Assembly (NCBI GenBank): GCA_025056305.1
Contig: JANWWJ010000041.1
Span: forward strand, 302 to 64,301
DNA length: 64,000 bases
Source of the DNA: Chitinophagales bacterium
Lineage (GTDB): Bacteria; Bacteroidota; Bacteroidia; Chitinophagales; UBA10324
Direction: 5' to 3'
Made by a program: the position numbers and the translations under genes. The notes beneath the pieces were generated by a model. That model saw nothing but the letters and a program-made list of their open reading frames with translations, searched no databases and was not told the DNA's origin. Below, piece after piece: positions 1 through 64,000 of the stretch (positions within the stretch are counted from its first letter, which is position 1; each line of letters opens with the position of its first letter).

Positions 1-63
<63 letters not shown>

Positions 64-219
64 AAAAGTCGATTGACGTGAGCCGCTTTCCTGTTTGCTC
101 AAGCTATCCCTTCTCTCAAAGAACGTTGATTGCCCCTCCTTGGGGCAACCTTGGGCTAACCTACTTGGTTAATCGTAATGCTGAGAACGAAATGTGGTGT
201 GCTTGTCTGAAGCGGAGGG

Positions 220-227
220 CAAAGATA
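220..227 (-). promoter_or_regulatory. Candidate rRNA-operon promoter -7 box (TATCTTTG) with an upstream TTTG
   Basis: The minus strand reads TTTG-N18-TATCTTTG about 160 nt upstream of the 16S 5' end. It resembles the Bacteroidota sigma-A consensus (-33 TTTG, -7 TAnnTTTG). This is a motif match only, and the spacer is 1 nt shorter than the usual 19-21. Confidence 0.3.
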
Positions 228-305
228 TAAAGCTGCTTTAATGTGCAAAACAATTTTTCAACAATTTCGAAGATTGTTTTGGTCTGGCCCGGCCGCAAAA
301 CCCTA

Positions 306-1748
306 ATGCTCTACGCTGCCTTGCTGTATTGTTCAAGACTTTGGCCCCTGAGGATTCGCCAACTAAGCATGTGGGTGTTACTGCCTGGCTCGTTAATGGC
401 ACAGACGCTGCCTATTGACAGCAGCAGGCTGCTGATCACCGCCATTACCATTTCCGGTAATGAACGTACCCGGCCTGCGGTAATCTTGCGCGAATTGACT
501 TTTTCAGAAGGCGATACGCTGCTTCGTGAGCGGTTGTGGCAACAGTTTTCCGCCAGTCGTAATAATTTGCTTAATACCGGCCTGTTTCATGAAGCCACGC
601 TCAGCTTACAGCCAGCCAGTCATTGTTTGTGCGGCACCGTCCACATCGAGGTGATTGAACGCTGGTACATCATACCGGTCCCTGCTATAAGTTTATATGA
701 CCGAAATTTTAATGTTTGGTGGGTCGAGCATCGCCGTGATCTGCGTTGGCTGCAATGGGGTCTCCGTTTTTATTACAAGAATTTATCCGGCCACAATGAC
801 GAGCTACGGCTCACGGCACTCACCGGCTTCCAGCAACAATTTGCGTTACAGTATCGCCTGCCTCAACTGGATCCGGAGCGCCGGCACCTGCTGAGAATCT
901 ATGCCGCGTACTCGCGAAGCAAGCGGCTGGCCTATGGACTGCAGGATAACCGAGAACTCATTTTTCAAGACATCGACCACTATCAGCGCACTTTCTTTTC
1001 GGCCAATATGGACTATCAGTGGCGGCCTGCCTTTAATCACCGCTACATGTTTACGATTGGTTTACGCAGGTATGCAATTACCGACACCGTTGCAACCCTT
1101 AATCCGGATTATGCCGGCGATAGTGCTACCGTGCTGTTCTATCCATATGTAGCATTCACCTACGAGAGAGATTTCCGTGATGTAGTGGCCTATCCGCTTA
1201 AAGGCAACTATCAAGAGCTGTCGCTCATGCGCCTGGGGTTGGGATTTTCCGACAATCTTTCAGGCTGGATCATGCAGTTTACTGCTTCAGCCTATCCCTG
1301 CTGGCGGCGCTGGTACGCCGCAGGTCTGATTCGCATGCGCATTTCAGTACCGGCCGACCTTCCCTACCTTTTGCAACGAGGTATCGGTTATGGCTCTGAC
1401 TATGTTTCGGGTTATGAGTATTATGCAATTAATGGAACGGCTTTGGGCATAGCAAAATTTGCCCTGCGACGGCCTTTGCTGGAATGGCAATTGCCTACCA
1501 GCCCCAACAATGTGCTTACGCGGGGAGCACGGCTCCCTTTTTTGATCTATACAAAAGCATTTGTGGAATCAGGTTATGTGTGGCAAAAGCCTCAAGCACC
1601 GGGCAACGAGCTGTCTAACCGCCTTTTGCTTAGTGCTGGTCTAGGAGCCGATATCGTCTTGTTTTATGATACTTCACTCCGACTCAATTATGCCATCAAC
1701 TGCAAAAGAGAGCATGGCCTATTTGTACATTACACCACCTACTTTTGA
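306..1748 (+). CDS. Omp85/BamA-family outer membrane protein with a single recognisable POTRA domain (surface antigen D15-like)
   Basis: POTRA-like segment ITAITISGNERTRPAVILRELTFSEGDTL...VHIEVIERWYIIPVP, followed by a long beta-barrel-like region ending in aromatic residues (HYTTYF). The start is uncertain: GTG 243, ATG 306 or ATG 369. Confidence 0.7.
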   Translation: MLYAALLYCSRLWPLRIRQLSMWVLLPGSLMAQTLPIDSSRLLITAITISGNERTRPAVILRELTFSEGDTLLRERLWQQFSASRNNLLNTGLFHEATLSLQPASHCLCGTVHIEVIERWYIIPVPAISLYDRNFNVWWVEHRRDLRWLQWGLRFYYKNLSGHNDELRLTALTGFQQQFALQYRLPQLDPERRHLLRIYAAYSRSKRLAYGLQDNRELIFQDIDHYQRTFFSANMDYQWRPAFNHRYMFTIGLRRYAITDTVATLNPDYAGDSATVLFYPYVAFTYERDFRDVVAYPLKGNYQELSLMRLGLGFSDNLSGWIMQFTASAYPCWRRWYAAGLIRMRISVPADLPYLLQRGIGYGSDYVSGYEYYAINGTALGIAKFALRRPLLEWQLPTSPNNVLTRGARLPFLIYTKAFVESGYVWQKPQAPGNELSNRLLLSAGLGADIVLFYDTSLRLNYAINCKREHGLFVHYTTYF

Positions 1749-1771
1749 CCACACCGGTAAAGGGATGGCGC

Positions 1772-2650
1772 ATGACGGTTGCATTATATTGCCGATCCAT
1801 AGCAGAAGCTGATCTGCCTGTGGTGCAGCGCATGCTGGAACTGTTGCAACACCGAAAGTTCCGCATCTTTTTACATAAGCGTTTTTATGAATGTGTTTCT
1901 GCAGCCGTTACGTTACCTGCCGGGACCCAGGTTTTTACGACACATGCCGAAATCAGTGAACATGCCGACTACCTGTTTTCCTTGGGTGGTGATGGTACGT
2001 TGTTAGACACCTTAACCTTAGTGCGCGACCGCCCTATACCGGTAGCAGGTATCAACTTGGGCCGCCTTGGTTTTTTGGCCAACATCGGAAAGGATGAAAT
2101 TGAAGCCACCATCGATGCCTTGTTGGAAGGAACTTATGTACTTGACCGGAGAGCCCTGTTGGAATTAGTGACGAATCGGCCGGTGTTTGACGGAGTCAAC
2201 TTCGCACTCAACGACATCACCTTGCATAAGAAGGACACTTCGAACATGATTCTCATTCATACCTATCTGAACGGGCAATTCTTAAATTCCTACTTTGCCG
2301 ATGGACTTATTGTGGCCACTCCCACAGGGTCCACCGGCTATTCGCTGAGCTGTGGAGGGCCTATTGTAATGCCGGATTCCGGCAACATCATCCTCACACC
2401 CATTGCGCCGCACAACCTTAACGTCAGGCCAATGGTACTTTCTGAAGACAGTGTGCTCTCGTTTGAAGTAGAAGGACGAAGTCGTGAATTTTACTGTACG
2501 TTGGACAGCCGCACCGAAACGCTGGATGCCAGTTTTCAGATCGCTGTGAAAAAATGCGGCTTTACCATGAAGCTGATCAGACTTCGGGATCATCACTTTT
2601 TAGACACGTTGCGGCGCAAACTGATGTGGGGCGCCGATATCCGCCGCTGA
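1772..2650 (+). CDS. nadK: NAD(+) kinase
   Basis: GGDGTLL motif and ATPTGSTGYSLSCGGPIV motif. Length is ~290 aa. ATG 1772 is chosen over the in-frame TTG 1745, which overlaps the upstream stop. Confidence 0.9.
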   Translation: MTVALYCRSIAEADLPVVQRMLELLQHRKFRIFLHKRFYECVSAAVTLPAGTQVFTTHAEISEHADYLFSLGGDGTLLDTLTLVRDRPIPVAGINLGRLGFLANIGKDEIEATIDALLEGTYVLDRRALLELVTNRPVFDGVNFALNDITLHKKDTSNMILIHTYLNGQFLNSYFADGLIVATPTGSTGYSLSCGGPIVMPDSGNIILTPIAPHNLNVRPMVLSEDSVLSFEVEGRSREFYCTLDSRTETLDASFQIAVKKCGFTMKLIRLRDHHFLDTLRRKLMWGADIRR

Positions 2651-2711
2651 GGCGCACCATGCCCTTTCCGTAATTTTTTCCTTTTATATTTCGCCGCCAA
2701 ACCCTTGCCTA

Positions 2712-4397
2712 ATGAGTGCACATGCTACCAACAGCAGCCACCCGAAGGCTTTGTATGTTTTGTTCTTTACCGAAATGTGGGAACGTTTTGCCTACTATCT
2801 GATGGTAGGCATTTTTTTTCTATATCTGATTGATCCCACGGCTACTGGCGGTAAGGGATTCCTGAATTCAGATGCCGCTGACCTGGTGGGTTCCTTTATT
2901 GCTCTGGTGTATTTGGCCCCCTTCATCGGTGGCATGATTGCCGACCGGTATTTGGGCTATCGTCGCGCCATAGTGTTGGGCGGGTTGCTCATGGCTGCCG
3001 GCTACATCGGACTGTCTTTTCCAGGCGATGCTGCCTTGTACTTGTCGCTACTGAGCATCATTATCGGCAATGGATTTTTCAAACCAAACATCTCGACCCT
3101 GCTCGGCAACATTTATGATGCCGAAGAATTAAAAGCGAAGAAAGATTCGGCTTATGGCATTTTTTACATGGGCATCAACATCGGAGCTTTCTTCTGCAAC
3201 TTCGCGGCCGCCTACTTACGCATTAACTACGGCTGGGGATATGCTTTTGCCGCTGCGGGGATAGGCTTGCTCATCGGCTTAGCATGGCTTATCATCAACT
3301 ACGGAGATGAACATTTTGTGCGCGCCGATAAGGTGAAAGCTTTAGAGCCGGGTGACCCCTCCATGGGTCAGATTTTGCGCACCCTTTTTCTGCCTGCAGC
3401 CATCACCGGTGTTGTCGGCTACTTTATCAGTCATCCAAACTTGCTGGGGACAACCATCTTTGGGTCGCGCAGTAATGATGCTTTCTTCTTTGCCTGTGTG
3501 CCTATCATTGGTTTTTACCTACGCCTCTTGTGGCGTTCTTCGGCTGAAGACCGGCGTGGGCTGGGCGCTTTGATGGCCTTCTTTGGTGTCAGCATCGTTT
3601 TCTGGGTAATCTACAATCAAAACAGCACCGCCTTAACCATTTGGGCCGATCAATATACGCGCCGAACGGTGCCGCCGGCCGTCGAGAAATTTTTCTCTTC
3701 AATCGACATGGTGCAGGTCGTCAAAACCGATTCGCAGGTAACCTATAAGACGGATCAATACCTGCGCGTCATAACTGACGAGCAGGGTAAGCCGATCGAA
3801 GAAATCGGTGCGCATATGTATTTCAAAAACCTGCCTAAAGAAGAATGGCCACAGAACGGCAATTCGCTTAAACTCATCAACCCGGAGCTGTTTCAGTCGG
3901 TCAACCCATTTTTCATCGTGTTTTTCACGCCGCTGGTTTCGGTCTGGTTGTTTGGCTGGCTGCGGCGACGCGGCCGTGAGCCTTCCACCCCCATGAAGGT
4001 TACCCTGGGCATGCTCATCGGCGGCTTGTCATCGCTGGTGATGATTTTTGCTATTATGTCAACCAACATATATGAAAACAAGGTATCTATGATTTGGCTC
4101 ATCAGCACTTATGCTGTATTCACCTTAGGGGAACTGCTGTTAAGTCCGATTGGCCTGTCCATGGTTTCCAAGCTGTCGCCGCGCCGCATCACCGCCTTCA
4201 TGATGGGCGGCTGGTTTCTGGTCAATTCCATTGCCGGCAAAATTTCCGGGCTGATGGCCACCTTCTGGGATTCGTTTACCGACAAGAAAGACTACTTTCT
4301 CATTTTGCTGGTTGCGGCTTTGATTTCTGCTGCCGTCATGATGACGATGGTCAAGTGGATTCGGCAAGTAGTGCGTGAAAAAACCGGTTCGGACTGA
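2712..4397 (+). CDS. POT/PTR2-family proton-dependent oligopeptide (di/tripeptide) transporter
   Basis: N-terminal PTR2 signature FFTEMWERFAYYLM, then GGMIADRYLGYRR. Multi-TM MFS topology, 561 aa. Confidence 0.88.
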   Translation: MSAHATNSSHPKALYVLFFTEMWERFAYYLMVGIFFLYLIDPTATGGKGFLNSDAADLVGSFIALVYLAPFIGGMIADRYLGYRRAIVLGGLLMAAGYIGLSFPGDAALYLSLLSIIIGNGFFKPNISTLLGNIYDAEELKAKKDSAYGIFYMGINIGAFFCNFAAAYLRINYGWGYAFAAAGIGLLIGLAWLIINYGDEHFVRADKVKALEPGDPSMGQILRTLFLPAAITGVVGYFISHPNLLGTTIFGSRSNDAFFFACVPIIGFYLRLLWRSSAEDRRGLGALMAFFGVSIVFWVIYNQNSTALTIWADQYTRRTVPPAVEKFFSSIDMVQVVKTDSQVTYKTDQYLRVITDEQGKPIEEIGAHMYFKNLPKEEWPQNGNSLKLINPELFQSVNPFFIVFFTPLVSVWLFGWLRRRGREPSTPMKVTLGMLIGGLSSLVMIFAIMSTNIYENKVSMIWLISTYAVFTLGELLLSPIGLSMVSKLSPRRITAFMMGGWFLVNSIAGKISGLMATFWDSFTDKKDYFLILLVAALISAAVMMTMVKWIRQVVREKTGSD

Positions 4398-4979
4398 AAT
4401 CGCGGCTTGCTCCAGGGTTGCTTGTCCGACGTGTGAAACCGATCGCAAGCATCGGGCCGAAGATGGCTCCGTGGCAAAGCTTATGGTCATGATTACCAAG
4501 TGTCTTCACTATCGAAAGCGGCTTGGCAGAAGCAACTGAAGCAAAGGTCATATGGCTGGTTTTGTGCCGTCGGGACAAGAGACGGCGGCATTATGAGTCA
4601 TTCCTGCAAGCGAAGAATTCATGCAAGGGTTGGCATGTCATAGATCCATGACCAAAAAATGAATCAATGAGGAAGGTCAGGGAGCCATGAGCCAATACAG
4701 GAGGTCCTGTTCATCACCCCTTGGCCGAGCAATTCAATTAGCAACGATTCCCAATATCCATTACCGCACCCAACCAGCGGCAACCCACGCCTTTTAAGGG
4801 CAGAAGGTTGGGTCGTGCAGCAGATTTTCCGCCTGCAAGACCTGTGGCGTGTATGGAAAGCGGAAGACGATGGGATGGGCTTGGCTTTTTTGATGAGTTC
4901 AATGTGAAAACAAAGATTGCTCCGGTGTAGCCAACTTATCGCCCGAAGCAGAGTAGTTTCGTGCGGATCCTCCTTTTCC

Positions 4980-6023
4980 ATGTCTGCCGCACAACGTACC
5001 GAAATTTCTGAACTTGGTGAATTTGGCCTAATCCGCCGTCTTACCGAACGGTTCAAGAAGAAACATGGCTCTACCGTGTTAGGCGTAGGCGATGATGCGG
5101 CTGTGATCCGATATGAAGGCGAACGACAGGTGGTGGTTACTACCGACCTTTTGCTTGAGGGCATTCATTTTGACCTGATGTATGTGCCGCTCAAACATCT
5201 GGGTTATAAAGCAGTGGTCGTAAACCTCAGCGATGTGTATGCGATGAATGCTACCCCAAGGCAGATCACGGTTTCCATAGGTGTTTCCAATCGGTTTTCG
5301 GTCGAAGCATTGGAAGAGCTGTATGCTGGTATTTATGCCGCATGCAGGAAATATGATGTAGATATGGTAGGTGGCGACACCAGCTCATCGGTTAAAGGCA
5401 TGGTCATATCAGTGACAGCTATAGGTGAAGCTGATGCCAACCGTTTGGTTCGGCGCAGTGGGGCTGCCGTCAACGAGCTGATTTGTGTTACGGGTGATCT
5501 GGGCTCGGCTTATCTGGGACTACAGTTGCTTGAGCGAGAAAAACGCATCTTTTTGGAAAATCCTAACGTTCAGCCAGATCTGGAAGGGCAAGCCTATGTC
5601 GTAGGGCGCCAACTCAAGCCAGAAGCCCGCCGAGATGTAATCGAATGGCTGGCGCAGGCCGACATTTTGCCCACCAGCATGATTGACATCAGCGATGGAC
5701 TCTCATCTGAGGTCCTGCACCTTTGCGAGGCTTCGGGAACCGGCTGTCGGCTATATGAAGAAAAAATACCCATTGCTGAAGAAGCCTATCAATTGGCACT
5801 AAAATTCCACTTGGACCCCATAACGTGCGCCCTGCATGGTGGTGAAGACTACGAGCTGCTGTTTACCATTCGCCAACAGGATTATGAAAAAATCAAAAAT
5901 CATCCTGATATTTCGGTTATCGGCCATATGCAAGATGCTTCTCTCGGATGCCAGTTGATCACCAAGGGCAATAACGTACATACGCTAACCGCCCTTGGGT
6001 GGAATGCGTTCCGCAAAGCTTAA
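4980..6023 (+). CDS. thiL: Thiamine-monophosphate kinase
   Basis: The N-terminus TEISELGEFGLIRRL...GDDAAV...TTDLLLEGIHF and the AIR-synthase-like fold motifs GGDTS and HGGEDYELLFT are typical of ThiL. ATG 4980 is chosen, because the upstream 21 codons of the ORF look non-coding. Confidence 0.9.
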   Translation: MSAAQRTEISELGEFGLIRRLTERFKKKHGSTVLGVGDDAAVIRYEGERQVVVTTDLLLEGIHFDLMYVPLKHLGYKAVVVNLSDVYAMNATPRQITVSIGVSNRFSVEALEELYAGIYAACRKYDVDMVGGDTSSSVKGMVISVTAIGEADANRLVRRSGAAVNELICVTGDLGSAYLGLQLLEREKRIFLENPNVQPDLEGQAYVVGRQLKPEARRDVIEWLAQADILPTSMIDISDGLSSEVLHLCEASGTGCRLYEEKIPIAEEAYQLALKFHLDPITCALHGGEDYELLFTIRQQDYEKIKNHPDISVIGHMQDASLGCQLITKGNNVHTLTALGWNAFRKA

Positions 6024-6057
6024 ATCATGACATAGTTTTGCAGGAAAGACCTGCTGC

Positions 6058-7626
6058 ATGAGTCGTTTATTCATATTGCTCATCATTCTCTCATGCAGCC
6101 GCTCTGATGGCCAGGTGCCCCCTCAAATCGAATGGCAGCGCTGCTATGGCGGTACTGACGATGACATAGGCTATGCCATAAGCACTACCACCGATGGAGG
6201 TTTCATTTTCGCTGGCTGTGCCGGTTCTATTAATGGCGACATCCCTCCCAAGACTGAAGAAGTTTTGCACGGAGGAAAATGCGATTACTGGACCGCTCAC
6301 GTAAACCATAAGGGCGACATTTTGTTTAAGCGATTATTGGATGGAACTGAAAGTGATGTGGCGCGCAAAGCCCTGGAGCTGCCCGACGGAAATTTTCTCA
6401 TTGCCGGCAGCACGGCCTCAAACGATATTGATGTGGATTGCAATCATGGCGACTTTGACGTTTGGATCATTAAGCTTGATGCAGCTGGCAATGTTCTTTG
6501 GAAAAAATGTTATGGAGGGCCAGGTTATGAAGATTTCGGATCGCTTGTGCTTACTGCAGATGGGGGGTTTGCCTTTTGTGCCGGAACTACCTCAAACAGC
6601 GGTCAAGTCAGTGGCAACTTCGGCAGCAGCGACTTCTGGGTAGTGAAAGCCGATTCTGCTGGAAACATTCAGTGGGCCAAATGTTTTGGAGGAAGCGGTT
6701 ATGAAAAAGCCTTCAGCCTCACCGCCACCTCCGATGGAGGTTTGGCCATTTGTGGCTTCACCAGCAGCCAGGACGGGCAAGTTATAGGAAACCACAGCAG
6801 CGATTTCGATGGTTGGGTGGTGCGGCTGGATGACAAAGGCAAAACCAAGTGGACCCGCTGTTATGGAGGCACGCTTTTCGAAACCTTGTACAGCATCACC
6901 GAATTAAAAGATGGCTCGCTGATGTTAACGGGCTATGCTTCCTCTTCCGACGGTGACTTAACCGGTAATTACGGTGGCGACGATGGATGGCTGTTGCGCA
7001 TCGCTGCCGATGGGCAAATTCTCTGGAGCAAGAACATCGGCGGCACGGCCGATGAATCGTTGAGTAAAGCCATCCAAACTGCGGATGGAACGATTATAGC
7101 TACCGGCTATAGTAGATCTTCGGGGGGCGATGTGCCGGCCAACTACGGCGACTGGGATTGTTGGTTGGTCCTTACCGACACAGCCGGCAATCTGCTGCAC
7201 AGTAAAAATTTCGGTGGCTTGCTGGCCGATGTCTGTTACGATGTAGCGGTTGCTGCCGATGGGGGTTTGGCGCTGATGGGTTACACCGCTTCAGTGGATA
7301 CATTTTTTGATGTATCGGGCAACCACGGCAAAAAAGATTTCTGGCTGGTGAAGCTATCCAGTCTCACTGCCGTACCGGCATTTCCTGGCAAAGCTGCCGT
7401 TATCTTGGAGCCTAATCCTGCACATCACTACGTGACAATTCGCCTGCCAACACACCACGGGCGCACACAAATCCGCCTATATGATTTGCTGGGGCGTGTG
7501 CTCATCGAAGAAACCACTCATCAGTCTGTTCATTTGCTTTTATTGAAAACGTTGCCATCAGGATTGTATCAGCTGTCTGTGGTGCAAGGGACCACTACAT
7601 ATAGTTCGATGTTGATGAAACAATAG
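6058..7626 (+). CDS. Secreted repeat protein (about 8 tandem ~48-aa beta-propeller-like repeats) with a T9SS type A C-terminal sorting domain
   Basis: Signal peptide, then a recurring unit W.KCYGG...E....L..T.DGGF...G.T.S..G.V.GN.G..DFW.VKLD..GN. The C-terminus LEPNPAHHYVTIRLP...LYDLLGRVL...LPSGLYQLSV matches the Por secretion tail pattern. Confidence 0.75.
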   Translation: MSRLFILLIILSCSRSDGQVPPQIEWQRCYGGTDDDIGYAISTTTDGGFIFAGCAGSINGDIPPKTEEVLHGGKCDYWTAHVNHKGDILFKRLLDGTESDVARKALELPDGNFLIAGSTASNDIDVDCNHGDFDVWIIKLDAAGNVLWKKCYGGPGYEDFGSLVLTADGGFAFCAGTTSNSGQVSGNFGSSDFWVVKADSAGNIQWAKCFGGSGYEKAFSLTATSDGGLAICGFTSSQDGQVIGNHSSDFDGWVVRLDDKGKTKWTRCYGGTLFETLYSITELKDGSLMLTGYASSSDGDLTGNYGGDDGWLLRIAADGQILWSKNIGGTADESLSKAIQTADGTIIATGYSRSSGGDVPANYGDWDCWLVLTDTAGNLLHSKNFGGLLADVCYDVAVAADGGLALMGYTASVDTFFDVSGNHGKKDFWLVKLSSLTAVPAFPGKAAVILEPNPAHHYVTIRLPTHHGRTQIRLYDLLGRVLIEETTHQSVHLLLLKTLPSGLYQLSVVQGTTTYSSMLMKQ

Positions 7627-7660
7627 GAGCGGAAACCTTGTTTGTAGCTTTGCCCGAGGC

Positions 7661-8644
7661 ATGAAGGGAAATATTTTTTTAACCTTAGTGCTTTCCCACT
7701 TTAGCCTTTCCGTAGCCAGCCAATGCCTGAACAGTTGTGGCTGTGATTTGTTGCCACCCGTCAGTGGTCATCGGGCTGCAACTCAGTTGACGTATCAGTC
7801 GAATATCTATAAGCCCTTCTCAAGTGAAGAGCTAACACACATCACGGGAAATGACCCCGTTTACAGTGTGCGTTCACAACACTCTATTCAGCTTTTGATC
7901 TCAGTGCCCTTACGCGAAAACATTGTGATTCAGGCTGCATTCCCCTTTCTTTTTTCCATGGACAACCTCGAAGCCTTCAAGCATGCCGATGAGCAAGTAC
8001 ACATCACTGCTTTTGGCAACATCAGTGGTTTTGGTGATGCGACAGTACAGGCAGGGTATCGTTTTTTCAGCAACGCCGATAGCTGCTTTGAACTTACGTT
8101 ACTTGCAGGTATAAAAATGCCTACCGGTCAGCGCGAACAATTCAGCAGTGATGGTCTTCTCGCGCCGTTGCACCTTCAGGCTGGATCGGGCTCATGGGAT
8201 CCGCTCCTGCAACTATGGTCAGAATATCAAAATAAACACCATCGAATAAATTTTCGTATTGCTTTTCGGAAAGCCACGACAGCCCTGAACCACAACATGG
8301 GAAGCAGCCTCCACCTATCGCTAACTACCCTGCGCGCATTCAGGATACCAACAAGTCAGTCCATTAGGAATGTGTTGCTCCAAGGCGGCATGTATCTCCT
8401 GGCTCAGCAACGTATGAGCATGCCCCCCTATCACCATTTATCGCATGCTGTTGCGGAACAGCAGTTGTACCCGTTTTCCAATAGCGGTCATATGCGCTTG
8501 ATGGCCGCTGTGGGTACGGGCCTGCAATTCCGCGATGAAGTTCGGTTGCCTGTTCAGGTGCTGTTTCCTTTCTATCAGCGCTTGCAAGGCCAACAGGTGT
8601 CGTTGCGATGGCAGTTGCAAATTGGACTTGATGTTAAATTGTAA
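7661..8644 (+). CDS. Putative outer-membrane beta-barrel transporter-like protein (resembles the MetA-pathway/phenol-degradation-like OMP family)
   Basis: Signal peptide MKGNIFLTLVLSHFSLSVASQ. Motifs GFGDATVQAGYRF, GIKMPTG and LQAGSGSWDP, and alternating hydrophobic strands. The family assignment is from memory of the motif pattern only. Confidence 0.45.
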   Translation: MKGNIFLTLVLSHFSLSVASQCLNSCGCDLLPPVSGHRAATQLTYQSNIYKPFSSEELTHITGNDPVYSVRSQHSIQLLISVPLRENIVIQAAFPFLFSMDNLEAFKHADEQVHITAFGNISGFGDATVQAGYRFFSNADSCFELTLLAGIKMPTGQREQFSSDGLLAPLHLQAGSGSWDPLLQLWSEYQNKHHRINFRIAFRKATTALNHNMGSSLHLSLTTLRAFRIPTSQSIRNVLLQGGMYLLAQQRMSMPPYHHLSHAVAEQQLYPFSNSGHMRLMAAVGTGLQFRDEVRLPVQVLFPFYQRLQGQQVSLRWQLQIGLDVKL

Positions 8645-8656
8645 AAACGTGCATTT

Positions 8657-9076
8657 ATGTTAAAACTTAAGAACATCTCTTTGGCTTTTGTGCTCGGAAC
8701 GGCGGCAGTACTGGCGTGTTCCTCCTGTAGGGAACGATGTGAGGCCGGTCTTGGTGGCAATGTAACGTTAGTGGCCTATGCCAAACACCACGGCAAACCC
8801 ATCTTTGGTACCGAACAATGGCCCGATTCAGCCCTGATAAAATTCAACGCCAGCGAGTTGCCAGGTGTCAACGCTTCCGATTACGATCTGGTTGTTGTAG
8901 GAAAAGCCGGTGATGATTTTGTGCGAATCGAAGGACTGAAATGCGGAAATTACTATGTGTTCATGACCGGGTTTGATGCCAACTTTAATGCCCGAGTAGT
9001 CGGAGGCATCCCTGTAACCATTGCGCAAGAAAGTGGAGAGCTGCACCTGGATGTGCCGGTTACCGAGGGAGATTGA
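8657..9076 (+). CDS. Hypothetical lipoprotein
   Basis: Lipoprotein-like signal ...GTAAVLACSSC. Compact 139-aa beta-rich sequence with no recognisable family. It sits 12 nt after the preceding OMP-like gene. Confidence 0.5.
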   Translation: MLKLKNISLAFVLGTAAVLACSSCRERCEAGLGGNVTLVAYAKHHGKPIFGTEQWPDSALIKFNASELPGVNASDYDLVVVGKAGDDFVRIEGLKCGNYYVFMTGFDANFNARVVGGIPVTIAQESGELHLDVPVTEGD

Positions 9077-9085
9077 CTGAAAAAG

Positions 9086-9427
9086 TTAATGGACCGGCTG
9101 GGTCCAGATCAGTTGTTCATGGGTACGGGTAGTGTAAAAGTCGGGGCAGCGGCCATCGCCCCGGCCTGTAATGCCTCCGTCAGGTGCACAGATCAAATTG
9201 CAGTCGGCATCGTAGAGTTTACTGAGCTGATCGCAGCAAGGCGGTTGAACGTAATAGACGGTTCGCCCCTGATACGTATAGGAATAAATGCTATATGGCG
9301 GATGCCGAGGTGGTTGGCGGGAAAAATCTTCAATCATTTGCTGAATGCAAAGCGGAACAGATTCTTCGCGGCATTTCTGCTGCGATACGGTCAGTACCAA
9401 AAGGAACAGCGCAGCCAGCCCGTGCAC
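9086..9427 (-). CDS. Hypothetical secreted cysteine-rich protein
   Basis: Signal-like N-terminus MHGLAALFLLVLTV and 7 Cys, including PPCCDQ and CAPDGGITGRGDGRCPDF. This is a more plausible coding frame than the overlapping + strand ORF 9089-9436. Confidence 0.55.
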   Translation of the reverse strand: MHGLAALFLLVLTVSQQKCREESVPLCIQQMIEDFSRQPPRHPPYSIYSYTYQGRTVYYVQPPCCDQLSKLYDADCNLICAPDGGITGRGDGRCPDFYTTRTHEQLIWTQPVH

Positions 9428-9566
9428 AAAAGCTAAAAAAACAAAAAATTTTTGAACTCGTTAACAGTCAGCCCTGAAGTTCAGAAACATAATTTTTTCA
9501 CGTTCGTAAGAACACAAGCTCGTAAAAAAGAACCTAAAGAGTAAATTAGCTGCAAAAAACACCCCC

Positions 9567-9953
9567 ATGGTTACCCGCACTACTGAAGGTGTCAAAATCA
9601 CAGTAGAAACCTTTTATCAGGAAGACTATTCGCATCCGCTGATGCAGGAGTACTTGTTTGCCTACCGCATTCGCATTGAAAACCAAAGTGACGTACCGAT
9701 TCGGCTATTGCGCAGGCACTGGTACATTTTCGACAGCAACGGAACGTATCGGGAAGTAGAAGGGGAAGGTGTAGTAGGGCAACAACCAATTATAGGACCC
9801 AAGCAGTCACATCAGTACGTATCAGGATGTCACCTGCGTAGTGAAATGGGTCGTATGCATGGCACTTATTTGATGGAACGGCTTACCGATGGGCGCATGT
9901 TTGAAGTTGCCATACCGGCATTTCAGCTGATAGCCCCCTACAAATTGAACTGA
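9567..9953 (+). CDS. apaG: ApaG (DUF525) protein
   Basis: 128 aa. ...GVKITVETFYQEDYSHP....YLFAYRIRIENQSD..IRLLRRHWYIFDSNG..REVEGEGVVGQQP is collinear with ApaG. Confidence 0.88.
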   Translation: MVTRTTEGVKITVETFYQEDYSHPLMQEYLFAYRIRIENQSDVPIRLLRRHWYIFDSNGTYREVEGEGVVGQQPIIGPKQSHQYVSGCHLRSEMGRMHGTYLMERLTDGRMFEVAIPAFQLIAPYKLN

Positions 9954-9994
9954 GGCGCGCAGACAGCCAAGCTATTTTTGCCCCCCCACCAAAC

Positions 9995-10948
9995 GTGAAA
10001 GTTACCGAGCACATTGCCCGCCGCAAGGGCACGCTGTTGTCGTTTGAAATTCTGCCTCCTCTGAAAGGGCGGAGCATTCAAAGCATTTATGACACGCTGG
10101 ATCCCCTCATGGATTTTCGCCCTTCCTTTATTAACGTCACTTATCATCGGGCCGAATACATCTACCGAAAAAACGCAGATGGGTTGTTTGAAAAAGTGTT
10201 TGTGCGAAAGCGGCCGGGAACGGTTGGCATTTGCGCGGCCATTGTAAACCGGTATCAGGTAGATGCCGTGCCGCATATGGTTTGCGGGGGCTTTACCAAA
10301 GAAGAAACCGAAGATGCGCTAATTGATCTGGCATATTTGGGCATCAACAATCTGTTGGTGGTGCGGGGTGATCCTGAGCGCAGCGAGCGCGTGTTTGAGC
10401 CGGAACCTGGTGGCCACCGGTATGCTATTGAGTTGTTGCGTCAAGTAGTGAATATGAACCGGGGCATATACTTAGAAGAAGACCTAACAGATGTGCAACC
10501 TACCGACTTCTGCATCGGCGTAGCTGGATACCCGGAAAAACATTATGAGGCGCCTAATATGAAAACCGATTTGTTTTACTTAAAGGCCAAGGTAGATGCG
10601 GGAGCACACTACATCGTCACGCAAATGTTTTTCGACAACCGGCATTATTTCTCTTTTGTAGAGCAATGCCGAGCCATGGGCATAACGGTGCCTATCATTC
10701 CGGGCATCAAACCAATTACCACACGGCAACAAATAAGCACCCTGCCCCGACAGTTCCATATCGAGCTACCTGCCGACTTGGTCGATGCGCTGCTCAAAAC
10801 CCATACTGATGCCGAGGCACGCCAGGTAGGCAAGGAATGGGCCATCCAGCAGTGCCGCGAACTTCTGCGCGCCGATGTGCCCGTGCTTCATTTCTACACC
10901 ATGAGCAACCCCAAGCCGATTGTGGAAATTGTCAAGGCTTTATTCTGA
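9995..10948 (+). CDS. metF: 5,10-methylenetetrahydrofolate reductase
   Basis: LSFEILPPLKG, NVTYH, VPHMVCGG, LVVRGDP, GVAGYPEKH and YIVTQMFFD. GTG start. Confidence 0.9.
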   Translation: MKVTEHIARRKGTLLSFEILPPLKGRSIQSIYDTLDPLMDFRPSFINVTYHRAEYIYRKNADGLFEKVFVRKRPGTVGICAAIVNRYQVDAVPHMVCGGFTKEETEDALIDLAYLGINNLLVVRGDPERSERVFEPEPGGHRYAIELLRQVVNMNRGIYLEEDLTDVQPTDFCIGVAGYPEKHYEAPNMKTDLFYLKAKVDAGAHYIVTQMFFDNRHYFSFVEQCRAMGITVPIIPGIKPITTRQQISTLPRQFHIELPADLVDALLKTHTDAEARQVGKEWAIQQCRELLRADVPVLHFYTMSNPKPIVEIVKALF

Positions 10949-11602
10949 AACGGCTTGTTGACGAGACTGTTCGGCGTGCGCGGCAATAAGCCTGCGCAGG
11001 AGGGCTTCCAGATCTGTTGCAGGATTATATTGCACCGCAATCAATCCTAAAGCAGCGGCAGCTTGAACGTGTGTCAGCTGATCATCGACATACAGCGTTT
11101 CCTGCGGTCGTAACGCATTTTCGTCAATCACGCGTTGAAAGATTGCAGGATCGGGTTTGCGCAGGCCCAAAATGCATGAGTAATAAACTTTATCAAAAAA
11201 TTCCTCCAGCGTGGGTTTTTCGTAATGGCGTAACAGATATTTGGTTAAGAACTTCAGATGAATAAAGTTGGTATTGCTCAGCAAAAACATATGATAATCT
11301 TCTGCATATAGGCGCCGCAGCAAATCGATTTTTTCAGGGCGGATCTGCACGATCATGCTGTTCCACGCCTCGTCTATTTGCTCATCGGTGAGGGGCACCC
11401 CTAGCACCTGCCGCAACTGATTACGAAATGCTGCCTCGGTGATTTGGCCCCGATCAAAAGCGTCAAACAGCGGATGCTGGTAATGGGCACTGAACAAAGC
11501 ACGAAACTGAGGTACCTGCAACCGTTCGAGGTAACGGGCCGGGGCTTCATAATCTATGTCAATAATGACCCCACCGTAGTCTAAAATGATGTTGCGTATC
11601 AT
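10940..11602 (-). CDS. HAD-superfamily hydrolase (subfamily IA-like)
   Basis: Motif I, IILDYGGVIIDID (DxG variant). LLSNTN (motif II region), and K...YVDD (motifs III/IV). The 3' end overlaps metF by 9 nt in convergent orientation. Confidence 0.75.
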   Translation of the reverse strand: MIRNIILDYGGVIIDIDYEAPARYLERLQVPQFRALFSAHYQHPLFDAFDRGQITEAAFRNQLRQVLGVPLTDEQIDEAWNSMIVQIRPEKIDLLRRLYAEDYHMFLLSNTNFIHLKFLTKYLLRHYEKPTLEEFFDKVYYSCILGLRKPDPAIFQRVIDENALRPQETLYVDDQLTHVQAAAALGLIAVQYNPATDLEALLRRLIAAHAEQSRQQAVSE

Positions 11603-11635
11603 TTCCCCACCATTTTTTTAACAAGGTATGCAATA

Positions 11636-11660
11636 ATAAAAAAGCCGGATTGGCTTTTTC
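11636..11660 (-). terminator. Possible weak bidirectional rho-independent terminator downstream of the ABM gene
   Basis: AAAAAAGCC-GGATT-GGCTTTTT: a short GC core (AGCC/GGCT) extended by A:T pairs and flanked by A and T runs. It lies ~75 nt after the minus-strand stop at 11736. The stem is weak. Confidence 0.35.
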
Positions 11661-11735
11661 TAAAGCCATCACCTCTCTAACGCTCCGATCGGATACCTCA
11701 GGGTTTTTGGCGGTAAACTCTGCAACGGCGGTAAT

Positions 11736-12065
11736 TCAATCTGTCAAAATTTCATAAGTTTTAAATTCAGAGGTCATTGGAGGATTTTGGCCGCTTTCTT
11801 TTGCTTTGCGCATGTCATCAAAACCCCGCCGATGCCCTTCCAAGAACTCTGGGGAACGGGTCCAGGCCTCGAAGGCCTCTTCGCTGTCCCAGTGGCTGAC
11901 GACCAAATAGGGCTCTCCCGATTGCTTGGGTTTCAGCACAGCCATGGACCGAAAGCCGGCCATTCGCTCGATGGCGCGGGCGCGCGTTCGGAACAATTCC
12001 TCAAAGCGTGACACATAGTTTGGTTCGCAACGAATGAAATTAATGGCAACAAATCCTTTGCTCAC
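11736..12065 (-). CDS. Antibiotic-biosynthesis-monooxygenase (ABM) domain protein, IsdG/HmoA-like
   Basis: 109 aa ferredoxin-like ABM pattern: VAINFIRCEP...FEELF..R...IERMAGFRSMAVLKP......YLVVSHWDSEEAFEAW. GTG start. Confidence 0.7.
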   Translation of the reverse strand: MSKGFVAINFIRCEPNYVSRFEELFRTRARAIERMAGFRSMAVLKPKQSGEPYLVVSHWDSEEAFEAWTRSPEFLEGHRRGFDDMRKAKESGQNPPMTSEFKTYEILTD

Positions 12066-12077
12066 GGTAACTATTAT

Positions 12078-12094
12078 TTTAGAATCATTCTAAA
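12078..12094. promoter_or_regulatory. Perfect 8-1-8 inverted repeat TTTAGAAT-C-ATTCTAAA, a candidate operator
   Basis: Read directly from the sequence, 13 nt upstream of the ABM gene start. The core AATnATT with a 7-1-7-type architecture is reminiscent of Fur/PerR/Zur-family boxes (TnnnAATnATTnnnA). Confidence 0.35.
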
Positions 12095-12250
12095 CAAAGC
12101 AAATATAGACAAGTATCAACTTCCGGGAACTAAAGCATAATGCCGTCTTTACACACATCCATTTGCCGCCTTGGGTATCATATCAAACAGCGTTTAGACG
12201 GAATGCGGTGCAGTGGTCACTGAAGGCCTTCTGTTAGTTTTGAAGCACAT

Positions 12251-13018
12251 ATGAGCCCTACATCATCCACCGAGGAGTGCCGACAAACGCAGCCTGCTGC
12301 TTTCTCCGCCTCTGAGGAAGCTGCCCAAAGAGAAGAAGTGTTGATCACCGGTGCTGCAGGATATCTCGGCCGTGAAGTCGTCCGATGGTTTTCCTCTACC
12401 GATTGTTATGCGATTACAGCAGTTGTGCGACGACACGAGCAATTTTCCCGGGTGCCGGACGCCTCGTCGATCAGAAAAGTAGCTGTGGAATTAACCGACG
12501 AACAGGCTGTAGCTGCTGCGTTGCAAGCTCATTACCCTCATCAGCCTCCTGATCATGTGTTGCTGCTCGCTGGCGGTTTTGCTCTGGGCGACATTGCACA
12601 AAGCCCCCAGCATGCCTTGCGCCACATGATGGCCATTAACTTTGAATCGGCCTACAGTGTGGTACGGGTGCTGTTGCCCGCAATGCTTCAACGCGGTTCC
12701 GGAAGATTCATCTTCATGGGATCGGTTGCTGCATTAGAGCCCCAAACAGCTCAGCGCATGATCGCCTATGGGTTATCGAAAAGTTTGCTGATCCAACTGG
12801 CCAAATACATCAATGCCATGGCCGAAGGAACCCAGGTGGCAGCCACCGTATTGGTGCCGCACGTCATTGACACTCCTGATAATCGGCGCAGCATGCCACA
12901 TGCCGATTTCCGCCAGTGGGTAAAGCCAAGTCATTTGGCTGAATTGATGCATCAGCTCTGCCGAGGTGCAGCCCGCGGATTACGCCAGCCCGTGCTGCGC
13001 GTCTGGCCACAGGGTTGA
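12251..13018 (+). CDS. SDR-family NAD(P)-dependent oxidoreductase
   Basis: Rossmann motif ITGAAGYLGREV and the active-site region YGLSKSLL (YxxxK). 255 aa. Confidence 0.8.
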   Translation: MSPTSSTEECRQTQPAAFSASEEAAQREEVLITGAAGYLGREVVRWFSSTDCYAITAVVRRHEQFSRVPDASSIRKVAVELTDEQAVAAALQAHYPHQPPDHVLLLAGGFALGDIAQSPQHALRHMMAINFESAYSVVRVLLPAMLQRGSGRFIFMGSVAALEPQTAQRMIAYGLSKSLLIQLAKYINAMAEGTQVAATVLVPHVIDTPDNRRSMPHADFRQWVKPSHLAELMHQLCRGAARGLRQPVLRVWPQG

Positions 13019-13063
13019 AAGGCCGCGAATGCACAGCGTTGTACCTTCGAGGCAAGAAAAGCG

Positions 13064-13315
13064 GTGGCCGATCAGCGCAAAACCTTGGATTGCGGCAGCA
13101 ACTTTTATGATATGCTGCATTCCTGCTTTGTGGCGCAAGAACCCGTACGCCTGTTGTACGATAAAGGTGGTATGCAACGCGCCGAAGGCATCATTCAACA
13201 CATCGATCCGCCGGGACCGGAAAGTTCAATTAAATTGACCAACGGCCAGCGCATAGCTATAAATGACATAGTTGCCGTAAACGGCGTTTTCAGCGACGAA
13301 TACACCGAATGTTGA
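13064..13315 (+). CDS. Possible Rof-like (Rho-binding antiterminator family) small protein
   Basis: 83 aa. The N-terminal C..NFYDMLHSC...V.L.Y pattern resembles the C..YD.LE.AC start of E. coli Rof/YaeO. The recollection-based match is moderate. GTG start. Confidence 0.45.
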   Translation: MADQRKTLDCGSNFYDMLHSCFVAQEPVRLLYDKGGMQRAEGIIQHIDPPGPESSIKLTNGQRIAINDIVAVNGVFSDEYTEC

Positions 13316-13323
13316 CCTGTAGG

Positions 13324-13397
13324 TGGGCCCACCAGGATTTGAACCTGGGACCTACGGATTATGAGTCCGCTGCTCTAACCAGCTGAGCTATAGGCCC
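13324..13397 (-). tRNA. tRNA with anticodon CAU (Met by default; acceptor stem looks tRNA-Ile2/lysidine-like)
   Basis: The minus strand GGGCCUA-UA-GCUC-AGCUGGUUA-GAGC-A-GCGGA-CUCAUAA-UCCGU-AGGUC-CCAGG-UUCAAAU-CCUGG-UGGGCCC-A folds into a canonical 74-nt cloverleaf. CCA is not encoded. It is not an initiator: pair 1-72 is intact and there is no 3xG:C anticodon stem. Confidence 0.92.
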
Positions 13398-13415
13398 GGC
13401 GCTTACGCGCAACGG

Positions 13416-13423
13416 CAAAATTA
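13416..13423 (-). promoter_or_regulatory. Candidate tRNA promoter -7 box TAATTTTG
   Basis: The minus strand reads TAATTTTG, an exact match to TAnnTTTG, ending ~19 nt upstream of the tRNA 5' end. No well-spaced -33 TTTG was seen. Confidence 0.35.
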
Positions 13424-13552
13424 GGATTTGGCTGAGCAAATCGGGTTTGGGCTTAGTTCAGCGAGGCTACGGACGCAGCGTTCTTGCAAAATCAGTCAAT
13501 TTTTCTTTAAAAAATAACATTTTTTGAAAAAAGCGATTAAAAAGTAAAAAAA

Positions 13553-14077
13553 ATGCAACACCTTTGGGCTGACAGTGCCATGGCATCTACCGCATTGGAC
13601 GATTTAGATTTCCGCATTCTGGCGCAGTTGCAGGATGATGGCCGCAAGTCGTTCACCGAAATTGCGCAAGAACTGCACGTTTCGGTAGGAACGGTGCGCA
13701 ACCGTATTGCCTCTCTGATTGCTTCACGTACCTTGACAGTGATCGGCCGCGTTGATCCGGAAAAAGTCGGCTTTCATGCTTACGCTCATATTTTTATCAA
13801 GGTGCGGCCGGCCGCGCAAATCAACAATGTTGCTCGAAAAATAGCCCGCTTGCCCGAAGTAAGCTTTCTGGCGATGATCAGCGGAGAGTACGATTTGGAG
13901 GTAAACGTGATGTGCCCCAACAACGACCATCTGATTCGGCTGATGAATGAAAAAATACACAGGATCACCGGCGTACATGAAACAAATACAAATATGTACT
14001 TACGGGTTTTCAAAATTGCCCAACCCGATCTGAGCCTGGTTCGTCCGAATTTATTAGTAAGTTCAAACACCAAATAA
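13553..14077 (+). CDS. Lrp/AsnC-family transcriptional regulator
   Basis: The HTH LDDLDFRILAQLQDDGRKSFTEIAQELHVSVGTVRNRI is followed by a RAM/AsnC-type effector domain. The start is ATG 13553 or 13580. The stop is directly followed by the SusC ATG (TAAATG). Confidence 0.88.
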   Translation: MQHLWADSAMASTALDDLDFRILAQLQDDGRKSFTEIAQELHVSVGTVRNRIASLIASRTLTVIGRVDPEKVGFHAYAHIFIKVRPAAQINNVARKIARLPEVSFLAMISGEYDLEVNVMCPNNDHLIRLMNEKIHRITGVHETNTNMYLRVFKIAQPDLSLVRPNLLVSSNTK

Positions 14078-17000
14078 ATGCTTATGAACCTGTTGCGCCT
14101 GTTTGCCTTGGCGGGGATGCTGCCCGTAATCAGCTATGGCCAGCTGACGTTGACCGGCAGTGTACGAGACCAGAACGGCGAGCCACTGCTGGGAGCTACG
14201 GTCCGCTGGAAAGAAAACCCCACCGTAGGCACCCAAACCGATGAAGACGGCCGTTTCTCACTTGTAGTCACGGCAGCCTCTGGTACTTTGATTTTTTCCT
14301 ATGTGGGTTTTGAAGAAAAAGAGGTTGCCTTTTCTGAGGCCAACACCACTTTCCACATCACCCTTTCCACCGAAAAAGAGTTGGAAGAAGTAATCGTAAT
14401 CGGCTACGGCGTGCAGCGCAAGAGTGATGTCACCGGCGCAATTGCCTCGCTGCGGGCTCGTGACATCGAAGGATTACCTCACGCCAACCTGGGCACTTCT
14501 ATCACGGGCAAGGCTTCAGGCTTATACATCAAGACGCCGTCAGGTACACCGGGGGCAGGGTTGTTGGTCAGTGTGCGCGGCAGCGAAAACCCCCTATACG
14601 TGGTGGACGGTATTCCCATGCTCAGTGAAAGCAATTCCGCCCTGGCTACCTCCTATGACACGCAGGGCAACATCACCGGCAACGGACAAAACATCTCTTC
14701 CATTGCCGACATCAACCCCGATGACATAGCCAGCATAGAAATTTTAAAAGATGCGTCGTCCGCTTCTATTTACGGCGCACGGGCTGCCAACGGCGTAGTG
14801 CTCATCACCACCCGCCGAGGGGCTGCGGGCAAAACACAATTTCACTTCAATGCCTACAGTGGTTTACAGACAGCAGCCCGCATCATCCCATTTTTGAGCA
14901 GTGATGCGTTTGTGGCGTTGGTCGAAGATGCCCGTGCTCAGGACTTAAAGAAATATGAAGAAAACCCAGATTATTTCGGGCCTGATTTTGACCCAGCCGT
15001 TTTGACAACCCCCCTTCCGGAATCGTGGTTTACCGGTGTTAACACCAACTGGCTGGACGAAGTGTTGCAGCCGGCCCCTATTGCCAGCGTGCAACTCTCG
15101 GCATCGGGCGGCACTGAGCGTAACCGCTATTACATCAGCAATGCTTATTTTGATCAGCAGGGCATCGTCATCAATTCGTATTACCGTCGTTTTACCAGCC
15201 GCCTCAATTTTGACCAGACGGCCTCCGAACGAGTTACGTTCGGGGAAAATTTGTCGATAACTTATTCGCGCAACCGGCGCAGCTTCAACGACGACACCTA
15301 CACCGGCATCATCACCAACGCCTTGGGCTGTTCCCCCCTGATGCCGCCTTACGATGAAAACGGTAATTATTCTGACTACACCCAATATCAGGCGGCGTGG
15401 TTGAGTGACAACCCCATTCTAAGTGCCAATGAAATCATTGCTTTTTCCAACAGCTACCGCTTCCTCGGCTCAATCTATGCCAACTATACCTTCAGCCCTG
15501 CGTGGGCTCTGCGAAGCAGTGTGGCAGCCGACTTTACGTATTTGACCGATGATCAATTTTGGTCGCCGCTGACTGCCGATGCCAGTGCCTTGGGCGGCAA
15601 AGCGTTCAACGGCAGTTTCAAGCAGTTGATTTGGCTGAATGAAAACACCCTCACCTTCAGCCAAGCGTGGAACGATGCGCACCACCTCAATGCCGTGACG
15701 GGCTTCACCTTGCAGCGCAACCAACAAAATCGTTTAGGTATCACCGGCCAAGGGTTTCCCCCCGGTAGCAACCTACAGACGGTTCAGAGTGCGGCACTCA
15801 TTACCAGCCATGATGCCAGTGCTTCAAGATGGAGTCTGGTGTCGTTTTTGGGTCGCGTGCAATACGATTTCCGAAGCCGCTACTTGGTCAGCGCCAGCAT
15901 GCGGGCAGATGGGTCTTCGCGTTTTGGGCCCGACAATCGCTTTGGCTTGTTTCCTGCTGCCTCGGTGGGATGGCGCTTGAGCGACGAACCGTTCTTTCCC
16001 AAAACCAATTTCCTTTCTGACCTAAAATTTCGCCTCAGCTTTGGCCTCACGGGAGACCAAGAGATCGGCGACTTTCAATACATCAGCTTTTGGACACCAG
16101 TAAGCTATAATGGTCAGGCAGGTTTAGGTCCACGTAACCTCGCCGATCCACGACTGCGCTGGCAAAGCAATCAAAAGTTCAATGCAGGTCTAGACTACGA
16201 ATTTTTCGATGGGCGAATCAATGGTTCTATAGAATATTTCAGGGAAACCAAATATGATTTACTCAGTGAGGACGCCTTGCCGGGCACCTCAGGATTCAGC
16301 TCGATCACGCGTAATGCCGGCCGCATCCGAAACAGTGGCTTTGAGTTTCAAGTCGAAGCAACGCCCATCCAACAGGCCGTCACGTGGCAAGTGGGATTTA
16401 ATCTTTCCTATCTCAATAACGAAGTGCTGGACTTGACTACGGATAGCTTATTGCTATATGCCTATAACGATTTAGCGCCGACGCACATTTTGGCCATCGG
16501 TCACCCACAAGGATCTTTTTGGGGTGTGCGCTATCTGGGCGTAGATCCGCTCACCGGCGATCCCATCTACGATGATTTAAACGGTGATGGCATCATTGAC
16601 GACAACGATGCCACCATTATCGGCAAGGCTTTACCCGATTACTTCGGCGGTCTGCATACTTCGCTGCGATACCGAAATTGGATGCTGGACATCGCAACCA
16701 GTTTTAACATCGGAAACCAGGTGTACAACTTAATTCGAGGCGAATACCTCAGCCTTGGCTACAGCCCTGAAGGATGGGATGCAAACAATGTGCTTTACAT
16801 GGTTTATTCGAATAATTCGACCGAAGCAAACGACCGCTGGAAACAACCCGGCGATCAAACCGATATTCCCCGTGCCTCACTGATCAACTCACATAATTAC
16901 CAGAACTCAACCCAGAATCTGGAAGATGCCAGCTTTTGGCGCTTCAACGACATCACCCTTTCGTACGTTTTCCGACAGGTCGCGGGGCTAAGTCGCTTGC

Positions 17001-17164
17001 GGCTCTATGTTCAAGTACAGAACGCATGGGTGTTCACGCGGTACAGTGGTTTTGACCCGGAGGTGAGCAGCACCGGCGGTTCTGACTTGAATACCACCGG
17101 TGTGGATTATGCCGCTTATCCCAAAGCCCGCACATTTTTGTTCGGAGTAAATGCTTCATTTTAA
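14078..17164 (+). CDS. SusC/RagA-family TonB-linked outer membrane transporter
   Basis: 1028 aa. It has a signal peptide and a carboxypeptidase-regulatory-like domain (LTLTGSVRDQNGEPLLGATV...DEDGRFSL). The plug is VIVIGYGVQRKSDVTGAI and the barrel ends ...FLFGVNASF. There is no N-terminal STN/anti-sigma signalling extension. Confidence 0.92.
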   Translation: MLMNLLRLFALAGMLPVISYGQLTLTGSVRDQNGEPLLGATVRWKENPTVGTQTDEDGRFSLVVTAASGTLIFSYVGFEEKEVAFSEANTTFHITLSTEKELEEVIVIGYGVQRKSDVTGAIASLRARDIEGLPHANLGTSITGKASGLYIKTPSGTPGAGLLVSVRGSENPLYVVDGIPMLSESNSALATSYDTQGNITGNGQNISSIADINPDDIASIEILKDASSASIYGARAANGVVLITTRRGAAGKTQFHFNAYSGLQTAARIIPFLSSDAFVALVEDARAQDLKKYEENPDYFGPDFDPAVLTTPLPESWFTGVNTNWLDEVLQPAPIASVQLSASGGTERNRYYISNAYFDQQGIVINSYYRRFTSRLNFDQTASERVTFGENLSITYSRNRRSFNDDTYTGIITNALGCSPLMPPYDENGNYSDYTQYQAAWLSDNPILSANEIIAFSNSYRFLGSIYANYTFSPAWALRSSVAADFTYLTDDQFWSPLTADASALGGKAFNGSFKQLIWLNENTLTFSQAWNDAHHLNAVTGFTLQRNQQNRLGITGQGFPPGSNLQTVQSAALITSHDASASRWSLVSFLGRVQYDFRSRYLVSASMRADGSSRFGPDNRFGLFPAASVGWRLSDEPFFPKTNFLSDLKFRLSFGLTGDQEIGDFQYISFWTPVSYNGQAGLGPRNLADPRLRWQSNQKFNAGLDYEFFDGRINGSIEYFRETKYDLLSEDALPGTSGFSSITRNAGRIRNSGFEFQVEATPIQQAVTWQVGFNLSYLNNEVLDLTTDSLLLYAYNDLAPTHILAIGHPQGSFWGVRYLGVDPLTGDPIYDDLNGDGIIDDNDATIIGKALPDYFGGLHTSLRYRNWMLDIATSFNIGNQVYNLIRGEYLSLGYSPEGWDANNVLYMVYSNNSTEANDRWKQPGDQTDIPRASLINSHNYQNSTQNLEDASFWRFNDITLSYVFRQVAGLSRLRLYVQVQNAWVFTRYSGFDPEVSSTGGSDLNTTGVDYAAYPKARTFLFGVNASF

Positions 17165-17174
17165 AAAAAGTACT

Positions 17175-18566
17175 ATGAAAAAAAATTGTCTTGTTTTCGT
17201 GCTGTTGCTTGCGTTGGCCTCGTGCGAGTCTTTTTTAGACCTCACCCCGCCCGATGAAGTAACCGACGATCAGGTGCTCACCTCTGCAGAAGGTTTGCTG
17301 TCGGCACGCATTGGCATGTACAATGCCTTGCAACACGACGCCTATTACGGTGGTTTCTTCCCGTTGATGATCGATGCCTACAGCGACAACGGAGCAGCCG
17401 GTGGCTACGACGCCCCCCAACTGAATCAGTTCAATGAAAAAAACCTTGGTGCCGACAACATTTTCATCGATAACTACTGGGTAGCCGCATATCAGGTCAT
17501 TTACACCGCCAACCGTATTCTGCGCAGTGTGGATGAAATTCAAGATGCGTCGCTGAGCGATGCATTGCGCGCGGATGTAAAAGGAGAAGCTTTGGCCATC
17601 AGGGCCTTAGCTCACTTTGACCTCCTGCGCACTTTTGGCGAACACTGGGATCTGCAATCGGCTTGGGGCATTCCACTCATGAACGAACACGATGATCCTG
17701 TCCAACCCAAAGGCCGGGCTTCAGTGGCCGATTGCTACAACTTCATATTAAACGATCTGCAGCAAGCGCGTCAGTTGGTTTCTGCAGACGATTTAGCCTA
17801 TGGCACGGGCCTTAAAACCGCTGCCTACATCACCCCTCAGGCTGTAGCAGCTTTGCTAGCCCGAGTATCGCTGTATCAAAAGGATTACCCAGCAGCGGTA
17901 GCATACGCTACAGAGGTGATCCAAAACAGCTCATACATGCTGTTGGATGATCCTGTGCTGATTTATCAGCAACGACTGACGCCGGAGAGCATTTTCGAAT
18001 TGCAGTTTACAGCACAAGATCAAAGTCAATACAACAACCTCACTTACGTGCGTGACGATGCACTGCGCGTAGATGTTTATTTTCTTGCCAACCGATTGCT
18101 CAACGACTTTTTTCAAGCCCGTCCGGGCGATCGGCGCAGCCAATTGGTCAACTTCGACCCTGCCAGCAACGACGGCAGCATACAGCCCGACGGGCGCACA
18201 CAGAAATACCGAGGTGAAGAAAGCCGAGACAATCCAGCATATGTCATTCGATTGGCCGAAATGTATCTGATCCGTGCCGAAGCTGCGGCCATGTTGGGAG
18301 ATTTAGCTACTTGTCAGAATGACCTGCAAACGTTGGCACAAAAAAGAGGCTATACGCTTCCGCCTGTTACCGCCAACAACTTCATGGATTTGGTTCAAGA
18401 CGAACGCCGTGCCGAACTCAACTTCGAAGGGCATCGCTACTTGGACCTTGCCCGCATTGGTAAAGTTGCTGAAGTTCTGGGTGAGCATGTGCTCCCTGTT
18501 TTTCCCATTCCGATCAATCAAATTCTGGCCAGTGGAGGCCTCATCGAGCAATACCCGGGTTATTGA
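17175..18566 (+). CDS. RagB/SusD-family nutrient-binding outer membrane lipoprotein
   Basis: Lipobox MKKNCLVFVLLLALASC. SusD-like TPR sequence (YLIRAEAAAMLGD, ERRAELNFEGHRYLDLARIG). It starts 10 nt after the SusC stop. Confidence 0.9.
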   Translation: MKKNCLVFVLLLALASCESFLDLTPPDEVTDDQVLTSAEGLLSARIGMYNALQHDAYYGGFFPLMIDAYSDNGAAGGYDAPQLNQFNEKNLGADNIFIDNYWVAAYQVIYTANRILRSVDEIQDASLSDALRADVKGEALAIRALAHFDLLRTFGEHWDLQSAWGIPLMNEHDDPVQPKGRASVADCYNFILNDLQQARQLVSADDLAYGTGLKTAAYITPQAVAALLARVSLYQKDYPAAVAYATEVIQNSSYMLLDDPVLIYQQRLTPESIFELQFTAQDQSQYNNLTYVRDDALRVDVYFLANRLLNDFFQARPGDRRSQLVNFDPASNDGSIQPDGRTQKYRGEESRDNPAYVIRLAEMYLIRAEAAAMLGDLATCQNDLQTLAQKRGYTLPPVTANNFMDLVQDERRAELNFEGHRYLDLARIGKVAEVLGEHVLPVFPIPINQILASGGLIEQYPGY

Positions 18567-19927
18567 TGGCCAACGTTTTTTATTCCATTAATCCCTACAA
18601 CCAGCAGGTGTTTGCCGAACATCCGGTGACGGACGTCCGGGGTATCGGGCAAGCCCTGGAAGCGGCAACCCAAGGCTGGCTTCACTGGAAAAACCTGCCT
18701 GTAAGCAGACGCGGCCTGTACTTGCAAGCCCTTGCCGATGAGTTAGAAAAAGCCAAAGAAGAGCTGGCGTTGCTCATGGCTAAAGAGATGGGAAAGGTCC
18801 TGCGCGAAGGACGGGCAGAAATAGATAAATGTGTCACTGCGTGCCGCTATTTCGCTGAACACGCAGAACTTTTTTTGCGCGATGAACCGATCAGCTGTGA
18901 AGCCCAGCGGGCACTGGTTTGCTACGAGCCCCTGGGCATCATTCTGGGCATTATGCCTTGGAACTTTCCGTTCTGGCAGGTATTACGCGCAGCAGCACCA
19001 GCGCTGATGGCCGGCAACGTTTTTTTGCTTAAGCATGCCCCCAACGTATGCGCGTGCAGCAAAAGGTTAGAACAACTATTCCAGCAGGCCGACTTTCCTG
19101 AGGGCGTTTTCCAAGCGCTGATCATCGATGTGGATCAGGTGCCGCAAATCATCGCCCATCCTCTGGTTCGGGGTGTGACGCTGACGGGCAGTGAGCGTGC
19201 CGGCGCTGCGGTAGCTTCTTTGGCAGGTGTACACATAAAAAAAACCGTACTGGAGCTCGGAGGCAGCGACCCGTTTCTGGTGCTGGACGATGCACCGTTG
19301 GAAGAGGCAGCACAGGTCGCCTTGCAATCGCGCCTGCAAAATGCCGGACAAAGCTGCATTGCGGCCAAGCGCCTGCTCGTGGCCGAAAGCATATATAAAC
19401 CTTTTGTTGATTTGTTACTGGAAGGCTTGAAACAATTCCGTCAGGGTAATCCTTTGGAAGAAGGGGTAGCATTAGGTCCGATGGCTCGTTTGGATTTGGC
19501 CGAAAAACTGGAGCAGCAACAAAACCGATCGGTGCAAATGGGAGCTCAGGTGCTTGCCGGTGGTCAACGCCACGGTTGCAACTATGCTCCAACGCTGCTG
19601 GCTTCGGTGCATACCGATCAGCCGGCTTTTCAGGAAGAATTGTTCGGGCCCGTGGCAGTGGTAATTCCGGTTCGTGACGATGCGCAGGCTGTCGCTCTGG
19701 CCAATCAAAGCCGCTATGGGTTGGGGGCAACCATTTGGACACGCAACCGGCAAAGGGCTGAACAACTTGCCCGCAGGTTGGAGTGTGGCGGCGTGTTTGT
19801 CAATACCCTGATGCGCAGTGATGTTCGGTTTCCTTTTGGCGGAATGAAAAGTTCAGGCTATGGCCGCGAACTGGGCCGCCACGGCATGCTTGAATTCACC
19901 AACATCAAGACCATTTACATCAATTAA
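18566..19927 (+). CDS. NAD(P)-dependent aldehyde dehydrogenase, Sad/YneI-like (succinate-semialdehyde dehydrogenase type)
   Basis: ALDH motifs LELGGSDP and the catalytic Cys in NAGQSCIAAKR, plus EELFGPV. The length of ~453 aa is typical of the short SSADH clade. The ATG overlaps the SusD TGA (TGATG). Confidence 0.85.
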   Translation: MANVFYSINPYNQQVFAEHPVTDVRGIGQALEAATQGWLHWKNLPVSRRGLYLQALADELEKAKEELALLMAKEMGKVLREGRAEIDKCVTACRYFAEHAELFLRDEPISCEAQRALVCYEPLGIILGIMPWNFPFWQVLRAAAPALMAGNVFLLKHAPNVCACSKRLEQLFQQADFPEGVFQALIIDVDQVPQIIAHPLVRGVTLTGSERAGAAVASLAGVHIKKTVLELGGSDPFLVLDDAPLEEAAQVALQSRLQNAGQSCIAAKRLLVAESIYKPFVDLLLEGLKQFRQGNPLEEGVALGPMARLDLAEKLEQQQNRSVQMGAQVLAGGQRHGCNYAPTLLASVHTDQPAFQEELFGPVAVVIPVRDDAQAVALANQSRYGLGATIWTRNRQRAEQLARRLECGGVFVNTLMRSDVRFPFGGMKSSGYGRELGRHGMLEFTNIKTIYIN

Positions 19928-19940
19928 AAAACACACTAAT

Positions 19941-21296
19941 ATGTCCATCATCATCACACGTAAGGAAGAAGAGGCAGGCCAGCACAAGCTGCGGCTGCAG
20001 AGTGAACGCATCTTTGCACGCCGCCGCAAGCTGATACCAAACGCTCTGAGCATTTTTACCCCCGCCACCGTGCAGCAAGCCAGTGGCGCTTACCTCACCG
20101 ACGCCGACGGTTACGCCCTCATTGACTTTACGGGCGGTATCGGTGTTTTGAATGCAGGCCATTGTCCACCGCCGGTTGTGCGTGCAATCCAGGAGCAGGC
20201 AGGTAAGTTCCTGCATACCTGCTTTGGCGTAGCGGCCTACGACCTCTATTTAGATGTTGCCGAACGGCTGGTAGAACTTTTTCCCCACGGAGAGGCCACC
20301 AAGGTTATGCTGACCAACTCTGGGGCAGAAAGTGTAGAAAACGCCATTAAAATTGCCCGACAATACACCAAGCGACCTGCTGTCATCTGTTATACCGGTT
20401 CCTTTCATGGGCGCTCGCTCATGGCCACGTCGTTAACCAGCAAGGTGGGCTATCGGCTCGGATGCGGGCCTTTCGCTCCTGAAGTGTACCGGTTGGCCTT
20501 TCCGGATTTTGTGCACGACAATCTGGGTATGGATGAAGACGCTTTTACCGAATACCACCTCCGTAAACTTGATGAATTTTTCTATTATTATGTTTCTGAA
20601 AAAGACGTTGCTGCCATCATCATCGAATGTGTTCAGGGCGAAGGCGGTTTCAACGTTTTGCCAAAAAAATACCTGCAAGGACTGCGGCGGGTTTGCGACC
20701 AGCACGGTATTGTGCTCATCATAGATGAAGTTCAGACAGGTTTCTGCCGCACCGGAAAATGGGCTGCTTACCAGCACTACGACGTCGTTCCCGACATCAG
20801 CACTTGGGCCAAATCCATTGCCAGCGGTATGCCTTTGGGTGCCGTCATCGGCCGGCAACACATCATGGATGGCATCAACCCCGGTACCATTGGTGGTACT
20901 TTTTTGGGCAATCCGGTTTGTTGTGCTGCTGCTCTGGCAACAATTCAGTACATGAAAGACATGCAGCTTAACGAAAGGGCGCAGCACATCGGAAGCATCA
21001 TCAGACGGCGATTTGAGGAAATGCAAAAGCGATTTCCCAAGCATATCTCCAACGTACGCGGTCTGGGTGCCATGATGGCTTTAGAATTATCACATGAGGG
21101 TGACATCCGTCGGCCTAACGGCGAGCTGGGGAAAGCTATGGTTCAGCGATGTCATGAAAAAGGACTGATCCTTATAACGGCAGGCGCTCACGGCAACATT
21201 CTGCGCATCCTCAGTCCGTTGGTCATTGAAGAAGATGTTTTGCATCGAGGCCTCGACATCATTGAAGAAAGTTTAGCCGAGCTGGTTGCCCAATGA
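19941..21296 (+). CDS. Class-III PLP aminotransferase, 4-aminobutyrate aminotransferase (GabT)-like
   Basis: GGIGVLNAGHCPP, SGAESVENAIKIAR, ECVQGEGGF and DEVQTGFCRTGKW. The PLP lysine is in TWAKSIASGMPLGA, and RGLGAMMALE is present. The protein is collinear with E. coli GabT as I recall it. Confidence 0.85.
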   Translation: MSIIITRKEEEAGQHKLRLQSERIFARRRKLIPNALSIFTPATVQQASGAYLTDADGYALIDFTGGIGVLNAGHCPPPVVRAIQEQAGKFLHTCFGVAAYDLYLDVAERLVELFPHGEATKVMLTNSGAESVENAIKIARQYTKRPAVICYTGSFHGRSLMATSLTSKVGYRLGCGPFAPEVYRLAFPDFVHDNLGMDEDAFTEYHLRKLDEFFYYYVSEKDVAAIIIECVQGEGGFNVLPKKYLQGLRRVCDQHGIVLIIDEVQTGFCRTGKWAAYQHYDVVPDISTWAKSIASGMPLGAVIGRQHIMDGINPGTIGGTFLGNPVCCAAALATIQYMKDMQLNERAQHIGSIIRRRFEEMQKRFPKHISNVRGLGAMMALELSHEGDIRRPNGELGKAMVQRCHEKGLILITAGAHGNILRILSPLVIEEDVLHRGLDIIEESLAELVAQ

Positions 21297-21323
21297 TAGC
21301 CTTCTCGCTAAAGGTGCTCCACA

Positions 21324-22754
21324 ATGGTTTTGGCTCGCTTTTTCAGCATCATCCTGCTTGCCAGCATTATTTGGTCATTTGTTCAGTTGGTCAGCGGTCA
21401 ATGGCACAGCCTGGCCTTCTTGCTCAACGGCAAGCAAGGTCAATCGCTGGTTGTGGATTTATGGGAACGCCATCAGGTTTCTGATAGCCTGATGACGCAG
21501 CTGCAGGCGGCCGGCGCCCAAGGGTTGGTAAAGGGTGACACGGTGCTGCGGCTCACGGAATCCGGACTTGTGGAAGTCAGCAGAGGCCACCAACCTGCTG
21601 ATGGCCTATTTCCTACCTGCCGCTACGCCGTAGTCGATTTATGGCTACCGTTATTGGGATACCTGATGTTTTTCTGTGGGCTAATGCAATTGCTCACCGA
21701 TTCGCGGGCCACCGAGCAAATTTCCCGTTGGCTGACTCCTTTTTTTACCCACATCTTTCCGGACTTACCTAGTGGGCATCCAGCCTATGGCTTCATGACG
21801 ATGAACTTCGCCGCCAATCTTTTGGGATTGGACAACGCCGCAACCCCTTTCGGTTTGAAAGCCATGCAGAGCATGCAGGAAACCAATCCCAACAAAGACG
21901 TTGCCACCAACAGTCAGATTATGTTTTTAACGCTGCATGCGGCAGGTCTGACGCTGATTCCCACCTCGCTCATCAGCTATCGCGCAGCCTTGAACGCGGC
22001 CAATCCTACCGACATCATGTTGCCGCTGATAACGACTTCATTCATTGGGACGGTAGCCGCCTTGGTGTTGGTAGGCCTTCGTCAACGCATCAACCTGCTG
22101 CGACCGATAGTGGTGCTGGTCATCGGCAGCATGGCAGCACTCATCGCCGGCATTTTGTTCTTTATCACCCGGCTTTCGCTGGCCTCGAAAATCACCTTCA
22201 CAACCAACCTCAGCAATGGATTATTGTTATTGATCATTTTGTTGATTGTTGCTTATGCCGTATGGAAAGAGAAGGTGTTTCGAGATCAAAGCACCAACAT
22301 TTTTGATTCCTTCATAGCGGGCGCCCGCGAAGGCTTCCAAACGGGGCTGCGCATTCTGCCTTACATGGTTGCCTTGCTGGCTGCCATCAGTCTTTTTCGC
22401 AACAGCGGACTGATGGAACTGTTGATCAGTGGGTTGAGCAAGGTGCTGCAGCGCTGGGGTGTACAGGAAGGGATCATTGAAGCTTTGCCAGTAGCGCTGA
22501 TGCGACCGTTCAGCGCCGGCGGTTCCCGGGCGTTTATGCTGGATGCCATGAAAACCTACGGCCCTGATTCTTTTGCAGGCATTTTATCCACCCTGTTTCA
22601 AGGAGCCGCCGAAACCACATTTTACGTCGTTGCGTTGTACTACGGTGCTGTAAACGTAAAAAACACTCGATATACCATAGGCGCTATGTTGCTGGTTGAC
22701 CTGATCACCGTACTTACGGCCATAGCTGTAGCCACTTTGTATTTTACATGGTAA
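21324..22754 (+). CDS. Nucleoside-recognition (Gate) domain membrane protein, fused SpmA/SpmB-like
   Basis: 476 aa polytopic membrane protein. The segments NFAANLLGLDNAATPFGLKAM and later GGSRAF...FQGAAETTFYVVALYYG resemble SpmA/SpmB-type Gate-domain proteins. An N-terminal ~95-aa extension carries one TM. Confidence 0.65.
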   Translation: MVLARFFSIILLASIIWSFVQLVSGQWHSLAFLLNGKQGQSLVVDLWERHQVSDSLMTQLQAAGAQGLVKGDTVLRLTESGLVEVSRGHQPADGLFPTCRYAVVDLWLPLLGYLMFFCGLMQLLTDSRATEQISRWLTPFFTHIFPDLPSGHPAYGFMTMNFAANLLGLDNAATPFGLKAMQSMQETNPNKDVATNSQIMFLTLHAAGLTLIPTSLISYRAALNAANPTDIMLPLITTSFIGTVAALVLVGLRQRINLLRPIVVLVIGSMAALIAGILFFITRLSLASKITFTTNLSNGLLLLIILLIVAYAVWKEKVFRDQSTNIFDSFIAGAREGFQTGLRILPYMVALLAAISLFRNSGLMELLISGLSKVLQRWGVQEGIIEALPVALMRPFSAGGSRAFMLDAMKTYGPDSFAGILSTLFQGAAETTFYVVALYYGAVNVKNTRYTIGAMLLVDLITVLTAIAVATLYFTW

Positions 22755-22813
22755 AGATTTGCAGCCCTTCTGTGAAACTGATGGGTTGTGCCCGTTGCCT
22801 GATCTTTAAGCAT

Positions 22814-24238
22814 ATGGGTAAGTTATTTTCATGGCTTCCGGGTCTGGTGTTCGTGCTATGGGCCTCCCACACATCAGCACAAATAGAGGTACTAATTAAG
22901 ATTAGAAATCTGCCTACCGACACGGTATGGTTTGGCCGCACCTGGGGCAAGCGCGCCGTGCCTATGTTTTCTGCTACAAAAGGAGCAGACGGTTCTGCTC
23001 GGCTTCGCACCGATTCAGTGCTTCAACCGGGCATATACGCCTTGCTGTTTAAAAGAGGCCGCCATGCACGATTCACCTACCTTTCCTGCTTGGTCACCGA
23101 GGAAACTCGCGTTTGGACGATAGAGACTTCCGTAGAAAAGCCCTACAGCCATGCCATCGTTTCTGGCAATGCGCTCACTGAAGCTTATCTGAGATATTAT
23201 GATGAATTTCAGACCCGATTGCGTGTGCGCGATTCCTTGAACGACCTGTGGAGGCTGACCCAAACCACAGAAGCCTTCGAATCCTTGACGGCATTCGAGC
23301 AGCGCATGCGCAGTTATCAACTGCGTGTGCGCGCAGCACATGCCGGTACATTGTTGGACAGTGTGGTGAGCTGGACTTTATTGCCTGACGGCGAAGCGTG
23401 GAACCAAAATTCCTTTCCGCTGCTTGAGCGGCAGCGCCTTCGCGAAGCTGCCTTTCACCAAGCGTTGCAGCACTCAATACGACAGGGCAACCTCCTGCAA
23501 AAGATGTCCTGCCCTTTATGGATTGAATGGCTGGACTTGACGGTATTCAAACTGTATGCAGATCCTCGACAGGTGGCCAAACTCGTGGATGAACTCTTAA
23601 AGTCCTTGCAGCCTCACGCATCGGTCTATCAATACTATTTCACATATATGCTCAACTCTTTTGCATCCATGAGCAGATTTAGTTTAGATGAGGTTTTTCT
23701 GCATATGTACAATACTTATGTAAAAACGGGTAAGGCTTCCTGGCTGGATGCGGAGCAATTAGAACGCTATGCCACTCAAGCAGCATTTATGCCCGGAACT
23801 CTTGTCGGTGACCGGGCCCGAAACGCGTTAGTACTTGACCGCCGTGGCCGCAAACGTCCGTTGGACAGCCTGCTGGGTGGCCCCACCTTGCTTGTTTTCT
23901 GGGACCCCGAATGTGGACATTGCCAGAAAGAATTGCCGGAACTAAGGCAAGTCACGCCCGCCTTCATGGACCGTGGGTTGCGTGTAATATCGGTATGCAT
24001 GGCCAAAGGTCCACGAGCTGCTGAATGCTGGGCTTTCGTGGATTCGCTGCAACTGCCTTCCGCCTGGATCCATGTCCGCGAACCGGACGATGAAGCGCAT
24101 CTGTCGCGCTTGTACAACACCCGCACTATTCCCCGCATCTACCTTATCGATGAAAACAGGATAATTGTGTACCGGCGTGCAGGCGAAGTGCCTGCATCGG
24201 AACTGCGCATTGTCCTAAATCGGTTTTTTAACAGTTGA
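22814..24238 (+). CDS. Secreted thioredoxin-fold (TlpA/AhpC-like) protein with a large N-terminal domain of unknown function
   Basis: Signal peptide MGKLFSWLPGLVFVLWASHTSAQ at the chosen ATG. The C-terminal thioredoxin motif is LLVFWDPECGHCQKELPEL. The ~330-aa N-terminal region is unassigned. Confidence 0.7.
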   Translation: MGKLFSWLPGLVFVLWASHTSAQIEVLIKIRNLPTDTVWFGRTWGKRAVPMFSATKGADGSARLRTDSVLQPGIYALLFKRGRHARFTYLSCLVTEETRVWTIETSVEKPYSHAIVSGNALTEAYLRYYDEFQTRLRVRDSLNDLWRLTQTTEAFESLTAFEQRMRSYQLRVRAAHAGTLLDSVVSWTLLPDGEAWNQNSFPLLERQRLREAAFHQALQHSIRQGNLLQKMSCPLWIEWLDLTVFKLYADPRQVAKLVDELLKSLQPHASVYQYYFTYMLNSFASMSRFSLDEVFLHMYNTYVKTGKASWLDAEQLERYATQAAFMPGTLVGDRARNALVLDRRGRKRPLDSLLGGPTLLVFWDPECGHCQKELPELRQVTPAFMDRGLRVISVCMAKGPRAAECWAFVDSLQLPSAWIHVREPDDEAHLSRLYNTRTIPRIYLIDENRIIVYRRAGEVPASELRIVLNRFFNS

Positions 24239-24286
24239 TTCCTGAACCAGTGCTAAACGGCAAAACGAATTGGCGCCACCGTCCAT

Positions 24287-24327
24287 CCCCGGCAGGGCAT
24301 CGAATACCGCAAGGGGTTTGTTTTTTG
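24287..24327 (+). terminator. Possible weak intrinsic terminator inside the cluster
   Basis: CCCCGG...CCGCAAGGGG followed by TTTGTTTTTT. The stem is imperfect and the loop is long. It lies in the only sizeable gap (126 nt) of the 13.5-30.9 kb cluster. Confidence 0.3.
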
Positions 24328-24364
24328 ATAAAACTTCTATATTGGATCTAAAGCCTACAGATAA

Positions 24365-25786
24365 ATGAAAAAACAATACATCAATGGCCAGTGGTGCGAT
24401 GCTGTGGGAGGAGGCATCTGGAAGGTGCAGAATCCGGCCACTGAAGAGTTCATTGCAGAAGTCCCTTATGGCGATGATCGCGACTGCATACAGGCCATAG
24501 CGGCTGCCGAACGTGCCTTTGATTCTTGGAAAAAGCTAACGGGATGGGAACGCGGGGCACTGTTGCGTCGAGTTGCGGATCTGATCCGATCCTATGCTGA
24601 AACATTTGCACGGGAAACCACTTTGGAGTGTGGTAAGCCCTTGCGTGAAGCCGTCGGGGAATGGCAGGTTGCTGCCGATCTTTTTGAATGGTATGGAGAA
24701 GAAGCCAAAAGGGCCTACGGGCGGGTGATTCCGGCCAAGCGCAGCGATCGACGCATGCAGGTGATCTTAGAACCCATGGGTGTGGTGGGCATCATCACTG
24801 CTTGGAATTTTCCTGCATACAATCCGGCGCGGGCCTGCGCAGCCGCATTGGCAGCTGGCTGCACGGTGGTATGCAAGGGATCGGAGTACACACCGCTTTC
24901 ATCGATGAATTTGTTTCGCGCCCTACACGAAGCTGGCCTTCCACCTGGGGTAGCCAATTTGGTCAACGGCGATGCTGCACGCATAGGAGCGGCCCTGCTT
25001 GAACAAGATGCCGTGCGTAAAATTTCTTTCACGGGCAGCACACGCGTAGGGAAGTTGCTCATGGATGGGGCGTCCCGAACGGTGAAACGGCTGGCGCTGG
25101 AACTGGGGGGCAATGCCCCTGTGCTTATTTTTGACGATGTGGACGTGGCAGCCGTGGCCCGAACCGCCGTCAGTGGGCGGTTTCGCAATGCCGGCCAAGT
25201 GTGTAACATTCCACAGCGCTTTTACGTAGCTGAAAATATTTATGAAGATTTTTTAAATATTACAAGCACCCATGCTCAACAGCTACGGGTTGGAAACGGA
25301 TTGGAGGAAGGGGTGGCCATGGGCCCCCTGATCAACCGAAGGCAACAGCAGCACGTGCTGCAGCTTTTGGATCTGGCCGAGCAACAAGGGGCTAGTTTGC
25401 TTTGTGGGGGTCAAACGCTGGAAAAAGGGTTTTTCGTTACTCCGGCCGTGGTGGCCGATCGCAGTGGTGCGGTCGTTTTTCGGCAGCAGGAAATCTTTGG
25501 CCCCGTTCTTCCGGTCATCCCCTTTAACACACTGGACGAAGCTTTGCGTCAGGCCAACGACACGCCGTATGGACTGGCTGCCTACGTGTGGACGCAAAAC
25601 CTTAAAAGAGCCTACGTTGCTGCCGAAGGGTTACGGTTCGGCATGATCGGTGTCAATGAATGGGCGCCTCACGCTACCGAGGCCCCTTTTGGCGGATGGA
25701 AACAAAGCGGACTAGGACACGAAAGCGGCAGTGAGGGCATGTTGGAATATATGGAAAAGAAACTCATAACTATAAATCTTTCCTGA
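24365..25786 (+). CDS. NAD(P)-dependent aldehyde dehydrogenase, GabD-like (succinate/glutarate-semialdehyde dehydrogenase type)
   Basis: ITAWNFP, FTGSTRVGK and LELGGNAP, with the catalytic Cys in NAGQVCNIPQR, plus QEIFGPV. 473 aa. Confidence 0.85.
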   Translation: MKKQYINGQWCDAVGGGIWKVQNPATEEFIAEVPYGDDRDCIQAIAAAERAFDSWKKLTGWERGALLRRVADLIRSYAETFARETTLECGKPLREAVGEWQVAADLFEWYGEEAKRAYGRVIPAKRSDRRMQVILEPMGVVGIITAWNFPAYNPARACAAALAAGCTVVCKGSEYTPLSSMNLFRALHEAGLPPGVANLVNGDAARIGAALLEQDAVRKISFTGSTRVGKLLMDGASRTVKRLALELGGNAPVLIFDDVDVAAVARTAVSGRFRNAGQVCNIPQRFYVAENIYEDFLNITSTHAQQLRVGNGLEEGVAMGPLINRRQQQHVLQLLDLAEQQGASLLCGGQTLEKGFFVTPAVVADRSGAVVFRQQEIFGPVLPVIPFNTLDEALRQANDTPYGLAAYVWTQNLKRAYVAAEGLRFGMIGVNEWAPHATEAPFGGWKQSGLGHESGSEGMLEYMEKKLITINLS

Positions 25787-25854
25787 ACGCAAGGGATTTT
25801 TTCTCTCTGCAAACACATACAAACATGCATTGAGCTCACGAACTTGTGCGCGGC

Positions 25855-27213
25855 ATGCCATCTGAGTACGGTGCCCTGGCGTTAATCCCCCCGTTGTTGG
25901 TCATCATCCTGGCTATTCGCTTGCGCAGCTCTTTTGAACCATTGCTGCTGGGATGTCTGGCGGGATTTCTCATCATCTCGCTGAAAGGCGGACCGGACTT
26001 TTTTACCGGCTTTGTAAACACCCTCTACCAGGTCATGATGGATAAAGAAACGATCTGGGTGATCTTGGTATGCGGATTGTATGGCTCGTTGATCGGCCTT
26101 TTGATGCACAGCGGTTCGGCACAGGCTTTTGCCCGCCTGATGTTGAACAACATCCGTTCAAAGCAGAGGGCTTTAATCAGCTCATGGGCTTTGGGCATCG
26201 CTCTTTTCCTTGACGATTACCTCAGCGCTTTGACCACAGGCTCTACCATGAAGCGCGTTACCGACCAGTTCCGCATTTCGCGGCTCATGCTGGCCTATGT
26301 GGTCAATGCCACGGCTGCTTCGGTGTGCGTTATCGTACCGCTTTCTACTTGGACCTTGTTTGTCGGAAGCATCCTGGAAGAATGCGGCTATGCCGCTGCC
26401 GAAGGCGGCAATACCGCATACTGGTCGCTGATCCCATATATTTTTTATGGATGGATATCGGTACTGCTGGTGCCCTTCGTTGTAAAGGGCTGGTTACCGC
26501 TGTGGGGGCGAATGCAACAAGCAGAAACAAACGCCCAGCTTTCCGAAGCAACCCCGGTTGATGTTGACCAACAGATGAACTTAGTGGGCCAACGTTCGGT
26601 AGGAGCCATGCATTTCATCATTCCTCTGGCGGTGCTTTTACTGGCCACCGTGCTGTTGGACTTTGATGCCCTCAAGGGAGTGATGATAGCCGTGCTATTC
26701 ACTTTTGTGTTTTATTTAATACAAAAGATTGCTCCATTTCACAAACTTTCTGAAACCGTTTTCCAAGGTTTCAATTCTATGGTTTATGCCTTGGCTCTGT
26801 TGGTCATGAGCTATGTGCTTAAGGAAGTGGGTGATCAAATGAACCTAACTCGTTATGTCATTGAGCAGGTGCAGCCCTATGTGAATGGCCACTTGTTGCC
26901 AGCACTTATTTTCCTTACCATGGGTGCCATTGCCTGGGCCACCGGCAGTTCGTGGGGGTTGTACGCTGTGGTTATCCCGTTAGTCCTCCCGCTTGCCCAG
27001 TCGTGTGGCGCTGATGTTTCGCTTACCCTCGGAGCGGTGATCAGCGCAGGAGTTTTCGGCGCAAATGCCTGCCTTTTTTCGGATGCGACGATCCTGACGG
27101 CCCAGGCCACCGACACCAACAACGTAGATCATGCCTTGTCCCAACTGCCGTACACCCTGCTGGCTTTTGCTCTTTCTTTGTTGCTGTACCTGCTGGCAGG
27201 TTTTATGTCGTAG
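25855..27213 (+). CDS. NhaC-family (Na+/H+ antiporter-type) membrane transporter
   Basis: ~450 aa with ~11-12 TM. Its overall resemblance is to NhaC/MleN-type antiporters (LIPPLLVIILAI...; C-terminal SDATILTAQAT). ATG 25855 is chosen over GTG 25846. Confidence 0.7.
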   Translation: MPSEYGALALIPPLLVIILAIRLRSSFEPLLLGCLAGFLIISLKGGPDFFTGFVNTLYQVMMDKETIWVILVCGLYGSLIGLLMHSGSAQAFARLMLNNIRSKQRALISSWALGIALFLDDYLSALTTGSTMKRVTDQFRISRLMLAYVVNATAASVCVIVPLSTWTLFVGSILEECGYAAAEGGNTAYWSLIPYIFYGWISVLLVPFVVKGWLPLWGRMQQAETNAQLSEATPVDVDQQMNLVGQRSVGAMHFIIPLAVLLLATVLLDFDALKGVMIAVLFTFVFYLIQKIAPFHKLSETVFQGFNSMVYALALLVMSYVLKEVGDQMNLTRYVIEQVQPYVNGHLLPALIFLTMGAIAWATGSSWGLYAVVIPLVLPLAQSCGADVSLTLGAVISAGVFGANACLFSDATILTAQATDTNNVDHALSQLPYTLLAFALSLLLYLLAGFMS

Positions 27214-27218
27214 CGATC

Positions 27219-27863
27219 ATGTTGCAGCTTCAATTACCTGACAGACTGATCATCACCCATACACAGGCAGCGCATGCCGAAGCACTGGAAGCCCTGCAAC
27301 GCCTGGTATTTCCCCATCTGGCCGAGGAAGAACGGCTGCATGCCGACCAATACCGCCAGCATTTAAAGGTCTTTCCCGAGGGCCAGTTTGTAGCCTTAGC
27401 CGACGGACAGGTGGTCGGCGGCACGACCACGATGCGCTATCGTGCCGACCTCAGCCACATAACCCCACACCGCTTTTACGAAATCATGGGTGGAGGATGG
27501 CTCAGCACCCATCAACCCGATGGCAACTGGCTCTATGGCCTCGACGTCAGTGTGCATCCTGAGTATCGCCAACGCGGCATTGCCCGAGGCTTTTACCGAG
27601 TACGTCAGTATTTGTGTCGGGAGCTGGGCCTTGCCGGCCAGCTTATTGTTGGCATGCTCAACGGATATCAGCGGTACAGCGAAATGATGACTGTAGAGGA
27701 ATACTACGAAAAGGTGCTTAAAGGCGAACTGTTTGATCCGACGGTAAGCGTTCAAATCAAAATAGGGTTTTCGCCAGTAGCCCTGATGAAAGATTACCTG
27801 CATGATGCCACCTGCGGCAATGCAGGGGTTTTAATGGTATTGCCGGCAGAAGCCGACCTGTGA
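27219..27863 (+). CDS. GNAT-family N-acyltransferase
   Basis: The acetyl-CoA binding motif region LDVSVHPEYRQRGIARGFY (Q/RxxGxG/A) lies in a ~214-aa GNAT-sized protein. Confidence 0.75.
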   Translation: MLQLQLPDRLIITHTQAAHAEALEALQRLVFPHLAEEERLHADQYRQHLKVFPEGQFVALADGQVVGGTTTMRYRADLSHITPHRFYEIMGGGWLSTHQPDGNWLYGLDVSVHPEYRQRGIARGFYRVRQYLCRELGLAGQLIVGMLNGYQRYSEMMTVEEYYEKVLKGELFDPTVSVQIKIGFSPVALMKDYLHDATCGNAGVLMVLPAEADL

Positions 27864-27909
27864 ACCATGAGGCCGCCTTTTTTAGGTTAGTTCATAAAAA
27901 TTTTTTTTA

Positions 27910-29256
27910 ATGAATACGATACAGCTACGGACGGAAGTACCCGGGCCCGTTTCCCGGCAATGGTTAGAACGCAGACGCCAGGCATTGCCCACGGGCTTGG
28001 CCCGTTCCACAGATGTGGTGATTGCTTGGGCTGAAGGTGCCCATGTGCGTGATGTGGACGGCAATGATCTGCTGGATTTTGCCGGCGGCATCGGCATGCT
28101 GAATGCTGGTCATCGCCCGCCGGCTGTGGTAGAAGCCCTAAAGAAACAACTGGACCAATACCTCCATGTCTGCACGTTGGTAGCTACCATACCGCCATAT
28201 GTTGAGCTTGCCGAACTGCTCAACAGCTTAGCGCCCGGCAATTTTCCCAAGAAGACATTGCTGGCAAATTCTGGCAGCGAAGCGGTAGAAAATGCTGTTA
28301 ACATCGCACGCTATTATACGCGCCGCCCTGCCGTGGTATGTTTCGAAGGCGCCTATCATGGCCGCACCTTGTTGACGCTATCGCTCACCAGCAAGTACGG
28401 ATTGTTCAAAAAAGGATTTGGGCCTTTTTGCCCCGACATCTACAGGCTGGAAGCCCCTTACCCCTACCGAAGACCAGCTTGCATGGACCAGGAGGAATAC
28501 ATCGACTACTGCTGCCGCCGGCTTGAAGAACAACTTGTTGCCCAAGTAGATCCTGCTGCAGTTGCCGCAATCATCATTGAGCCTGTCCAGGGAGAAGGAG
28601 GCTTTATTCCCATGCCTACACGTTTTCTGCAACGCCTGCGTGAATTAGCCACAGCTCACGGCATCGTGCTCATATTTGATGAGATACAATGCGGAGCCGG
28701 ACGTACGGGAAAGTTTTTTGCCTGCGAGCACAGCGGCGTCATTCCCGATATGATTTGCATGGCCAAATCCATAGGTTCAGGTTTACCGATCAGTGCCGTT
28801 GTTGGTAAGGCTGAAATCATGGACAGTCCACATCCGGGTGGAGTAGGTGGCACGTACGGAGGCAGCCCGCTGGCCTGTGTCGCTGCTTTGGAAACCATTC
28901 GTCAGATCGCTTCGCCGACTTTTCTGCAACGGGCCCAGCAGATCGGAGCGCATTTACAACAAACTTTATCGACTTGGAAAAACCGCTATCGGATTATCGG
29001 CGACGTGCGGGGGTTGGGTGCCATGCAACTCATAGAGTTTGTTCGCGATGGGGATCCCCTAAAACCCGACCCCGAAATCACTTTGTCCATCATTCGCGAT
29101 GCAGTTGCCCATGGCTTGTTGTTGATCCGCGCCGGTTTGTACAGCAGTTGCATACGCCTGTTGCCCCCTCTGGTCATCAGCGATGATCAGCTTCACGAGG
29201 GTTTGGCCGTGCTGGAGGCAGCCATTGCTCGTGCCGAAAAGCAACACGATAAATGA
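27910..29256 (+). CDS. Class-III PLP aminotransferase, 4-aminobutyrate aminotransferase (GabT)-like, second copy
   Basis: GGIGMLNAGHRPP, SGSEAVENAVNIAR, EPVQGEGGF and DEIQCGAGRTGKF. The PLP lysine is in CMAKSIGSGLPISA, and GDVRGLGAM is present. Confidence 0.87.
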   Translation: MNTIQLRTEVPGPVSRQWLERRRQALPTGLARSTDVVIAWAEGAHVRDVDGNDLLDFAGGIGMLNAGHRPPAVVEALKKQLDQYLHVCTLVATIPPYVELAELLNSLAPGNFPKKTLLANSGSEAVENAVNIARYYTRRPAVVCFEGAYHGRTLLTLSLTSKYGLFKKGFGPFCPDIYRLEAPYPYRRPACMDQEEYIDYCCRRLEEQLVAQVDPAAVAAIIIEPVQGEGGFIPMPTRFLQRLRELATAHGIVLIFDEIQCGAGRTGKFFACEHSGVIPDMICMAKSIGSGLPISAVVGKAEIMDSPHPGGVGGTYGGSPLACVAALETIRQIASPTFLQRAQQIGAHLQQTLSTWKNRYRIIGDVRGLGAMQLIEFVRDGDPLKPDPEITLSIIRDAVAHGLLLIRAGLYSSCIRLLPPLVISDDQLHEGLAVLEAAIARAEKQHDK

Positions 29257-30872
29257 GGCATTCCAAGCATATTATTTTTTATAATGCAAACATATTGACC
29301 CAGGACAGCAGGCAGCCTCGGGCTTCTGCTTTGCTGATCAGTGGCGATACCATCCGGGCCGTTGGGGAAACAGCCGACGTTTTGGCCCATGCTTCGGCCG
29401 ACACGCCATTGGTTGACCTGCAGGGATTAACCCTAATTCCCGGCTTTATCGACGCCCATATACACGTCTGGAAGGTTGGTAACTTGCTCACCCACCAGCT
29501 CGATGTTCGGAACGTTCGATCGCTGGACGAGCTGCTCGAAGCGCTGATTGCTTACCGCCGGCAATATCCCGAACGTCGTTGGTTACTTGCGCGGGGTTTT
29601 AATGAGGCATTGTGGCCGCAGGTCCGTATGCCCGACCGCCACGATCTGGACCGCGCTGTCAGCGACCGACCCCTGACAGTTATGCGCACCTGTGCCCACC
29701 AGCTTGTAGCCAACACCGCAGCATTGGAAGCAGCCGGGATTTCTGCAGCGACGGAAGATCCTGCCGGAGGCAGCATAGGTAGAGACAGCACGGGTCAACC
29801 CAACGGTCAACTCATTGAAACGGCCATGGGCTTAATCCTCAACCGCCTGCCGCAACCTAATCCAGAAGAGTATTGTGAGATGATCGAAGCAGCCCAACGC
29901 AGGTTGTTGGAGAACGGGATTACGGCCGCCACCGACCCGGCCGTGATGCCCGATGTACTGCAGGTCTATCGCCACATGTGTCAGCAAGGTCTGCTTCAGG
30001 TGCGCTTGCAGGCTATACCTGTGCGTTTGCCCGAAGGAGCACTACAACCATTGCCCTTGCCCGACCTTTTTGAGCACCCTTACTTGCAAATAAACACCGT
30101 AAAGTTCTTTGCCGATGGTGCCATCAGTGGGCGCACCGCAGCCATGTATCAGCCTTATCCCGGCACCAACCATAGAGGGTGTTTGCGGTTGCAGGCCGAA
30201 CAGCTCTTCCATTATGCCAACGAAGCCCAGCAGGCCGGCTTTCGTATCGCCACTCATGCCATAGGCGATGCAGCTATGGACCTAGTGTGCCATACATACG
30301 AACAGCTCTGGCAGCAATACCGCCGACCTTACAATCGAATTGAACATGTTGGCTTGCCTTCAACCGATAATCTGCATTTCATGCACGAAGCGCACGTCTG
30401 TGCTGTTATGCAGCCAATTTTTATATATGAATTAGGTCGAAATTTTCGACTGTATCTGGATGATGAGCGCCGAAACCGTCTCTATCCCCTCCGGTCGGTA
30501 CGCGACGCCGGTGTAAGGCTGGCTCTTTCCACCGATGCCCCTGTGGTTTCCTCGCTTAATCCTTTTGATAACCTGCGTGCTGCGGTATTTCGCCGGGATG
30601 CCGAAGGCTATTACATCGGCCCCGACCAGGGGCTCACGCCTGCAGAAGCCTTGGAAGCATACACCATGGGCAGCGCATGGGCCAATCAAACCGCCTCCTT
30701 TAACGGTAGCCTCTCGGCAGGCAAGTGGGCCGACTTTGTCGTGTTAAATGACAATCCTTTGCTGTTGAAAGACTCATTGATGGTAGTTGCCACCTTTGTC
30801 GGCGGCACTTTGCGCTACCTTACGCCTCATCCACAATACCATGGCTGGTTACGTGAATTCGAGGGCAAATAA
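29253..30872 (+). CDS. Metal-dependent amidohydrolase (amidohydrolase-3 / YtcJ-like family)
   Basis: The N-terminal metal site is GFIDAHIHVW. There is a later HAIGD histidine and a C-terminal LSTDAPV aspartate. 539 aa. The ATG overlaps the upstream stop (ATGA). Confidence 0.8.
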   Translation: MRHSKHIIFYNANILTQDSRQPRASALLISGDTIRAVGETADVLAHASADTPLVDLQGLTLIPGFIDAHIHVWKVGNLLTHQLDVRNVRSLDELLEALIAYRRQYPERRWLLARGFNEALWPQVRMPDRHDLDRAVSDRPLTVMRTCAHQLVANTAALEAAGISAATEDPAGGSIGRDSTGQPNGQLIETAMGLILNRLPQPNPEEYCEMIEAAQRRLLENGITAATDPAVMPDVLQVYRHMCQQGLLQVRLQAIPVRLPEGALQPLPLPDLFEHPYLQINTVKFFADGAISGRTAAMYQPYPGTNHRGCLRLQAEQLFHYANEAQQAGFRIATHAIGDAAMDLVCHTYEQLWQQYRRPYNRIEHVGLPSTDNLHFMHEAHVCAVMQPIFIYELGRNFRLYLDDERRNRLYPLRSVRDAGVRLALSTDAPVVSSLNPFDNLRAAVFRRDAEGYYIGPDQGLTPAEALEAYTMGSAWANQTASFNGSLSAGKWADFVVLNDNPLLLKDSLMVVATFVGGTLRYLTPHPQYHGWLREFEGK

Positions 30873-30903
30873 TTTTTTTACGTTTGGATCCAAATCGCTT
30901 CGA

Positions 30904-31662
30904 GTGCGTCAGATCTCGATCTATTCCCAGTTGCTGTTGGCCCGCGAACAAGGGCAAAAAAAGTTTGCCGTACTCATCGACCCAGACAAAACCGATGCCG
31001 AGCACCTGTTGCAGGTCGTCAACATGAGTCAGCAATGTGAAGCGGATTATTTGTTTGTGGGCGGAAGCATGTTGCTGAACCAGACCCTGAGCGAGTGTGT
31101 CAGCATCATCAAAAGCGTAACCACTATTCCTGTGATCTTGTTTCCCGGCAGTGTGTTGCAAATATGTGAAGGGGCCGATGCATTGTTGCTCTTGTCGGTG
31201 ATCAGTAGCCGAAATGCTGAGCTGCTTATTGGCCAACACGTAATCGCTGCCCCGATGCTGCAGGCCAGTGGTTTAGAAATCATTTCTACCGGTTACATGC
31301 TTATCGATGGAGGTAGCGCTTCAACGGTAACCTATGTGAGTCAATCGCAGCCAATTCCGGCGCACAGCATTGAATCGGCGGTATGTACAGCTATTGCGGG
31401 CGAGCTGTTAGGACTTCGCACCCTTTACCTGGAAGCCGGCAGCGGTGCGCGGACGCCGGTACGCGCAGAAATGGTGCGTGCCGTGCGCGAACGCACCCAC
31501 GTACCCATATTCGTGGGCGGAGGAGTCCGCACGGCAGAACAAGCTGCAGCTTTATGCCGGGCCGGTGCCGATGTCGTGGTTGTCGGTTCAGCAGCAGAAG
31601 ATAATTTGCAGTCGCTATCGGTGTTGGCCGCTGCAGTGCATGCCTCAGCAGGGGTTCCTTGA
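30904..31662 (+). CDS. Geranylgeranylglyceryl/heptaprenylglyceryl phosphate synthase family protein (PcrB/GGGPS)
   Basis: Motifs KKFAVLIDPDK, YLFVGGS, ILFPGS, YLEAGSGA and IFVGGGVRT. The start is uncertain. GTG 30904 gives a family-typical ~252 aa and avoids overlap with the upstream gene. ATG 30841 is the alternative. Confidence 0.8.
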   Translation: MRQISIYSQLLLAREQGQKKFAVLIDPDKTDAEHLLQVVNMSQQCEADYLFVGGSMLLNQTLSECVSIIKSVTTIPVILFPGSVLQICEGADALLLLSVISSRNAELLIGQHVIAAPMLQASGLEIISTGYMLIDGGSASTVTYVSQSQPIPAHSIESAVCTAIAGELLGLRTLYLEAGSGARTPVRAEMVRAVRERTHVPIFVGGGVRTAEQAAALCRAGADVVVVGSAAEDNLQSLSVLAAAVHASAGVP

Positions 31663-31664
31663 CT

Positions 31665-32630
31665 ATGGCCGGCGAGGAGAAAAACCACGGTACCTTAGAA
31701 GGCATAATCACCCGTTCTGCGGGCCGATGGTACAGTGTACGCCTGAGCGACGGACAAATGGTCCAGGCTACCCTGAAAGGCAAACTTCGCCTCACAGAGC
31801 ATTACACGACTAATCCGGTCTGTGTCGGCGATCGCGTAAGCCTTGAACAACACAACCACGCCTATGTCATCACCGAAGTGAAAGAACGCACCAACTGCAT
31901 TGTGCGGCAATCGGCCCGTGACCAGGCTACCGTGCAGGTGCTGGCTGCCAATCTCGACCAAGCCTTGTTGTTGGTAACGGTAGCGCATCCCCGCACCTCT
32001 TTGGGTTTTATTGATCGCTTTCTGGTGGTGTCAACTGCCTATGGTGTGCCTGTCTTTTTGGCCTTCAACAAGGCCGACCTTTATGATGCGCTCATGATGA
32101 AGCAGGCGGAGCAGTGGAAAAACCTCTACGAAGGGGCCGGCTACTCCAGTCTGTTAATCAGTGCAAAGACCGGCCTGGGATTGGACACGTTGCGCCAGCT
32201 GTTGCTCGGAAAAACAACCCTCGTGGCCGGTCACAGTGGTGTGGGGAAAACTACCTTGATCAATGCGCTGATTCCGGGCTTAAACCTTCGTACAGCCCCA
32301 TTAAGCCGCTACCACAACAAGGGAAGACACACCACCTCGGCTGCCGAAATGTATGCATTACCTTTTTCTGGATATTTGGTCGACACGCCCGGCATCAAAG
32401 AATTAGGAATTTTCAGTTTAAAACTGCATGAAGTAGGTCATTACTATCCCGACTTAAAACCCTATCTGAGCCTATGCCGGTTCCATACCTGCCTTCACCT
32501 CAATGAGCCCGGTTGTGCGGTACGTCAAGCAGTTCAGAACGAACGTATTGCCCCCAGTCGCTACGAAAGCTATTGTTCCATCATACATGAATTGAAAACG
32601 GACGAACCGGTATATGGAAGATCTTTCTAA
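31665..32630 (+). CDS. rsgA: Ribosome small-subunit-dependent GTPase A
   Basis: Circularly permuted GTPase: NKADL, GHSGVGKTTLINAL and DTPG. The zinc-finger region is CRFHTCLHLNEPGCAV. Confidence 0.9.
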   Translation: MAGEEKNHGTLEGIITRSAGRWYSVRLSDGQMVQATLKGKLRLTEHYTTNPVCVGDRVSLEQHNHAYVITEVKERTNCIVRQSARDQATVQVLAANLDQALLLVTVAHPRTSLGFIDRFLVVSTAYGVPVFLAFNKADLYDALMMKQAEQWKNLYEGAGYSSLLISAKTGLGLDTLRQLLLGKTTLVAGHSGVGKTTLINALIPGLNLRTAPLSRYHNKGRHTTSAAEMYALPFSGYLVDTPGIKELGIFSLKLHEVGHYYPDLKPYLSLCRFHTCLHLNEPGCAVRQAVQNERIAPSRYESYCSIIHELKTDEPVYGRSF

Positions 32631-32650
32631 GATTTTCATAAAAAATACGC

Positions 32651-33115
32651 ATGCGTGTAGTCATTCAGCGTGTAAGCCGCGCCTCTGTAAGCATTGAAGG
32701 AAAGAAGCATGCAACCATTGGCCGGGGTCTGTTGGTCTTGGTGGGTATTACCCACGACGACAACGAGCACGACGCCGACCGGCTGGCTTATCGCATTACC
32801 CACCTGCGCATTTTTAATGATTCAGAAGGACTCATGAATTTATCGGTAGTTCAGGTAAGTGGGGAACTATTGGTGGTGAGTCAGTTTACTTTGCACGCTA
32901 CGTTGCGAAAAGGTCATCGCCCCTCTTATGCTTTAGCAGCACCGAGCTCGCAAGCAATGCCTTTATATGAAAAATTTTTAGAACGATTGCAACATCACTG
33001 TCCTCAGCCGGTACGCAGTGGCATCTTTGGCGCTTACATGCAGGTAGAACTCGTCAACGACGGGCCGGTGACCATCATTTTAGACAGCAAGAAGGAAAGG
33101 GAACCGCAGCTTTAA
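32651..33115 (+). CDS. dtd: D-aminoacyl-tRNA deacylase
   Basis: MRVVIQRVSRASV..., SQFTL and NDGPVT motifs. ~150 aa. Confidence 0.92.
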   Translation: MRVVIQRVSRASVSIEGKKHATIGRGLLVLVGITHDDNEHDADRLAYRITHLRIFNDSEGLMNLSVVQVSGELLVVSQFTLHATLRKGHRPSYALAAPSSQAMPLYEKFLERLQHHCPQPVRSGIFGAYMQVELVNDGPVTIILDSKKEREPQL

Positions 33116-35226
33116 GACAAAAGCTGAAACGTAATCAGGCTACCCAGATAAGCCAGGCCTGTGAGGTAGGCCAATTGAATAAGGGGCCATTTCCATGTAT
33201 GGGTTTCACGGCGCACCACAGCCAAAGTGCTCATGCACTGCATGGCCAGAGCGAAAAAGATCATCAGCGAAAAGGCCGTGGCCACAGAATAAGTAGGCTG
33301 GCCGGTGTGTGGGTTACGTTCTTGGCGCATGCGCTGGCGCAGCACGTCCAGCCCGCTGTCTTCACCAGCTCCGGTACTGTAGATAGTAGCCATGGTTCCG
33401 ACAAACACTTCGCGCGCGGCAAAGGAGGTCAACAAGGCAATGCCGATTTTCCAATCAAAACCCAAAGGCGCAATCAACGGCTCCAACACTTTTCCGATGT
33501 GGCCTGCATAGCTAGCTTCTAACTTGTGGGTGCGTAGCCACTCTTCAGCTTCAACCGGTGATGCGGCTTGCTGGCGAAGCTGCACGTAGCGTTCATCCAC
33601 GTCTCGCATCGCTTGCGGCGGGCCGTATGAGGCCAGAAACCACAGCACCACGCTGATAGCAACAATAATCTTTCCCGCATCGGTGATAAAGACCTTTCCC
33701 TTTTCAATCATGGTCAGCACTACATTTTTCCATCGAGGCCAGCGATAAATCGGCAATTCCGTGACGTAATAGCTCAGTTCATTAACCTTGATGAAAAATT
33801 GAAATACAAAGCCTACAAGAAAAGCCATCACCCATCCAAATAGATACATAGCCAGCAAAACCAAACCTTGCAGGTGAAACAAGCCCCATAGCCGGGTGTC
33901 GGGAACGGCAAAGCCTATGAGTAGGGTGTAAACCGGTAAACGGGCCGAACAGCTCATCAAGGGGGTGACGAGAATGGTAATGAGCCGGTCACGCTGAAGC
34001 TCAATGTTGCGTGCACTCATGATGGCTGGTACGGCGCATGCCATGCCACTGACCAAAGGCAAGGTGCTTTTGCCGCTCATGCCCATGCGCCGCATCAGGC
34101 GATCCATCAAAAAGCTGACGCGCGTCATGTAGCCGGTATCTTCCAGCACGGTGATGAAGCCAAACAAAATCATGATTTGAGGCAGAAAAACGACTACGCC
34201 CCCGATACCGGATAAAATCCCCTCAATTAATAAATCGGTAAGTACACCTGCGGGTAGCACGGCCGCAAGCAGCCGCTTCAGATGGTTGATGGATGCATCG
34301 ATGGCTTCCATAGGATATTGAGCCCAGGAAAACACCGCCTGAAAGACCAAAAGAAAAATGATCAACAGGATGACGTACCCGCCGATGGGATGCAGCAAAA
34401 GCGCATCGATACGCCGCGTCGCATCCAGCATTGGTGAAGGCTGAAGGGCCTGACGTGTCACTTCATCCAAAAGGTGACGGATACGTTCGTAACGACGTAA
34501 GGTCTCTTCAGCCTGAAAGCGAGCCGCCGAAAAATGATGTGTTTCCAACAGATGGCGAATGCGCGCTTTTTGTTCTGCTTGGAAACAATAAAAATTAATA
34601 TAATGACATGCAATCTGTAATGCCGCGTAAGGTGCTCGGGCACCTGTCAGTTGCTGTAACGGTTGGATTAAGTCAGGTGCCAGTGCAGATACATCTAAAA
34701 AATCCGATGCAGGTGCTTTGAGCCTCGTTTGTATGGCACGCTTTAGCTCATTGATTCCCTTTCCTTCTCTTGCATTGATGGGAATCACCTTCACACCCAG
34801 CAAGCGCGACAACTTCAGGGTATCTATGGCCAGGCCGGAAGCACGAGCTACATCAACCATGTTCAGGGCAATAACCGCAGGGATACGCAAATCCAACACC
34901 TGCGAACACAACAACAAGCTTCGCTTCAGGTTGGTAGCATCGGCTACCAGAATGATGAGATCGGGGTGTACCTCGTTTTCTGAATTTAGTAATACGTCAA
35001 AAGTGATAAACTCATCGATGCGGCGGGGATGCAGGCTATATATGCCCGGCAAATCGATGACCTCCACTACCTCATGTTGCGACAGGACCAGCCATCCGCT
35101 GTGCTTGTCCACAGTTACGCCCGGAAAGTTGCCAACCTTTTGCCGAAGACCTGTAAGTAGATTAAACAGGGAAGATTTGCCGCTGTTAGGGCTGCCGACC
35201 AATGCAATTCGCTTAAACCGGCCCAA
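33112..35226 (-). CDS. feoB: Ferrous iron transport protein B
   Basis: The N-terminal G domain has GSPNSGKSSLFNLLTG, DLPG and NMVD. It is followed by Gate-domain membrane regions. 704 aa. Confidence 0.93.
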   Translation of the reverse strand: MGRFKRIALVGSPNSGKSSLFNLLTGLRQKVGNFPGVTVDKHSGWLVLSQHEVVEVIDLPGIYSLHPRRIDEFITFDVLLNSENEVHPDLIILVADATNLKRSLLLCSQVLDLRIPAVIALNMVDVARASGLAIDTLKLSRLLGVKVIPINAREGKGINELKRAIQTRLKAPASDFLDVSALAPDLIQPLQQLTGARAPYAALQIACHYINFYCFQAEQKARIRHLLETHHFSAARFQAEETLRRYERIRHLLDEVTRQALQPSPMLDATRRIDALLLHPIGGYVILLIIFLLVFQAVFSWAQYPMEAIDASINHLKRLLAAVLPAGVLTDLLIEGILSGIGGVVVFLPQIMILFGFITVLEDTGYMTRVSFLMDRLMRRMGMSGKSTLPLVSGMACAVPAIMSARNIELQRDRLITILVTPLMSCSARLPVYTLLIGFAVPDTRLWGLFHLQGLVLLAMYLFGWVMAFLVGFVFQFFIKVNELSYYVTELPIYRWPRWKNVVLTMIEKGKVFITDAGKIIVAISVVLWFLASYGPPQAMRDVDERYVQLRQQAASPVEAEEWLRTHKLEASYAGHIGKVLEPLIAPLGFDWKIGIALLTSFAAREVFVGTMATIYSTGAGEDSGLDVLRQRMRQERNPHTGQPTYSVATAFSLMIFFALAMQCMSTLAVVRRETHTWKWPLIQLAYLTGLAYLGSLITFQLLS

Positions 35227-35239
35227 TTTCCGTCACTTG

Positions 35240-35479
35240 TCAAGGCTCCACCAGCACGACCTGAGCTTCTTCCTTGCGTAAGCTCAGTAAGCTGTTGCCC
35301 ACTTTAACCGAAATAGGATCGCCCCACAAAGCCACATGCTCCACCCGAACCGTTTCGCCGGGCAACAAGCCCATTTCCATCAACTTAACCGACAGTTCTC
35401 CTTCCGGCAGCTCCTGGATTATGCCGCGCTGTCCTTTCTTTAATTCGGCAAGGCTAATCAGCTGATTCCGCTTCTTCAT
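35240..35479 (-). CDS. feoA: Ferrous iron transport protein A
   Basis: The SH3-like FeoA pattern LSLAELKKGQRGIIQEL...LMEMGLLPGETVRVEHV lies directly upstream of feoB. The start is at MKKRNQ (alternative 35485). Confidence 0.85.
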   Translation of the reverse strand: MKKRNQLISLAELKKGQRGIIQELPEGELSVKLMEMGLLPGETVRVEHVALWGDPISVKVGNSLLSLRKEEAQVVLVEP

Positions 35480-35731
35480 CCCCATCACAATATTAACGAA
35501 CAAAAACACCCGAACATTTTTAAAGACCTATTTAACTACTGCGCAAATGCTGTTAACAGAAAGATACCTTGTAAGGAAGCTGACCAAAGGAAGGGCATGG
35601 CTTGCATTTTTTCTTGGAAGCTGCGCAGGCATGCAAGGTTATTAATGCAAGCAGTAATAGTAGCTTTAGCCACCGTTGTCGCTGCAGCAACACAGGCATC
35701 AAAATCAATTATAGTGCAAAGTTCAGCATTC

Positions 35732-36877
35732 ATGAATAATGCCAATAGGCGCAGGAAAGTGCTGATCATTCCTCTGAATTGGGGCCTAGGACATGCCACG
35801 CGCATGACGGTGGTGGCCCGGATCTTGTCGGAAATGGGTGCGGAGGTAACGGTGGCGGCATCAGGGGCTGCGCGTCGTGTTATGGAATGCGAATTACCAC
35901 ACCTTCGGTTTGTGCCCCTCAGCGGCTTTGAGATGAAATACTACAGGCGGCTACCTGCCGTGCTTTCGATACTATGTCAACTTCCCCTATGGTTTTGGTC
36001 GCTGTATCAGGACCGGCGCCTCTTTTTGCATCTGCTGCAGCGCGAATCTTTCGACCTCATTATCTCCGACAACCACTTTGGCTGCCACTCTAAAAAACAC
36101 ACCAGCATCATCATCACGCATCAGATCAGGATTTTGCTTCCCTGGTATTTGCGACCCTTTGAGCCATTAGTGGGTTATATAAACCGTCGTTTGATCAATC
36201 GGTTTAGCGAATGTTGGGTGCCTGACGTTGCACACGGCGACGGTCTTTCCGGACGGCTTGCCCGTGGCGTCCCCCTGGGCATACCGGTGCAATATGCAGG
36301 TCCGTTGTCGCGCCTGCGGCCGTGTCAGGCTTCGCCCAAACGCTGGGATGTGCTGCTTTTGCTATCAGGACCAGAACCCATGCGCAGCCGTTTTGAGCAT
36401 TTGTTGCGTCAACAACTTAAAACTTTACCTATTAAAGCTTTGTTGATAAGAGGCACCAAAGGCGTTGTTGACCAGATAAGAAGGGAAGAGCAACATCTGC
36501 ATGTGGCAGACTTTCTTACCACACCACGCTTGCAAGAAGAGCTGTGCGCTGCTCAAGTCGTGGTGTGCCGCAGCGGATATAGTACGTTAATGGATTTACA
36601 ACGCTGCAAAATAGCTGCCGTAGTTGTGGCTACGCCGGGTCAGCCTGAACAGGAATATCTGGCTTTCCATCTAAACCAACTCGGTATTTGCCATGCCGTA
36701 CGCCAAAGTTGCCTTGATCTGAAAAAGGCACTTGCGCAAGCGCACCGTTATCATGGCTGGCAGGCTTTGCCTGATAGCGATCGATGGCAAAACCTGCTGG
36801 CAGAAAAACTGGGTGTGCCTAATCCCACAGCGGCAACGGCTCCAGATGTACCGCTCGACCAAAAAACAATTGGGTAG
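35732..36877 (+). CDS. GT-B fold glycosyltransferase (MurG/GT28/GT1-like)
   Basis: The N-terminus is KVLIIPLNWGLGHATR and the C-terminal half is VVCRSGYSTLMDL....VVATPGQPEQ. ATG 35732 is chosen. The 3' end overlaps murI by 59 nt. Confidence 0.7.
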   Translation: MNNANRRRKVLIIPLNWGLGHATRMTVVARILSEMGAEVTVAASGAARRVMECELPHLRFVPLSGFEMKYYRRLPAVLSILCQLPLWFWSLYQDRRLFLHLLQRESFDLIISDNHFGCHSKKHTSIIITHQIRILLPWYLRPFEPLVGYINRRLINRFSECWVPDVAHGDGLSGRLARGVPLGIPVQYAGPLSRLRPCQASPKRWDVLLLLSGPEPMRSRFEHLLRQQLKTLPIKALLIRGTKGVVDQIRREEQHLHVADFLTTPRLQEELCAAQVVVCRSGYSTLMDLQRCKIAAVVVATPGQPEQEYLAFHLNQLGICHAVRQSCLDLKKALAQAHRYHGWQALPDSDRWQNLLAEKLGVPNPTAATAPDVPLDQKTIG

Positions 36878-37628
36878 TTTTTTCGAATGATTCTGTATAG
36901 TCCGTTACATAAAATCGATGATTGGCATCGCCCGGCGGCGCCAGCTGCCGGCGCATAGCCAACTGCTGAGCTAATTGCTGCGCCACCGGCCCAGTCGAAT
37001 CAAACACTTTAACGCTATGTTGAAAAAACTGTTCCACTTCGGCGCGAATCAGCGGATAATGCGTGCACGCAAGAATAAGGGCATCGATGTCCATGAAATC
37101 AGGATATCGCAGATAATTTTCAATTATCGTCCGGGAAACCTGATTGTTGTAAAAACCCTCTTCGATCATGCTGGCCAAAAGGGCAGTGGCTAAAGAAACG
37201 GTTTCGATATCGGGCCGAAGTTGTTTCAGCTTTTGATCATACACGTGAGAACGGATGGTGGCCCGTGTGCCGATGATTCCCACCTTGTGAAGCGCAGCAT
37301 CGGCGGCTACCGCAGCAACGATTGGGTCAATGACATTGATGACCGGTATGCGGCCATTCACCAGCCGAGCAACCTGCAGATAAGCTAAAGCCGAAGCCGT
37401 ATTACAGGCAATGACTAAAGCCTTACACGACTGATTCAATAAAAACGTGGTGATGCGTAAGGCATAATGCTGCACCGCTTCCGGCGATTTTTCCCCATAG
37501 GGCAAATGGGCAGTATCGCCAACATACAGGATGCTTTCCCCCGGTAAAAGGTTGGCAATGGCCCGCGCCACCGTTAGGCCACCAATACCACTATCAAAAA
37601 TGCCGATAGGGGCCTGCTGCAACAACAA
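36819..37628 (-). CDS. murI: Glutamate racemase
   Basis: IGIFDSGIGGLTV, ACNTAS and CTHYPL motifs. TTG start immediately after the skp stop. Confidence 0.92.
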   Translation of the reverse strand: MLLQQAPIGIFDSGIGGLTVARAIANLLPGESILYVGDTAHLPYGEKSPEAVQHYALRITTFLLNQSCKALVIACNTASALAYLQVARLVNGRIPVINVIDPIVAAVAADAALHKVGIIGTRATIRSHVYDQKLKQLRPDIETVSLATALLASMIEEGFYNNQVSRTIIENYLRYPDFMDIDALILACTHYPLIRAEVEQFFQHSVKVFDSTGPVAQQLAQQLAMRRQLAPPGDANHRFYVTDYTESFEKTTQLFFGRAVHLEPLPLWD

Positions 37629-38135
37629 CTATTTAAGGCCCAGCTTCTTTTTTACCAGCGGCATGATATCGTCGCTGGGTTGTGCGTAAATAACAGCACC
37701 GGCGCTGGTATCAAAAACGTAGGAAAACCCGTTTTCTTTTGCCACAGCCTTTATGGCATCTTCCGCTTTTTTCAGTATAGGCGTATACAGCTCTTCTTTC
37801 TTCGCTTGAAAACGATCCTGAGCTGTCTGCTGAAAGTCTGTGATGCGTCGCTGCAGGTCTGCAATTTCTTGTTGCTTCACTTCACGAATGGCATCGGCCA
37901 TCGTGGCCTCATTCTTCTGATACTCGGCAAGCTTCATCTGATATTCATTGAGCATAGTCTGGTTTGCCTCCTCCAACTGTTTCTGGTATGCCAACAGGCT
38001 GCTGTCAGCTTTTTTTATTTCCGGCATCATTTGCAACAGCTCAGCCGAATTGACATGCCCAAACTTGATAGGTTGAGCATTCGACATGGAAGCCCCCAGC
38101 AGGGCCAAAGCAGTAATGATAAGTCTATTTCGCAT
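37629..38135 (-). CDS. OmpH/Skp-family periplasmic chaperone
   Basis: Signal peptide MRNRLIITALALLGASMSNAQ. K/E/Q-rich coiled-coil body in the conserved position between bamA and murI. Confidence 0.85.
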   Translation of the reverse strand: MRNRLIITALALLGASMSNAQPIKFGHVNSAELLQMMPEIKKADSSLLAYQKQLEEANQTMLNEYQMKLAEYQKNEATMADAIREVKQQEIADLQRRITDFQQTAQDRFQAKKEELYTPILKKAEDAIKAVAKENGFSYVFDTSAGAVIYAQPSDDIMPLVKKKLGLK

Positions 38136-38221
38136 TACGACAAGATTTAGAGCTGACAAACCTAATCAACAATGCGACATCAAAAAACATCGTTTCCGAA
38201 GGTCAAGCCTTTATACCCGAC

Positions 38222-38782
38222 TTATTTAGGCACTTGTTTCTGAGGGGTGGTACCTTCGGTTTTGGGCGTTTTCGGCGTAATGCCCATGGTTTGAAGTACC
38301 TGATCACTGATGTTCAGCTTGGTATTGGCATAGAGCAGCATCGTTCCTGCTGATTTGTCCAGGACGAAATCGTATTGACGTGCAGAGGCGGTTTTTTGTA
38401 TGGCATCATAAACACGGTCTTGAATAGGTTGCACCAGCTCCTGCCGTTTTTGGAAAAGGTCGCCCTGGTAGCCGAAACGTTTCTTTTGCAACTCACGAGC
38501 CGCTTTTTCTTTTTCTTCAATTTCTTGCCGGCGCTTGGCTTTCATTTCTTCCGTGAGCAGTACCTGCTCAGCTTGAAACTGCTTGTACAGTCGGTCTATT
38601 TCGGCGTACTTCTGGTCAATTTCTTTTTGCCACTGCGCCGTCAGGTCATCGATGCGCTTCTGGGCATCCTGATACTCAGGGATGTTTTTGAGGATGTATT
38701 CCAAATCTACATAGGCTAACTTCTGGCCCTGGACCAAGGCCGGCACGAAAAGCCAACAAAACATTAGAGCAACTCGTTTCAT
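38222..38782 (-). CDS. OmpH/Skp-family periplasmic chaperone (second copy)
   Basis: Signal peptide MKRVALMFCWLFVPALVQGQ. The OmpH-like start is KLAYVDLEYILKNIPEYQ. The start is set at Met18 of the ORF. Confidence 0.85.
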   Translation of the reverse strand: MKRVALMFCWLFVPALVQGQKLAYVDLEYILKNIPEYQDAQKRIDDLTAQWQKEIDQKYAEIDRLYKQFQAEQVLLTEEMKAKRRQEIEEKEKAARELQKKRFGYQGDLFQKRQELVQPIQDRVYDAIQKTASARQYDFVLDKSAGTMLLYANTKLNISDQVLQTMGITPKTPKTEGTTPQKQVPK

Positions 38783-38792
38783 AGGACAAAGT

Positions 38793-41315
38793 TTATTCAG
38801 GTTCAAAACCAAGGACAATGCTAAACTTTCCATAGTTATTCAAGAAATCTCCAACAGTATTTACGGGGCCTGAAGGCGTACGGTCAAATCCAATGCCATA
38901 ATCAAACCCCACAATGCCAAAGATGGGCAAATAAACGCGTATGCCCAGCCCTGCCGACCGCTTGAGCTGAAACGGGTCGTATTCACTGAACGAGTACCAC
39001 GCATTGGCCGCTTCGGCCCAAGCCATGCCAAAAACATACGCGCTCGGATTAGTCGAGAATGGATAGCGTAGCTCCGCCGTGTACTTGTTGAAAATAGTAG
39101 CATACCCATCAGTGGTGTATATCTCATAGCCCCGATGGGCGATAAAGTCAATACCATAAAGCGAATAAGTTTGGGACAATCCATCACCACCCACCTGAAA
39201 ACGCTCGAACGGCGGCGCTCCAATTGCAGCATTGTAATAACCCAAAAAGCCCCCCTTTGCATTCAGGTGCAACACGAATTTTCCGGTAAGGTTGGCAAAC
39301 CATTGTGCTCCAAAACGCCACTTGTGAAACTCGATGAGCCGATACTTTTCTGAAGGGGGTAGATTGGCATAATCTTTTTTTATAAATAATGAATAAGGCG
39401 GCGTAACGGCTAAACTCAGATAAATGTTGGAACCGTAGCGGGGAAAAATGTTGTCGGGGCCGGAAGAATACCGACCAAACGTCTCCTTGACGCTGATGCT
39501 TAAGGCATTGCCATCGGTCATGAAAAAGTTATCCTGAAAATTCTTCAAATGATAATTAGAAACATTGAGTGAGGAAACCAGCGTAAAGAAATCATCAGGC
39601 CATTTGAGCTGTTTTCCGTATCCGACGCTGCTGCCCAAGGTTGCCAGGCTTCCATAGTTCGGGTCGGCCACCGGTAAGTTGTTGGTAAAGCGGGAAAAGT
39701 ATGTTCCTATGCTGAGGGAATTGGGTTTTCGCCCGCCGAGCCAAGGCTCCACAAAGCTGATATTGAATGATTGATAACGGCGACCCGTACTCTGGAAACG
39801 TATGGAAAAGGTTTGACCGTCACCTGAAGGCAGGGGCGTCCAACTCTTAGGGTTGAAAATGCCGGAAGCGGAAAAATTGTTAAAACGCAGACCCAACGAG
39901 CCGATGACACCGGCTCCGGCGCCCCAGCCGGCCGAAAGCTCAACTTGATCGGAAGGCTTTTCTTCGACGACGTAGGTCAAATCAACAGTTCCTTCCTCAG
40001 GGTGGGGATCGGTCCGAAGATCCAGCTTTTCAGGATCGAAAAAGCCCAACGCCGCAATCTCCCGGTTTGAGCGTATCACATCGGCACGGCTGAATTTGCT
40101 GCCCGGCAGGGTGCGTATTGCCCGACGGATTACCTGATCGTGAGTCTTGGTGTTTCCTTGTATGTTAACCCTGTTGATCGAGGCTTGCGATCCTTCAAAG
40201 ATGCGGATTTCTAAATCCACTGAGTCACGCTCTACGGCCACCTCTACCGGGTAAATACGGAAAAACAAATAGCCATCGTCCATATATAAAGCACTGATGT
40301 CGTCGCCTCGCGGATCGCCATTGAGCCGTTGTTGCAGATATTTTTCATTGTAAACATCACCCCGTTTGATGCGTAAGGCTGAATCCAAAAAAGCGGAACT
40401 GTATTTGGTGTTTCCGGTCCAATAGATGTTTCGATAATAATATGGATTGCCTTCCCGCAGCGTTATAGTGATCTCCAGATGGCCACGCGCGTTGCGGATA
40501 AGGGTATCGCCTAATATAGCCATGTCGCGATACCCCTTGCTGGAATAGTGTTCCAGAATTTTCTGCTTGTCTTTTTCATAAGCTTTGGAATCAAATTTTG
40601 AAATCGTGAATATGGACCACGGATACCATGTGTTTTCCTTGGTTTTTTTCATTAGTTTTTTCAATCGGCTGTCCGTAAACGCTTGATTGCCCTCGAAAAC
40701 GATGCGGTCAATTTTCACCCGTCGGCCTCGGTCAACTTCGATCAAAAACCGAATGCTGTTGGCCAGGGTCGTATCTGGAATTTGCCGAACATTCACACGA
40801 ACATCGAAAAAGCCTTTGCCGCGATAGTAGGCAGCTACCTGGTTTACGGTGTTTAGCTCCACATTGTCGGTAACAACCTTACCCCGCTGAAGATCGATTT
40901 TTTCACGCAGCTCGTTTTCTTCACTTTTACGGGTGCCTCGAAAGCTAAAGCCACTTAGGCGTGGTCGCTCCTTGAGCTCATAGCGCAACCACACCTCTGA
41001 GTCGTGAATGCTGTCCAGGTACACCGCTACATGTGCAAACAATGCCTGGCGCCAGATGTTGCGAACGGCCCTCGCTATGGCGTCGCCGGGAATTTCGATG
41101 CGGTCACCAATGCGAATGCCGGCTATGGCCCTGAGGATCTCTTTGTCGACGTAATCAGCCCCCGATACCGTGATGCCGGCAACCACATATTCTTTGGGAC
41201 GAGAGTAATCTACCCTCAAACTGTCTGAATGAAGCGGCATGGGCTGGGCAAGCCCCTTGAAGCTGCCCGCTAAAAACACGAGCAGCACGGCTTGCGAAGC
41301 CCATCGGACGCTCAT
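38793..41315 (-). CDS. bamA: Outer membrane protein assembly factor BamA
   Basis: 840 aa with multiple POTRA repeats and an Omp85 barrel. The ATG overlaps the uppS stop (ATGA). The uppS-bamA-skp-skp-murI order is the conserved one. Confidence 0.93.
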   Translation of the reverse strand: MSVRWASQAVLLVFLAGSFKGLAQPMPLHSDSLRVDYSRPKEYVVAGITVSGADYVDKEILRAIAGIRIGDRIEIPGDAIARAVRNIWRQALFAHVAVYLDSIHDSEVWLRYELKERPRLSGFSFRGTRKSEENELREKIDLQRGKVVTDNVELNTVNQVAAYYRGKGFFDVRVNVRQIPDTTLANSIRFLIEVDRGRRVKIDRIVFEGNQAFTDSRLKKLMKKTKENTWYPWSIFTISKFDSKAYEKDKQKILEHYSSKGYRDMAILGDTLIRNARGHLEITITLREGNPYYYRNIYWTGNTKYSSAFLDSALRIKRGDVYNEKYLQQRLNGDPRGDDISALYMDDGYLFFRIYPVEVAVERDSVDLEIRIFEGSQASINRVNIQGNTKTHDQVIRRAIRTLPGSKFSRADVIRSNREIAALGFFDPEKLDLRTDPHPEEGTVDLTYVVEEKPSDQVELSAGWGAGAGVIGSLGLRFNNFSASGIFNPKSWTPLPSGDGQTFSIRFQSTGRRYQSFNISFVEPWLGGRKPNSLSIGTYFSRFTNNLPVADPNYGSLATLGSSVGYGKQLKWPDDFFTLVSSLNVSNYHLKNFQDNFFMTDGNALSISVKETFGRYSSGPDNIFPRYGSNIYLSLAVTPPYSLFIKKDYANLPPSEKYRLIEFHKWRFGAQWFANLTGKFVLHLNAKGGFLGYYNAAIGAPPFERFQVGGDGLSQTYSLYGIDFIAHRGYEIYTTDGYATIFNKYTAELRYPFSTNPSAYVFGMAWAEAANAWYSFSEYDPFQLKRSAGLGIRVYLPIFGIVGFDYGIGFDRTPSGPVNTVGDFLNNYGKFSIVLGFEPE

Positions 41316-42058
41316 AAGGCTTTAATTTGTTCACTGGTCATGCCAAAGCGCCGCTCCCGTTTTTGAAATTCCAGAATAGCTTCAAACAAATCTTCCTTGG
41401 AAAAATCAGGCCAAAGTACTGGCGTAAAATACAGTTCGGCATAGGCCAGTTGCCACAGCAAAAAATTACTCAGCCGCATTTCGCCGCTGGTGCGAATCAT
41501 AAGCTCCGGAAAGGGAATACCTGCCGTTTGCAAGGCAGCACTGATGGTGGCATCGGTAATTTCTTCCGGATCCAGGCTGCCTTCCTGCACCTGATAGGCC
41601 AGCTTGCGCATAGCCTCAGTCAATTCCCACTTGCTGCTGTAATTGACTGCCAAAATCAAATTGAGCCCTGTATTGAGGCGGCTGCAGGCCACAGCTTCCT
41701 CCAATTCGCGCGCACATTTTGCAGGCAACCCCTTCAAATCGCCTATAGTTCGCAACCGGATGTTATGGGCCATGAGCGTTTTCAGCTCCCGGTGAATGGT
41801 TTCCACCATCAGCTCCATGAGGGCATCTACTTCTTGGCGCGGCCGAGCCCAGTTTTCCGTTGAAAAAGCATACAAAGTGAGATAGGGAATACTTAGTTCC
41901 GAACAACCTTCAGCGGCTGCACGCACAGCAGCTATGGCATTGCGATGTCCGAAAATGCGCTCTTCGCCTTGTCGACGCGCCCATCGCCCGTTCCCATCCA
42001 TGATGATGGCTATGTGTTGCGGCAAACGGGTCCGGTCAATGAGGTCAACAAGCGCCAT
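41312..42058 (-). CDS. uppS: Isoprenyl transferase (undecaprenyl-diphosphate synthase)
   Basis: HIAIIMDGNGRWA and RTSGEMRLSNFLLWQLAYAELYF motifs. Confidence 0.93.
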   Translation of the reverse strand: MALVDLIDRTRLPQHIAIIMDGNGRWARRQGEERIFGHRNAIAAVRAAAEGCSELSIPYLTLYAFSTENWARPRQEVDALMELMVETIHRELKTLMAHNIRLRTIGDLKGLPAKCARELEEAVACSRLNTGLNLILAVNYSSKWELTEAMRKLAYQVQEGSLDPEEITDATISAALQTAGIPFPELMIRTSGEMRLSNFLLWQLAYAELYFTPVLWPDFSKEDLFEAILEFQKRERRFGMTSEQIKAL

Positions 42059-42104
42059 AAATCAAGCCGACGAAATTAGCCATTTCCTCCCGTGCTCCCG
42101 GCCG

Positions 42105-42968
42105 TCACTGACGGTACGGACAACGGTATGGCCTGATGGTGAAAGAAACACCGATTGCTACCAAAAGATAATCATCGTTTTTAGAGGCATCGCCGCGCAT
42201 CATGCCCGGTTTTCCTATGGGCTCCCCAACGACGTCTTCCGAAGGGTCGGCTAGGTAGGCCACCATGGGTCCGCCTTCGAAGAAAAGCACTACCGGGTCT
42301 GCATATACACCACTGACATCGTCCAGATAGTCTGTGGAAGATTTGCGAATGCCGGCTTCGGCAAACATGCCTATGCGTCGGTTAACACGCCACTTAAACC
42401 CACCTCCCACTACAAAAGCAGTGGTGGTACGCTTATAGCGCTTCAGTTCGGGATATTGCGAATAGCCTTGACCTTCCGTACCCAAGGGTTGCAATCGAAC
42501 TTTTTCACCACCGTAATGAACCATCGGATTGAAATGAAATACCGAAAAACCTGAAAACAAATAAGGGCTGAAAAAATGCGGGTCGGTGTGTGAGCTGTTG
42601 CTGGTATTGTAGTAAGGAAGAAAGTTGAACTCTGCCTGTAGTGTTCCTTCAGTAATCGGTGAGAAAAAACGCAAGTTACGGACGCGGTGTATGTAGTCGG
42701 GAGAAAAAGCGTCATCGCCCCAGATGTGGCCTCGCCCACCACTGAGTCGAAACGACAGGCGTTCGTCGAGGTTGTAACGCAAATAGAACCCTGCTGCCGG
42801 ACCAAAAAACCGCAGGCTGGTATGCAGGTTTAAATCACCAAAGTAGCCGGTGCCGCCGGCCCACGGGCCATAATCCCAACGCTGCCCCCTGGCATTAACT
42901 GCCAGCAAGGTGCAGATTACACACGCCAACCAACCCCGCAAAAGCATAATGCAAAAACGCTGAGACAC
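42105..42968 (-). CDS. Outer-membrane beta-barrel protein of unknown function (porin/OmpA-like barrel; possibly the DUF6089-type family usually found beside uppS)
   Basis: It has a signal peptide and an alternating-strand pattern, and is Gly/aromatic rich. The family name is recalled from memory and has not been verified. Confidence 0.55.
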   Translation of the reverse strand: MSQRFCIMLLRGWLACVICTLLAVNARGQRWDYGPWAGGTGYFGDLNLHTSLRFFGPAAGFYLRYNLDERLSFRLSGGRGHIWGDDAFSPDYIHRVRNLRFFSPITEGTLQAEFNFLPYYNTSNSSHTDPHFFSPYLFSGFSVFHFNPMVHYGGEKVRLQPLGTEGQGYSQYPELKRYKRTTTAFVVGGGFKWRVNRRIGMFAEAGIRKSSTDYLDDVSGVYADPVVLFFEGGPMVAYLADPSEDVVGEPIGKPGMMRGDASKNDDYLLVAIGVSFTIRPYRCPYRQ

Positions 42969-43164
42969 CCCCGCATGTTTTTTTCAAAGTTAGCAGCAAT
43001 AGGATTAACAAAATTCCTGAACGAACACAAGGCATAAGCCGCAAAACGGTTAGGTAGCCCCACCATTGGCATGAGTAAAGAAAATTGTTATATGAAAATT
43101 ATCTTTTACTTCACTTCTCAGCAGGAATTTCCTACGCGCCGGAGCCGAAGAGCAAAGAGCTGCA

Positions 43165-45345
43165 CTAAGGTTCCATGATCTGGTCGAGCCATGCTACGAT
43201 ACGCGAATACAGGTAATAAGATGTGTTTCCACCACTGATGCTGTGGTTTTTATCCGGAAAGGTCAATTGATCAAACGGAATGTTGTGTTCGTACAATTTC
43301 TTCATCAGCACAGCTGAGTTTTGGTAGTGCACATTATCGTCGGCGAGACCATGGACCAGCAAAAGGCTTCCGCGGATGCGGTCGACATAGGTGAGGGGGG
43401 CACCGTCGCGATATCCCTCCGGGTTTTCCTGAGTGTTCCGCATGTACCGCTCCGTGTATATGGTATCGTAGAACCGCCAGTCGGTTACCGGTGCCACGGC
43501 AACGGCAGCCCGAAACACGTCGTTCCCCAACATCAAGCACAGCAGCGACAGATAGCCCCCGTAGCTCCAGCCGAAAAAGCTGATGCGCGTAGCATCGACA
43601 AAAGGAAGCGACATCAGGTAACGAGCACCCGCGATTTGATCGCGTGGCTCGTAATATCCTAACTTCATATATGTAGTTTTCTTAAACTCTTCACCCCGGC
43701 CTCCGGTACCCCGATTGTCGATACAGGCCACCACGTACCCTTGCTGCGCCAGAAACTGATGAAAGGCGGAAGGGCCACCGCTGCGCGTCACCAGCTGGCT
43801 GCCTGGTCCACCATACCCGTGCATGAATACCGGGTATTTCTGCGTGGGATCGAAATCCCATGGTTTGATCAGCCAGCCGTGCAACAACGTACCATCTGCA
43901 GTGGTAAAGGTGAAAAACTCTTTAGGCTGATGAGGCAACTGTGCCCAGCGGCTGCGCAAATCGCTGTTGTCTTCCAACAGGCGTACTTTTCGGCCCTGAC
44001 GATCACAAATCCAGTAACTAGGTACATCATCAGCATCAGAATGGGTCAGCACAAAATAGCTGAACGTTTGGTTGAAGCGGGCAGCGTTCCAGCCTTGTTC
44101 CCCAGCCAAAAGACTCACCTTTCGGGTTTTTAGATCTACCACATAAACATGCCGTTCCAAAGGAGATGCTTGAGTGCTCTGAAAATACACTTTACCGTTT
44201 TTTTTATCTATACCGTAGCATTCGGTAACCTCCCAGTTGCCCATGGTTAACGGCTGCAGGGAGCCGTCAGTGACCGAACCTACGTAAAGGTGGTTGTAGC
44301 CGCTTCTTTCGGACGTCCAGAGAAAACGCCGGTTGTGGTCAAAAAATTCCAGATGATCGTGAATGTCGATATACCGGGCATTTTCTTCCCGCATCAGCAG
44401 TCGGGTGACCCCACTGGCTGCGTCGGCCAGCAGCAGTTCCAGCCGGTTCTGCCATCGATTCATCCGAAAGACGCACAGCAAGTTCGGATCATCGGTCCAT
44501 TTGATGCGGGGGATGTAATCGTCTTCCTCTGGCAATGCGACGTCAACCTGCCGGCCCGAATTCAAGTCGGCGATATGTATGGATACTTCCGCATTAGCCT
44601 CCCCTACTTTAGGATAACGATAAGTGTAGTTTTCGGGGTATAGATTATGAAAATATTGTATCGTTACCAGAGGCACCTGACTTTCATCAAATCGATACCA
44701 TGCAATCTTGCGGCTATCTGGCGACCACTGATAGGCCCGGGTGAATGAAAACTCTTCTTCATAAACCCAATCGCAAACGCCGTTGATGATGTAATTGCGT
44801 AGCCCGTCGGTGGTGAGAGCCTGTTCTTCACCGGTCTGCAAGTCGGTTATAAACAAGTCGTTATCCAACACGTAGGCCAACTTGTTGCCATCGGGGGAAA
44901 AGGTCGGTTCTTGAACAGGAGTCGCTTGGGCGATAGGAAACACTTTTTTTAGCTTTCGATCATAGACATAGCACACCACAGCTTGTGAGTATCGGTAGAT
45001 AGGTTTGGCCTCGGTGATCAACAAAAGTTTTTGTTCGTCTTGGCTAACGGAAAAAGACACCGGCAACATGCGGCGGTCAGTAGGAAAAAGTATGCGGCGG
45101 CTGTCGGCGAGCGTGTCTGTCACTGCCCCGCTTGCATAAGCCACTTTCAGCACATACCAGTTGCCTTGATCGTCTTGCCGCTGAACGGCATAATGAGCGC
45201 CGTCTTCCAAAGGCTCCATAGGTTCTGGCCCCCGAGGCCGGTACAAGCGTTTCAAAAAAATATCCTCCAAAGTCAACATTTGCGCACACAGCTCCTCTGA
45301 GCCCATCAGCAACACAGCGAGCAACAAAAGAGAGATTTGCTTCAT
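43165..45345 (-). CDS. S9-family serine peptidase, dipeptidyl-peptidase IV-like
   Basis: It has a signal peptide and a DPP-IV-type N-terminal propeller. The catalytic motif is FFGWSYGGYL, with the later GLADDNVH and NHSI (Asp/His). 726 aa. Confidence 0.88.
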   Translation of the reverse strand: MKQISLLLLAVLLMGSEELCAQMLTLEDIFLKRLYRPRGPEPMEPLEDGAHYAVQRQDDQGNWYVLKVAYASGAVTDTLADSRRILFPTDRRMLPVSFSVSQDEQKLLLITEAKPIYRYSQAVVCYVYDRKLKKVFPIAQATPVQEPTFSPDGNKLAYVLDNDLFITDLQTGEEQALTTDGLRNYIINGVCDWVYEEEFSFTRAYQWSPDSRKIAWYRFDESQVPLVTIQYFHNLYPENYTYRYPKVGEANAEVSIHIADLNSGRQVDVALPEEDDYIPRIKWTDDPNLLCVFRMNRWQNRLELLLADAASGVTRLLMREENARYIDIHDHLEFFDHNRRFLWTSERSGYNHLYVGSVTDGSLQPLTMGNWEVTECYGIDKKNGKVYFQSTQASPLERHVYVVDLKTRKVSLLAGEQGWNAARFNQTFSYFVLTHSDADDVPSYWICDRQGRKVRLLEDNSDLRSRWAQLPHQPKEFFTFTTADGTLLHGWLIKPWDFDPTQKYPVFMHGYGGPGSQLVTRSGGPSAFHQFLAQQGYVVACIDNRGTGGRGEEFKKTTYMKLGYYEPRDQIAGARYLMSLPFVDATRISFFGWSYGGYLSLLCLMLGNDVFRAAVAVAPVTDWRFYDTIYTERYMRNTQENPEGYRDGAPLTYVDRIRGSLLLVHGLADDNVHYQNSAVLMKKLYEHNIPFDQLTFPDKNHSISGGNTSYYLYSRIVAWLDQIMEP

Positions 45346-45418
45346 CCCAAAAGCTTTAGCTTACAAACTTATCATTGGTGAATATCTTGAATATGCTATT
45401 TTCAACGTACGGAATTCT

Positions 45419-46528
45419 TTGCTCGTGTACAGATTGAAAACATGGCTCATCGGTATTGCTCTGGTGAGCACCAGCTTGCATGTGCATGCCCAAACGCTCT
45501 GTGATCCGAACGGGAATGTCATCGTGTATTCCAATTACGACGGGGGTTATTTGAACATTTCCGTCGATGTCAACATACCCAATCTTAAAGTGGGCATTAC
45601 CACCTATGAAGATTGTGAGATCACTCTAAGCGGACCTTACGTGGGTAATGTCACTCAGGTCATCTATGCTGGATTCCAGGGAGATAACATGCATTGCAAT
45701 CCAAGCCCCTTAACCGTGAAAATAAACGGAGTTCCAACATCCATTGTAACCATCTTGCAATACCCACCCGCCACGTGGAGCAATCCGTTTGGAAACCCCT
45801 TCATCATTTGCAACTATTCATGCGATTCGTCTAGCTATCAGGGCGGTTGCAACACTCCTGATCAAATCGTCCACTTTTTTCTGACCCAATTTGGCGGAAC
45901 GCTACGCTATCATTACACTCAGTACGGCTGTTGGCAGGGTACCTATACTGTGTCCAACGGCGGCAATTGCTGCGTCGGCGCCAACATCATTCAGCCGCAA
46001 TACACGCTTTCAGCGTATTTCATCGCTTCCTCCGATTCGGTGTGTATTAAAGAGTTGGTCACTTTCACCAACCTGACCACCAACACCTATCCGGGCACAC
46101 CCTCCTACCTCTGGGACTTTGGCGACGGCACTACCAGTACGAATGTGAATGCATCGCATGCCTGGTTTCTACCCGGAACCTACACGGTTACACTTACTGC
46201 CACAGAAAGCTCAGGAACTTACAGCTCTACCTACAGTTTGCCCATCCAGGTAGTCAATTGTGTGCCTACGGCTTTACCTTCTTTGCAGATGTCCGACATA
46301 ATCTTTCCGAATCCTGCAGCTAACTTTCTGTGGATGTGTGGGCTTTTGGTCAGTGAACCCACGCATGCACGCGTACTTACGTCAAGGGGTGCCTCCGTTC
46401 CGCTGTCCAAACCAATTCCATCGGGTCCTTGCCTGCAAACGGAGGTTTCCTTTTTGCCGGCCGGTATTTATGTGCTTGAACTCTTCACGGACACTCGCAT
46501 TTACCGATTCCGCTTTTGTAAAGGGTGA
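45419..46528 (+). CDS. Secreted PKD-domain protein with a T9SS type A C-terminal sorting domain
   Basis: Signal peptide, then a PKD unit (FTNLTTNTYPGTPSYLWDFGDGTTSTNVNASHAWFLPGTYTVTLTA). The C-terminus is IIFPNPAANFLW...LPAGIYVLELF. TTG/GTG start, with no ATG available. Confidence 0.75.
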   Translation: MLVYRLKTWLIGIALVSTSLHVHAQTLCDPNGNVIVYSNYDGGYLNISVDVNIPNLKVGITTYEDCEITLSGPYVGNVTQVIYAGFQGDNMHCNPSPLTVKINGVPTSIVTILQYPPATWSNPFGNPFIICNYSCDSSSYQGGCNTPDQIVHFFLTQFGGTLRYHYTQYGCWQGTYTVSNGGNCCVGANIIQPQYTLSAYFIASSDSVCIKELVTFTNLTTNTYPGTPSYLWDFGDGTTSTNVNASHAWFLPGTYTVTLTATESSGTYSSTYSLPIQVVNCVPTALPSLQMSDIIFPNPAANFLWMCGLLVSEPTHARVLTSRGASVPLSKPIPSGPCLQTEVSFLPAGIYVLELFTDTRIYRFRFCKG

Positions 46529-46564
46529 TTTTTCAGGTTTAGCCCTTCGAAGTACTTTTAAACT

Positions 46565-49500
46565 ATGATACGAGCGGGCCTTGGGTTCGTGGGGGCTGTG
46601 GTGCTGGCAAACTGCGCTATCGCTTTTTTCGTTCGGGCAGACCATCGATTGCATTTTATTGAAAACAAAGGGCAACATCCTTCTCAGGTCTTATACGAAG
46701 TACGCCTGTCCACAGGAAGCATTTTTTTAGAAAACAACGCATTTACCTTTTTCCAGTTTTTACCCGACGACCTAAGGCTGATACATCTGCACCGCCACGA
46801 TTCACTCCTCATTCGTGGACATGCTTGGAAGCAGGTCTTTGTCGGGGCTACCGGACCTACACGCATTCGGGCTTCTGGTCCCTCGGCGCATTACTACAAC
46901 TATTTTCTCGGAAACAACCCCGCCCAGTGGGCCACTGCAGTCAGAGAATATGATGAGGTATATTACGAAAATCTATATGAAGGAATTGACCTCCGTGTTT
47001 CCTCAGGTGCAGGCAATTTGAAATATGACTTCATTGTGCACCCCGGTGCCGATGTGGCCAAATTGGTGCTGCACTACTATGGTGTGCACGGTCTTTCAGT
47101 AAAAAATGGAATGCTGAACATTCACACCTCCATTGGAAATTTTATTGAACAAAAACCATATGCGTATCAGCTCATCAACGGACGACAGCGAAGCGTATCA
47201 TGCCGGTGGGAAATTGCCGGCCAGCAAGCTCGCTTCCGCATTGGTTCTTTTGACCGCTCATCCCCGCTTATCATAGATCCTACCCTCATTTTCGCCTCAT
47301 ATACCGGCAGCACTGCCGACAACTTTGGCTACACAGCTACTTACGATGCCAACGGTGCGATGTACCTGGGCGGCCTGGTTCATAGTACGGGCTATCCGGT
47401 GACCCTGGGAGCCGTGCAAACGACTTTTGGCGGAGGAAACAACACCGTAGGCAACGCTTATGCCTGTGACTTTGGCATTATGAAGCTTAGCCCCATGGGC
47501 AATGCCTTGCTTTGGGCTACTTACCTGGGAGGTTCAAGTAATGAAACGCCTCATTCACTCATCGCCGATGCCAACGGAAATCTGGTAATCTACGGCCGCA
47601 CCTGGTCGAACAACTTCCCGGTTACAGCCTCATCGTTCGATGCCACGTACAACGGAAATGGAGACATCACGGTATCGGTGCTCAGTTACGACGGTACGCA
47701 GCTGCTGGGCTCTACATACATAGGTGGCACCAACAGCGACGGCGTGAACTACGATGCCCAGCCCCAGGCCAAAGGGAACCTCAAAGTAAATTATGGCGAC
47801 GACGCCCGCGGTGAAGTCATGCTGGATGCGGCCAACAACATCCTTGTTGCTTCCTGCACCCATTCTGCCGACTTTCCGACCACTGCTGGAGCTTTTCAGC
47901 AAACTTTAGCCGGTGGGCAAGATGGCGTCGTGTTCAAACTTTCACCCGATTGCAGCATGTTGCTCTGGTCCACCTTTTTGGGTGGTGCCGCAGACGACGC
48001 CTGCTATTCCCTGGCCCTGCGCGGCAATGACGTATATGTTGCCGGCGGCACCATGAGCAGCAACTTTCCCACAACGGCCGCAGCACTACACCCTACGTAT
48101 CAGGGAGGGAACATGGACGGATTTGTGTCCCACCTGAACAGCACAGGCACCAGCCTGAATTCCTCTACCTTTCTGGGCACTTCAGGCAACGATCAGGTGT
48201 ATTTCGTAAAGCTTGATAAAAATTTTAATGTTTACGTTTTTGGCCAAACCGACGGCACATATCCCGTTATCAACGCTGCCTACAGCAATCCCAACAGCGG
48301 TCAATTCATCCATAAGCTCAACAGTGCGCTGGGGGCTACTATTTACAGCAGCGTCTTTGGTAATGGCAATGGGAAGCCCAACATTTCACCCACTGCTTTT
48401 TCGGTAGATACGTGTGAAAACGTGTACATCAGCGGATGGGGCGGCAGTGTCTATAGTGGCTGGCCGTGGTTCAGTACCAACATGCTCAATATGCCGCTCA
48501 CGCCTGATGCCCTCCAGCCTACTACCGACGGCAACGATTTTTACTTAGCCGTTTTCCGAAAAGATTTTTCCCAGCTTGCCTATGCTACATACTATGGCGG
48601 TTACGGAGGCCCTGACGTGGCTACCGAACATGTAGATGGAGGCACCAGCCGCTTTGACCCAAACGGCATTATTTATCAAGCAATCTGTGCCGGATGCGGC
48701 GGGAATTCGCTCACGCCGGCTACCCCAGGCGCCTGGAGCGAGACCAACAAAAGCTTTAACTGTAATGAGCTGGGGCTGAAAATCGAAATGAACCTGTTTG
48801 TGGTTACGGCAGGGCTGATGGCAAATCCCACAGCCACAGGCTGCGTACCGCTGACCGTTCACTTCACCAATACCAGCGTTAATGCCTCTCAGTTTACCTG
48901 GTATTTCGGTGATGGATCCACCTCAAATGCTTTTGAACCCACCTATACCTACACCGATACCGGCACTTTTCAGGTCATGCTGATCGCTTATGATCCGCTG
49001 GCTTGCGTTCCAAAAGATACAGCTTATACTACTGTAATTGTCTACAACACCACGGTTGATGCTTCTTACACCTACACTTTAACCGATTACTGCGATTCGT
49101 TGCGTGTGGACGTGCAGGCATCTTCCTCAGGCCCCTTAACCACTTTTCTATGGGATTTTGGCAATGGCAATCTCGCTTACGGAGCTACCGCCCATTTCAC
49201 TTACAAAGAACCGGGTTTGTACACCGTCAGCCTGATCGCGAACGACCCTTCGGCGTGCAACCCTTTAGATACGTTCGCCTTTACGGTTGACTTTACACAC
49301 GTCGTGATAGCTGAGCTGCAGCAAACCACTTACTACGGCTGTCCGCCGCTGACGCTAACTTTCACCAATACCGGATTTGGTGGCGTCAGCTTTTATTGGG
49401 ATTTCGGCGATGGCCACTTTTCAACCGATCCCAACCCTACACACACCTATCAGCAGCCTGGCACGTACTACGGAATGTTTGTCGCTCATGATCCGAATGC

Positions 49501-50068
49501 CTGCCGGCCCTACGACACGGTGTGGTTTACGGTCACGGTTTACGACTGGCCCCCTCTGGCTGCCTTTACCGTAAGCACCGCCTATGTCACCGACTTTGTC
49601 ACCGATATTCAGTTTATCAATCAAAGTCAAAATGCAGTGGCTTACTTATGGGAGTTTGGAGACGGAACCACAAGCACCGAAGTCAATCCCACACATAAAT
49701 ACACCATCAGCGGTCAATATCTAGCCTGCCTGACGGCTTTTAACGAAAACGGCTGTCCGGCCAAAGTTTGCACCTTGATAACAGTGGAGCTTGTGCCTGT
49801 CGTAGATGTTCCTAATGCCTTCTCACCCAACGGCGATGGTGCAAATGATGTTTTGTACGTGAAAGGCCAGGACATTGTCTCATTAGATTTTAAAGTCTTT
49901 AATCGTTGGGGCGAGCTGGTCTTTCAAACCAATGATGTGAATCAGGGATGGGACGGTACCTTTCGCGGTGTGGCTCAGGAAATGGAAGTCTATGTTTGGA
50001 TGCTCTCAGCCCGATTTTCCAATGGAAAGTCAGTCGTCAAGTCAGGTAATGTAACTCTCTTGCGGTGA
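46565..50068 (+). CDS. Large secreted protein: SBBP-type beta-propeller repeats, four PKD domains and a T9SS type B (gliding-motility-associated) C-terminal domain
   Basis: 1167 aa. The N-terminus carries FIENKGQHP..., followed by repeated ...FPTT..A.Q....GG.DGFV.KL. Four units of the type F.W.FGDG..S....P.H.Y...G.Y occupy ~48800-49810. The C-terminus is NAFSPNGDGANDVLYVKG...FNRWGELVFQTND.NQGWDG. Confidence 0.85.
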   Translation: MIRAGLGFVGAVVLANCAIAFFVRADHRLHFIENKGQHPSQVLYEVRLSTGSIFLENNAFTFFQFLPDDLRLIHLHRHDSLLIRGHAWKQVFVGATGPTRIRASGPSAHYYNYFLGNNPAQWATAVREYDEVYYENLYEGIDLRVSSGAGNLKYDFIVHPGADVAKLVLHYYGVHGLSVKNGMLNIHTSIGNFIEQKPYAYQLINGRQRSVSCRWEIAGQQARFRIGSFDRSSPLIIDPTLIFASYTGSTADNFGYTATYDANGAMYLGGLVHSTGYPVTLGAVQTTFGGGNNTVGNAYACDFGIMKLSPMGNALLWATYLGGSSNETPHSLIADANGNLVIYGRTWSNNFPVTASSFDATYNGNGDITVSVLSYDGTQLLGSTYIGGTNSDGVNYDAQPQAKGNLKVNYGDDARGEVMLDAANNILVASCTHSADFPTTAGAFQQTLAGGQDGVVFKLSPDCSMLLWSTFLGGAADDACYSLALRGNDVYVAGGTMSSNFPTTAAALHPTYQGGNMDGFVSHLNSTGTSLNSSTFLGTSGNDQVYFVKLDKNFNVYVFGQTDGTYPVINAAYSNPNSGQFIHKLNSALGATIYSSVFGNGNGKPNISPTAFSVDTCENVYISGWGGSVYSGWPWFSTNMLNMPLTPDALQPTTDGNDFYLAVFRKDFSQLAYATYYGGYGGPDVATEHVDGGTSRFDPNGIIYQAICAGCGGNSLTPATPGAWSETNKSFNCNELGLKIEMNLFVVTAGLMANPTATGCVPLTVHFTNTSVNASQFTWYFGDGSTSNAFEPTYTYTDTGTFQVMLIAYDPLACVPKDTAYTTVIVYNTTVDASYTYTLTDYCDSLRVDVQASSSGPLTTFLWDFGNGNLAYGATAHFTYKEPGLYTVSLIANDPSACNPLDTFAFTVDFTHVVIAELQQTTYYGCPPLTLTFTNTGFGGVSFYWDFGDGHFSTDPNPTHTYQQPGTYYGMFVAHDPNACRPYDTVWFTVTVYDWPPLAAFTVSTAYVTDFVTDIQFINQSQNAVAYLWEFGDGTTSTEVNPTHKYTISGQYLACLTAFNENGCPAKVCTLITVELVPVVDVPNAFSPNGDGANDVLYVKGQDIVSLDFKVFNRWGELVFQTNDVNQGWDGTFRGVAQEMEVYVWMLSARFSNGKSVVKSGNVTLLR

Positions 50069-50115
50069 CTGCTTCCGGTAGTTTTATTACTTTTGACCAA
50101 ATAGTTTGTGTGTTC

Positions 50116-50634
50116 ATGCGTTGCTTTTTTCTGCTGTGGTGGGCGGTGTTGCCATTCACTGCTGCCGCTCAAACTTCTATTGCCGAACAAGCTTTACTAA
50201 ACCAGCCCCTGTCGTTGAAAGCCTCAGGCAATGCCGTGCTGAATTTTATTCCCAAGGCCGGCAGCCCACAGGTCATTTTCATTGGCGACCTGAACCATGC
50301 CAGCACTCCGGTATATTTTGAAGTGCTCAACCGAATCAACGAATATTTCCGCCATCACGCCATCAGCGTGACTGCCCTGGTCCGTGGAACGATGCTAACG
50401 GCTCAGCCTGCTGACGCAGCAGCGATGCCTCCAATGCCTTTTACCATCGTCTCTTATTGTGAAAATGTAGAAGCATCATGCCGCCTCAGCATCAATGATC
50501 AGGAGGTGGGCAGCGAACCCCTTCTGCTCATCACCGATCGTAACAACACCATTCGTCGTACGTTCAGCCGCCTCACTCCCGGCAGTTCGTACGACGAGGT
50601 TTACTTAGAGCTTAATAAATTGCTGAAGCAATAA
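50116..50634 (+). CDS. Hypothetical secreted protein
   Basis: Signal peptide MRCFFLLWWAVLPFTAAAQ at the chosen ATG. No recognisable family. It lies immediately downstream of the type B cargo gene. Confidence 0.5.
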   Translation: MRCFFLLWWAVLPFTAAAQTSIAEQALLNQPLSLKASGNAVLNFIPKAGSPQVIFIGDLNHASTPVYFEVLNRINEYFRHHAISVTALVRGTMLTAQPADAAAMPPMPFTIVSYCENVEASCRLSINDQEVGSEPLLLITDRNNTIRRTFSRLTPGSSYDEVYLELNKLLKQ

Positions 50635-51348
50635 TCAGACAAATTGCTCTACTGAGAGGTTGAGCTTTTCGAAGGCCAGGCGTGCGGCCGCTTTTTCCGC
50701 ATTCTTCTTGCTGGTGTCTTCCGCCACAGCTACCTCTTCGCTGTTCACTACGGCGGCCACCCGATAGAAAGTCCGGTGGTTCGAGCGGTTAGAATCTTTT
50801 ACAACAAAACTTACCTGCATGCCGGTCTTTTGCGACCATTCCAGTAGCTTACTCTTATAGTTGAATTCTGCCCGCTCGATCTCTTCTATGTTCAGAAAGG
50901 GTTTCACAATTTTATTCAGGATGAACCGACGGGCAGCAGCGTAACCTCGATCCAGAAACACAGCGCCGATTAACGCTTCCAAGGCATTGCCCACCAAAGT
51001 GCGCCGGCTTAGCAGCAGGTCGGCTTCATTGTAGCGCAACAGCTCGTCCAACCCCATACGCACACCGATGTTGTTTAGTTGGTTGCGGCTCACCATTTTG
51101 GCACGCAGCTCCGTCAGATAGCCTTCGCTGCGGTAGGGAAATTTCTGAAACAAATATTCCGCTATGATGGCTCCTAAAACAGCATCCCCTAAAAACTCCA
51201 GCCGCTCATTGCTCTCGTATTCCTTCAGTCCCAAGGAACTGTGCCGAAATGCCGTTCGGTACAACTTGATGTTAGAGGGGTTTAACCCCGTCACCTGCCT
51301 GATTTTCTTCTTGAATTTCCCTCCGCGCAAAAACGACAGCGGCAACAA
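50635..51348 (-). CDS. rnc: Ribonuclease III
   Basis: RNase III signature NERLEFLGDAVLG plus a C-terminal dsRNA-binding domain. Confidence 0.92.
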   Translation of the reverse strand: MLPLSFLRGGKFKKKIRQVTGLNPSNIKLYRTAFRHSSLGLKEYESNERLEFLGDAVLGAIIAEYLFQKFPYRSEGYLTELRAKMVSRNQLNNIGVRMGLDELLRYNEADLLLSRRTLVGNALEALIGAVFLDRGYAAARRFILNKIVKPFLNIEEIERAEFNYKSKLLEWSQKTGMQVSFVVKDSNRSNHRTFYRVAAVVNSEEVAVAEDTSKKNAEKAAARLAFEKLNLSVEQFV

Positions 51349-51437
51349 CTTGCTATAAGTTTTTTGCTAAAGTAAAAAAGCTTACCTGAGGCCTTATGCC
51401 CAACCAGTTAAGTTGCAGGCGACTTATCCACTGAAGC

Positions 51438-52691
51438 TCATTCTTCGTATTTTCTAAAAATAATTGATGAATTGTGCCCACCAAAACCGAATGTATTGCT
51501 CATTGCCGTTCGCACTTCTCTTTTTTTGGCTTTGTTAAACGTGAGGTCCAATCGGGGATCTATTTCCGGATCGTCCGTAAAGTGATTGATGGTGGGCGGA
51601 ATGAATCCACGCTGAATAGCAGCAATACAAGCAATGGCTTCAGCCGCACCGGCAGCACCCAACATATGTCCTGTCATGCTTTTGGTGGAGCTGATGCTCA
51701 TGCGGTAAGCATGTTCTCCAAAGACCACCTGGATGGCTTTAAGCTCGGCCACATCCCCCAAGGGAGTGGAGGTTCCATGCGTATTGAGGTAGTCGATATC
51801 CTCAGGCCGCAGGCCAGCATCTTTCAGGCATTCGTTCATCACTTGAATGACACCTAACCCTTCGGGATGCGGCGCCGAAATGTGATATGCGTCACCGCTC
51901 ATGCCACCCCCCATAACCTCGCAGTAAATCTTGGCGCCGCGTCGCTTGGCGTGTTCCAATTCTTCAAAGATCAGCGCTCCGGCTCCCTCGCCCATGACAA
52001 AGCCGTCGCGATCTTTATCGTAAGGGCGCGAAGCATGCTCCGGATCGTCGTTGCGCTCGCTAAGCGCCTTCATGGCCGAAAAGCCCCCAACGGCAGGAAT
52101 GCAGAACGGAAATTCTGACCCGCCGGTCAACACCACCTCGCATTTGCCTAAACGGATGTAGGTCAATGCGTCGATCAACGAGTTGGTGGATGAGGCACAG
52201 GCGGCCACGACCGTGTAGTTGGGACCCCGATATCCCCATCGAATCGATAAGTGGCCGGCGGCCAAATCCGGTATAATTAACGGAATGAGAAAGGGCGAGA
52301 ACCGAGGTGTGCCATCGCCGGCACAATATTCCATCATGGCTTTTGCATAAGAATCGATACCGCCCACGCCGGTAGCCCATATCACTCCCACGCGCGTCTT
52401 ATCTACCTTGCTTTCTTCCAGCCCGCTGTCTCGAACAGCTTCTTCGGCAGCTACTAATGCATATTGTGAGTAGGGATCAAGCTTACGAATCTCCTTTTTA
52501 TCCAGATAGTCGGTGGGATCAAAGCCTTTGAGGCAGCAGCCTATCTTGGTTTTGAATTTGCTCACATCAAAGTAAGGGATAATACCTCCCCCACTAACTC
52601 CTTTTTCCAAATTATCCCAAAACTCGGCTGTCGTTTTTCCTATGGGCGTAAGGCTACCAAGACCGGTAACTACCACCCGTCTTAACTCCAT
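51438..52691 (-). CDS. fabF: 3-oxoacyl-ACP synthase II
   Basis: The KAS II active-site Cys is in VVAACASSTNS. HGTSTPLGD and FGFGGHNSS are present. 417 aa. Confidence 0.94.
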   Translation of the reverse strand: MELRRVVVTGLGSLTPIGKTTAEFWDNLEKGVSGGGIIPYFDVSKFKTKIGCCLKGFDPTDYLDKKEIRKLDPYSQYALVAAEEAVRDSGLEESKVDKTRVGVIWATGVGGIDSYAKAMMEYCAGDGTPRFSPFLIPLIIPDLAAGHLSIRWGYRGPNYTVVAACASSTNSLIDALTYIRLGKCEVVLTGGSEFPFCIPAVGGFSAMKALSERNDDPEHASRPYDKDRDGFVMGEGAGALIFEELEHAKRRGAKIYCEVMGGGMSGDAYHISAPHPEGLGVIQVMNECLKDAGLRPEDIDYLNTHGTSTPLGDVAELKAIQVVFGEHAYRMSISSTKSMTGHMLGAAGAAEAIACIAAIQRGFIPPTINHFTDDPEIDPRLDLTFNKAKKREVRTAMSNTFGFGGHNSSIIFRKYEE

Positions 52692-52699
52692 AAATGCCC

Positions 52700-52939
52700 T
52701 TATTGCTTGGCGTATTGTTCGATGTAGGCAATAGCTTGGCCTACTGAAGTAATGGTTTCTGCTTGTTCGTCTGGTATGGAAATATTAAACTCCTTTTCGA
52801 ATTCCATGATCAACTCTACGGTATCCAGCGAGTCTGCGCCCAAATCGTTGGTAAAGGTGGCTTCCGGCGTTACTTCGCTTTCGTCCACGCCCAACTTGTC
52901 AATGATGATTTTCTTGACTCGTGCTGCAATGTCTGACAT
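52700..52939 (-). CDS. acpP: Acyl carrier protein
   Basis: [18 protein letters not shown]...[17 protein letters not shown] (phosphopantetheinyl Ser). The start is set at Met35 of the ORF. Confidence 0.93.
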
Positions 52940-53064
52940 AGAGCTTGGGTTTTGGGTTATGAAAAATTTTGGGCAAAGAAAGTTAATGCTTCGATTTCCA
53001 GCAACACGCCCTAAAATTATTTTCGGGTTGACAATGAGCACCTAGCACCATACGCTTCCCCGGC

Positions 53065-53499
53065 ATGCTAACGCGTAAACGATACAGCCTCAAGGCTTCT
53101 CAACCTGCTCCCGACCTTTTGCCCTTAGGCTTGGCCTGCACCCTGCGCGATTACCAACTTGGGTTTTTGCTCAACCAGTTGTTGCACCTGGACCTGGAGC
53201 GCCAACCTGACTTTGAAGTTGAAATCCCGCGCACACGTCAGCGCCTCAACTTCTGCTGGTTTCGATATACCGACCCAGAACTGCACTTGACCTATCATCT
53301 GTTGTCGAATCGTTGTGGTCAAAATTGCCTCCTTCCCGAATATCGGCAAGCTGACTACCTGCTTTGTGTCTCGGGTGCGGAATCCAACCTTTTACGGGAC
53401 CTCCTCTTTGAGCGGTTGCGCAGCCGAGCTGAGTTGCAACTCGTCTTTGAAATCGATCTGCGCCGTGTCAAACACCAAAACCGTCTGATCTTTGATTGA
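53065..53499 (+). CDS. IPExxxVDY-family protein (conserved Bacteroidota protein of unknown function)
   Basis: 144 aa. The motif LPEYRQADY fits the family-defining [IL]PExxx[VA]DY. It is divergent from acpP, as I recall is usual for this family. Confidence 0.55.
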   Translation: MLTRKRYSLKASQPAPDLLPLGLACTLRDYQLGFLLNQLLHLDLERQPDFEVEIPRTRQRLNFCWFRYTDPELHLTYHLLSNRCGQNCLLPEYRQADYLLCVSGAESNLLRDLLFERLRSRAELQLVFEIDLRRVKHQNRLIFD

Positions 53500-53518
53500 T
53501 TTTTCAAAAAAACCCGTT

Positions 53519-53776
53519 ATGTGGACAGAAAAAGACCATGGTTTGGAACGCACCTTCACGTTTGCTGATTTCAACGAAGCCTTCGGCTTCATGTGTCGTG
53601 TTGCTTTGGTTGCCGAGCGCATGAATCATCACCCCACCTGGACCAATGCCTGGAACCAGGTTCACATCCGCCTAACCACCCATGATGTCGGCAATCGCAT
53701 TACCGATCGCGATAGGCAACTGGCTAACCTCATCGACCACATTTTTTCCTCTATGCGAGGCGTAAATTTGTCTTAA
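53519..53776 (+). CDS. 4a-hydroxytetrahydrobiopterin (pterin-4a-carbinolamine) dehydratase
   Basis: W......LERTF.F.DF.EAFGFM.RVAL.AE..NHHP.W.N.WN.V.I.LTTHD matches the PCD/DCoH pattern. ATG 53519 is chosen. Confidence 0.85.
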   Translation: MWTEKDHGLERTFTFADFNEAFGFMCRVALVAERMNHHPTWTNAWNQVHIRLTTHDVGNRITDRDRQLANLIDHIFSSMRGVNLS

Positions 53777-53803
53777 ACCAGAAGAAGCAAAACCGGCCAT
53801 CCA

Positions 53804-55909
53804 GTGCGAAGATTTTTTGGGGCACTCGCCTTGCTTGCCTGTCCGTCTTCCGTTTTTTGCCAACTTCCCGAACAGGACTGCATCAACGCCATTCCCGTTT
53901 GCCAAAGCACCTATTTCCAGGCCGTCTCCTATTACCAAGAAGGCCTTCTTCAGGAACTGGATTATCCCTCGAACACATCGTGTCTGGTTGGCGGTGAAGA
54001 AAACTCGGTATGGTACATTTTTACGGTCACTGCTTCGGGCACGCTGGAAATGCAAATCACTCCTGTATCCCCCTCCGATGATTACGATTGGGCCATCTAC
54101 GATCTGACCAACGCCGATTGCAGTGCCATCCTGAACGGCACCGCTCCAGAAGTTCGGTGTAATTACTCTGCCATTCCCGGATCTACGGGCATGTCTTTTC
54201 CCTACACCCTTATTTCCGTACCTGCTGGTGGACCCAATCAATGTGCTCCGATGAACGTTACAGCGGGCGAAACCTACGTGCTGCTCATCAACAACCACGC
54301 CAACACTTTATTAGGTTACACCCTCAACTTTTCGGGTACTGCCGTTATCTACGACACGGTCAAGCCTAAGCCGGTGATGTTGGATCCATTGACCTGCGAT
54401 CCGCCTGCTGTTCTGCACCTCACCTTAAATGAAAATATTCGCTGTACGTCGCTTAACCCTGACGGCAGCGACTTTTACATCACCGGCCCGGCCCCTGTCA
54501 CCATTTCGGGGGCCCATGCCCCTGCCTGCGACAATGGTTCTTTCTTCACCGAAGTGGACATCTTTCTGACCTCCCCCATCTCGTTCCACGGGGATTACGA
54601 GTTGCATTTTAAAAACGATAATTTGTTTTTGAACACGTTATTGGACAATTGCGGCAATGCCTTGGCCTTATCGGAATATGTTCCGTTCCATGTAGGCGTG
54701 CCTCGAGCAGAATTTTCCTACCAAATCATTAAAACGTGTTCTGGCGACTCTGTTTATTTCACTGACCTGAGCATCGGCGATTCCATCGTCTCTTGGCATT
54801 GGACCTTGGATGCCGGGCTTACGGCCTCAGGCCAAAACGTCAGTGCTTTTTATCCCAACACAGGCACCTACAGCATCTCACTCACCATTACCGACAGTAC
54901 GGGCTGCGCGGACGATACTACTGTGCTGATTCAGACACAAACCGTTATTCCGGAAGCATCCTTTACCATTTCTCCGCCGCCTTATTGCGTGGGCGATACC
55001 CTTTTTCTTACTGATGCTTCTTCCGGAATTCTTACCGCTTACACATGGAACCTGGGCGGAAGCAGTTCCTCGCAGCAAAATCCATTCTATGTGATTTCCT
55101 CTGACGCCCCCTTTTCCATCTGGCTTACGGTGACCGATTACATTGGATGTACCGATGACACCGTGGTAAACCTTGAACCCGTGGAGCTCCTCCAGGCCGA
55201 TTTCACCATCACCCCCCAGTACCTTTGCGTGGGAGAGCCTATCACCTTTTCAGATAATTCCTTAGGAAACCCCTCAGATTACCTCTGGGAAGGTCCGGGC
55301 ATCACGGGGCTTACCAACCCCATCGTCACCACCACCCTAGACCAGCCTGGAACGTATGAAGTTTTCTTATATATCTTCAACCATTTATGCCCCCCTGATA
55401 CAGCTCATCAAACCTTCACCGTTTACGATTACCCTACGGTAAACCTTGGCCCCGATACCGCCATCTGTATCGATGAAACGCTTTTGCTCAATGCCGGCAA
55501 TCCGGGGCTCTACCACCAATGGCACACCGGCGACACATCCCAGACCTATCTGGTGACGCAGGTGCCCCAACGGGTATGGGTGCTGGTGGACAACCATGGC
55601 TGCTCATCCTTCGACACCATCTTCGTCGACGCGGCCTGTCCTTTCTACATCCCGAATGCCTTCACTCCAAACAACGATGGAATCAATGACATATTCTATA
55701 TCATCACCGACGGCAACCAAGAATTCCAGTTCAAAATTTTTAACCGCTGGGGGCAATTGCTGTTTCAGACCAACGACCCCAACAGCGGTTGGGACGGCCG
55801 TTACCAGGGTGTTCCTCAGGAAATGGGCGTATATGTTTATTCGCTGGAAACCGTATTCTCCAACGGCAAACGAAAGGTGCGTACCGGAAATATTACCCTG
55901 ATCCGTTAA
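53804..55909 (+). CDS. Secreted PKD-repeat protein with a T9SS type B (gliding-motility-associated) C-terminal domain
   Basis: 701 aa. It has a signal peptide and an N-terminal Cys-containing module (CINAIPVCQSTY...DDYDWAIYDLT). About 3 PKD-like units follow. The C-terminus is NAFTPNNDGINDIFYI...FNRWGQLLFQTNDPNSGWDG. GTG start. Confidence 0.85.
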   Translation: MRRFFGALALLACPSSVFCQLPEQDCINAIPVCQSTYFQAVSYYQEGLLQELDYPSNTSCLVGGEENSVWYIFTVTASGTLEMQITPVSPSDDYDWAIYDLTNADCSAILNGTAPEVRCNYSAIPGSTGMSFPYTLISVPAGGPNQCAPMNVTAGETYVLLINNHANTLLGYTLNFSGTAVIYDTVKPKPVMLDPLTCDPPAVLHLTLNENIRCTSLNPDGSDFYITGPAPVTISGAHAPACDNGSFFTEVDIFLTSPISFHGDYELHFKNDNLFLNTLLDNCGNALALSEYVPFHVGVPRAEFSYQIIKTCSGDSVYFTDLSIGDSIVSWHWTLDAGLTASGQNVSAFYPNTGTYSISLTITDSTGCADDTTVLIQTQTVIPEASFTISPPPYCVGDTLFLTDASSGILTAYTWNLGGSSSSQQNPFYVISSDAPFSIWLTVTDYIGCTDDTVVNLEPVELLQADFTITPQYLCVGEPITFSDNSLGNPSDYLWEGPGITGLTNPIVTTTLDQPGTYEVFLYIFNHLCPPDTAHQTFTVYDYPTVNLGPDTAICIDETLLLNAGNPGLYHQWHTGDTSQTYLVTQVPQRVWVLVDNHGCSSFDTIFVDAACPFYIPNAFTPNNDGINDIFYIITDGNQEFQFKIFNRWGQLLFQTNDPNSGWDGRYQGVPQEMGVYVYSLETVFSNGKRKVRTGNITLIR

Positions 55910-55915
55910 GTCAGT

Positions 55916-57904
55916 TTAGCTCAGGTGTTCTTTTTCTGCCACCGTTTCCTGTGTCGTCACATTGGTACGCTCCAAGCGCAGCGGTCTTGGCGTGGAAACC
56001 AGCAAGGGCACCTTTTCTATCGTCACCATGCTGGGGTCTAATCCAAATTCCCGGCCTTCGCTTAAGGAAATTTTCTTAAGCAAGAAGTACAAATCCATGA
56101 TTAGTTTTTCCCAGAACGGCAAGTCGTTTTCATAGCTGAGAAATTTTTCCAGTACTACAAAGCGGAAATCGCCGGGCAAGTGCATTTTGTTGAGCGACTC
56201 GTAACGGCTGGTAATGTCCACCTCTCCCTTGGCTACCATTTCCTCAATAACCTTGCGCAGCATCATGTTTACACGGGGCTCAATGCGGAAACCCAGCCTC
56301 AGGTCAATGCGATACACCAGATTGGGCACCAAAATGGTGACCTCATATTGGCAGGTATAAGGCTCATCAACTACATCCACGTGCACGAACCAATAGGTGT
56401 CGGCACGTTTGGGCTGCCCACTGAAAATGGAATACTCAAACTTACTTTCTATTTGAGAGGGATAATTAGCACTGGTCATAAACACCAGGTGCGAGGCAAA
56501 CTTGGGCACGCTCTGATCTTCACTGAGCTCCACTAATCGGGGCAGCAGCTTGTCCATGGGGCCAAATTCCAGGAAGCGATTCTTGATTTTCCGCGCTTTG
56601 TACCAGATAAACTGAATCAAGCCAAAAATCATTGCCGTCAGAATAGCTACAAAGCCCCCGTGCGGAAACTTGGCCAGATTGGCAATCAGAAACATACCCT
56701 CGATGGCAAGAAAAGTCAGTCCAATACCCAGCATAATGGTATAGGAACCCCGGCGCACATAAGCGTAGGCACTAAGCAGGATCGTCGTAACAATCATGGT
56801 GATGTTTATGGCCAGCCCATAGGCGGCTTCCATACGCTCCGATTCCTGAAAGTAAAGCACCACGCCCGCACAGCCGACAAACAGAATTCCGTTGATCGAG
56901 GGAATAAACAACTGGCCTCGCTCTTCGGTAGGATGCAACACCCTGGCTTTGGGCCATAAGTTCAGCCGCATGGCCTCATTAACCAGGCTGAATGCCCCCG
57001 TAATCATCGCCTGCGACGCAATGACCGTGGCGGCCGTCGCAATCACAATACCGATGGGCACAAACCAACTGGGCATGATGCCATACAATGGATTGGTCAC
57101 GCCCAGGTCGTTGCGTCGATACCCTTCAAACTGCACCAGCCAGGCCGCTTGGCCGAAATAGTTCAGCAACAGGCACAACTTGACAAAGCTCCATGCAGCC
57201 CTGATGTTTTTCTTACCACAATGGCCCAGGTCAGAATACAGGGCATCAGCGCCGGTAGTACACAAAAAGACGGCCCCCAGCAACCAGAAACCTTGCGGAT
57301 ACAAGAGCAACAGTTCTAAGGCATAACGCGGATGAATTGCTTCAACGATTTGGGGAAATCTAACAATCTGGATGGCTCCGAGGATTGCCAGCATTACAAA
57401 CCATGCTGTGGTTATCGGTCCAAAAGAGCTGCCAACGATACGCGTACCGGCCCGCTGAAACAAGAACAACAGGGTGATGATAACCAACACAATTGGTACT
57501 GTGTTGATGTGCGGGGAAAGAATGTGCAACCCTTCTACCGCCGACGATACCGATATGGCCGGCGTCAGCATTCCATCACTCAGCAACGTTGACCCTCCGA
57601 TGATGGCCGGAATCACCAGCCAGCGAGCTCGCTTCCGCACCAAGGCATACAAGGCAAAAACGCCTCCCTCACCTTTGTTATCGGCCCGCAGGACCAGCAA
57701 CACATATTTAACGGTGGTGATCAGCGTTAACGTCCAAAACACACAGCTCACCCCCCCGTAGATGAGCTCTTTGCTGATGACGCGGTCGCCAATAATCGCC
57801 GACATCACATACAGCGGCGATGTTCCGATATCTCCGAATACAATGCCGATGGTCACGAGCACCATCGGCAACGACAATTTGTGGATAGACTTTTTGGTGC
57901 TCAC
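55916..57904 (-). CDS. kup: KUP/HAK/KT-family potassium transporter
   Basis: GIVFGDIGTSPLYV motif, 12-TM core and a cytoplasmic C-terminal domain. 662 aa. Confidence 0.92.
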   Translation of the reverse strand: MSTKKSIHKLSLPMVLVTIGIVFGDIGTSPLYVMSAIIGDRVISKELIYGGVSCVFWTLTLITTVKYVLLVLRADNKGEGGVFALYALVRKRARWLVIPAIIGGSTLLSDGMLTPAISVSSAVEGLHILSPHINTVPIVLVIITLLFLFQRAGTRIVGSSFGPITTAWFVMLAILGAIQIVRFPQIVEAIHPRYALELLLLYPQGFWLLGAVFLCTTGADALYSDLGHCGKKNIRAAWSFVKLCLLLNYFGQAAWLVQFEGYRRNDLGVTNPLYGIMPSWFVPIGIVIATAATVIASQAMITGAFSLVNEAMRLNLWPKARVLHPTEERGQLFIPSINGILFVGCAGVVLYFQESERMEAAYGLAINITMIVTTILLSAYAYVRRGSYTIMLGIGLTFLAIEGMFLIANLAKFPHGGFVAILTAMIFGLIQFIWYKARKIKNRFLEFGPMDKLLPRLVELSEDQSVPKFASHLVFMTSANYPSQIESKFEYSIFSGQPKRADTYWFVHVDVVDEPYTCQYEVTILVPNLVYRIDLRLGFRIEPRVNMMLRKVIEEMVAKGEVDITSRYESLNKMHLPGDFRFVVLEKFLSYENDLPFWEKLIMDLYFLLKKISLSEGREFGLDPSMVTIEKVPLLVSTPRPLRLERTNVTTQETVAEKEHLS

Positions 57905-57973
57905 AAATACCAGCTCTACTCCCTTCGCCTACCCTTCACAGCGCAATAGGCTGCTACAAAGGTACGGCAACCG

Positions 57974-58342
57974 CTACGCTTTGCCGTGCCATCTGCCGGC
58001 TTGCCCAAGCCAACGGGCAAAGCGATGTGCTGCCCCCATCAATTCTCGGCCACCTGCTTCATCCTGCGTCGCCCTTCGATACATGTTGGCCAGTTCCACC
58101 AAAACCTGAAAGACGAACATACCGAGCTCCTCAACCGTCATTTGCTTGGTCCATAAATTAAGGTGCATGCCGTCGTGACTGCTTTCATCCCACATACCCA
58201 GCACGACCGCTTTAGAGCGAAAGGTTGTGGGGCCCGCATCGTCGGCTTCCCAACAAATCTGTTCGGGAATCTGCTGCTCGTCAAGGGTTATGCGAATGCG
58301 GATCTCTTTAACGGTACCGACAGAAGAATTTTGTTTTTCCAT
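57974..58342 (-). CDS. gldC: Gliding motility protein GldC
   Basis: The ~120-aa sequence I.I.LDEQQIPEQI.WEADDAG.......KA..L..WD matches the GldC pattern as I recall it. Confidence 0.75.
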   Translation of the reverse strand: MEKQNSSVGTVKEIRIRITLDEQQIPEQICWEADDAGPTTFRSKAVVLGMWDESSHDGMHLNLWTKQMTVEELGMFVFQVLVELANMYRRATQDEAGGRELMGAAHRFARWLGQAGRWHGKA

Positions 58343-58699
58343 TTTTCGAACCTACTCTATAATCACCACATCGCAACCGCCGGCAGCTTTTTTTCATCGT
58401 CGCTGATGTTGCAGCCGTAGTGTTCCTAAAACGGGATCAAAATCGTATCCACAAAAAACCAACAGGCAGCGCAATTCACAACTTGCAGTGAAAAAACAAA
58501 CGGCTGCCTGTTTGCTTGATGATGTCAACCGGCATAGACTTGTTGAGCTGTTTTACCTGATCGCTAGCGTTCGGTAACGCATCGGTTTTCCTTACCCATA
58601 CCTGAGCGATTTGGCTTTGAGTCCTCCTCAGCAAGGGTGAGGGTACGTCTGCCTCTGAAGACGGGTTTAAAATGGTGAAATTTTTAAATGTAAAAAGAG

Positions 58700-59698
58700 A
58701 TGATTAAAGACAGCATAATCCAAGAGCCTTTATTGGAAGAAAACAAAGATCGTTTTGTGCTGCTTCCCATCCGCCATCCGGATGTGTGGGAAATGTATAA
58801 AAAACACGAAGCCAGTTTCTGGACAGCCGAGGAAATTGATCTGTTTCAAGACCTTAAGGACTGGGACAGCTTAAATAAAAACGAAAAACATTTCATTAAG
58901 CACGTATTGGCTTTTTTCGCCGCTAGCGATGGAATCGTCAACGAAAACTTAGCTACCAGCTTCCTGCAACAGGTGCAGATGCCGGAGGCCCGCTGCTTTT
59001 ATGGCTTCCAGATCATGATGGAAAACATACACAGCGAAACGTATGCATTGCTCATAGATACCTACGTAAAAGATCCCGAAGAAAAAGACCGACTGTTTCA
59101 TGCTATCGAAACCGTACCCTGCGTGAAAAAGAAGGCAGAATGGGCCCTGAGGTGGATCAAGCAGGGCACCTTTGTGGAACGCCTCATTGCCTTTGCTGCT
59201 GTGGAAGGCATCTTTTTCTCCGGCAGCTTTTGCTCCATCTTCTGGCTAAAAAAGCGTGGCCTGATGCCCGGCCTCAGTTTCTCCAATGAGCTCATCTCTC
59301 GCGATGAAGGCCTTCACTGCGAATTTGCCTGCTTGCTCTATACGCGCTACATCCGAAACAAGCTGTCCCAACAGCGCGTGTACGAAATCATTGGTGATGC
59401 CGTAGCCATCGAAAAAGAATTCATCACCGATGCCTTACCCGTTGACCTGATTGGCATGAATGCCCGCTTGATGAGTCAGTACATCGAATTTGTGGCCGAC
59501 CGATGGCTCACCGCCTTGGGTTATCCCAAACTCTATGGAGCAACCAACCCCTTTGACTTCATGGAAATGATTTCCCTGCCGGGCAAAACCAACTTTTTCG
59601 AAAAACGTGTCGGCGATTATCAAAAAACCGGAGTCCTGAAAAAAGAAGCCAAGCCCGAAATCATCAACGATGGCTTCTCCCTTGATGCAGAATTTTAA
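58700..59698 (+). CDS. nrdB: Class Ia ribonucleotide reductase, beta (R2) subunit
   Basis: Ferritin-like di-iron ligand regions: [27 protein letters not shown] and SRDEGLH. The acidic C-terminal tail is ...SLDAEF. Confidence 0.93.
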
Positions 59699-59727
59699 TT
59701 AAGTCAAGCTTTAAACTCACTCCTTCC

Positions 59728-62100
59728 ATGTTTGTCATTAAACGCGATGGACGCACCGAGCCGGTCAAGTTTGATAAGATCACGGCCCGCATCGAAAAGT
59801 TATGTTACGGCCTAAACATGGATTATGTGGAACCTGTTTTGGTCGCTAAGAAAGTCATCGAAGGCATCTACGATGGCGTAACCACTACCGAACTGGACAA
59901 CTTGGCTGCCGAAACCGCTGCCACCATGGCCGTGCGACATCCCGATTATGCCTTGTTGGCCTCACGCATAGCCGTCAGCAACCTGCACAAAAACACACGC
60001 AAGAGCTTTTCCCAAACAATGCGGATGCTTTATGAATACCGCAACCCCAAAACCGGTGAGCCAGCCCCCCTGATCGCTGATGAAGTGATGCAGGTCATCG
60101 ATCGCCACGCCGACCTACTCGACTCCACCATTATTTATGACCGTGACTACCATTTTGATTATTTCGGGTTCAAGACGCTAGAAAAATCCTATTTGCTCAA
60201 AATCAATGGGCGCGTTGTCGAGCGGCCCCAACATCTTTTTATGCGGGTGGCAATTGGCATCCACCTCGACGATGTAGATGCGGCCATTGAAACCTACCAT
60301 CTGATGAGTGAGCGCTGGTTCATCCATGCCACACCTACCCTCTTCAATGCCGGCACGCCAAAACCGCAAATGTCCTCATGTTTTTTGCTGACCATGCAGG
60401 AAGACAGCATTGCCGGCATTTATGAAACATTAAAAAAATGTGCATTGATATCGCAGGCGGCTGGCGGCATTGGGCTGAGCATTCACAACATCCGCGCCAC
60501 CGGCAGCTATATCCGCGGCACCAATGGTTCCAGCAATGGCATCGTTCCCATGCTGCGCGTGTTCAACGACACAGCCCGCTATGTGGACCAAGGAGGCGGC
60601 AAACGCAAAGGGTCGTTTGCCATCTATTTGGAACCTTGGCATGCCGACATCTTTGAGTTTCTTGACCTGAAGAAAAACCACGGAAAGGAAGAGTTGCGTG
60701 CCCGTGATCTGTTTTACGCCTTGTGGATCCCCGATTTGTTTATGCGCCGGGTAAAGGAAAATGCTCACTGGAGCCTGTTCTGTCCTAATGAAGCCCCGAA
60801 ACTAGCTGATGTCTGGGGCAAAGAGTTTGATCAACTGTATGAGCAATATGAGCAGGAGGGTCGAGCTCGTAAGCGCATTCGGGCACAGGAACTCTGGATG
60901 GCTATCGTGGAGGCACAAATTGAGACCGGCACGCCTTTTATGCTCTATAAGGATGCCTGTAATGCCAAATCAAACCAGCAAAACCTTGGCACCATTAAAG
61001 GCTCTAACCTGTGTACCGAAATTGTCGAATATACCGCCCCCGACGAGGTGGCTGTATGCAATTTAGCCTCGTTGGCCCTGCCCCGCTTCGTTAACAACGG
61101 CAGCTTTGACCATCAAAAGCTGTTTGAAGTTACCCGAGTGGTCACCCGCAACCTCAACCGCATCATTGACCGCAACTATTATCCCCTGGAAGAAGCTCGC
61201 CGCAGCAACCTGCGTCATCGGCCCATCGGCATCGGTGTTCAAGGCCTGGCCGACACGTTCATCCTGCTGCGCATGCCTTACGACAGCGAGGCCGCCCGCC
61301 AGCTAAACAAAGAAATATTTGAAACCATATACTTTGCCGCTTTAACCGAATCGGTAGCCGAGGCCCGGCGCTTTGGCCCCTATGAAACCTTCGCCGGATC
61401 CCCCGCATCTAAAGGCATCCTCCAATTCGACTTTTGGGGCGTTACTCCCACCAGCCGCTGGAACTGGGATCAGCTTCGACATGACATCCAAAGCTATGGC
61501 TTGCGGAACTCCCTGCTGGTGGCTCCTATGCCCACAGCCAGCACATCTCAAATATTAGGAAATAATGAATGTTTTGAGCCTTACACATCAAATATTTACG
61601 TCCGCAGAACGCTGTCCGGCGAATTCATTGTAGTCAACAAACATTTATTGCGCGATCTGGTAAAACGCGGCCTGTGGAATCAGGAACTCAAAGACCTGAT
61701 TATTGCCGCCAACGGATCCATCCAAAACATCGCTATCATCCCCGACGACTTAAAAGCATTGTACAAGACCGTTTGGGAATTAAAGCAGCGCACCCTTATC
61801 GACATGGCTGCCGACCGCGGAGCCTTCATCGATCAATCGCAGTCGATGAGCTTGTTTTTGGAAAATCCCACCGTTGCCAAGGTTACTTCCATGCATTTTT
61901 ATGCTTGGGAAAAAGGATTAAAAACCGGAATGTACTACCTGCGCACGAAAGCGGCAGCCGAAGCGGTAAAATTCACGGTCGATCATCAGCTGGTGCAAAA
62001 GGCAGCAGGCGTTGAGCAGGGAGCTCAAGCAGCTGCTTCCGTTGCCACAGGCAGCTGTACTCTTGACGAAAACGGAAACTGCTTGATGTGTGGGTCCTGA
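59728..62100 (+). CDS. nrdA: Class Ia ribonucleotide reductase, alpha (R1) subunit
   Basis: The N-terminal ATP-cone is [16 protein letters not shown]. The catalytic NLCTEI and the C-terminal redox pair CLMCGS are present. 790 aa. Confidence 0.94.
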
Positions 62101-62107
62101 ATGCTGT

Positions 62108-62605
62108 TCAGGGCATTTCCGCATGTGTACGAACCAGCGCCGGGTCAATATATCGTGTTAACTCATTAAAGAAATTAGTAAAGTCACCTGTAGTACGATC
62201 GAGCACGCGGTCATGGCGGCCGTCGGCAAACCGCAGCACACAATAGTGATTGTCTTCGAAGTCAATAAGCTGAACCTCTTTTAACTGCGTCCACGGCAGC
62301 AATACCGAGCGTTCCAACCTTTGCCGGCGCACGGTGGCCATGAGTAATCCCCGATCACTGAGGTGAAAACGATGCGGTCGAAACAAAGCATGGTACAAGA
62401 TCACCGCCGAAATCACGGAGGGCAGCAGCAGAAACAACAGCCACGGTACCACCAGCAGGGCTGTGCCTGCTGTTAACGATGCGGTTTGCTTCGCCACCGG
62501 ATACCATAAACCAATGCCTATAATATTGGCCACCGATGCTATCAGCAGAAACACCAGAAACCACCACCGGGCTTTGGGATGATGGGCGCGAAATTCGAAA
62601 TACAC
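62108..62605 (-). CDS. Hypothetical membrane protein (2-3 TM plus a small soluble C-terminal domain)
   Basis: Hydrophobic segments WWFLVFLLIASVANIIGIGLW and GTALLVVPWLLFLLLPSVISAVILY. No family recognised. Confidence 0.45.
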   Translation of the reverse strand: MYFEFRAHHPKARWWFLVFLLIASVANIIGIGLWYPVAKQTASLTAGTALLVVPWLLFLLLPSVISAVILYHALFRPHRFHLSDRGLLMATVRRQRLERSVLLPWTQLKEVQLIDFEDNHYCVLRFADGRHDRVLDRTTGDFTNFFNELTRYIDPALVRTHAEMP

Positions 62606-62614
62606 GACCCGAAG

Positions 62615-62974
62615 TTACCGAGGGTTGCGCAAGCGCTCTTCTGCACGACGCGCCGAATCCATAATGTGCCGGATGCGCTGTTGGCTGGCCTGTGCGTCCA
62701 AATCAATGGCATTGACCGTGTCGTTCACCAGCACCACCAGTTCGTGGGGCCCGTACCACCATTCGTCAATTTTGGTTTGCGATCCGTATTCATCCAAACT
62801 GGTGCCTACATGAATAATGGTATCCGGAAAACCCACCGTCTGCAACACTTCAGTGTAGGTCATGCCGATACGCAGGGACTGCAAGGGGGAAGCAGCTTGC
62901 CGCATCGATTGTTGGCGGCAGGCAAGCCATACGAAAACACTGATGGCATAAAGAATTATAAATTTTTTCTCCAT
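62615..62974 (-). CDS. Hypothetical lipoprotein
   Basis: Lipoprotein-like signal MEKKFIILYAISVFVWLAC. 119 aa. Better coding character than the overlapping + strand ORF. Confidence 0.45.
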   Translation of the reverse strand: MEKKFIILYAISVFVWLACRQQSMRQAASPLQSLRIGMTYTEVLQTVGFPDTIIHVGTSLDEYGSQTKIDEWWYGPHELVVLVNDTVNAIDLDAQASQQRIRHIMDSARRAEERLRNPR

Positions 62975-62977
62975 AAA

Positions 62978-63988
62978 TCAGAAACGCGGGCAGGGTAAGT
63001 CCAACCGCAAGGGCTGATTCTTTTTCATGAGCCCAATGTGAACCAACGACAACTCCACGGCTCCGCGGCCTTTGCTGGCCGCCTTCAGCGCCGAGGTGTT
63101 GGCATCATAACTGAGCAGCAGCCTCCAGTGGCCCACTTCTATGCCTCCCATGGCAATCAAAGCATCGCTCAGGCGACCATACAGGCCCGCATATACACTG
63201 GCCACCGGTATCTGCTCTGAGGTGGGCAAAGCATAACGCAACATGCCTCCAAACAGCAATTCGCGCGCCTTTTTCTGCTCTTGGTAAAACACCGATGGCG
63301 ATATGGTTAAGACCTCCGCAATGTTGCAACTGAGGCCAGTGTAGGCTACCGACCGGCGACCGAGCCTGTTGTTCTGCTCGTAAAAAGACTCTCGAGGTCG
63401 CGTCAAGTGAAAAACGGCCAAGCCTGTGTAAGCTTCCAACCAGCCTCCTCCGCCATAGGTATAATTTATTCCAGCGGCGAAATCGGCATAACTGGTCTGA
63501 CCCGCTACAAAATTTTCGCCGCTGGGCAAATCGCGGTCAAAACCGGCATCGTTCCATTGATTATCCCAATAAAACTTGCTGAAGTCAACTTTTTTTTGAA
63601 CCCAAGCTGCCTGAACACCTAAGGTCAAGTCGTGTGCGCGCGACAGGCCGGGTAATAGATGCATGGCTGCCGACATACCTGTTTTAATTACCGTCAGGTT
63701 ACCATCACCAGCACGGTCAGCGAGCAGCAACGCACCCAAAGACACATATTGACCCGAAGTGCTGCTTCGCCATGGCGACAACTCACCATACAGATCAAAA
63801 GTTCGGTAGGGCACCGTAACACTAAACCATTGAGTGCGATAATTCAAGCCAAAGCGATAATCTCCCGCGAAGGCACCGCTGAGGGCTGGATTCACTACTT
63901 GTGGCGCAGCAAAGTATTGGGAAAAATGAATGTCCTGAGCCTTAGCGGCTACAGCAACCGTCATCAGTAGCGCTAAAATTCGCTGCAT
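62978..63988 (-). CDS. PorP/SprF-family type IX secretion system membrane protein
   Basis: Signal peptide plus the family-typical N-terminus AQDIHFSQYFAAPQVVNPALSG, and a ~330-aa beta-barrel-like body. Confidence 0.82.
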   Translation of the reverse strand: MQRILALLMTVAVAAKAQDIHFSQYFAAPQVVNPALSGAFAGDYRFGLNYRTQWFSVTVPYRTFDLYGELSPWRSSTSGQYVSLGALLLADRAGDGNLTVIKTGMSAAMHLLPGLSRAHDLTLGVQAAWVQKKVDFSKFYWDNQWNDAGFDRDLPSGENFVAGQTSYADFAAGINYTYGGGGWLEAYTGLAVFHLTRPRESFYEQNNRLGRRSVAYTGLSCNIAEVLTISPSVFYQEQKKARELLFGGMLRYALPTSEQIPVASVYAGLYGRLSDALIAMGGIEVGHWRLLLSYDANTSALKAASKGRGAVELSLVHIGLMKKNQPLRLDLPCPRF

Positions 63989-64000
63989 TCCAAGTAAAGA

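What the first reader, a model, noticed from the sequence alone, without database searches (positions are those of the whole stretch)
13553..30872. SusC/SusD locus without any CAZyme, joined to a double aminotransferase/aldehyde-dehydrogenase pathway: candidate Sus-type uptake system for an amine or amide nutrient
Seen in sequence: twelve consecutive + strand genes with junctions from -4 to +126 nt.
- Lrp/AsnC regulator.
- SusC-like TonB-linked transporter.
- SusD-like lipoprotein.
- Sad/YneI-like ALDH.
- GabT-like aminotransferase.
- SpmA/B-type Gate membrane protein.
- Secreted thioredoxin-fold protein.
- GabD-like ALDH.
- NhaC-family transporter.
- GNAT.
- Second GabT-like aminotransferase.
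- Amidohydrolase-3 enzyme.

Established knowledge: SusC/SusD pairs define polysaccharide utilization loci. They normally sit with glycoside hydrolases or lyases and with SusR, HTCS or ECF/anti-sigma regulators.

None of those partners is recognisable here. The SusC lacks an STN signalling domain, and every enzyme belongs to nitrogen-compound catabolism.

Inference, in three steps:
- The outer-membrane pair captures an amino- or amide-containing substrate, such as an N-acylated diamine, an omega-amino-acid oligomer or an unusual peptide-like compound.
- One of the two inner-membrane proteins imports it.
- The amidohydrolase and GNAT handle an amide bond, and two transamination/oxidation rounds convert the amine carbon skeleton to a dicarboxylate.

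I do not know of a described Sus-type system with this wiring, but I cannot search to confirm that it is novel.
Basis: partly seen in the sequence, partly recalled or inferred. Interest (0 to 1): 0.82.

Follow-up and report, generated by a model that had tools for sequence, protein, structure and literature searches.

The report
SusCD locus wired to amine catabolism
A soil-type Bacteroidota genome couples the outer-membrane SusC/SusD machinery, best known for importing sugars, to enzymes that break down small amines (probably polyamines). The same coupling recurs in dozens of related genomes, so this looks like an undescribed non-sugar use of the machinery.

Summary
Twelve tightly spaced + strand genes (13553-30872) encode an Lrp/AsnC regulator, SusC, SusD, two SSADH-like aldehyde dehydrogenases, two GabT-like aminotransferases, a Gate-domain membrane protein, a secreted CGHC thioredoxin-fold protein, an NhaC-family transporter, a GNAT-fold protein and a YtcJ-like amidohydrolase. 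No glycoside hydrolase, lyase or esterase domain was found.

Of 51 related loci with at least 9 kb downstream of SusD (SusD identity 41-82%, several Bacteroidota orders), 46 keep aminotransferase plus ALDH behind SusCD. Most also keep NhaC, GNAT, a second aminotransferase and the amidohydrolase. Gate and the thioredoxin protein are lineage-specific extras.

Many relatives add a Tat-exported MAO-like flavin amine oxidase directly after SusD. The AT2/GNAT/amidohydrolase/SSADH module also occurs in Deinococcus, Meiothermus and Microlunatus. There it sits beside PotABCD-type transporters, APC permeases and a PuuD-like hydrolase.

The best reading is a SusCD-fed utilisation locus for a polyamine-type amine, using acyl-protect/transaminate/oxidise/deprotect logic. 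The exact substrate is unresolved, and all evidence is comparative. I found no published description. I rate it a new variant of a known kind.

The parts
13553..14077 (+). Lrp/AsnC-family transcriptional regulator. Its stop codon abuts the SusC start codon.
   Evidence: HTH_AsnC-type 6.5e-14 and AsnC_trans_reg 1.7e-15. Found upstream of SusC in 22 related loci and never together with the alternative ~330-aa upstream protein.
14078..17164 (+). SusC/RagA-type TonB-dependent outer-membrane transporter, without an STN domain.
   Evidence: TIGR04056 at 793 bits (cut-off 368), signature TIGR04057 at 61 bits (cut-off 46), CarbopepD_reg_2 plus Plug.
17175..18566 (+). SusD/RagB-type surface lipoprotein (the lid).
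   Evidence: SusD-like_3 plus SusD_RagB. Lipoprotein signal ending ...ALASC. The AF2 model (pLDDT 69) matches solved SusD-like proteins. It is 100% identical to a Chitinophagales MAG protein.
18563..19927 (+). ALDH1, a Sad/YneI-like NAD(P)-dependent aldehyde dehydrogenase.
   Evidence: Aldedh 2e-133. Best PDB matches are 3efv and 8qmq (Sad). Catalytic ELGG and GQSC motifs are present. Present in the AsnC-type loci and in some oxidase-type loci.
19938..21296 (+). AT1, a class-III (GabT/PuuE-like) aminotransferase.
   Evidence: Aminotran_3 1e-117. Best PDB matches are PuuE and GabT. The equivalents of GabT I50, R141, E211, K268 and R398 are kept in all 58 family members.
21324..22754 (+). Gate-domain polytopic membrane protein, a lineage-specific candidate transporter.
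   Evidence: Two Pfam Gate stretches. About 8 hydrophobic segments. Present in only 6 related loci, those with SusD identity of at least 53%.
22814..24238 (+). Secreted thioredoxin-fold protein with a CGHC motif and a ~320-aa N-terminal region of unknown fold. A lineage-specific passenger.
   Evidence: AhpC-TSA/Redoxin/Thioredoxin_8 at residues 353-490. Signal peptide and CGHC motif. The N-terminal part has no PDB or Pfam hit. Found only in L001 and L009; toxin-antitoxin pairs occupy this slot in L003 and L005.
24365..25786 (+). ALDH2, a GabD-type succinate-semialdehyde-dehydrogenase-like enzyme.
   Evidence: Aldedh 1e-158. TIGR01780 scores 473 bits, below the 646 cut-off. Best PDB matches are SSADH 8of1 and 3jz4. 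Catalytic GQVC motif present. Conserved in nearly all loci.
25846..27213 (+). NhaC-family secondary transporter, the conserved inner-membrane candidate importer.
   Evidence: Na_H_antiporter 3.4e-25. Weak NCBIfam hits to Tet(35), ArcD and NhaC. About 10 hydrophobic segments. Present in 42 of 51 informative loci.
27219..27863 (+). GNAT-fold protein of a distinct family, the presumed N-acyltransferase of the pathway.
   Evidence: Weak Acetyltransf_1 hit. AF2 pLDDT 96. Nearest folds are SxtA, GphF and CurA GNAT-like domains with TM 0.77-0.84, but their Thr/His dyad aligns to invariant G145/Q179. Orthologues lie next to AT2 and the amidohydrolase in Deinococcus, Meiothermus and Microlunatus.
27910..29256 (+). 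AT2, a GabT-like aminotransferase.
   Evidence: TIGR00700 at 504.8 against a cut-off of 506.65. Best PDB matches are GabT 4ffc, 3oks and 1sf2. The R141, E211, K268 and R398 equivalents are kept. 51-53% identical to the aminotransferase adjacent to the GNAT in Deinococcus.
29253..30872 (+). YtcJ-like Amidohydro_3 metallo-amidohydrolase, cytoplasmic.
   Evidence: Amidohydro_3 1.2e-88. Best PDB matches are the uncharacterised 3icj and 3igh. HxH motif present and no signal peptide. 40-42% identical to the Deinococcus cluster amidohydrolase. The family includes epsilon-lysine acylase (PMC10699109).

Best explanation
The locus is an operon-like nutrient-utilisation unit. An Lrp/AsnC regulator controls a SusC/SusD outer-membrane pair together with a cytoplasmic pathway for a small nitrogenous amine. 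The substrate is most likely a diamine or polyamine (putrescine, cadaverine or spermidine type, possibly N-acylated) or the omega-amino acids derived from them.

Proposed route:
1. SusD captures the amine at the cell surface, and SusC moves it across the outer membrane using TonB energy.
2. The NhaC-family carrier takes it into the cytoplasm. In this lineage the Gate protein may also contribute.
3. The GNAT-fold enzyme N-acylates one amino group.
4. A GabT-like aminotransferase converts the other amino group to an aldehyde.
5. An SSADH-like dehydrogenase oxidises the aldehyde to the acid.
6. The YtcJ-like amidohydrolase removes the acyl group, giving an omega-amino acid.
7. The second aminotransferase/ALDH pair converts the omega-amino acid to a dicarboxylate such as succinate or glutarate, releasing both nitrogens as glutamate.

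In many relatives a Tat-exported flavin amine oxidase carries out an oxidative step in the periplasm instead of, or in addition to, a cytoplasmic step.

Shown here: gene content, cellular location signals, and conservation of the linkage and of the enzyme module. Inferred: the substrate, the order of the steps, which transporter acts where, and co-transcription.
For: Family calls and the absence of any CAZyme domain.

Location: all window enzymes lack signal peptides, while SusD is a lipoprotein.

Synteny of the SusCD-enzyme linkage:
- 46 of 51 loci with at least 9 kb downstream of SusD keep AT plus ALDH.
- 43 keep the GNAT, 42 keep NhaC, 36 keep two ATs and 31 keep Amido3.
- The loci span several Bacteroidota orders, and gene order is permuted.
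- Intergenic gaps are short.
- The regulator gene lies only upstream of SusC.

Evidence for amine chemistry:
- The MAO/putrescine-oxidase-like flavoenzyme directly after SusD carries an SRRxFLK Tat motif in 34 of 38 cases.
- An APC permease follows SusCD in L080 and L081.

Evidence for the substrate class from other phyla:
- Orthologous AT2/GNAT/amidohydrolase/SSADH modules occur in Deinococcus, with an APC permease, a PucR regulator and a Tat-signal FAD oxidoreductase.
- They occur in Microlunatus.
- In Meiothermus silvanus the module lies inside a PotA-like ATPase/permease/two-SBP cassette. The SBPs match only PotD and PotF models.
- In L098 the GNAT is flanked by a Pot-type importer and a PuuD-like gamma-glutamyl-GABA hydrolase.

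Both aminotransferase families keep the GabT residues R141, E211, K268 and R398.

The YtcJ-like family contains N-acyl-amine hydrolases: epsilon-lysine acylase (PMC10699109) and metallo bile-salt hydrolases (PMC13081902).

The acetylation route of bacterial polyamine catabolism is described as incomplete. The review says the further fate of acetylspermidine is not yet known (PMC9397018).
Against: - There are no expression, growth, transport or binding data.
- Small hydrophilic amines normally cross outer membranes through porins, and characterised SusD lids bind oligomers or at least sugar-sized ligands.
- Neither aminotransferase is PatA/YgjG-like. Both keep the Arg that binds a substrate carboxylate in GabT. 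That fits omega-amino acids or carboxylated N-acyl amines better than free diamines.
- The GNAT is not SpeG-like. Its nearest structures are thioester decarboxylase domains, and it lacks their catalytic dyad, so its chemistry is unknown.
- From my own knowledge, the PotD/PotF-type SBP family also includes binders of GABA and 2-aminoethylphosphonate. The ATPase also scores well on a PhnT2 model.
- The window clade lacks the amine oxidase.
- L003 lacks AT2 and the amidohydrolase.
- L090 carries the enzyme/NhaC module without SusCD within 10 kb.
- The SusD model is unreliable exactly in its variable, presumably ligand-binding region.
Confidence: 0.55

Rival explanations
1. The nutrient is not a polyamine. 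It is an omega-amino acid (GABA, 5-aminovalerate, beta-alanine), or a basic amino acid such as lysine or ornithine, or their N-acyl derivatives. SusCD and NhaC import it. The amidohydrolase deacylates N-acyl forms. The two GabT-like/SSADH-like pairs carry out two omega-transamination/oxidation rounds. In relatives the exported flavoenzyme acts as an L-amino-acid or lysine oxidase that generates omega-amino acids in the periplasm.
For: - Both aminotransferase families keep the carboxylate-binding Arg141 equivalent and score best on GabT/PuuE.
- AT2 is within 2 bits of the GabT equivalog cut-off.
- Both ALDHs are SSADH-like.
- Lrp/AsnC regulators typically sense amino acids; the best weak hit is LysM.
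- The oxidase also matches L-amino-acid oxidases.
- A YtcJ-like enzyme is an epsilon-lysine acylase.
- PucR-type regulators accompany the Deinococcus module.
- From my own knowledge, the NhaC family includes amino-acid carriers; there is a weak ArcD hit.
Against: - The SBPs next to the module in Meiothermus and L098 match only the PotD/PotF polyamine models, and a PuuD-like gene is adjacent.
- A simple omega-amino-acid pathway does not need a GNAT plus an amidohydrolase, yet these two are the most tightly conserved partners of AT2 across three phyla.
- The oxidase scores higher on MAO-A/B and cyclohexylamine oxidase than on L-amino-acid oxidases.
Confidence: 0.25
2. SusCD imports an amide-linked conjugate or oligomer that carries amine units. 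Examples are N-acylated polyamines, phenolamides, hydroxamate siderophores built from diamines, and omega-amino-acid oligomers. The cytoplasmic amidohydrolase splits the conjugate, and the released amine units are transaminated and oxidised.
For: - The SusCD 'pedal-bin' transporters characterised so far handle ligands larger than porin-sized solutes: oligosaccharides, oligopeptides in RagAB, and a ubiquitin-like protein in ButCD (papers listed).
- The amidohydrolase is well conserved in the locus, in 31 or more of 51 loci.
- PF07969 members hydrolyse bulky N-acyl amides.
Against: - No surface or periplasmic hydrolase, binding lipoprotein or any other recurrent accessory gene is present.
- The same enzyme module is fed by PotABCD-type and APC carriers elsewhere, and these take small molecules.
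- An NhaC-type secondary carrier is an unlikely importer for a large conjugate.
- L003 has SusCD and the first enzyme set but no amidohydrolase.
Confidence: 0.12
3. The adjacency is not functional. SusCD serves an unrelated ligand such as a peptide or a glycan whose enzymes are encoded elsewhere. It merely sits upstream of an independent amine-catabolic operon.
For: - The enzyme/NhaC module can stand alone without SusCD (L090), and it exists without SusCD in other phyla.
- A few SusD relatives (L044, L049, L079, L083, L088) have unrelated genes downstream.
- The consensus scans found no promoter or terminator signal either way.
Against: - 46 of 51 informative loci keep the linkage across orders, while the internal gene order changes.
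- The oxidase or ALDH1 follows SusD with a median gap of 30-68 nt.
- The only regulator gene lies upstream of SusC, and AsnC abuts SusC with no gap.
- Where the enzymes are missing, an APC amino-acid/polyamine-type permease follows SusCD in L080 and L081.
Confidence: 0.06

Closest known systems
Canonical polysaccharide utilisation loci (Sus of Bacteroides thetaiotaomicron and relatives)
   Same: An adjacent susC/susD pair at the head of a co-oriented gene cluster with a dedicated regulator and downstream catabolic genes. SusC and SusD pass the family models.
   Different: There is no glycoside hydrolase, lyase, esterase or SusE/F-like lipoprotein. There is no SusR, HTCS or ECF/anti-sigma regulator and no STN domain. 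All partner enzymes belong to amine or omega-amino-acid catabolism.
RagAB of Porphyromonas gingivalis and ButCD of Bacteroides (non-glycan SusCD systems; bioRxiv 10.1101/755678, PMC11467351, listed)
   Same: SusCD-type pairs used for a nitrogen-containing, non-carbohydrate ligand. RagB and ButD appear among the structural matches of the SusD model.
   Different: Those systems import oligopeptides or a small protein, and they are not clustered with a catabolic pathway. Here the partners point to a small amine, and a full cytoplasmic pathway is co-located.
NanO/NanU sialic-acid uptake (SusCD-type pair for a monomeric small molecule; own knowledge, with NanU structure 4l7t)
   Same: It sets a precedent that a SusD-family lid can serve a small monomeric nutrient whose catabolic genes lie alongside.
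   Different: That ligand is an acidic sugar, not an amine. Only a weak N-terminal match to the NanU model was found.
Bacterial polyamine catabolic routes: the aminotransferase pathway (PatA-PatD-GabT-GabD), the gamma-glutamylation (Puu) pathway, direct oxidation, spermidine dehydrogenase and acetylation (review PMC9397018)
   Same: Two class-III aminotransferases plus two ALDHs match the enzyme count of the PatA-PatD-GabT-GabD route. GNAT plus AT/oxidase plus ALDH plus amidohydrolase plus GabT plus SSADH mirrors the protect/oxidise/deprotect logic of PuuA-B-C-D-E/Sad. An exported flavin oxidase in relatives recalls the direct-oxidation and SpdH routes.
   Different: No PatA, PuuA, PuuD, SpeG or SpdH homologue is present in the window. 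The protecting group would be installed by an uncharacterised GNAT family and removed by a YtcJ-like amidohydrolase. Uptake is by SusCD plus NhaC rather than by PuuP or PotFGHI. The review does not mention Bacteroidota at all.
Arginine/ornithine succinyltransferase (AST) pathway (own knowledge)
   Same: The logic is the same: N-acyltransferase, class-III aminotransferase, ALDH, then deacylase. It avoids cyclising amino-aldehydes.
   Different: AstA, AstB and AstE homologues are absent. The astC and astD NCBIfam models score far below the GabT and SSADH models.
Uncharacterised AT2/GNAT/amidohydrolase/SSADH clusters of Deinococcus, Meiothermus and Microlunatus
   Same: These are true orthologues: GNAT 38-42%, AT2 51-53% and amidohydrolase 40-42% identical. 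They are adjacent and often overlap by 4 nt.
   Different: Transport there is by an APC permease or a PotABCD-type ABC system, and the regulator is of the PucR type. There is no outer-membrane component. I found no experimental characterisation.

Membership tests
SusC/RagA TonB-dependent transporter | Full-length match to TIGR04056 above the curated cut-off, plus the SusC/RagA signature and a Plug domain. | tested here: met
   793 bits against 368; TIGR04057 at 61.4 against 46.2; Plug 3e-15.
SusD/RagB lipoprotein | SusD-like_3 and SusD_RagB domains, a lipoprotein signal, and a TPR-based SusD fold. | tested here: met
   Pfam scores of 81 and 67 bits are above the cut-offs. The signal ends in ...ASC. 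The top Foldseek hits are all SusD-like structures. The model is low-confidence in residues 252-349.
Polysaccharide utilisation locus (PUL) | A SusC/SusD pair. | tested here: met
Polysaccharide utilisation locus (PUL) | Co-located carbohydrate-active enzymes (GH, PL or CE). | tested here: not met
   No such Pfam domain occurs in the 12 proteins. No recurrent additional gene family occurs across 84 related loci. dbCAN itself was not available.
Polysaccharide utilisation locus (PUL) | A SusR, hybrid two-component or ECF/anti-sigma regulator, with an STN domain on SusC for the ECF type. | tested here: not met
   The regulator is Lrp/AsnC, and there is no STN hit. Relatives use an unrelated ~330-aa protein with no Pfam or NCBIfam match.
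GabT (4-aminobutyrate:2-oxoglutarate transaminase) equivalog | A score above the TIGR00700 cut-off, and the active-site residues K268, R141, E211 and R398. | tested here: inconclusive
   AT2 scores 504.8 and AT1 477.2 against a cut-off of 506.65. The residues are conserved in both families. Substrate specificity cannot be tested with these tools.
PatA/YgjG-type putrescine aminotransferase pathway (PatA-PatD-GabT-GabD) | A PatA-type diamine aminotransferase and a PatD-type aminobutyraldehyde dehydrogenase. | tested here: not met
   No putrescine-aminotransferase model appears among the 25 best NCBIfam hits of either aminotransferase. The aminobutyraldehyde dehydrogenase models score 312 and 399 bits, below the SSADH models and below their own cut-offs.
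Succinate-semialdehyde dehydrogenase (Sad/YneI, GabD) | A score above the equivalog or subfamily cut-offs, with the catalytic Cys and Glu. | tested here: inconclusive
   The best models are SSADH, but both proteins fall below the cut-offs: 478 against 855 for ALDH1 and 473 against 646 for ALDH2. The catalytic motifs are present.
CurA/GphF/SxtA GNAT-like thioester decarboxylase | The GNAT_L fold. | tested here: met
   TM 0.77-0.84 and E values of 1e-11 to 1e-13 to 7uci, 6mfc and 2ref.
CurA/GphF/SxtA GNAT-like thioester decarboxylase | The catalytic Thr/His dyad (CurA T355/H389; numbering from memory, consistent with positions 140 and 174 of 2ree). | tested here: not met
   In the profile alignment these positions align to invariant G145 and Q179 of this family.
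Puu (gamma-glutamylation) and AST pathways | Homologues of PuuA and PuuD, or of AstA and AstE. | tested here: not met
   None is present among the window proteins. The resemblance is one of logic only. A PuuD-like gene occurs next to a GNAT orthologue in L098.
Lrp/AsnC regulators | An N-terminal AsnC-type HTH plus a C-terminal AsnC_trans_reg (RAM) ligand domain. | tested here: met
   Both domains score above the cut-offs. The effector cannot be tested with these tools.

The most novel reading that the evidence does not exclude
This family of SusC/SusD pairs is a dedicated TonB-powered outer-membrane importer for polyamines or diamines, which would be the first of its kind. It feeds a previously unrecognised acyl-protection pathway: GNAT, then GabT-like aminotransferase, then ALDH, then YtcJ-like amidohydrolase, then GabT/SSADH. 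This pathway would be the missing continuation of the bacterial polyamine 'acetylation' route. It is shared by Bacteroidota, Deinococcota and Actinomycetota, which differ in their uptake systems (SusCD/NhaC, PotABCD or APC).
Probability: 0.35. Interest if true: 0.8.

Novelty: new variant of a known kind. Interest (0 to 1): 0.68.

Why it matters
SusC/SusD pairs are routinely used as markers of glycan use when Bacteroidota genomes and metagenomes are annotated. A conserved SusCD family that serves amine catabolism would show that part of this signal reflects organic-nitrogen scavenging instead. It would extend the ligand range of the pedal-bin transporters to small cationic nutrients.

It would also point to a way for soil and freshwater Bacteroidota to compete for polyamines. 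These are abundant in decaying biomass and are otherwise thought to be taken up by PotABCD-type systems.

Independently of SusCD, the AT2/GNAT/amidohydrolase/SSADH module is widespread. The GNAT family has about 2,700 members, and I found no characterisation of the module. It could fill the gap noted for the acetylation route of polyamine breakdown (PMC9397018).

Cultured carriers exist, so the idea can be tested directly:
- Panacibacter ginsenosidivorans
- Limnovirga soli
- Foetidibacter luteolus
- Flavihumibacter profundi
- Meiothermus silvanus
- Deinococcus species

Tried and rejected
- Promoter and terminator consensus scans of 12900-31800 gave fewer or no more sites than shuffled sequence. 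Sigma-70 rules also do not apply to Bacteroidota, so the scans say nothing about operon structure.
- An Rfam scan for a riboswitch that might name the ligand found only the tRNA and a spurious antisense hit.
- The SusD structure prediction was meant to reveal the ligand site. The TPR core is confident, but the variable region (residues 252-349) has pLDDT below 50. Foldseek returns generic SusD-like proteins of mixed or unknown specificity, so the ligand cannot be inferred.
- I considered the idea that the GNAT is a CurA-type malonyl-thioester decarboxylase, which its fold suggests. I rejected it because the catalytic dyad is replaced.
- I looked for a hidden CAZyme or known domain in the N-terminal 320 residues of the thioredoxin-fold protein. 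There was no Pfam or PDB sequence match, and the gene is not conserved in the locus anyway.
- Ectoine, taurine/homotaurine, 2-aminoethylphosphonate and lysine-LAT pathways were considered from the NCBIfam hit lists. Their specific models all score well below the GabT and SSADH models. None explains the Pot-type neighbours of the orthologous module.
- Seven literature searches combined SusC/SusD or TonB-dependent transport with polyamine, GABA, amine oxidase, aminotransferase, amidohydrolase or AsnC, or searched for acetamidobutyrate deacetylase. None found a description of such a locus or module. The library does not cover most subscription journals, so absence there is not proof of novelty.
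- NCBIfam and Pfam gave no identity for the ~330-aa divergent upstream protein of the oxidase-type loci.

Full report
**1. What is in the window**

Between a tRNA-Met(CAT) gene on the - strand (13322-13397) and a PcrB/RsgA/Dtd housekeeping block lie twelve + strand genes with junctions of about -4 to +126 nt.

- An Lrp/AsnC regulator (13553-14077).
- SusC (14078-17164). TIGR04056 scores 793 bits against a cut-off of 368. It has a CarbopepD_reg_2 domain and a Plug domain, and no STN domain.
- SusD (17175-18566), with a lipoprotein signal.
- ALDH1 (18563-19927).
- AT1 (about 19938-21296).
- A protein with two Gate domains (21324-22754).
- A secreted thioredoxin-fold protein with a CGHC motif (about 22814-24238).
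- ALDH2 (24365-25786).
- An NhaC-family carrier (25846-27213).
- A weakly scoring GNAT (27219-27863).
- AT2 (27910-29256).
- An Amidohydro_3 enzyme (29253-30872).

The best solved relatives are Sad/YneI for ALDH1, GabD-type SSADH for ALDH2, GabT/PuuE for both aminotransferases, and two uncharacterised YtcJ-like hydrolases for the amidohydrolase. No equivalog cut-off is reached, although AT2 misses the GabT cut-off by only 2 bits. None of the proteins carries a glycoside hydrolase, lyase or esterase domain. All enzymes lack signal peptides. The SusD is 100% identical to a protein of a Chitinophagales MAG.

**2. Is the SusCD-enzyme linkage conserved?**

Contexts of SusD homologues at 80, 60, 53 and 47% identity all show SusC-SusD followed by ALDH, aminotransferase, NhaC and GNAT genes.

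I then scanned one genome per species with a SusD alignment. This gave 80 further loci, with SusD identity of 41-82%. They come from:

- Chitinophagales, including the cultured Panacibacter, Limnovirga, Foetidibacter and Flavihumibacter.
- Sphingobacteriales.
- Cytophagales (Chryseolinea, Ohtaekwangia, Cyclobacteriaceae).
- Saprospiraceae.
- One Flavobacteriaceae MAG.

Results from tblastn and all-against-all ORF clustering, for the 51 loci with at least 9 kb downstream of SusD:

| Feature downstream of SusD | Loci (of 51) |
|---|---|
| Aminotransferase plus ALDH | 46 |
| GNAT | 43 |
| NhaC | 42 |
| Two aminotransferases | 36 |
| Amidohydrolase | 31 |

The last two counts are lower bounds, because many loci are cut off at their ends. 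Gene order is permuted between orders. For example, Cytophagales have oxidase-ALDH1-AT1-GNAT-AT2-amidohydrolase-ALDH2-NhaC. SusCD always leads on the same strand, and median gaps are 4-85 nt. No other gene family recurs, so there is no conserved CAZyme or accessory lipoprotein. The Gate protein (6 loci) and the thioredoxin protein (2 loci) are lineage-specific. Toxin-antitoxin pairs occupy the same slot in other relatives.

**3. Two architectures**

Among the 59 loci with enough upstream sequence, 22 have the co-oriented AsnC gene. Another 25 have a divergently transcribed protein of about 330 aa with no Pfam or NCBIfam match. No locus has both.

The second type nearly always (21 of 25) carries a flavin amine oxidase (PF01593) directly after SusD. 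The AsnC type nearly always lacks it (21 of 22), and the window has no copy. The oxidase's best solved relatives are MAO-A/B, cyclohexylamine oxidase, L-amino-acid oxidases and putrescine oxidase. In 34 of 38 cases it carries an SRRxFLK twin-arginine motif, so it is exported. In two Saprospiraceae loci that lack the enzymes, an APC-family permease follows SusCD. All of this points to an amine or amino compound, not a glycan.

**4. The enzyme module is older and wider than the Sus association**

A tblastn search of the GNAT against plasmids found Deinococcus clusters with the following order:

- PucR-type regulator
- APC permease
- Tat-signal FAD oxidoreductase (present in one of the two Deinococcus clusters, sp. 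KNUC1210)
- gabT
- AT2 orthologue (51-53% identical)
- GNAT orthologue (38-42% identical, sometimes annotated 'nitrilase')
- Amidohydrolase (40-42% identical)
- SSADH

A profile search finds about 2,700 members of the GNAT family in Deinococcus, Meiothermus, Microlunatus and Bacteroidota.

- Microlunatus has AT-GNAT-amidohydrolase-ALDH with 4-nt overlaps.
- In Meiothermus silvanus the GNAT-amidohydrolase pair sits inside a cassette of a TOBE_2 ATPase, two permeases and two solute-binding proteins (SBPs). The SBPs' only NCBIfam matches are PotD (225 and 213 bits) and PotF. The ATPase scores 346.7 against 355.6 on the potA subfamily model.
- In another contig the GNAT is flanked by a Pot-type importer and a PuuD-like gamma-glutamyl-GABA hydrolase.

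So other phyla feed the orthologous module through polyamine-type inner-membrane importers. Bacteroidota have attached it to SusCD plus an NhaC-family carrier. One soil contig has ALDH2-NhaC-GNAT-AT2-amidohydrolase without SusCD. The module is therefore separable from SusCD.

**5. What the enzymes say about the chemistry**

Both aminotransferase families keep the E. coli GabT residues I50, R141, E211, K268 and R398 (the roles of these residues are from my own knowledge of the GabT structures). This favours substrates that carry a carboxylate, such as omega-amino acids or N-acyl amines with a carboxylated acyl group. It argues against a PatA-type diamine aminotransferase.

The GNAT folds with high confidence (pLDDT 96). 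It is closest to the GNAT-like malonyl/methylmalonyl-thioester decarboxylase domains of SxtA, GphF and CurA (TM 0.77-0.84). Their Thr/His dyad aligns to invariant Gly145/Gln179 in this family, while the CoA-binding R-x-x-G-x-A motif is kept. It is therefore not a decarboxylase of that type. An N-acyltransferase that uses a possibly dicarboxylic acyl-CoA is my inference.

YtcJ-like amidohydrolases include epsilon-lysine acylase and metal-dependent bile-salt hydrolases, which are hydrolases of N-acyl amines (PMC10699109, PMC13081902).

A set of acyltransferase, aminotransferase, ALDH and deacylase, followed by GabT and SSADH, uses the same logic as the Puu and AST pathways and the eukaryotic N-acetylputrescine route (own knowledge). 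The 2022 review of bacterial polyamine catabolism lists five routes. It states that the further fate of acetylspermidine is unknown, and it never mentions Bacteroidota (PMC9397018).

**6. Most likely mechanism**

- AsnC senses the nutrient or an intermediate and controls one transcription unit (inferred).
- SusD/SusC take up a polyamine-type amine at low external concentration (inferred).
- NhaC imports it into the cytoplasm. The Gate protein is an accessory in this clade (inferred).
- GNAT, AT2, an ALDH and the amidohydrolase convert one amino end to a carboxylate under acyl protection. AT1 or AT2 with ALDH1 or ALDH2 finish the conversion to a dicarboxylate (inferred from family membership and conserved adjacency).
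- In oxidase-type relatives a periplasmic oxidation precedes import. The location is shown by the Tat signals; the role is inferred.

I put about 0.8 on 'SusCD functionally coupled to catabolism of a small amine or amino compound, not a glycan'. I put about 0.45 on polyamines or diamines specifically, and 0.55 on the composite statement.

**7. Rivals**

- Omega-amino acids or basic amino acids and their N-acyl forms as the true substrate: 0.25.
- Non-functional adjacency: 0.06.

Evidence for and against each is given in the Rival explanations section.

**8. Comparison with what is known, and novelty**

The locus passes the tests for SusC, SusD and Lrp/AsnC membership. It fails two of the three defining features of a PUL, namely CAZymes and the usual regulators. 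It works like a PUL in layout and like the Puu/AST pathways in chemistry, but it has no homologues of their defining enzymes. Non-glycan SusCD systems are known: RagAB for peptides, ButCD for a ubiquitin-like protein, and NanOU for sialic acid (own knowledge).

Seven full-text searches found no description of a SusCD pair linked to amine catabolism or of this enzyme module. A 2025 review of microbial polyamine transport contains neither 'SusC' nor 'SusD'. The library misses most subscription journals.

I rate the finding a new variant of a known kind, with interest 0.68. It is well supported by comparative genomics and directly testable in cultured strains. The substrate is still unproven.

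**9. Rest of the window**

The largest other ORFs are ordinary Bacteroidota genes:

- A POT peptide transporter
- DPP-IV
- BamA
- T9SS cargo proteins
- Kup
- Ribonucleotide reductase

The cluster has slightly higher G+C (0.52-0.55) than its flanks (0.49-0.50). Its neighbours (MTHFR, HAD, ABM, SDR) are syntenic in relatives down to 53% SusD identity, so it is not a recent insertion.

Noticed in passing
window 13322-13397 (- strand): A tRNA-Met(CAT) gene lies immediately upstream of the AsnC gene. Rfam also reports a sub-threshold 'Plastid-ycf2' hit on the opposite strand of the same bases, which is evidently spurious.
   Followed up: yes
L008 5689-6678 (-) and 27 other related loci: A conserved protein of about 330 aa has no Pfam or NCBIfam match. 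It is transcribed divergently 200-300 nt upstream of SusC. It is never found together with AsnC (0 of 59 loci) and is usually found with the Tat-exported amine oxidase (21 of 25). It is a candidate new regulator of the oxidase-type loci.
   Followed up: partly
window 22814-24238; L003 13341-14022; L005 14421-15088: There is a variable slot inside the conserved locus. The window and its two closest relatives carry a secreted CGHC thioredoxin-fold protein with an unassignable 320-aa N-terminal region. Other relatives carry DUF6364+PIN toxin-antitoxin pairs at roughly the same place.
   Followed up: partly
L091 8896-9588; plasmid hits H8, H9, H11, H14, H15; L094 7987-9618: Orthologues of the locus GNAT are annotated 'nitrilase' in several Deinococcus genomes. 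More distant relatives are fused to, or adjacent to, carbon-nitrogen hydrolase genes (Salinivibrio, Sphingomonas, Parabacteroides, Priestia). This suggests a recurrent GNAT-plus-amidase partnership with non-homologous amidases.
   Followed up: partly
L006 19596-20015 and 9 other Bacteroidota loci; L097 11210-11641: A second, small GNAT of 139-143 aa accompanies the module in 10 related Bacteroidota loci. It lies between AT2 and the amidohydrolase in L006. In Meiothermus silvanus it lies after the amidohydrolase, and there it passes the AAC(6') group E model (154.7 against 140 bits).
   Followed up: partly
L011 (CAZGBP010000035.1): This contig is labelled 'uncultured Bifidobacteriaceae bacterium', but it carries the full AsnC-SusCD-enzyme locus with 53% SusD identity to the window and the same gene order as Chitinophagaceae loci. 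The MAG is probably mis-binned or mislabelled.
   Followed up: no
L081 6856-9944: SusC is split into two consecutive ORFs (733 and 296 aa) in one Saprospiraceae MAG. This could be a frameshift, a pseudogene or an assembly error.
   Followed up: no
window 30787-31662: The longest PcrB-family ORF overlaps the 3' end of the amidohydrolase gene by 86 nt. The Pfam match starts only at residue 58, so the true start is probably downstream. RsgA and Dtd follow on the + strand, and FeoB lies on the - strand (33112-35226).
   Followed up: partly
window 14001-32000 versus flanks: G+C is 0.52-0.55 across the locus against 0.49-0.50 in the flanking 10 kb. The flanking genes (MTHFR, HAD, ABM, SDR) are nevertheless syntenic in relatives down to 53% SusD identity, so this is not a recent insertion.
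   Followed up: partly
window 2712-4397, 38793-41315, 43165-45345, 46565-50068, 53804-55909: The rest of the window encodes a POT-family peptide transporter, BamA, a DPP-IV-type peptidase and two PKD/CHU_C type IX secretion cargo proteins. This is ordinary Bacteroidota content, and no glycoside hydrolase, lyase or esterase domain appeared in the ten large ORFs scanned; one carries a weak glycosyltransferase-family-28 match (35597-36877).
   Followed up: partly
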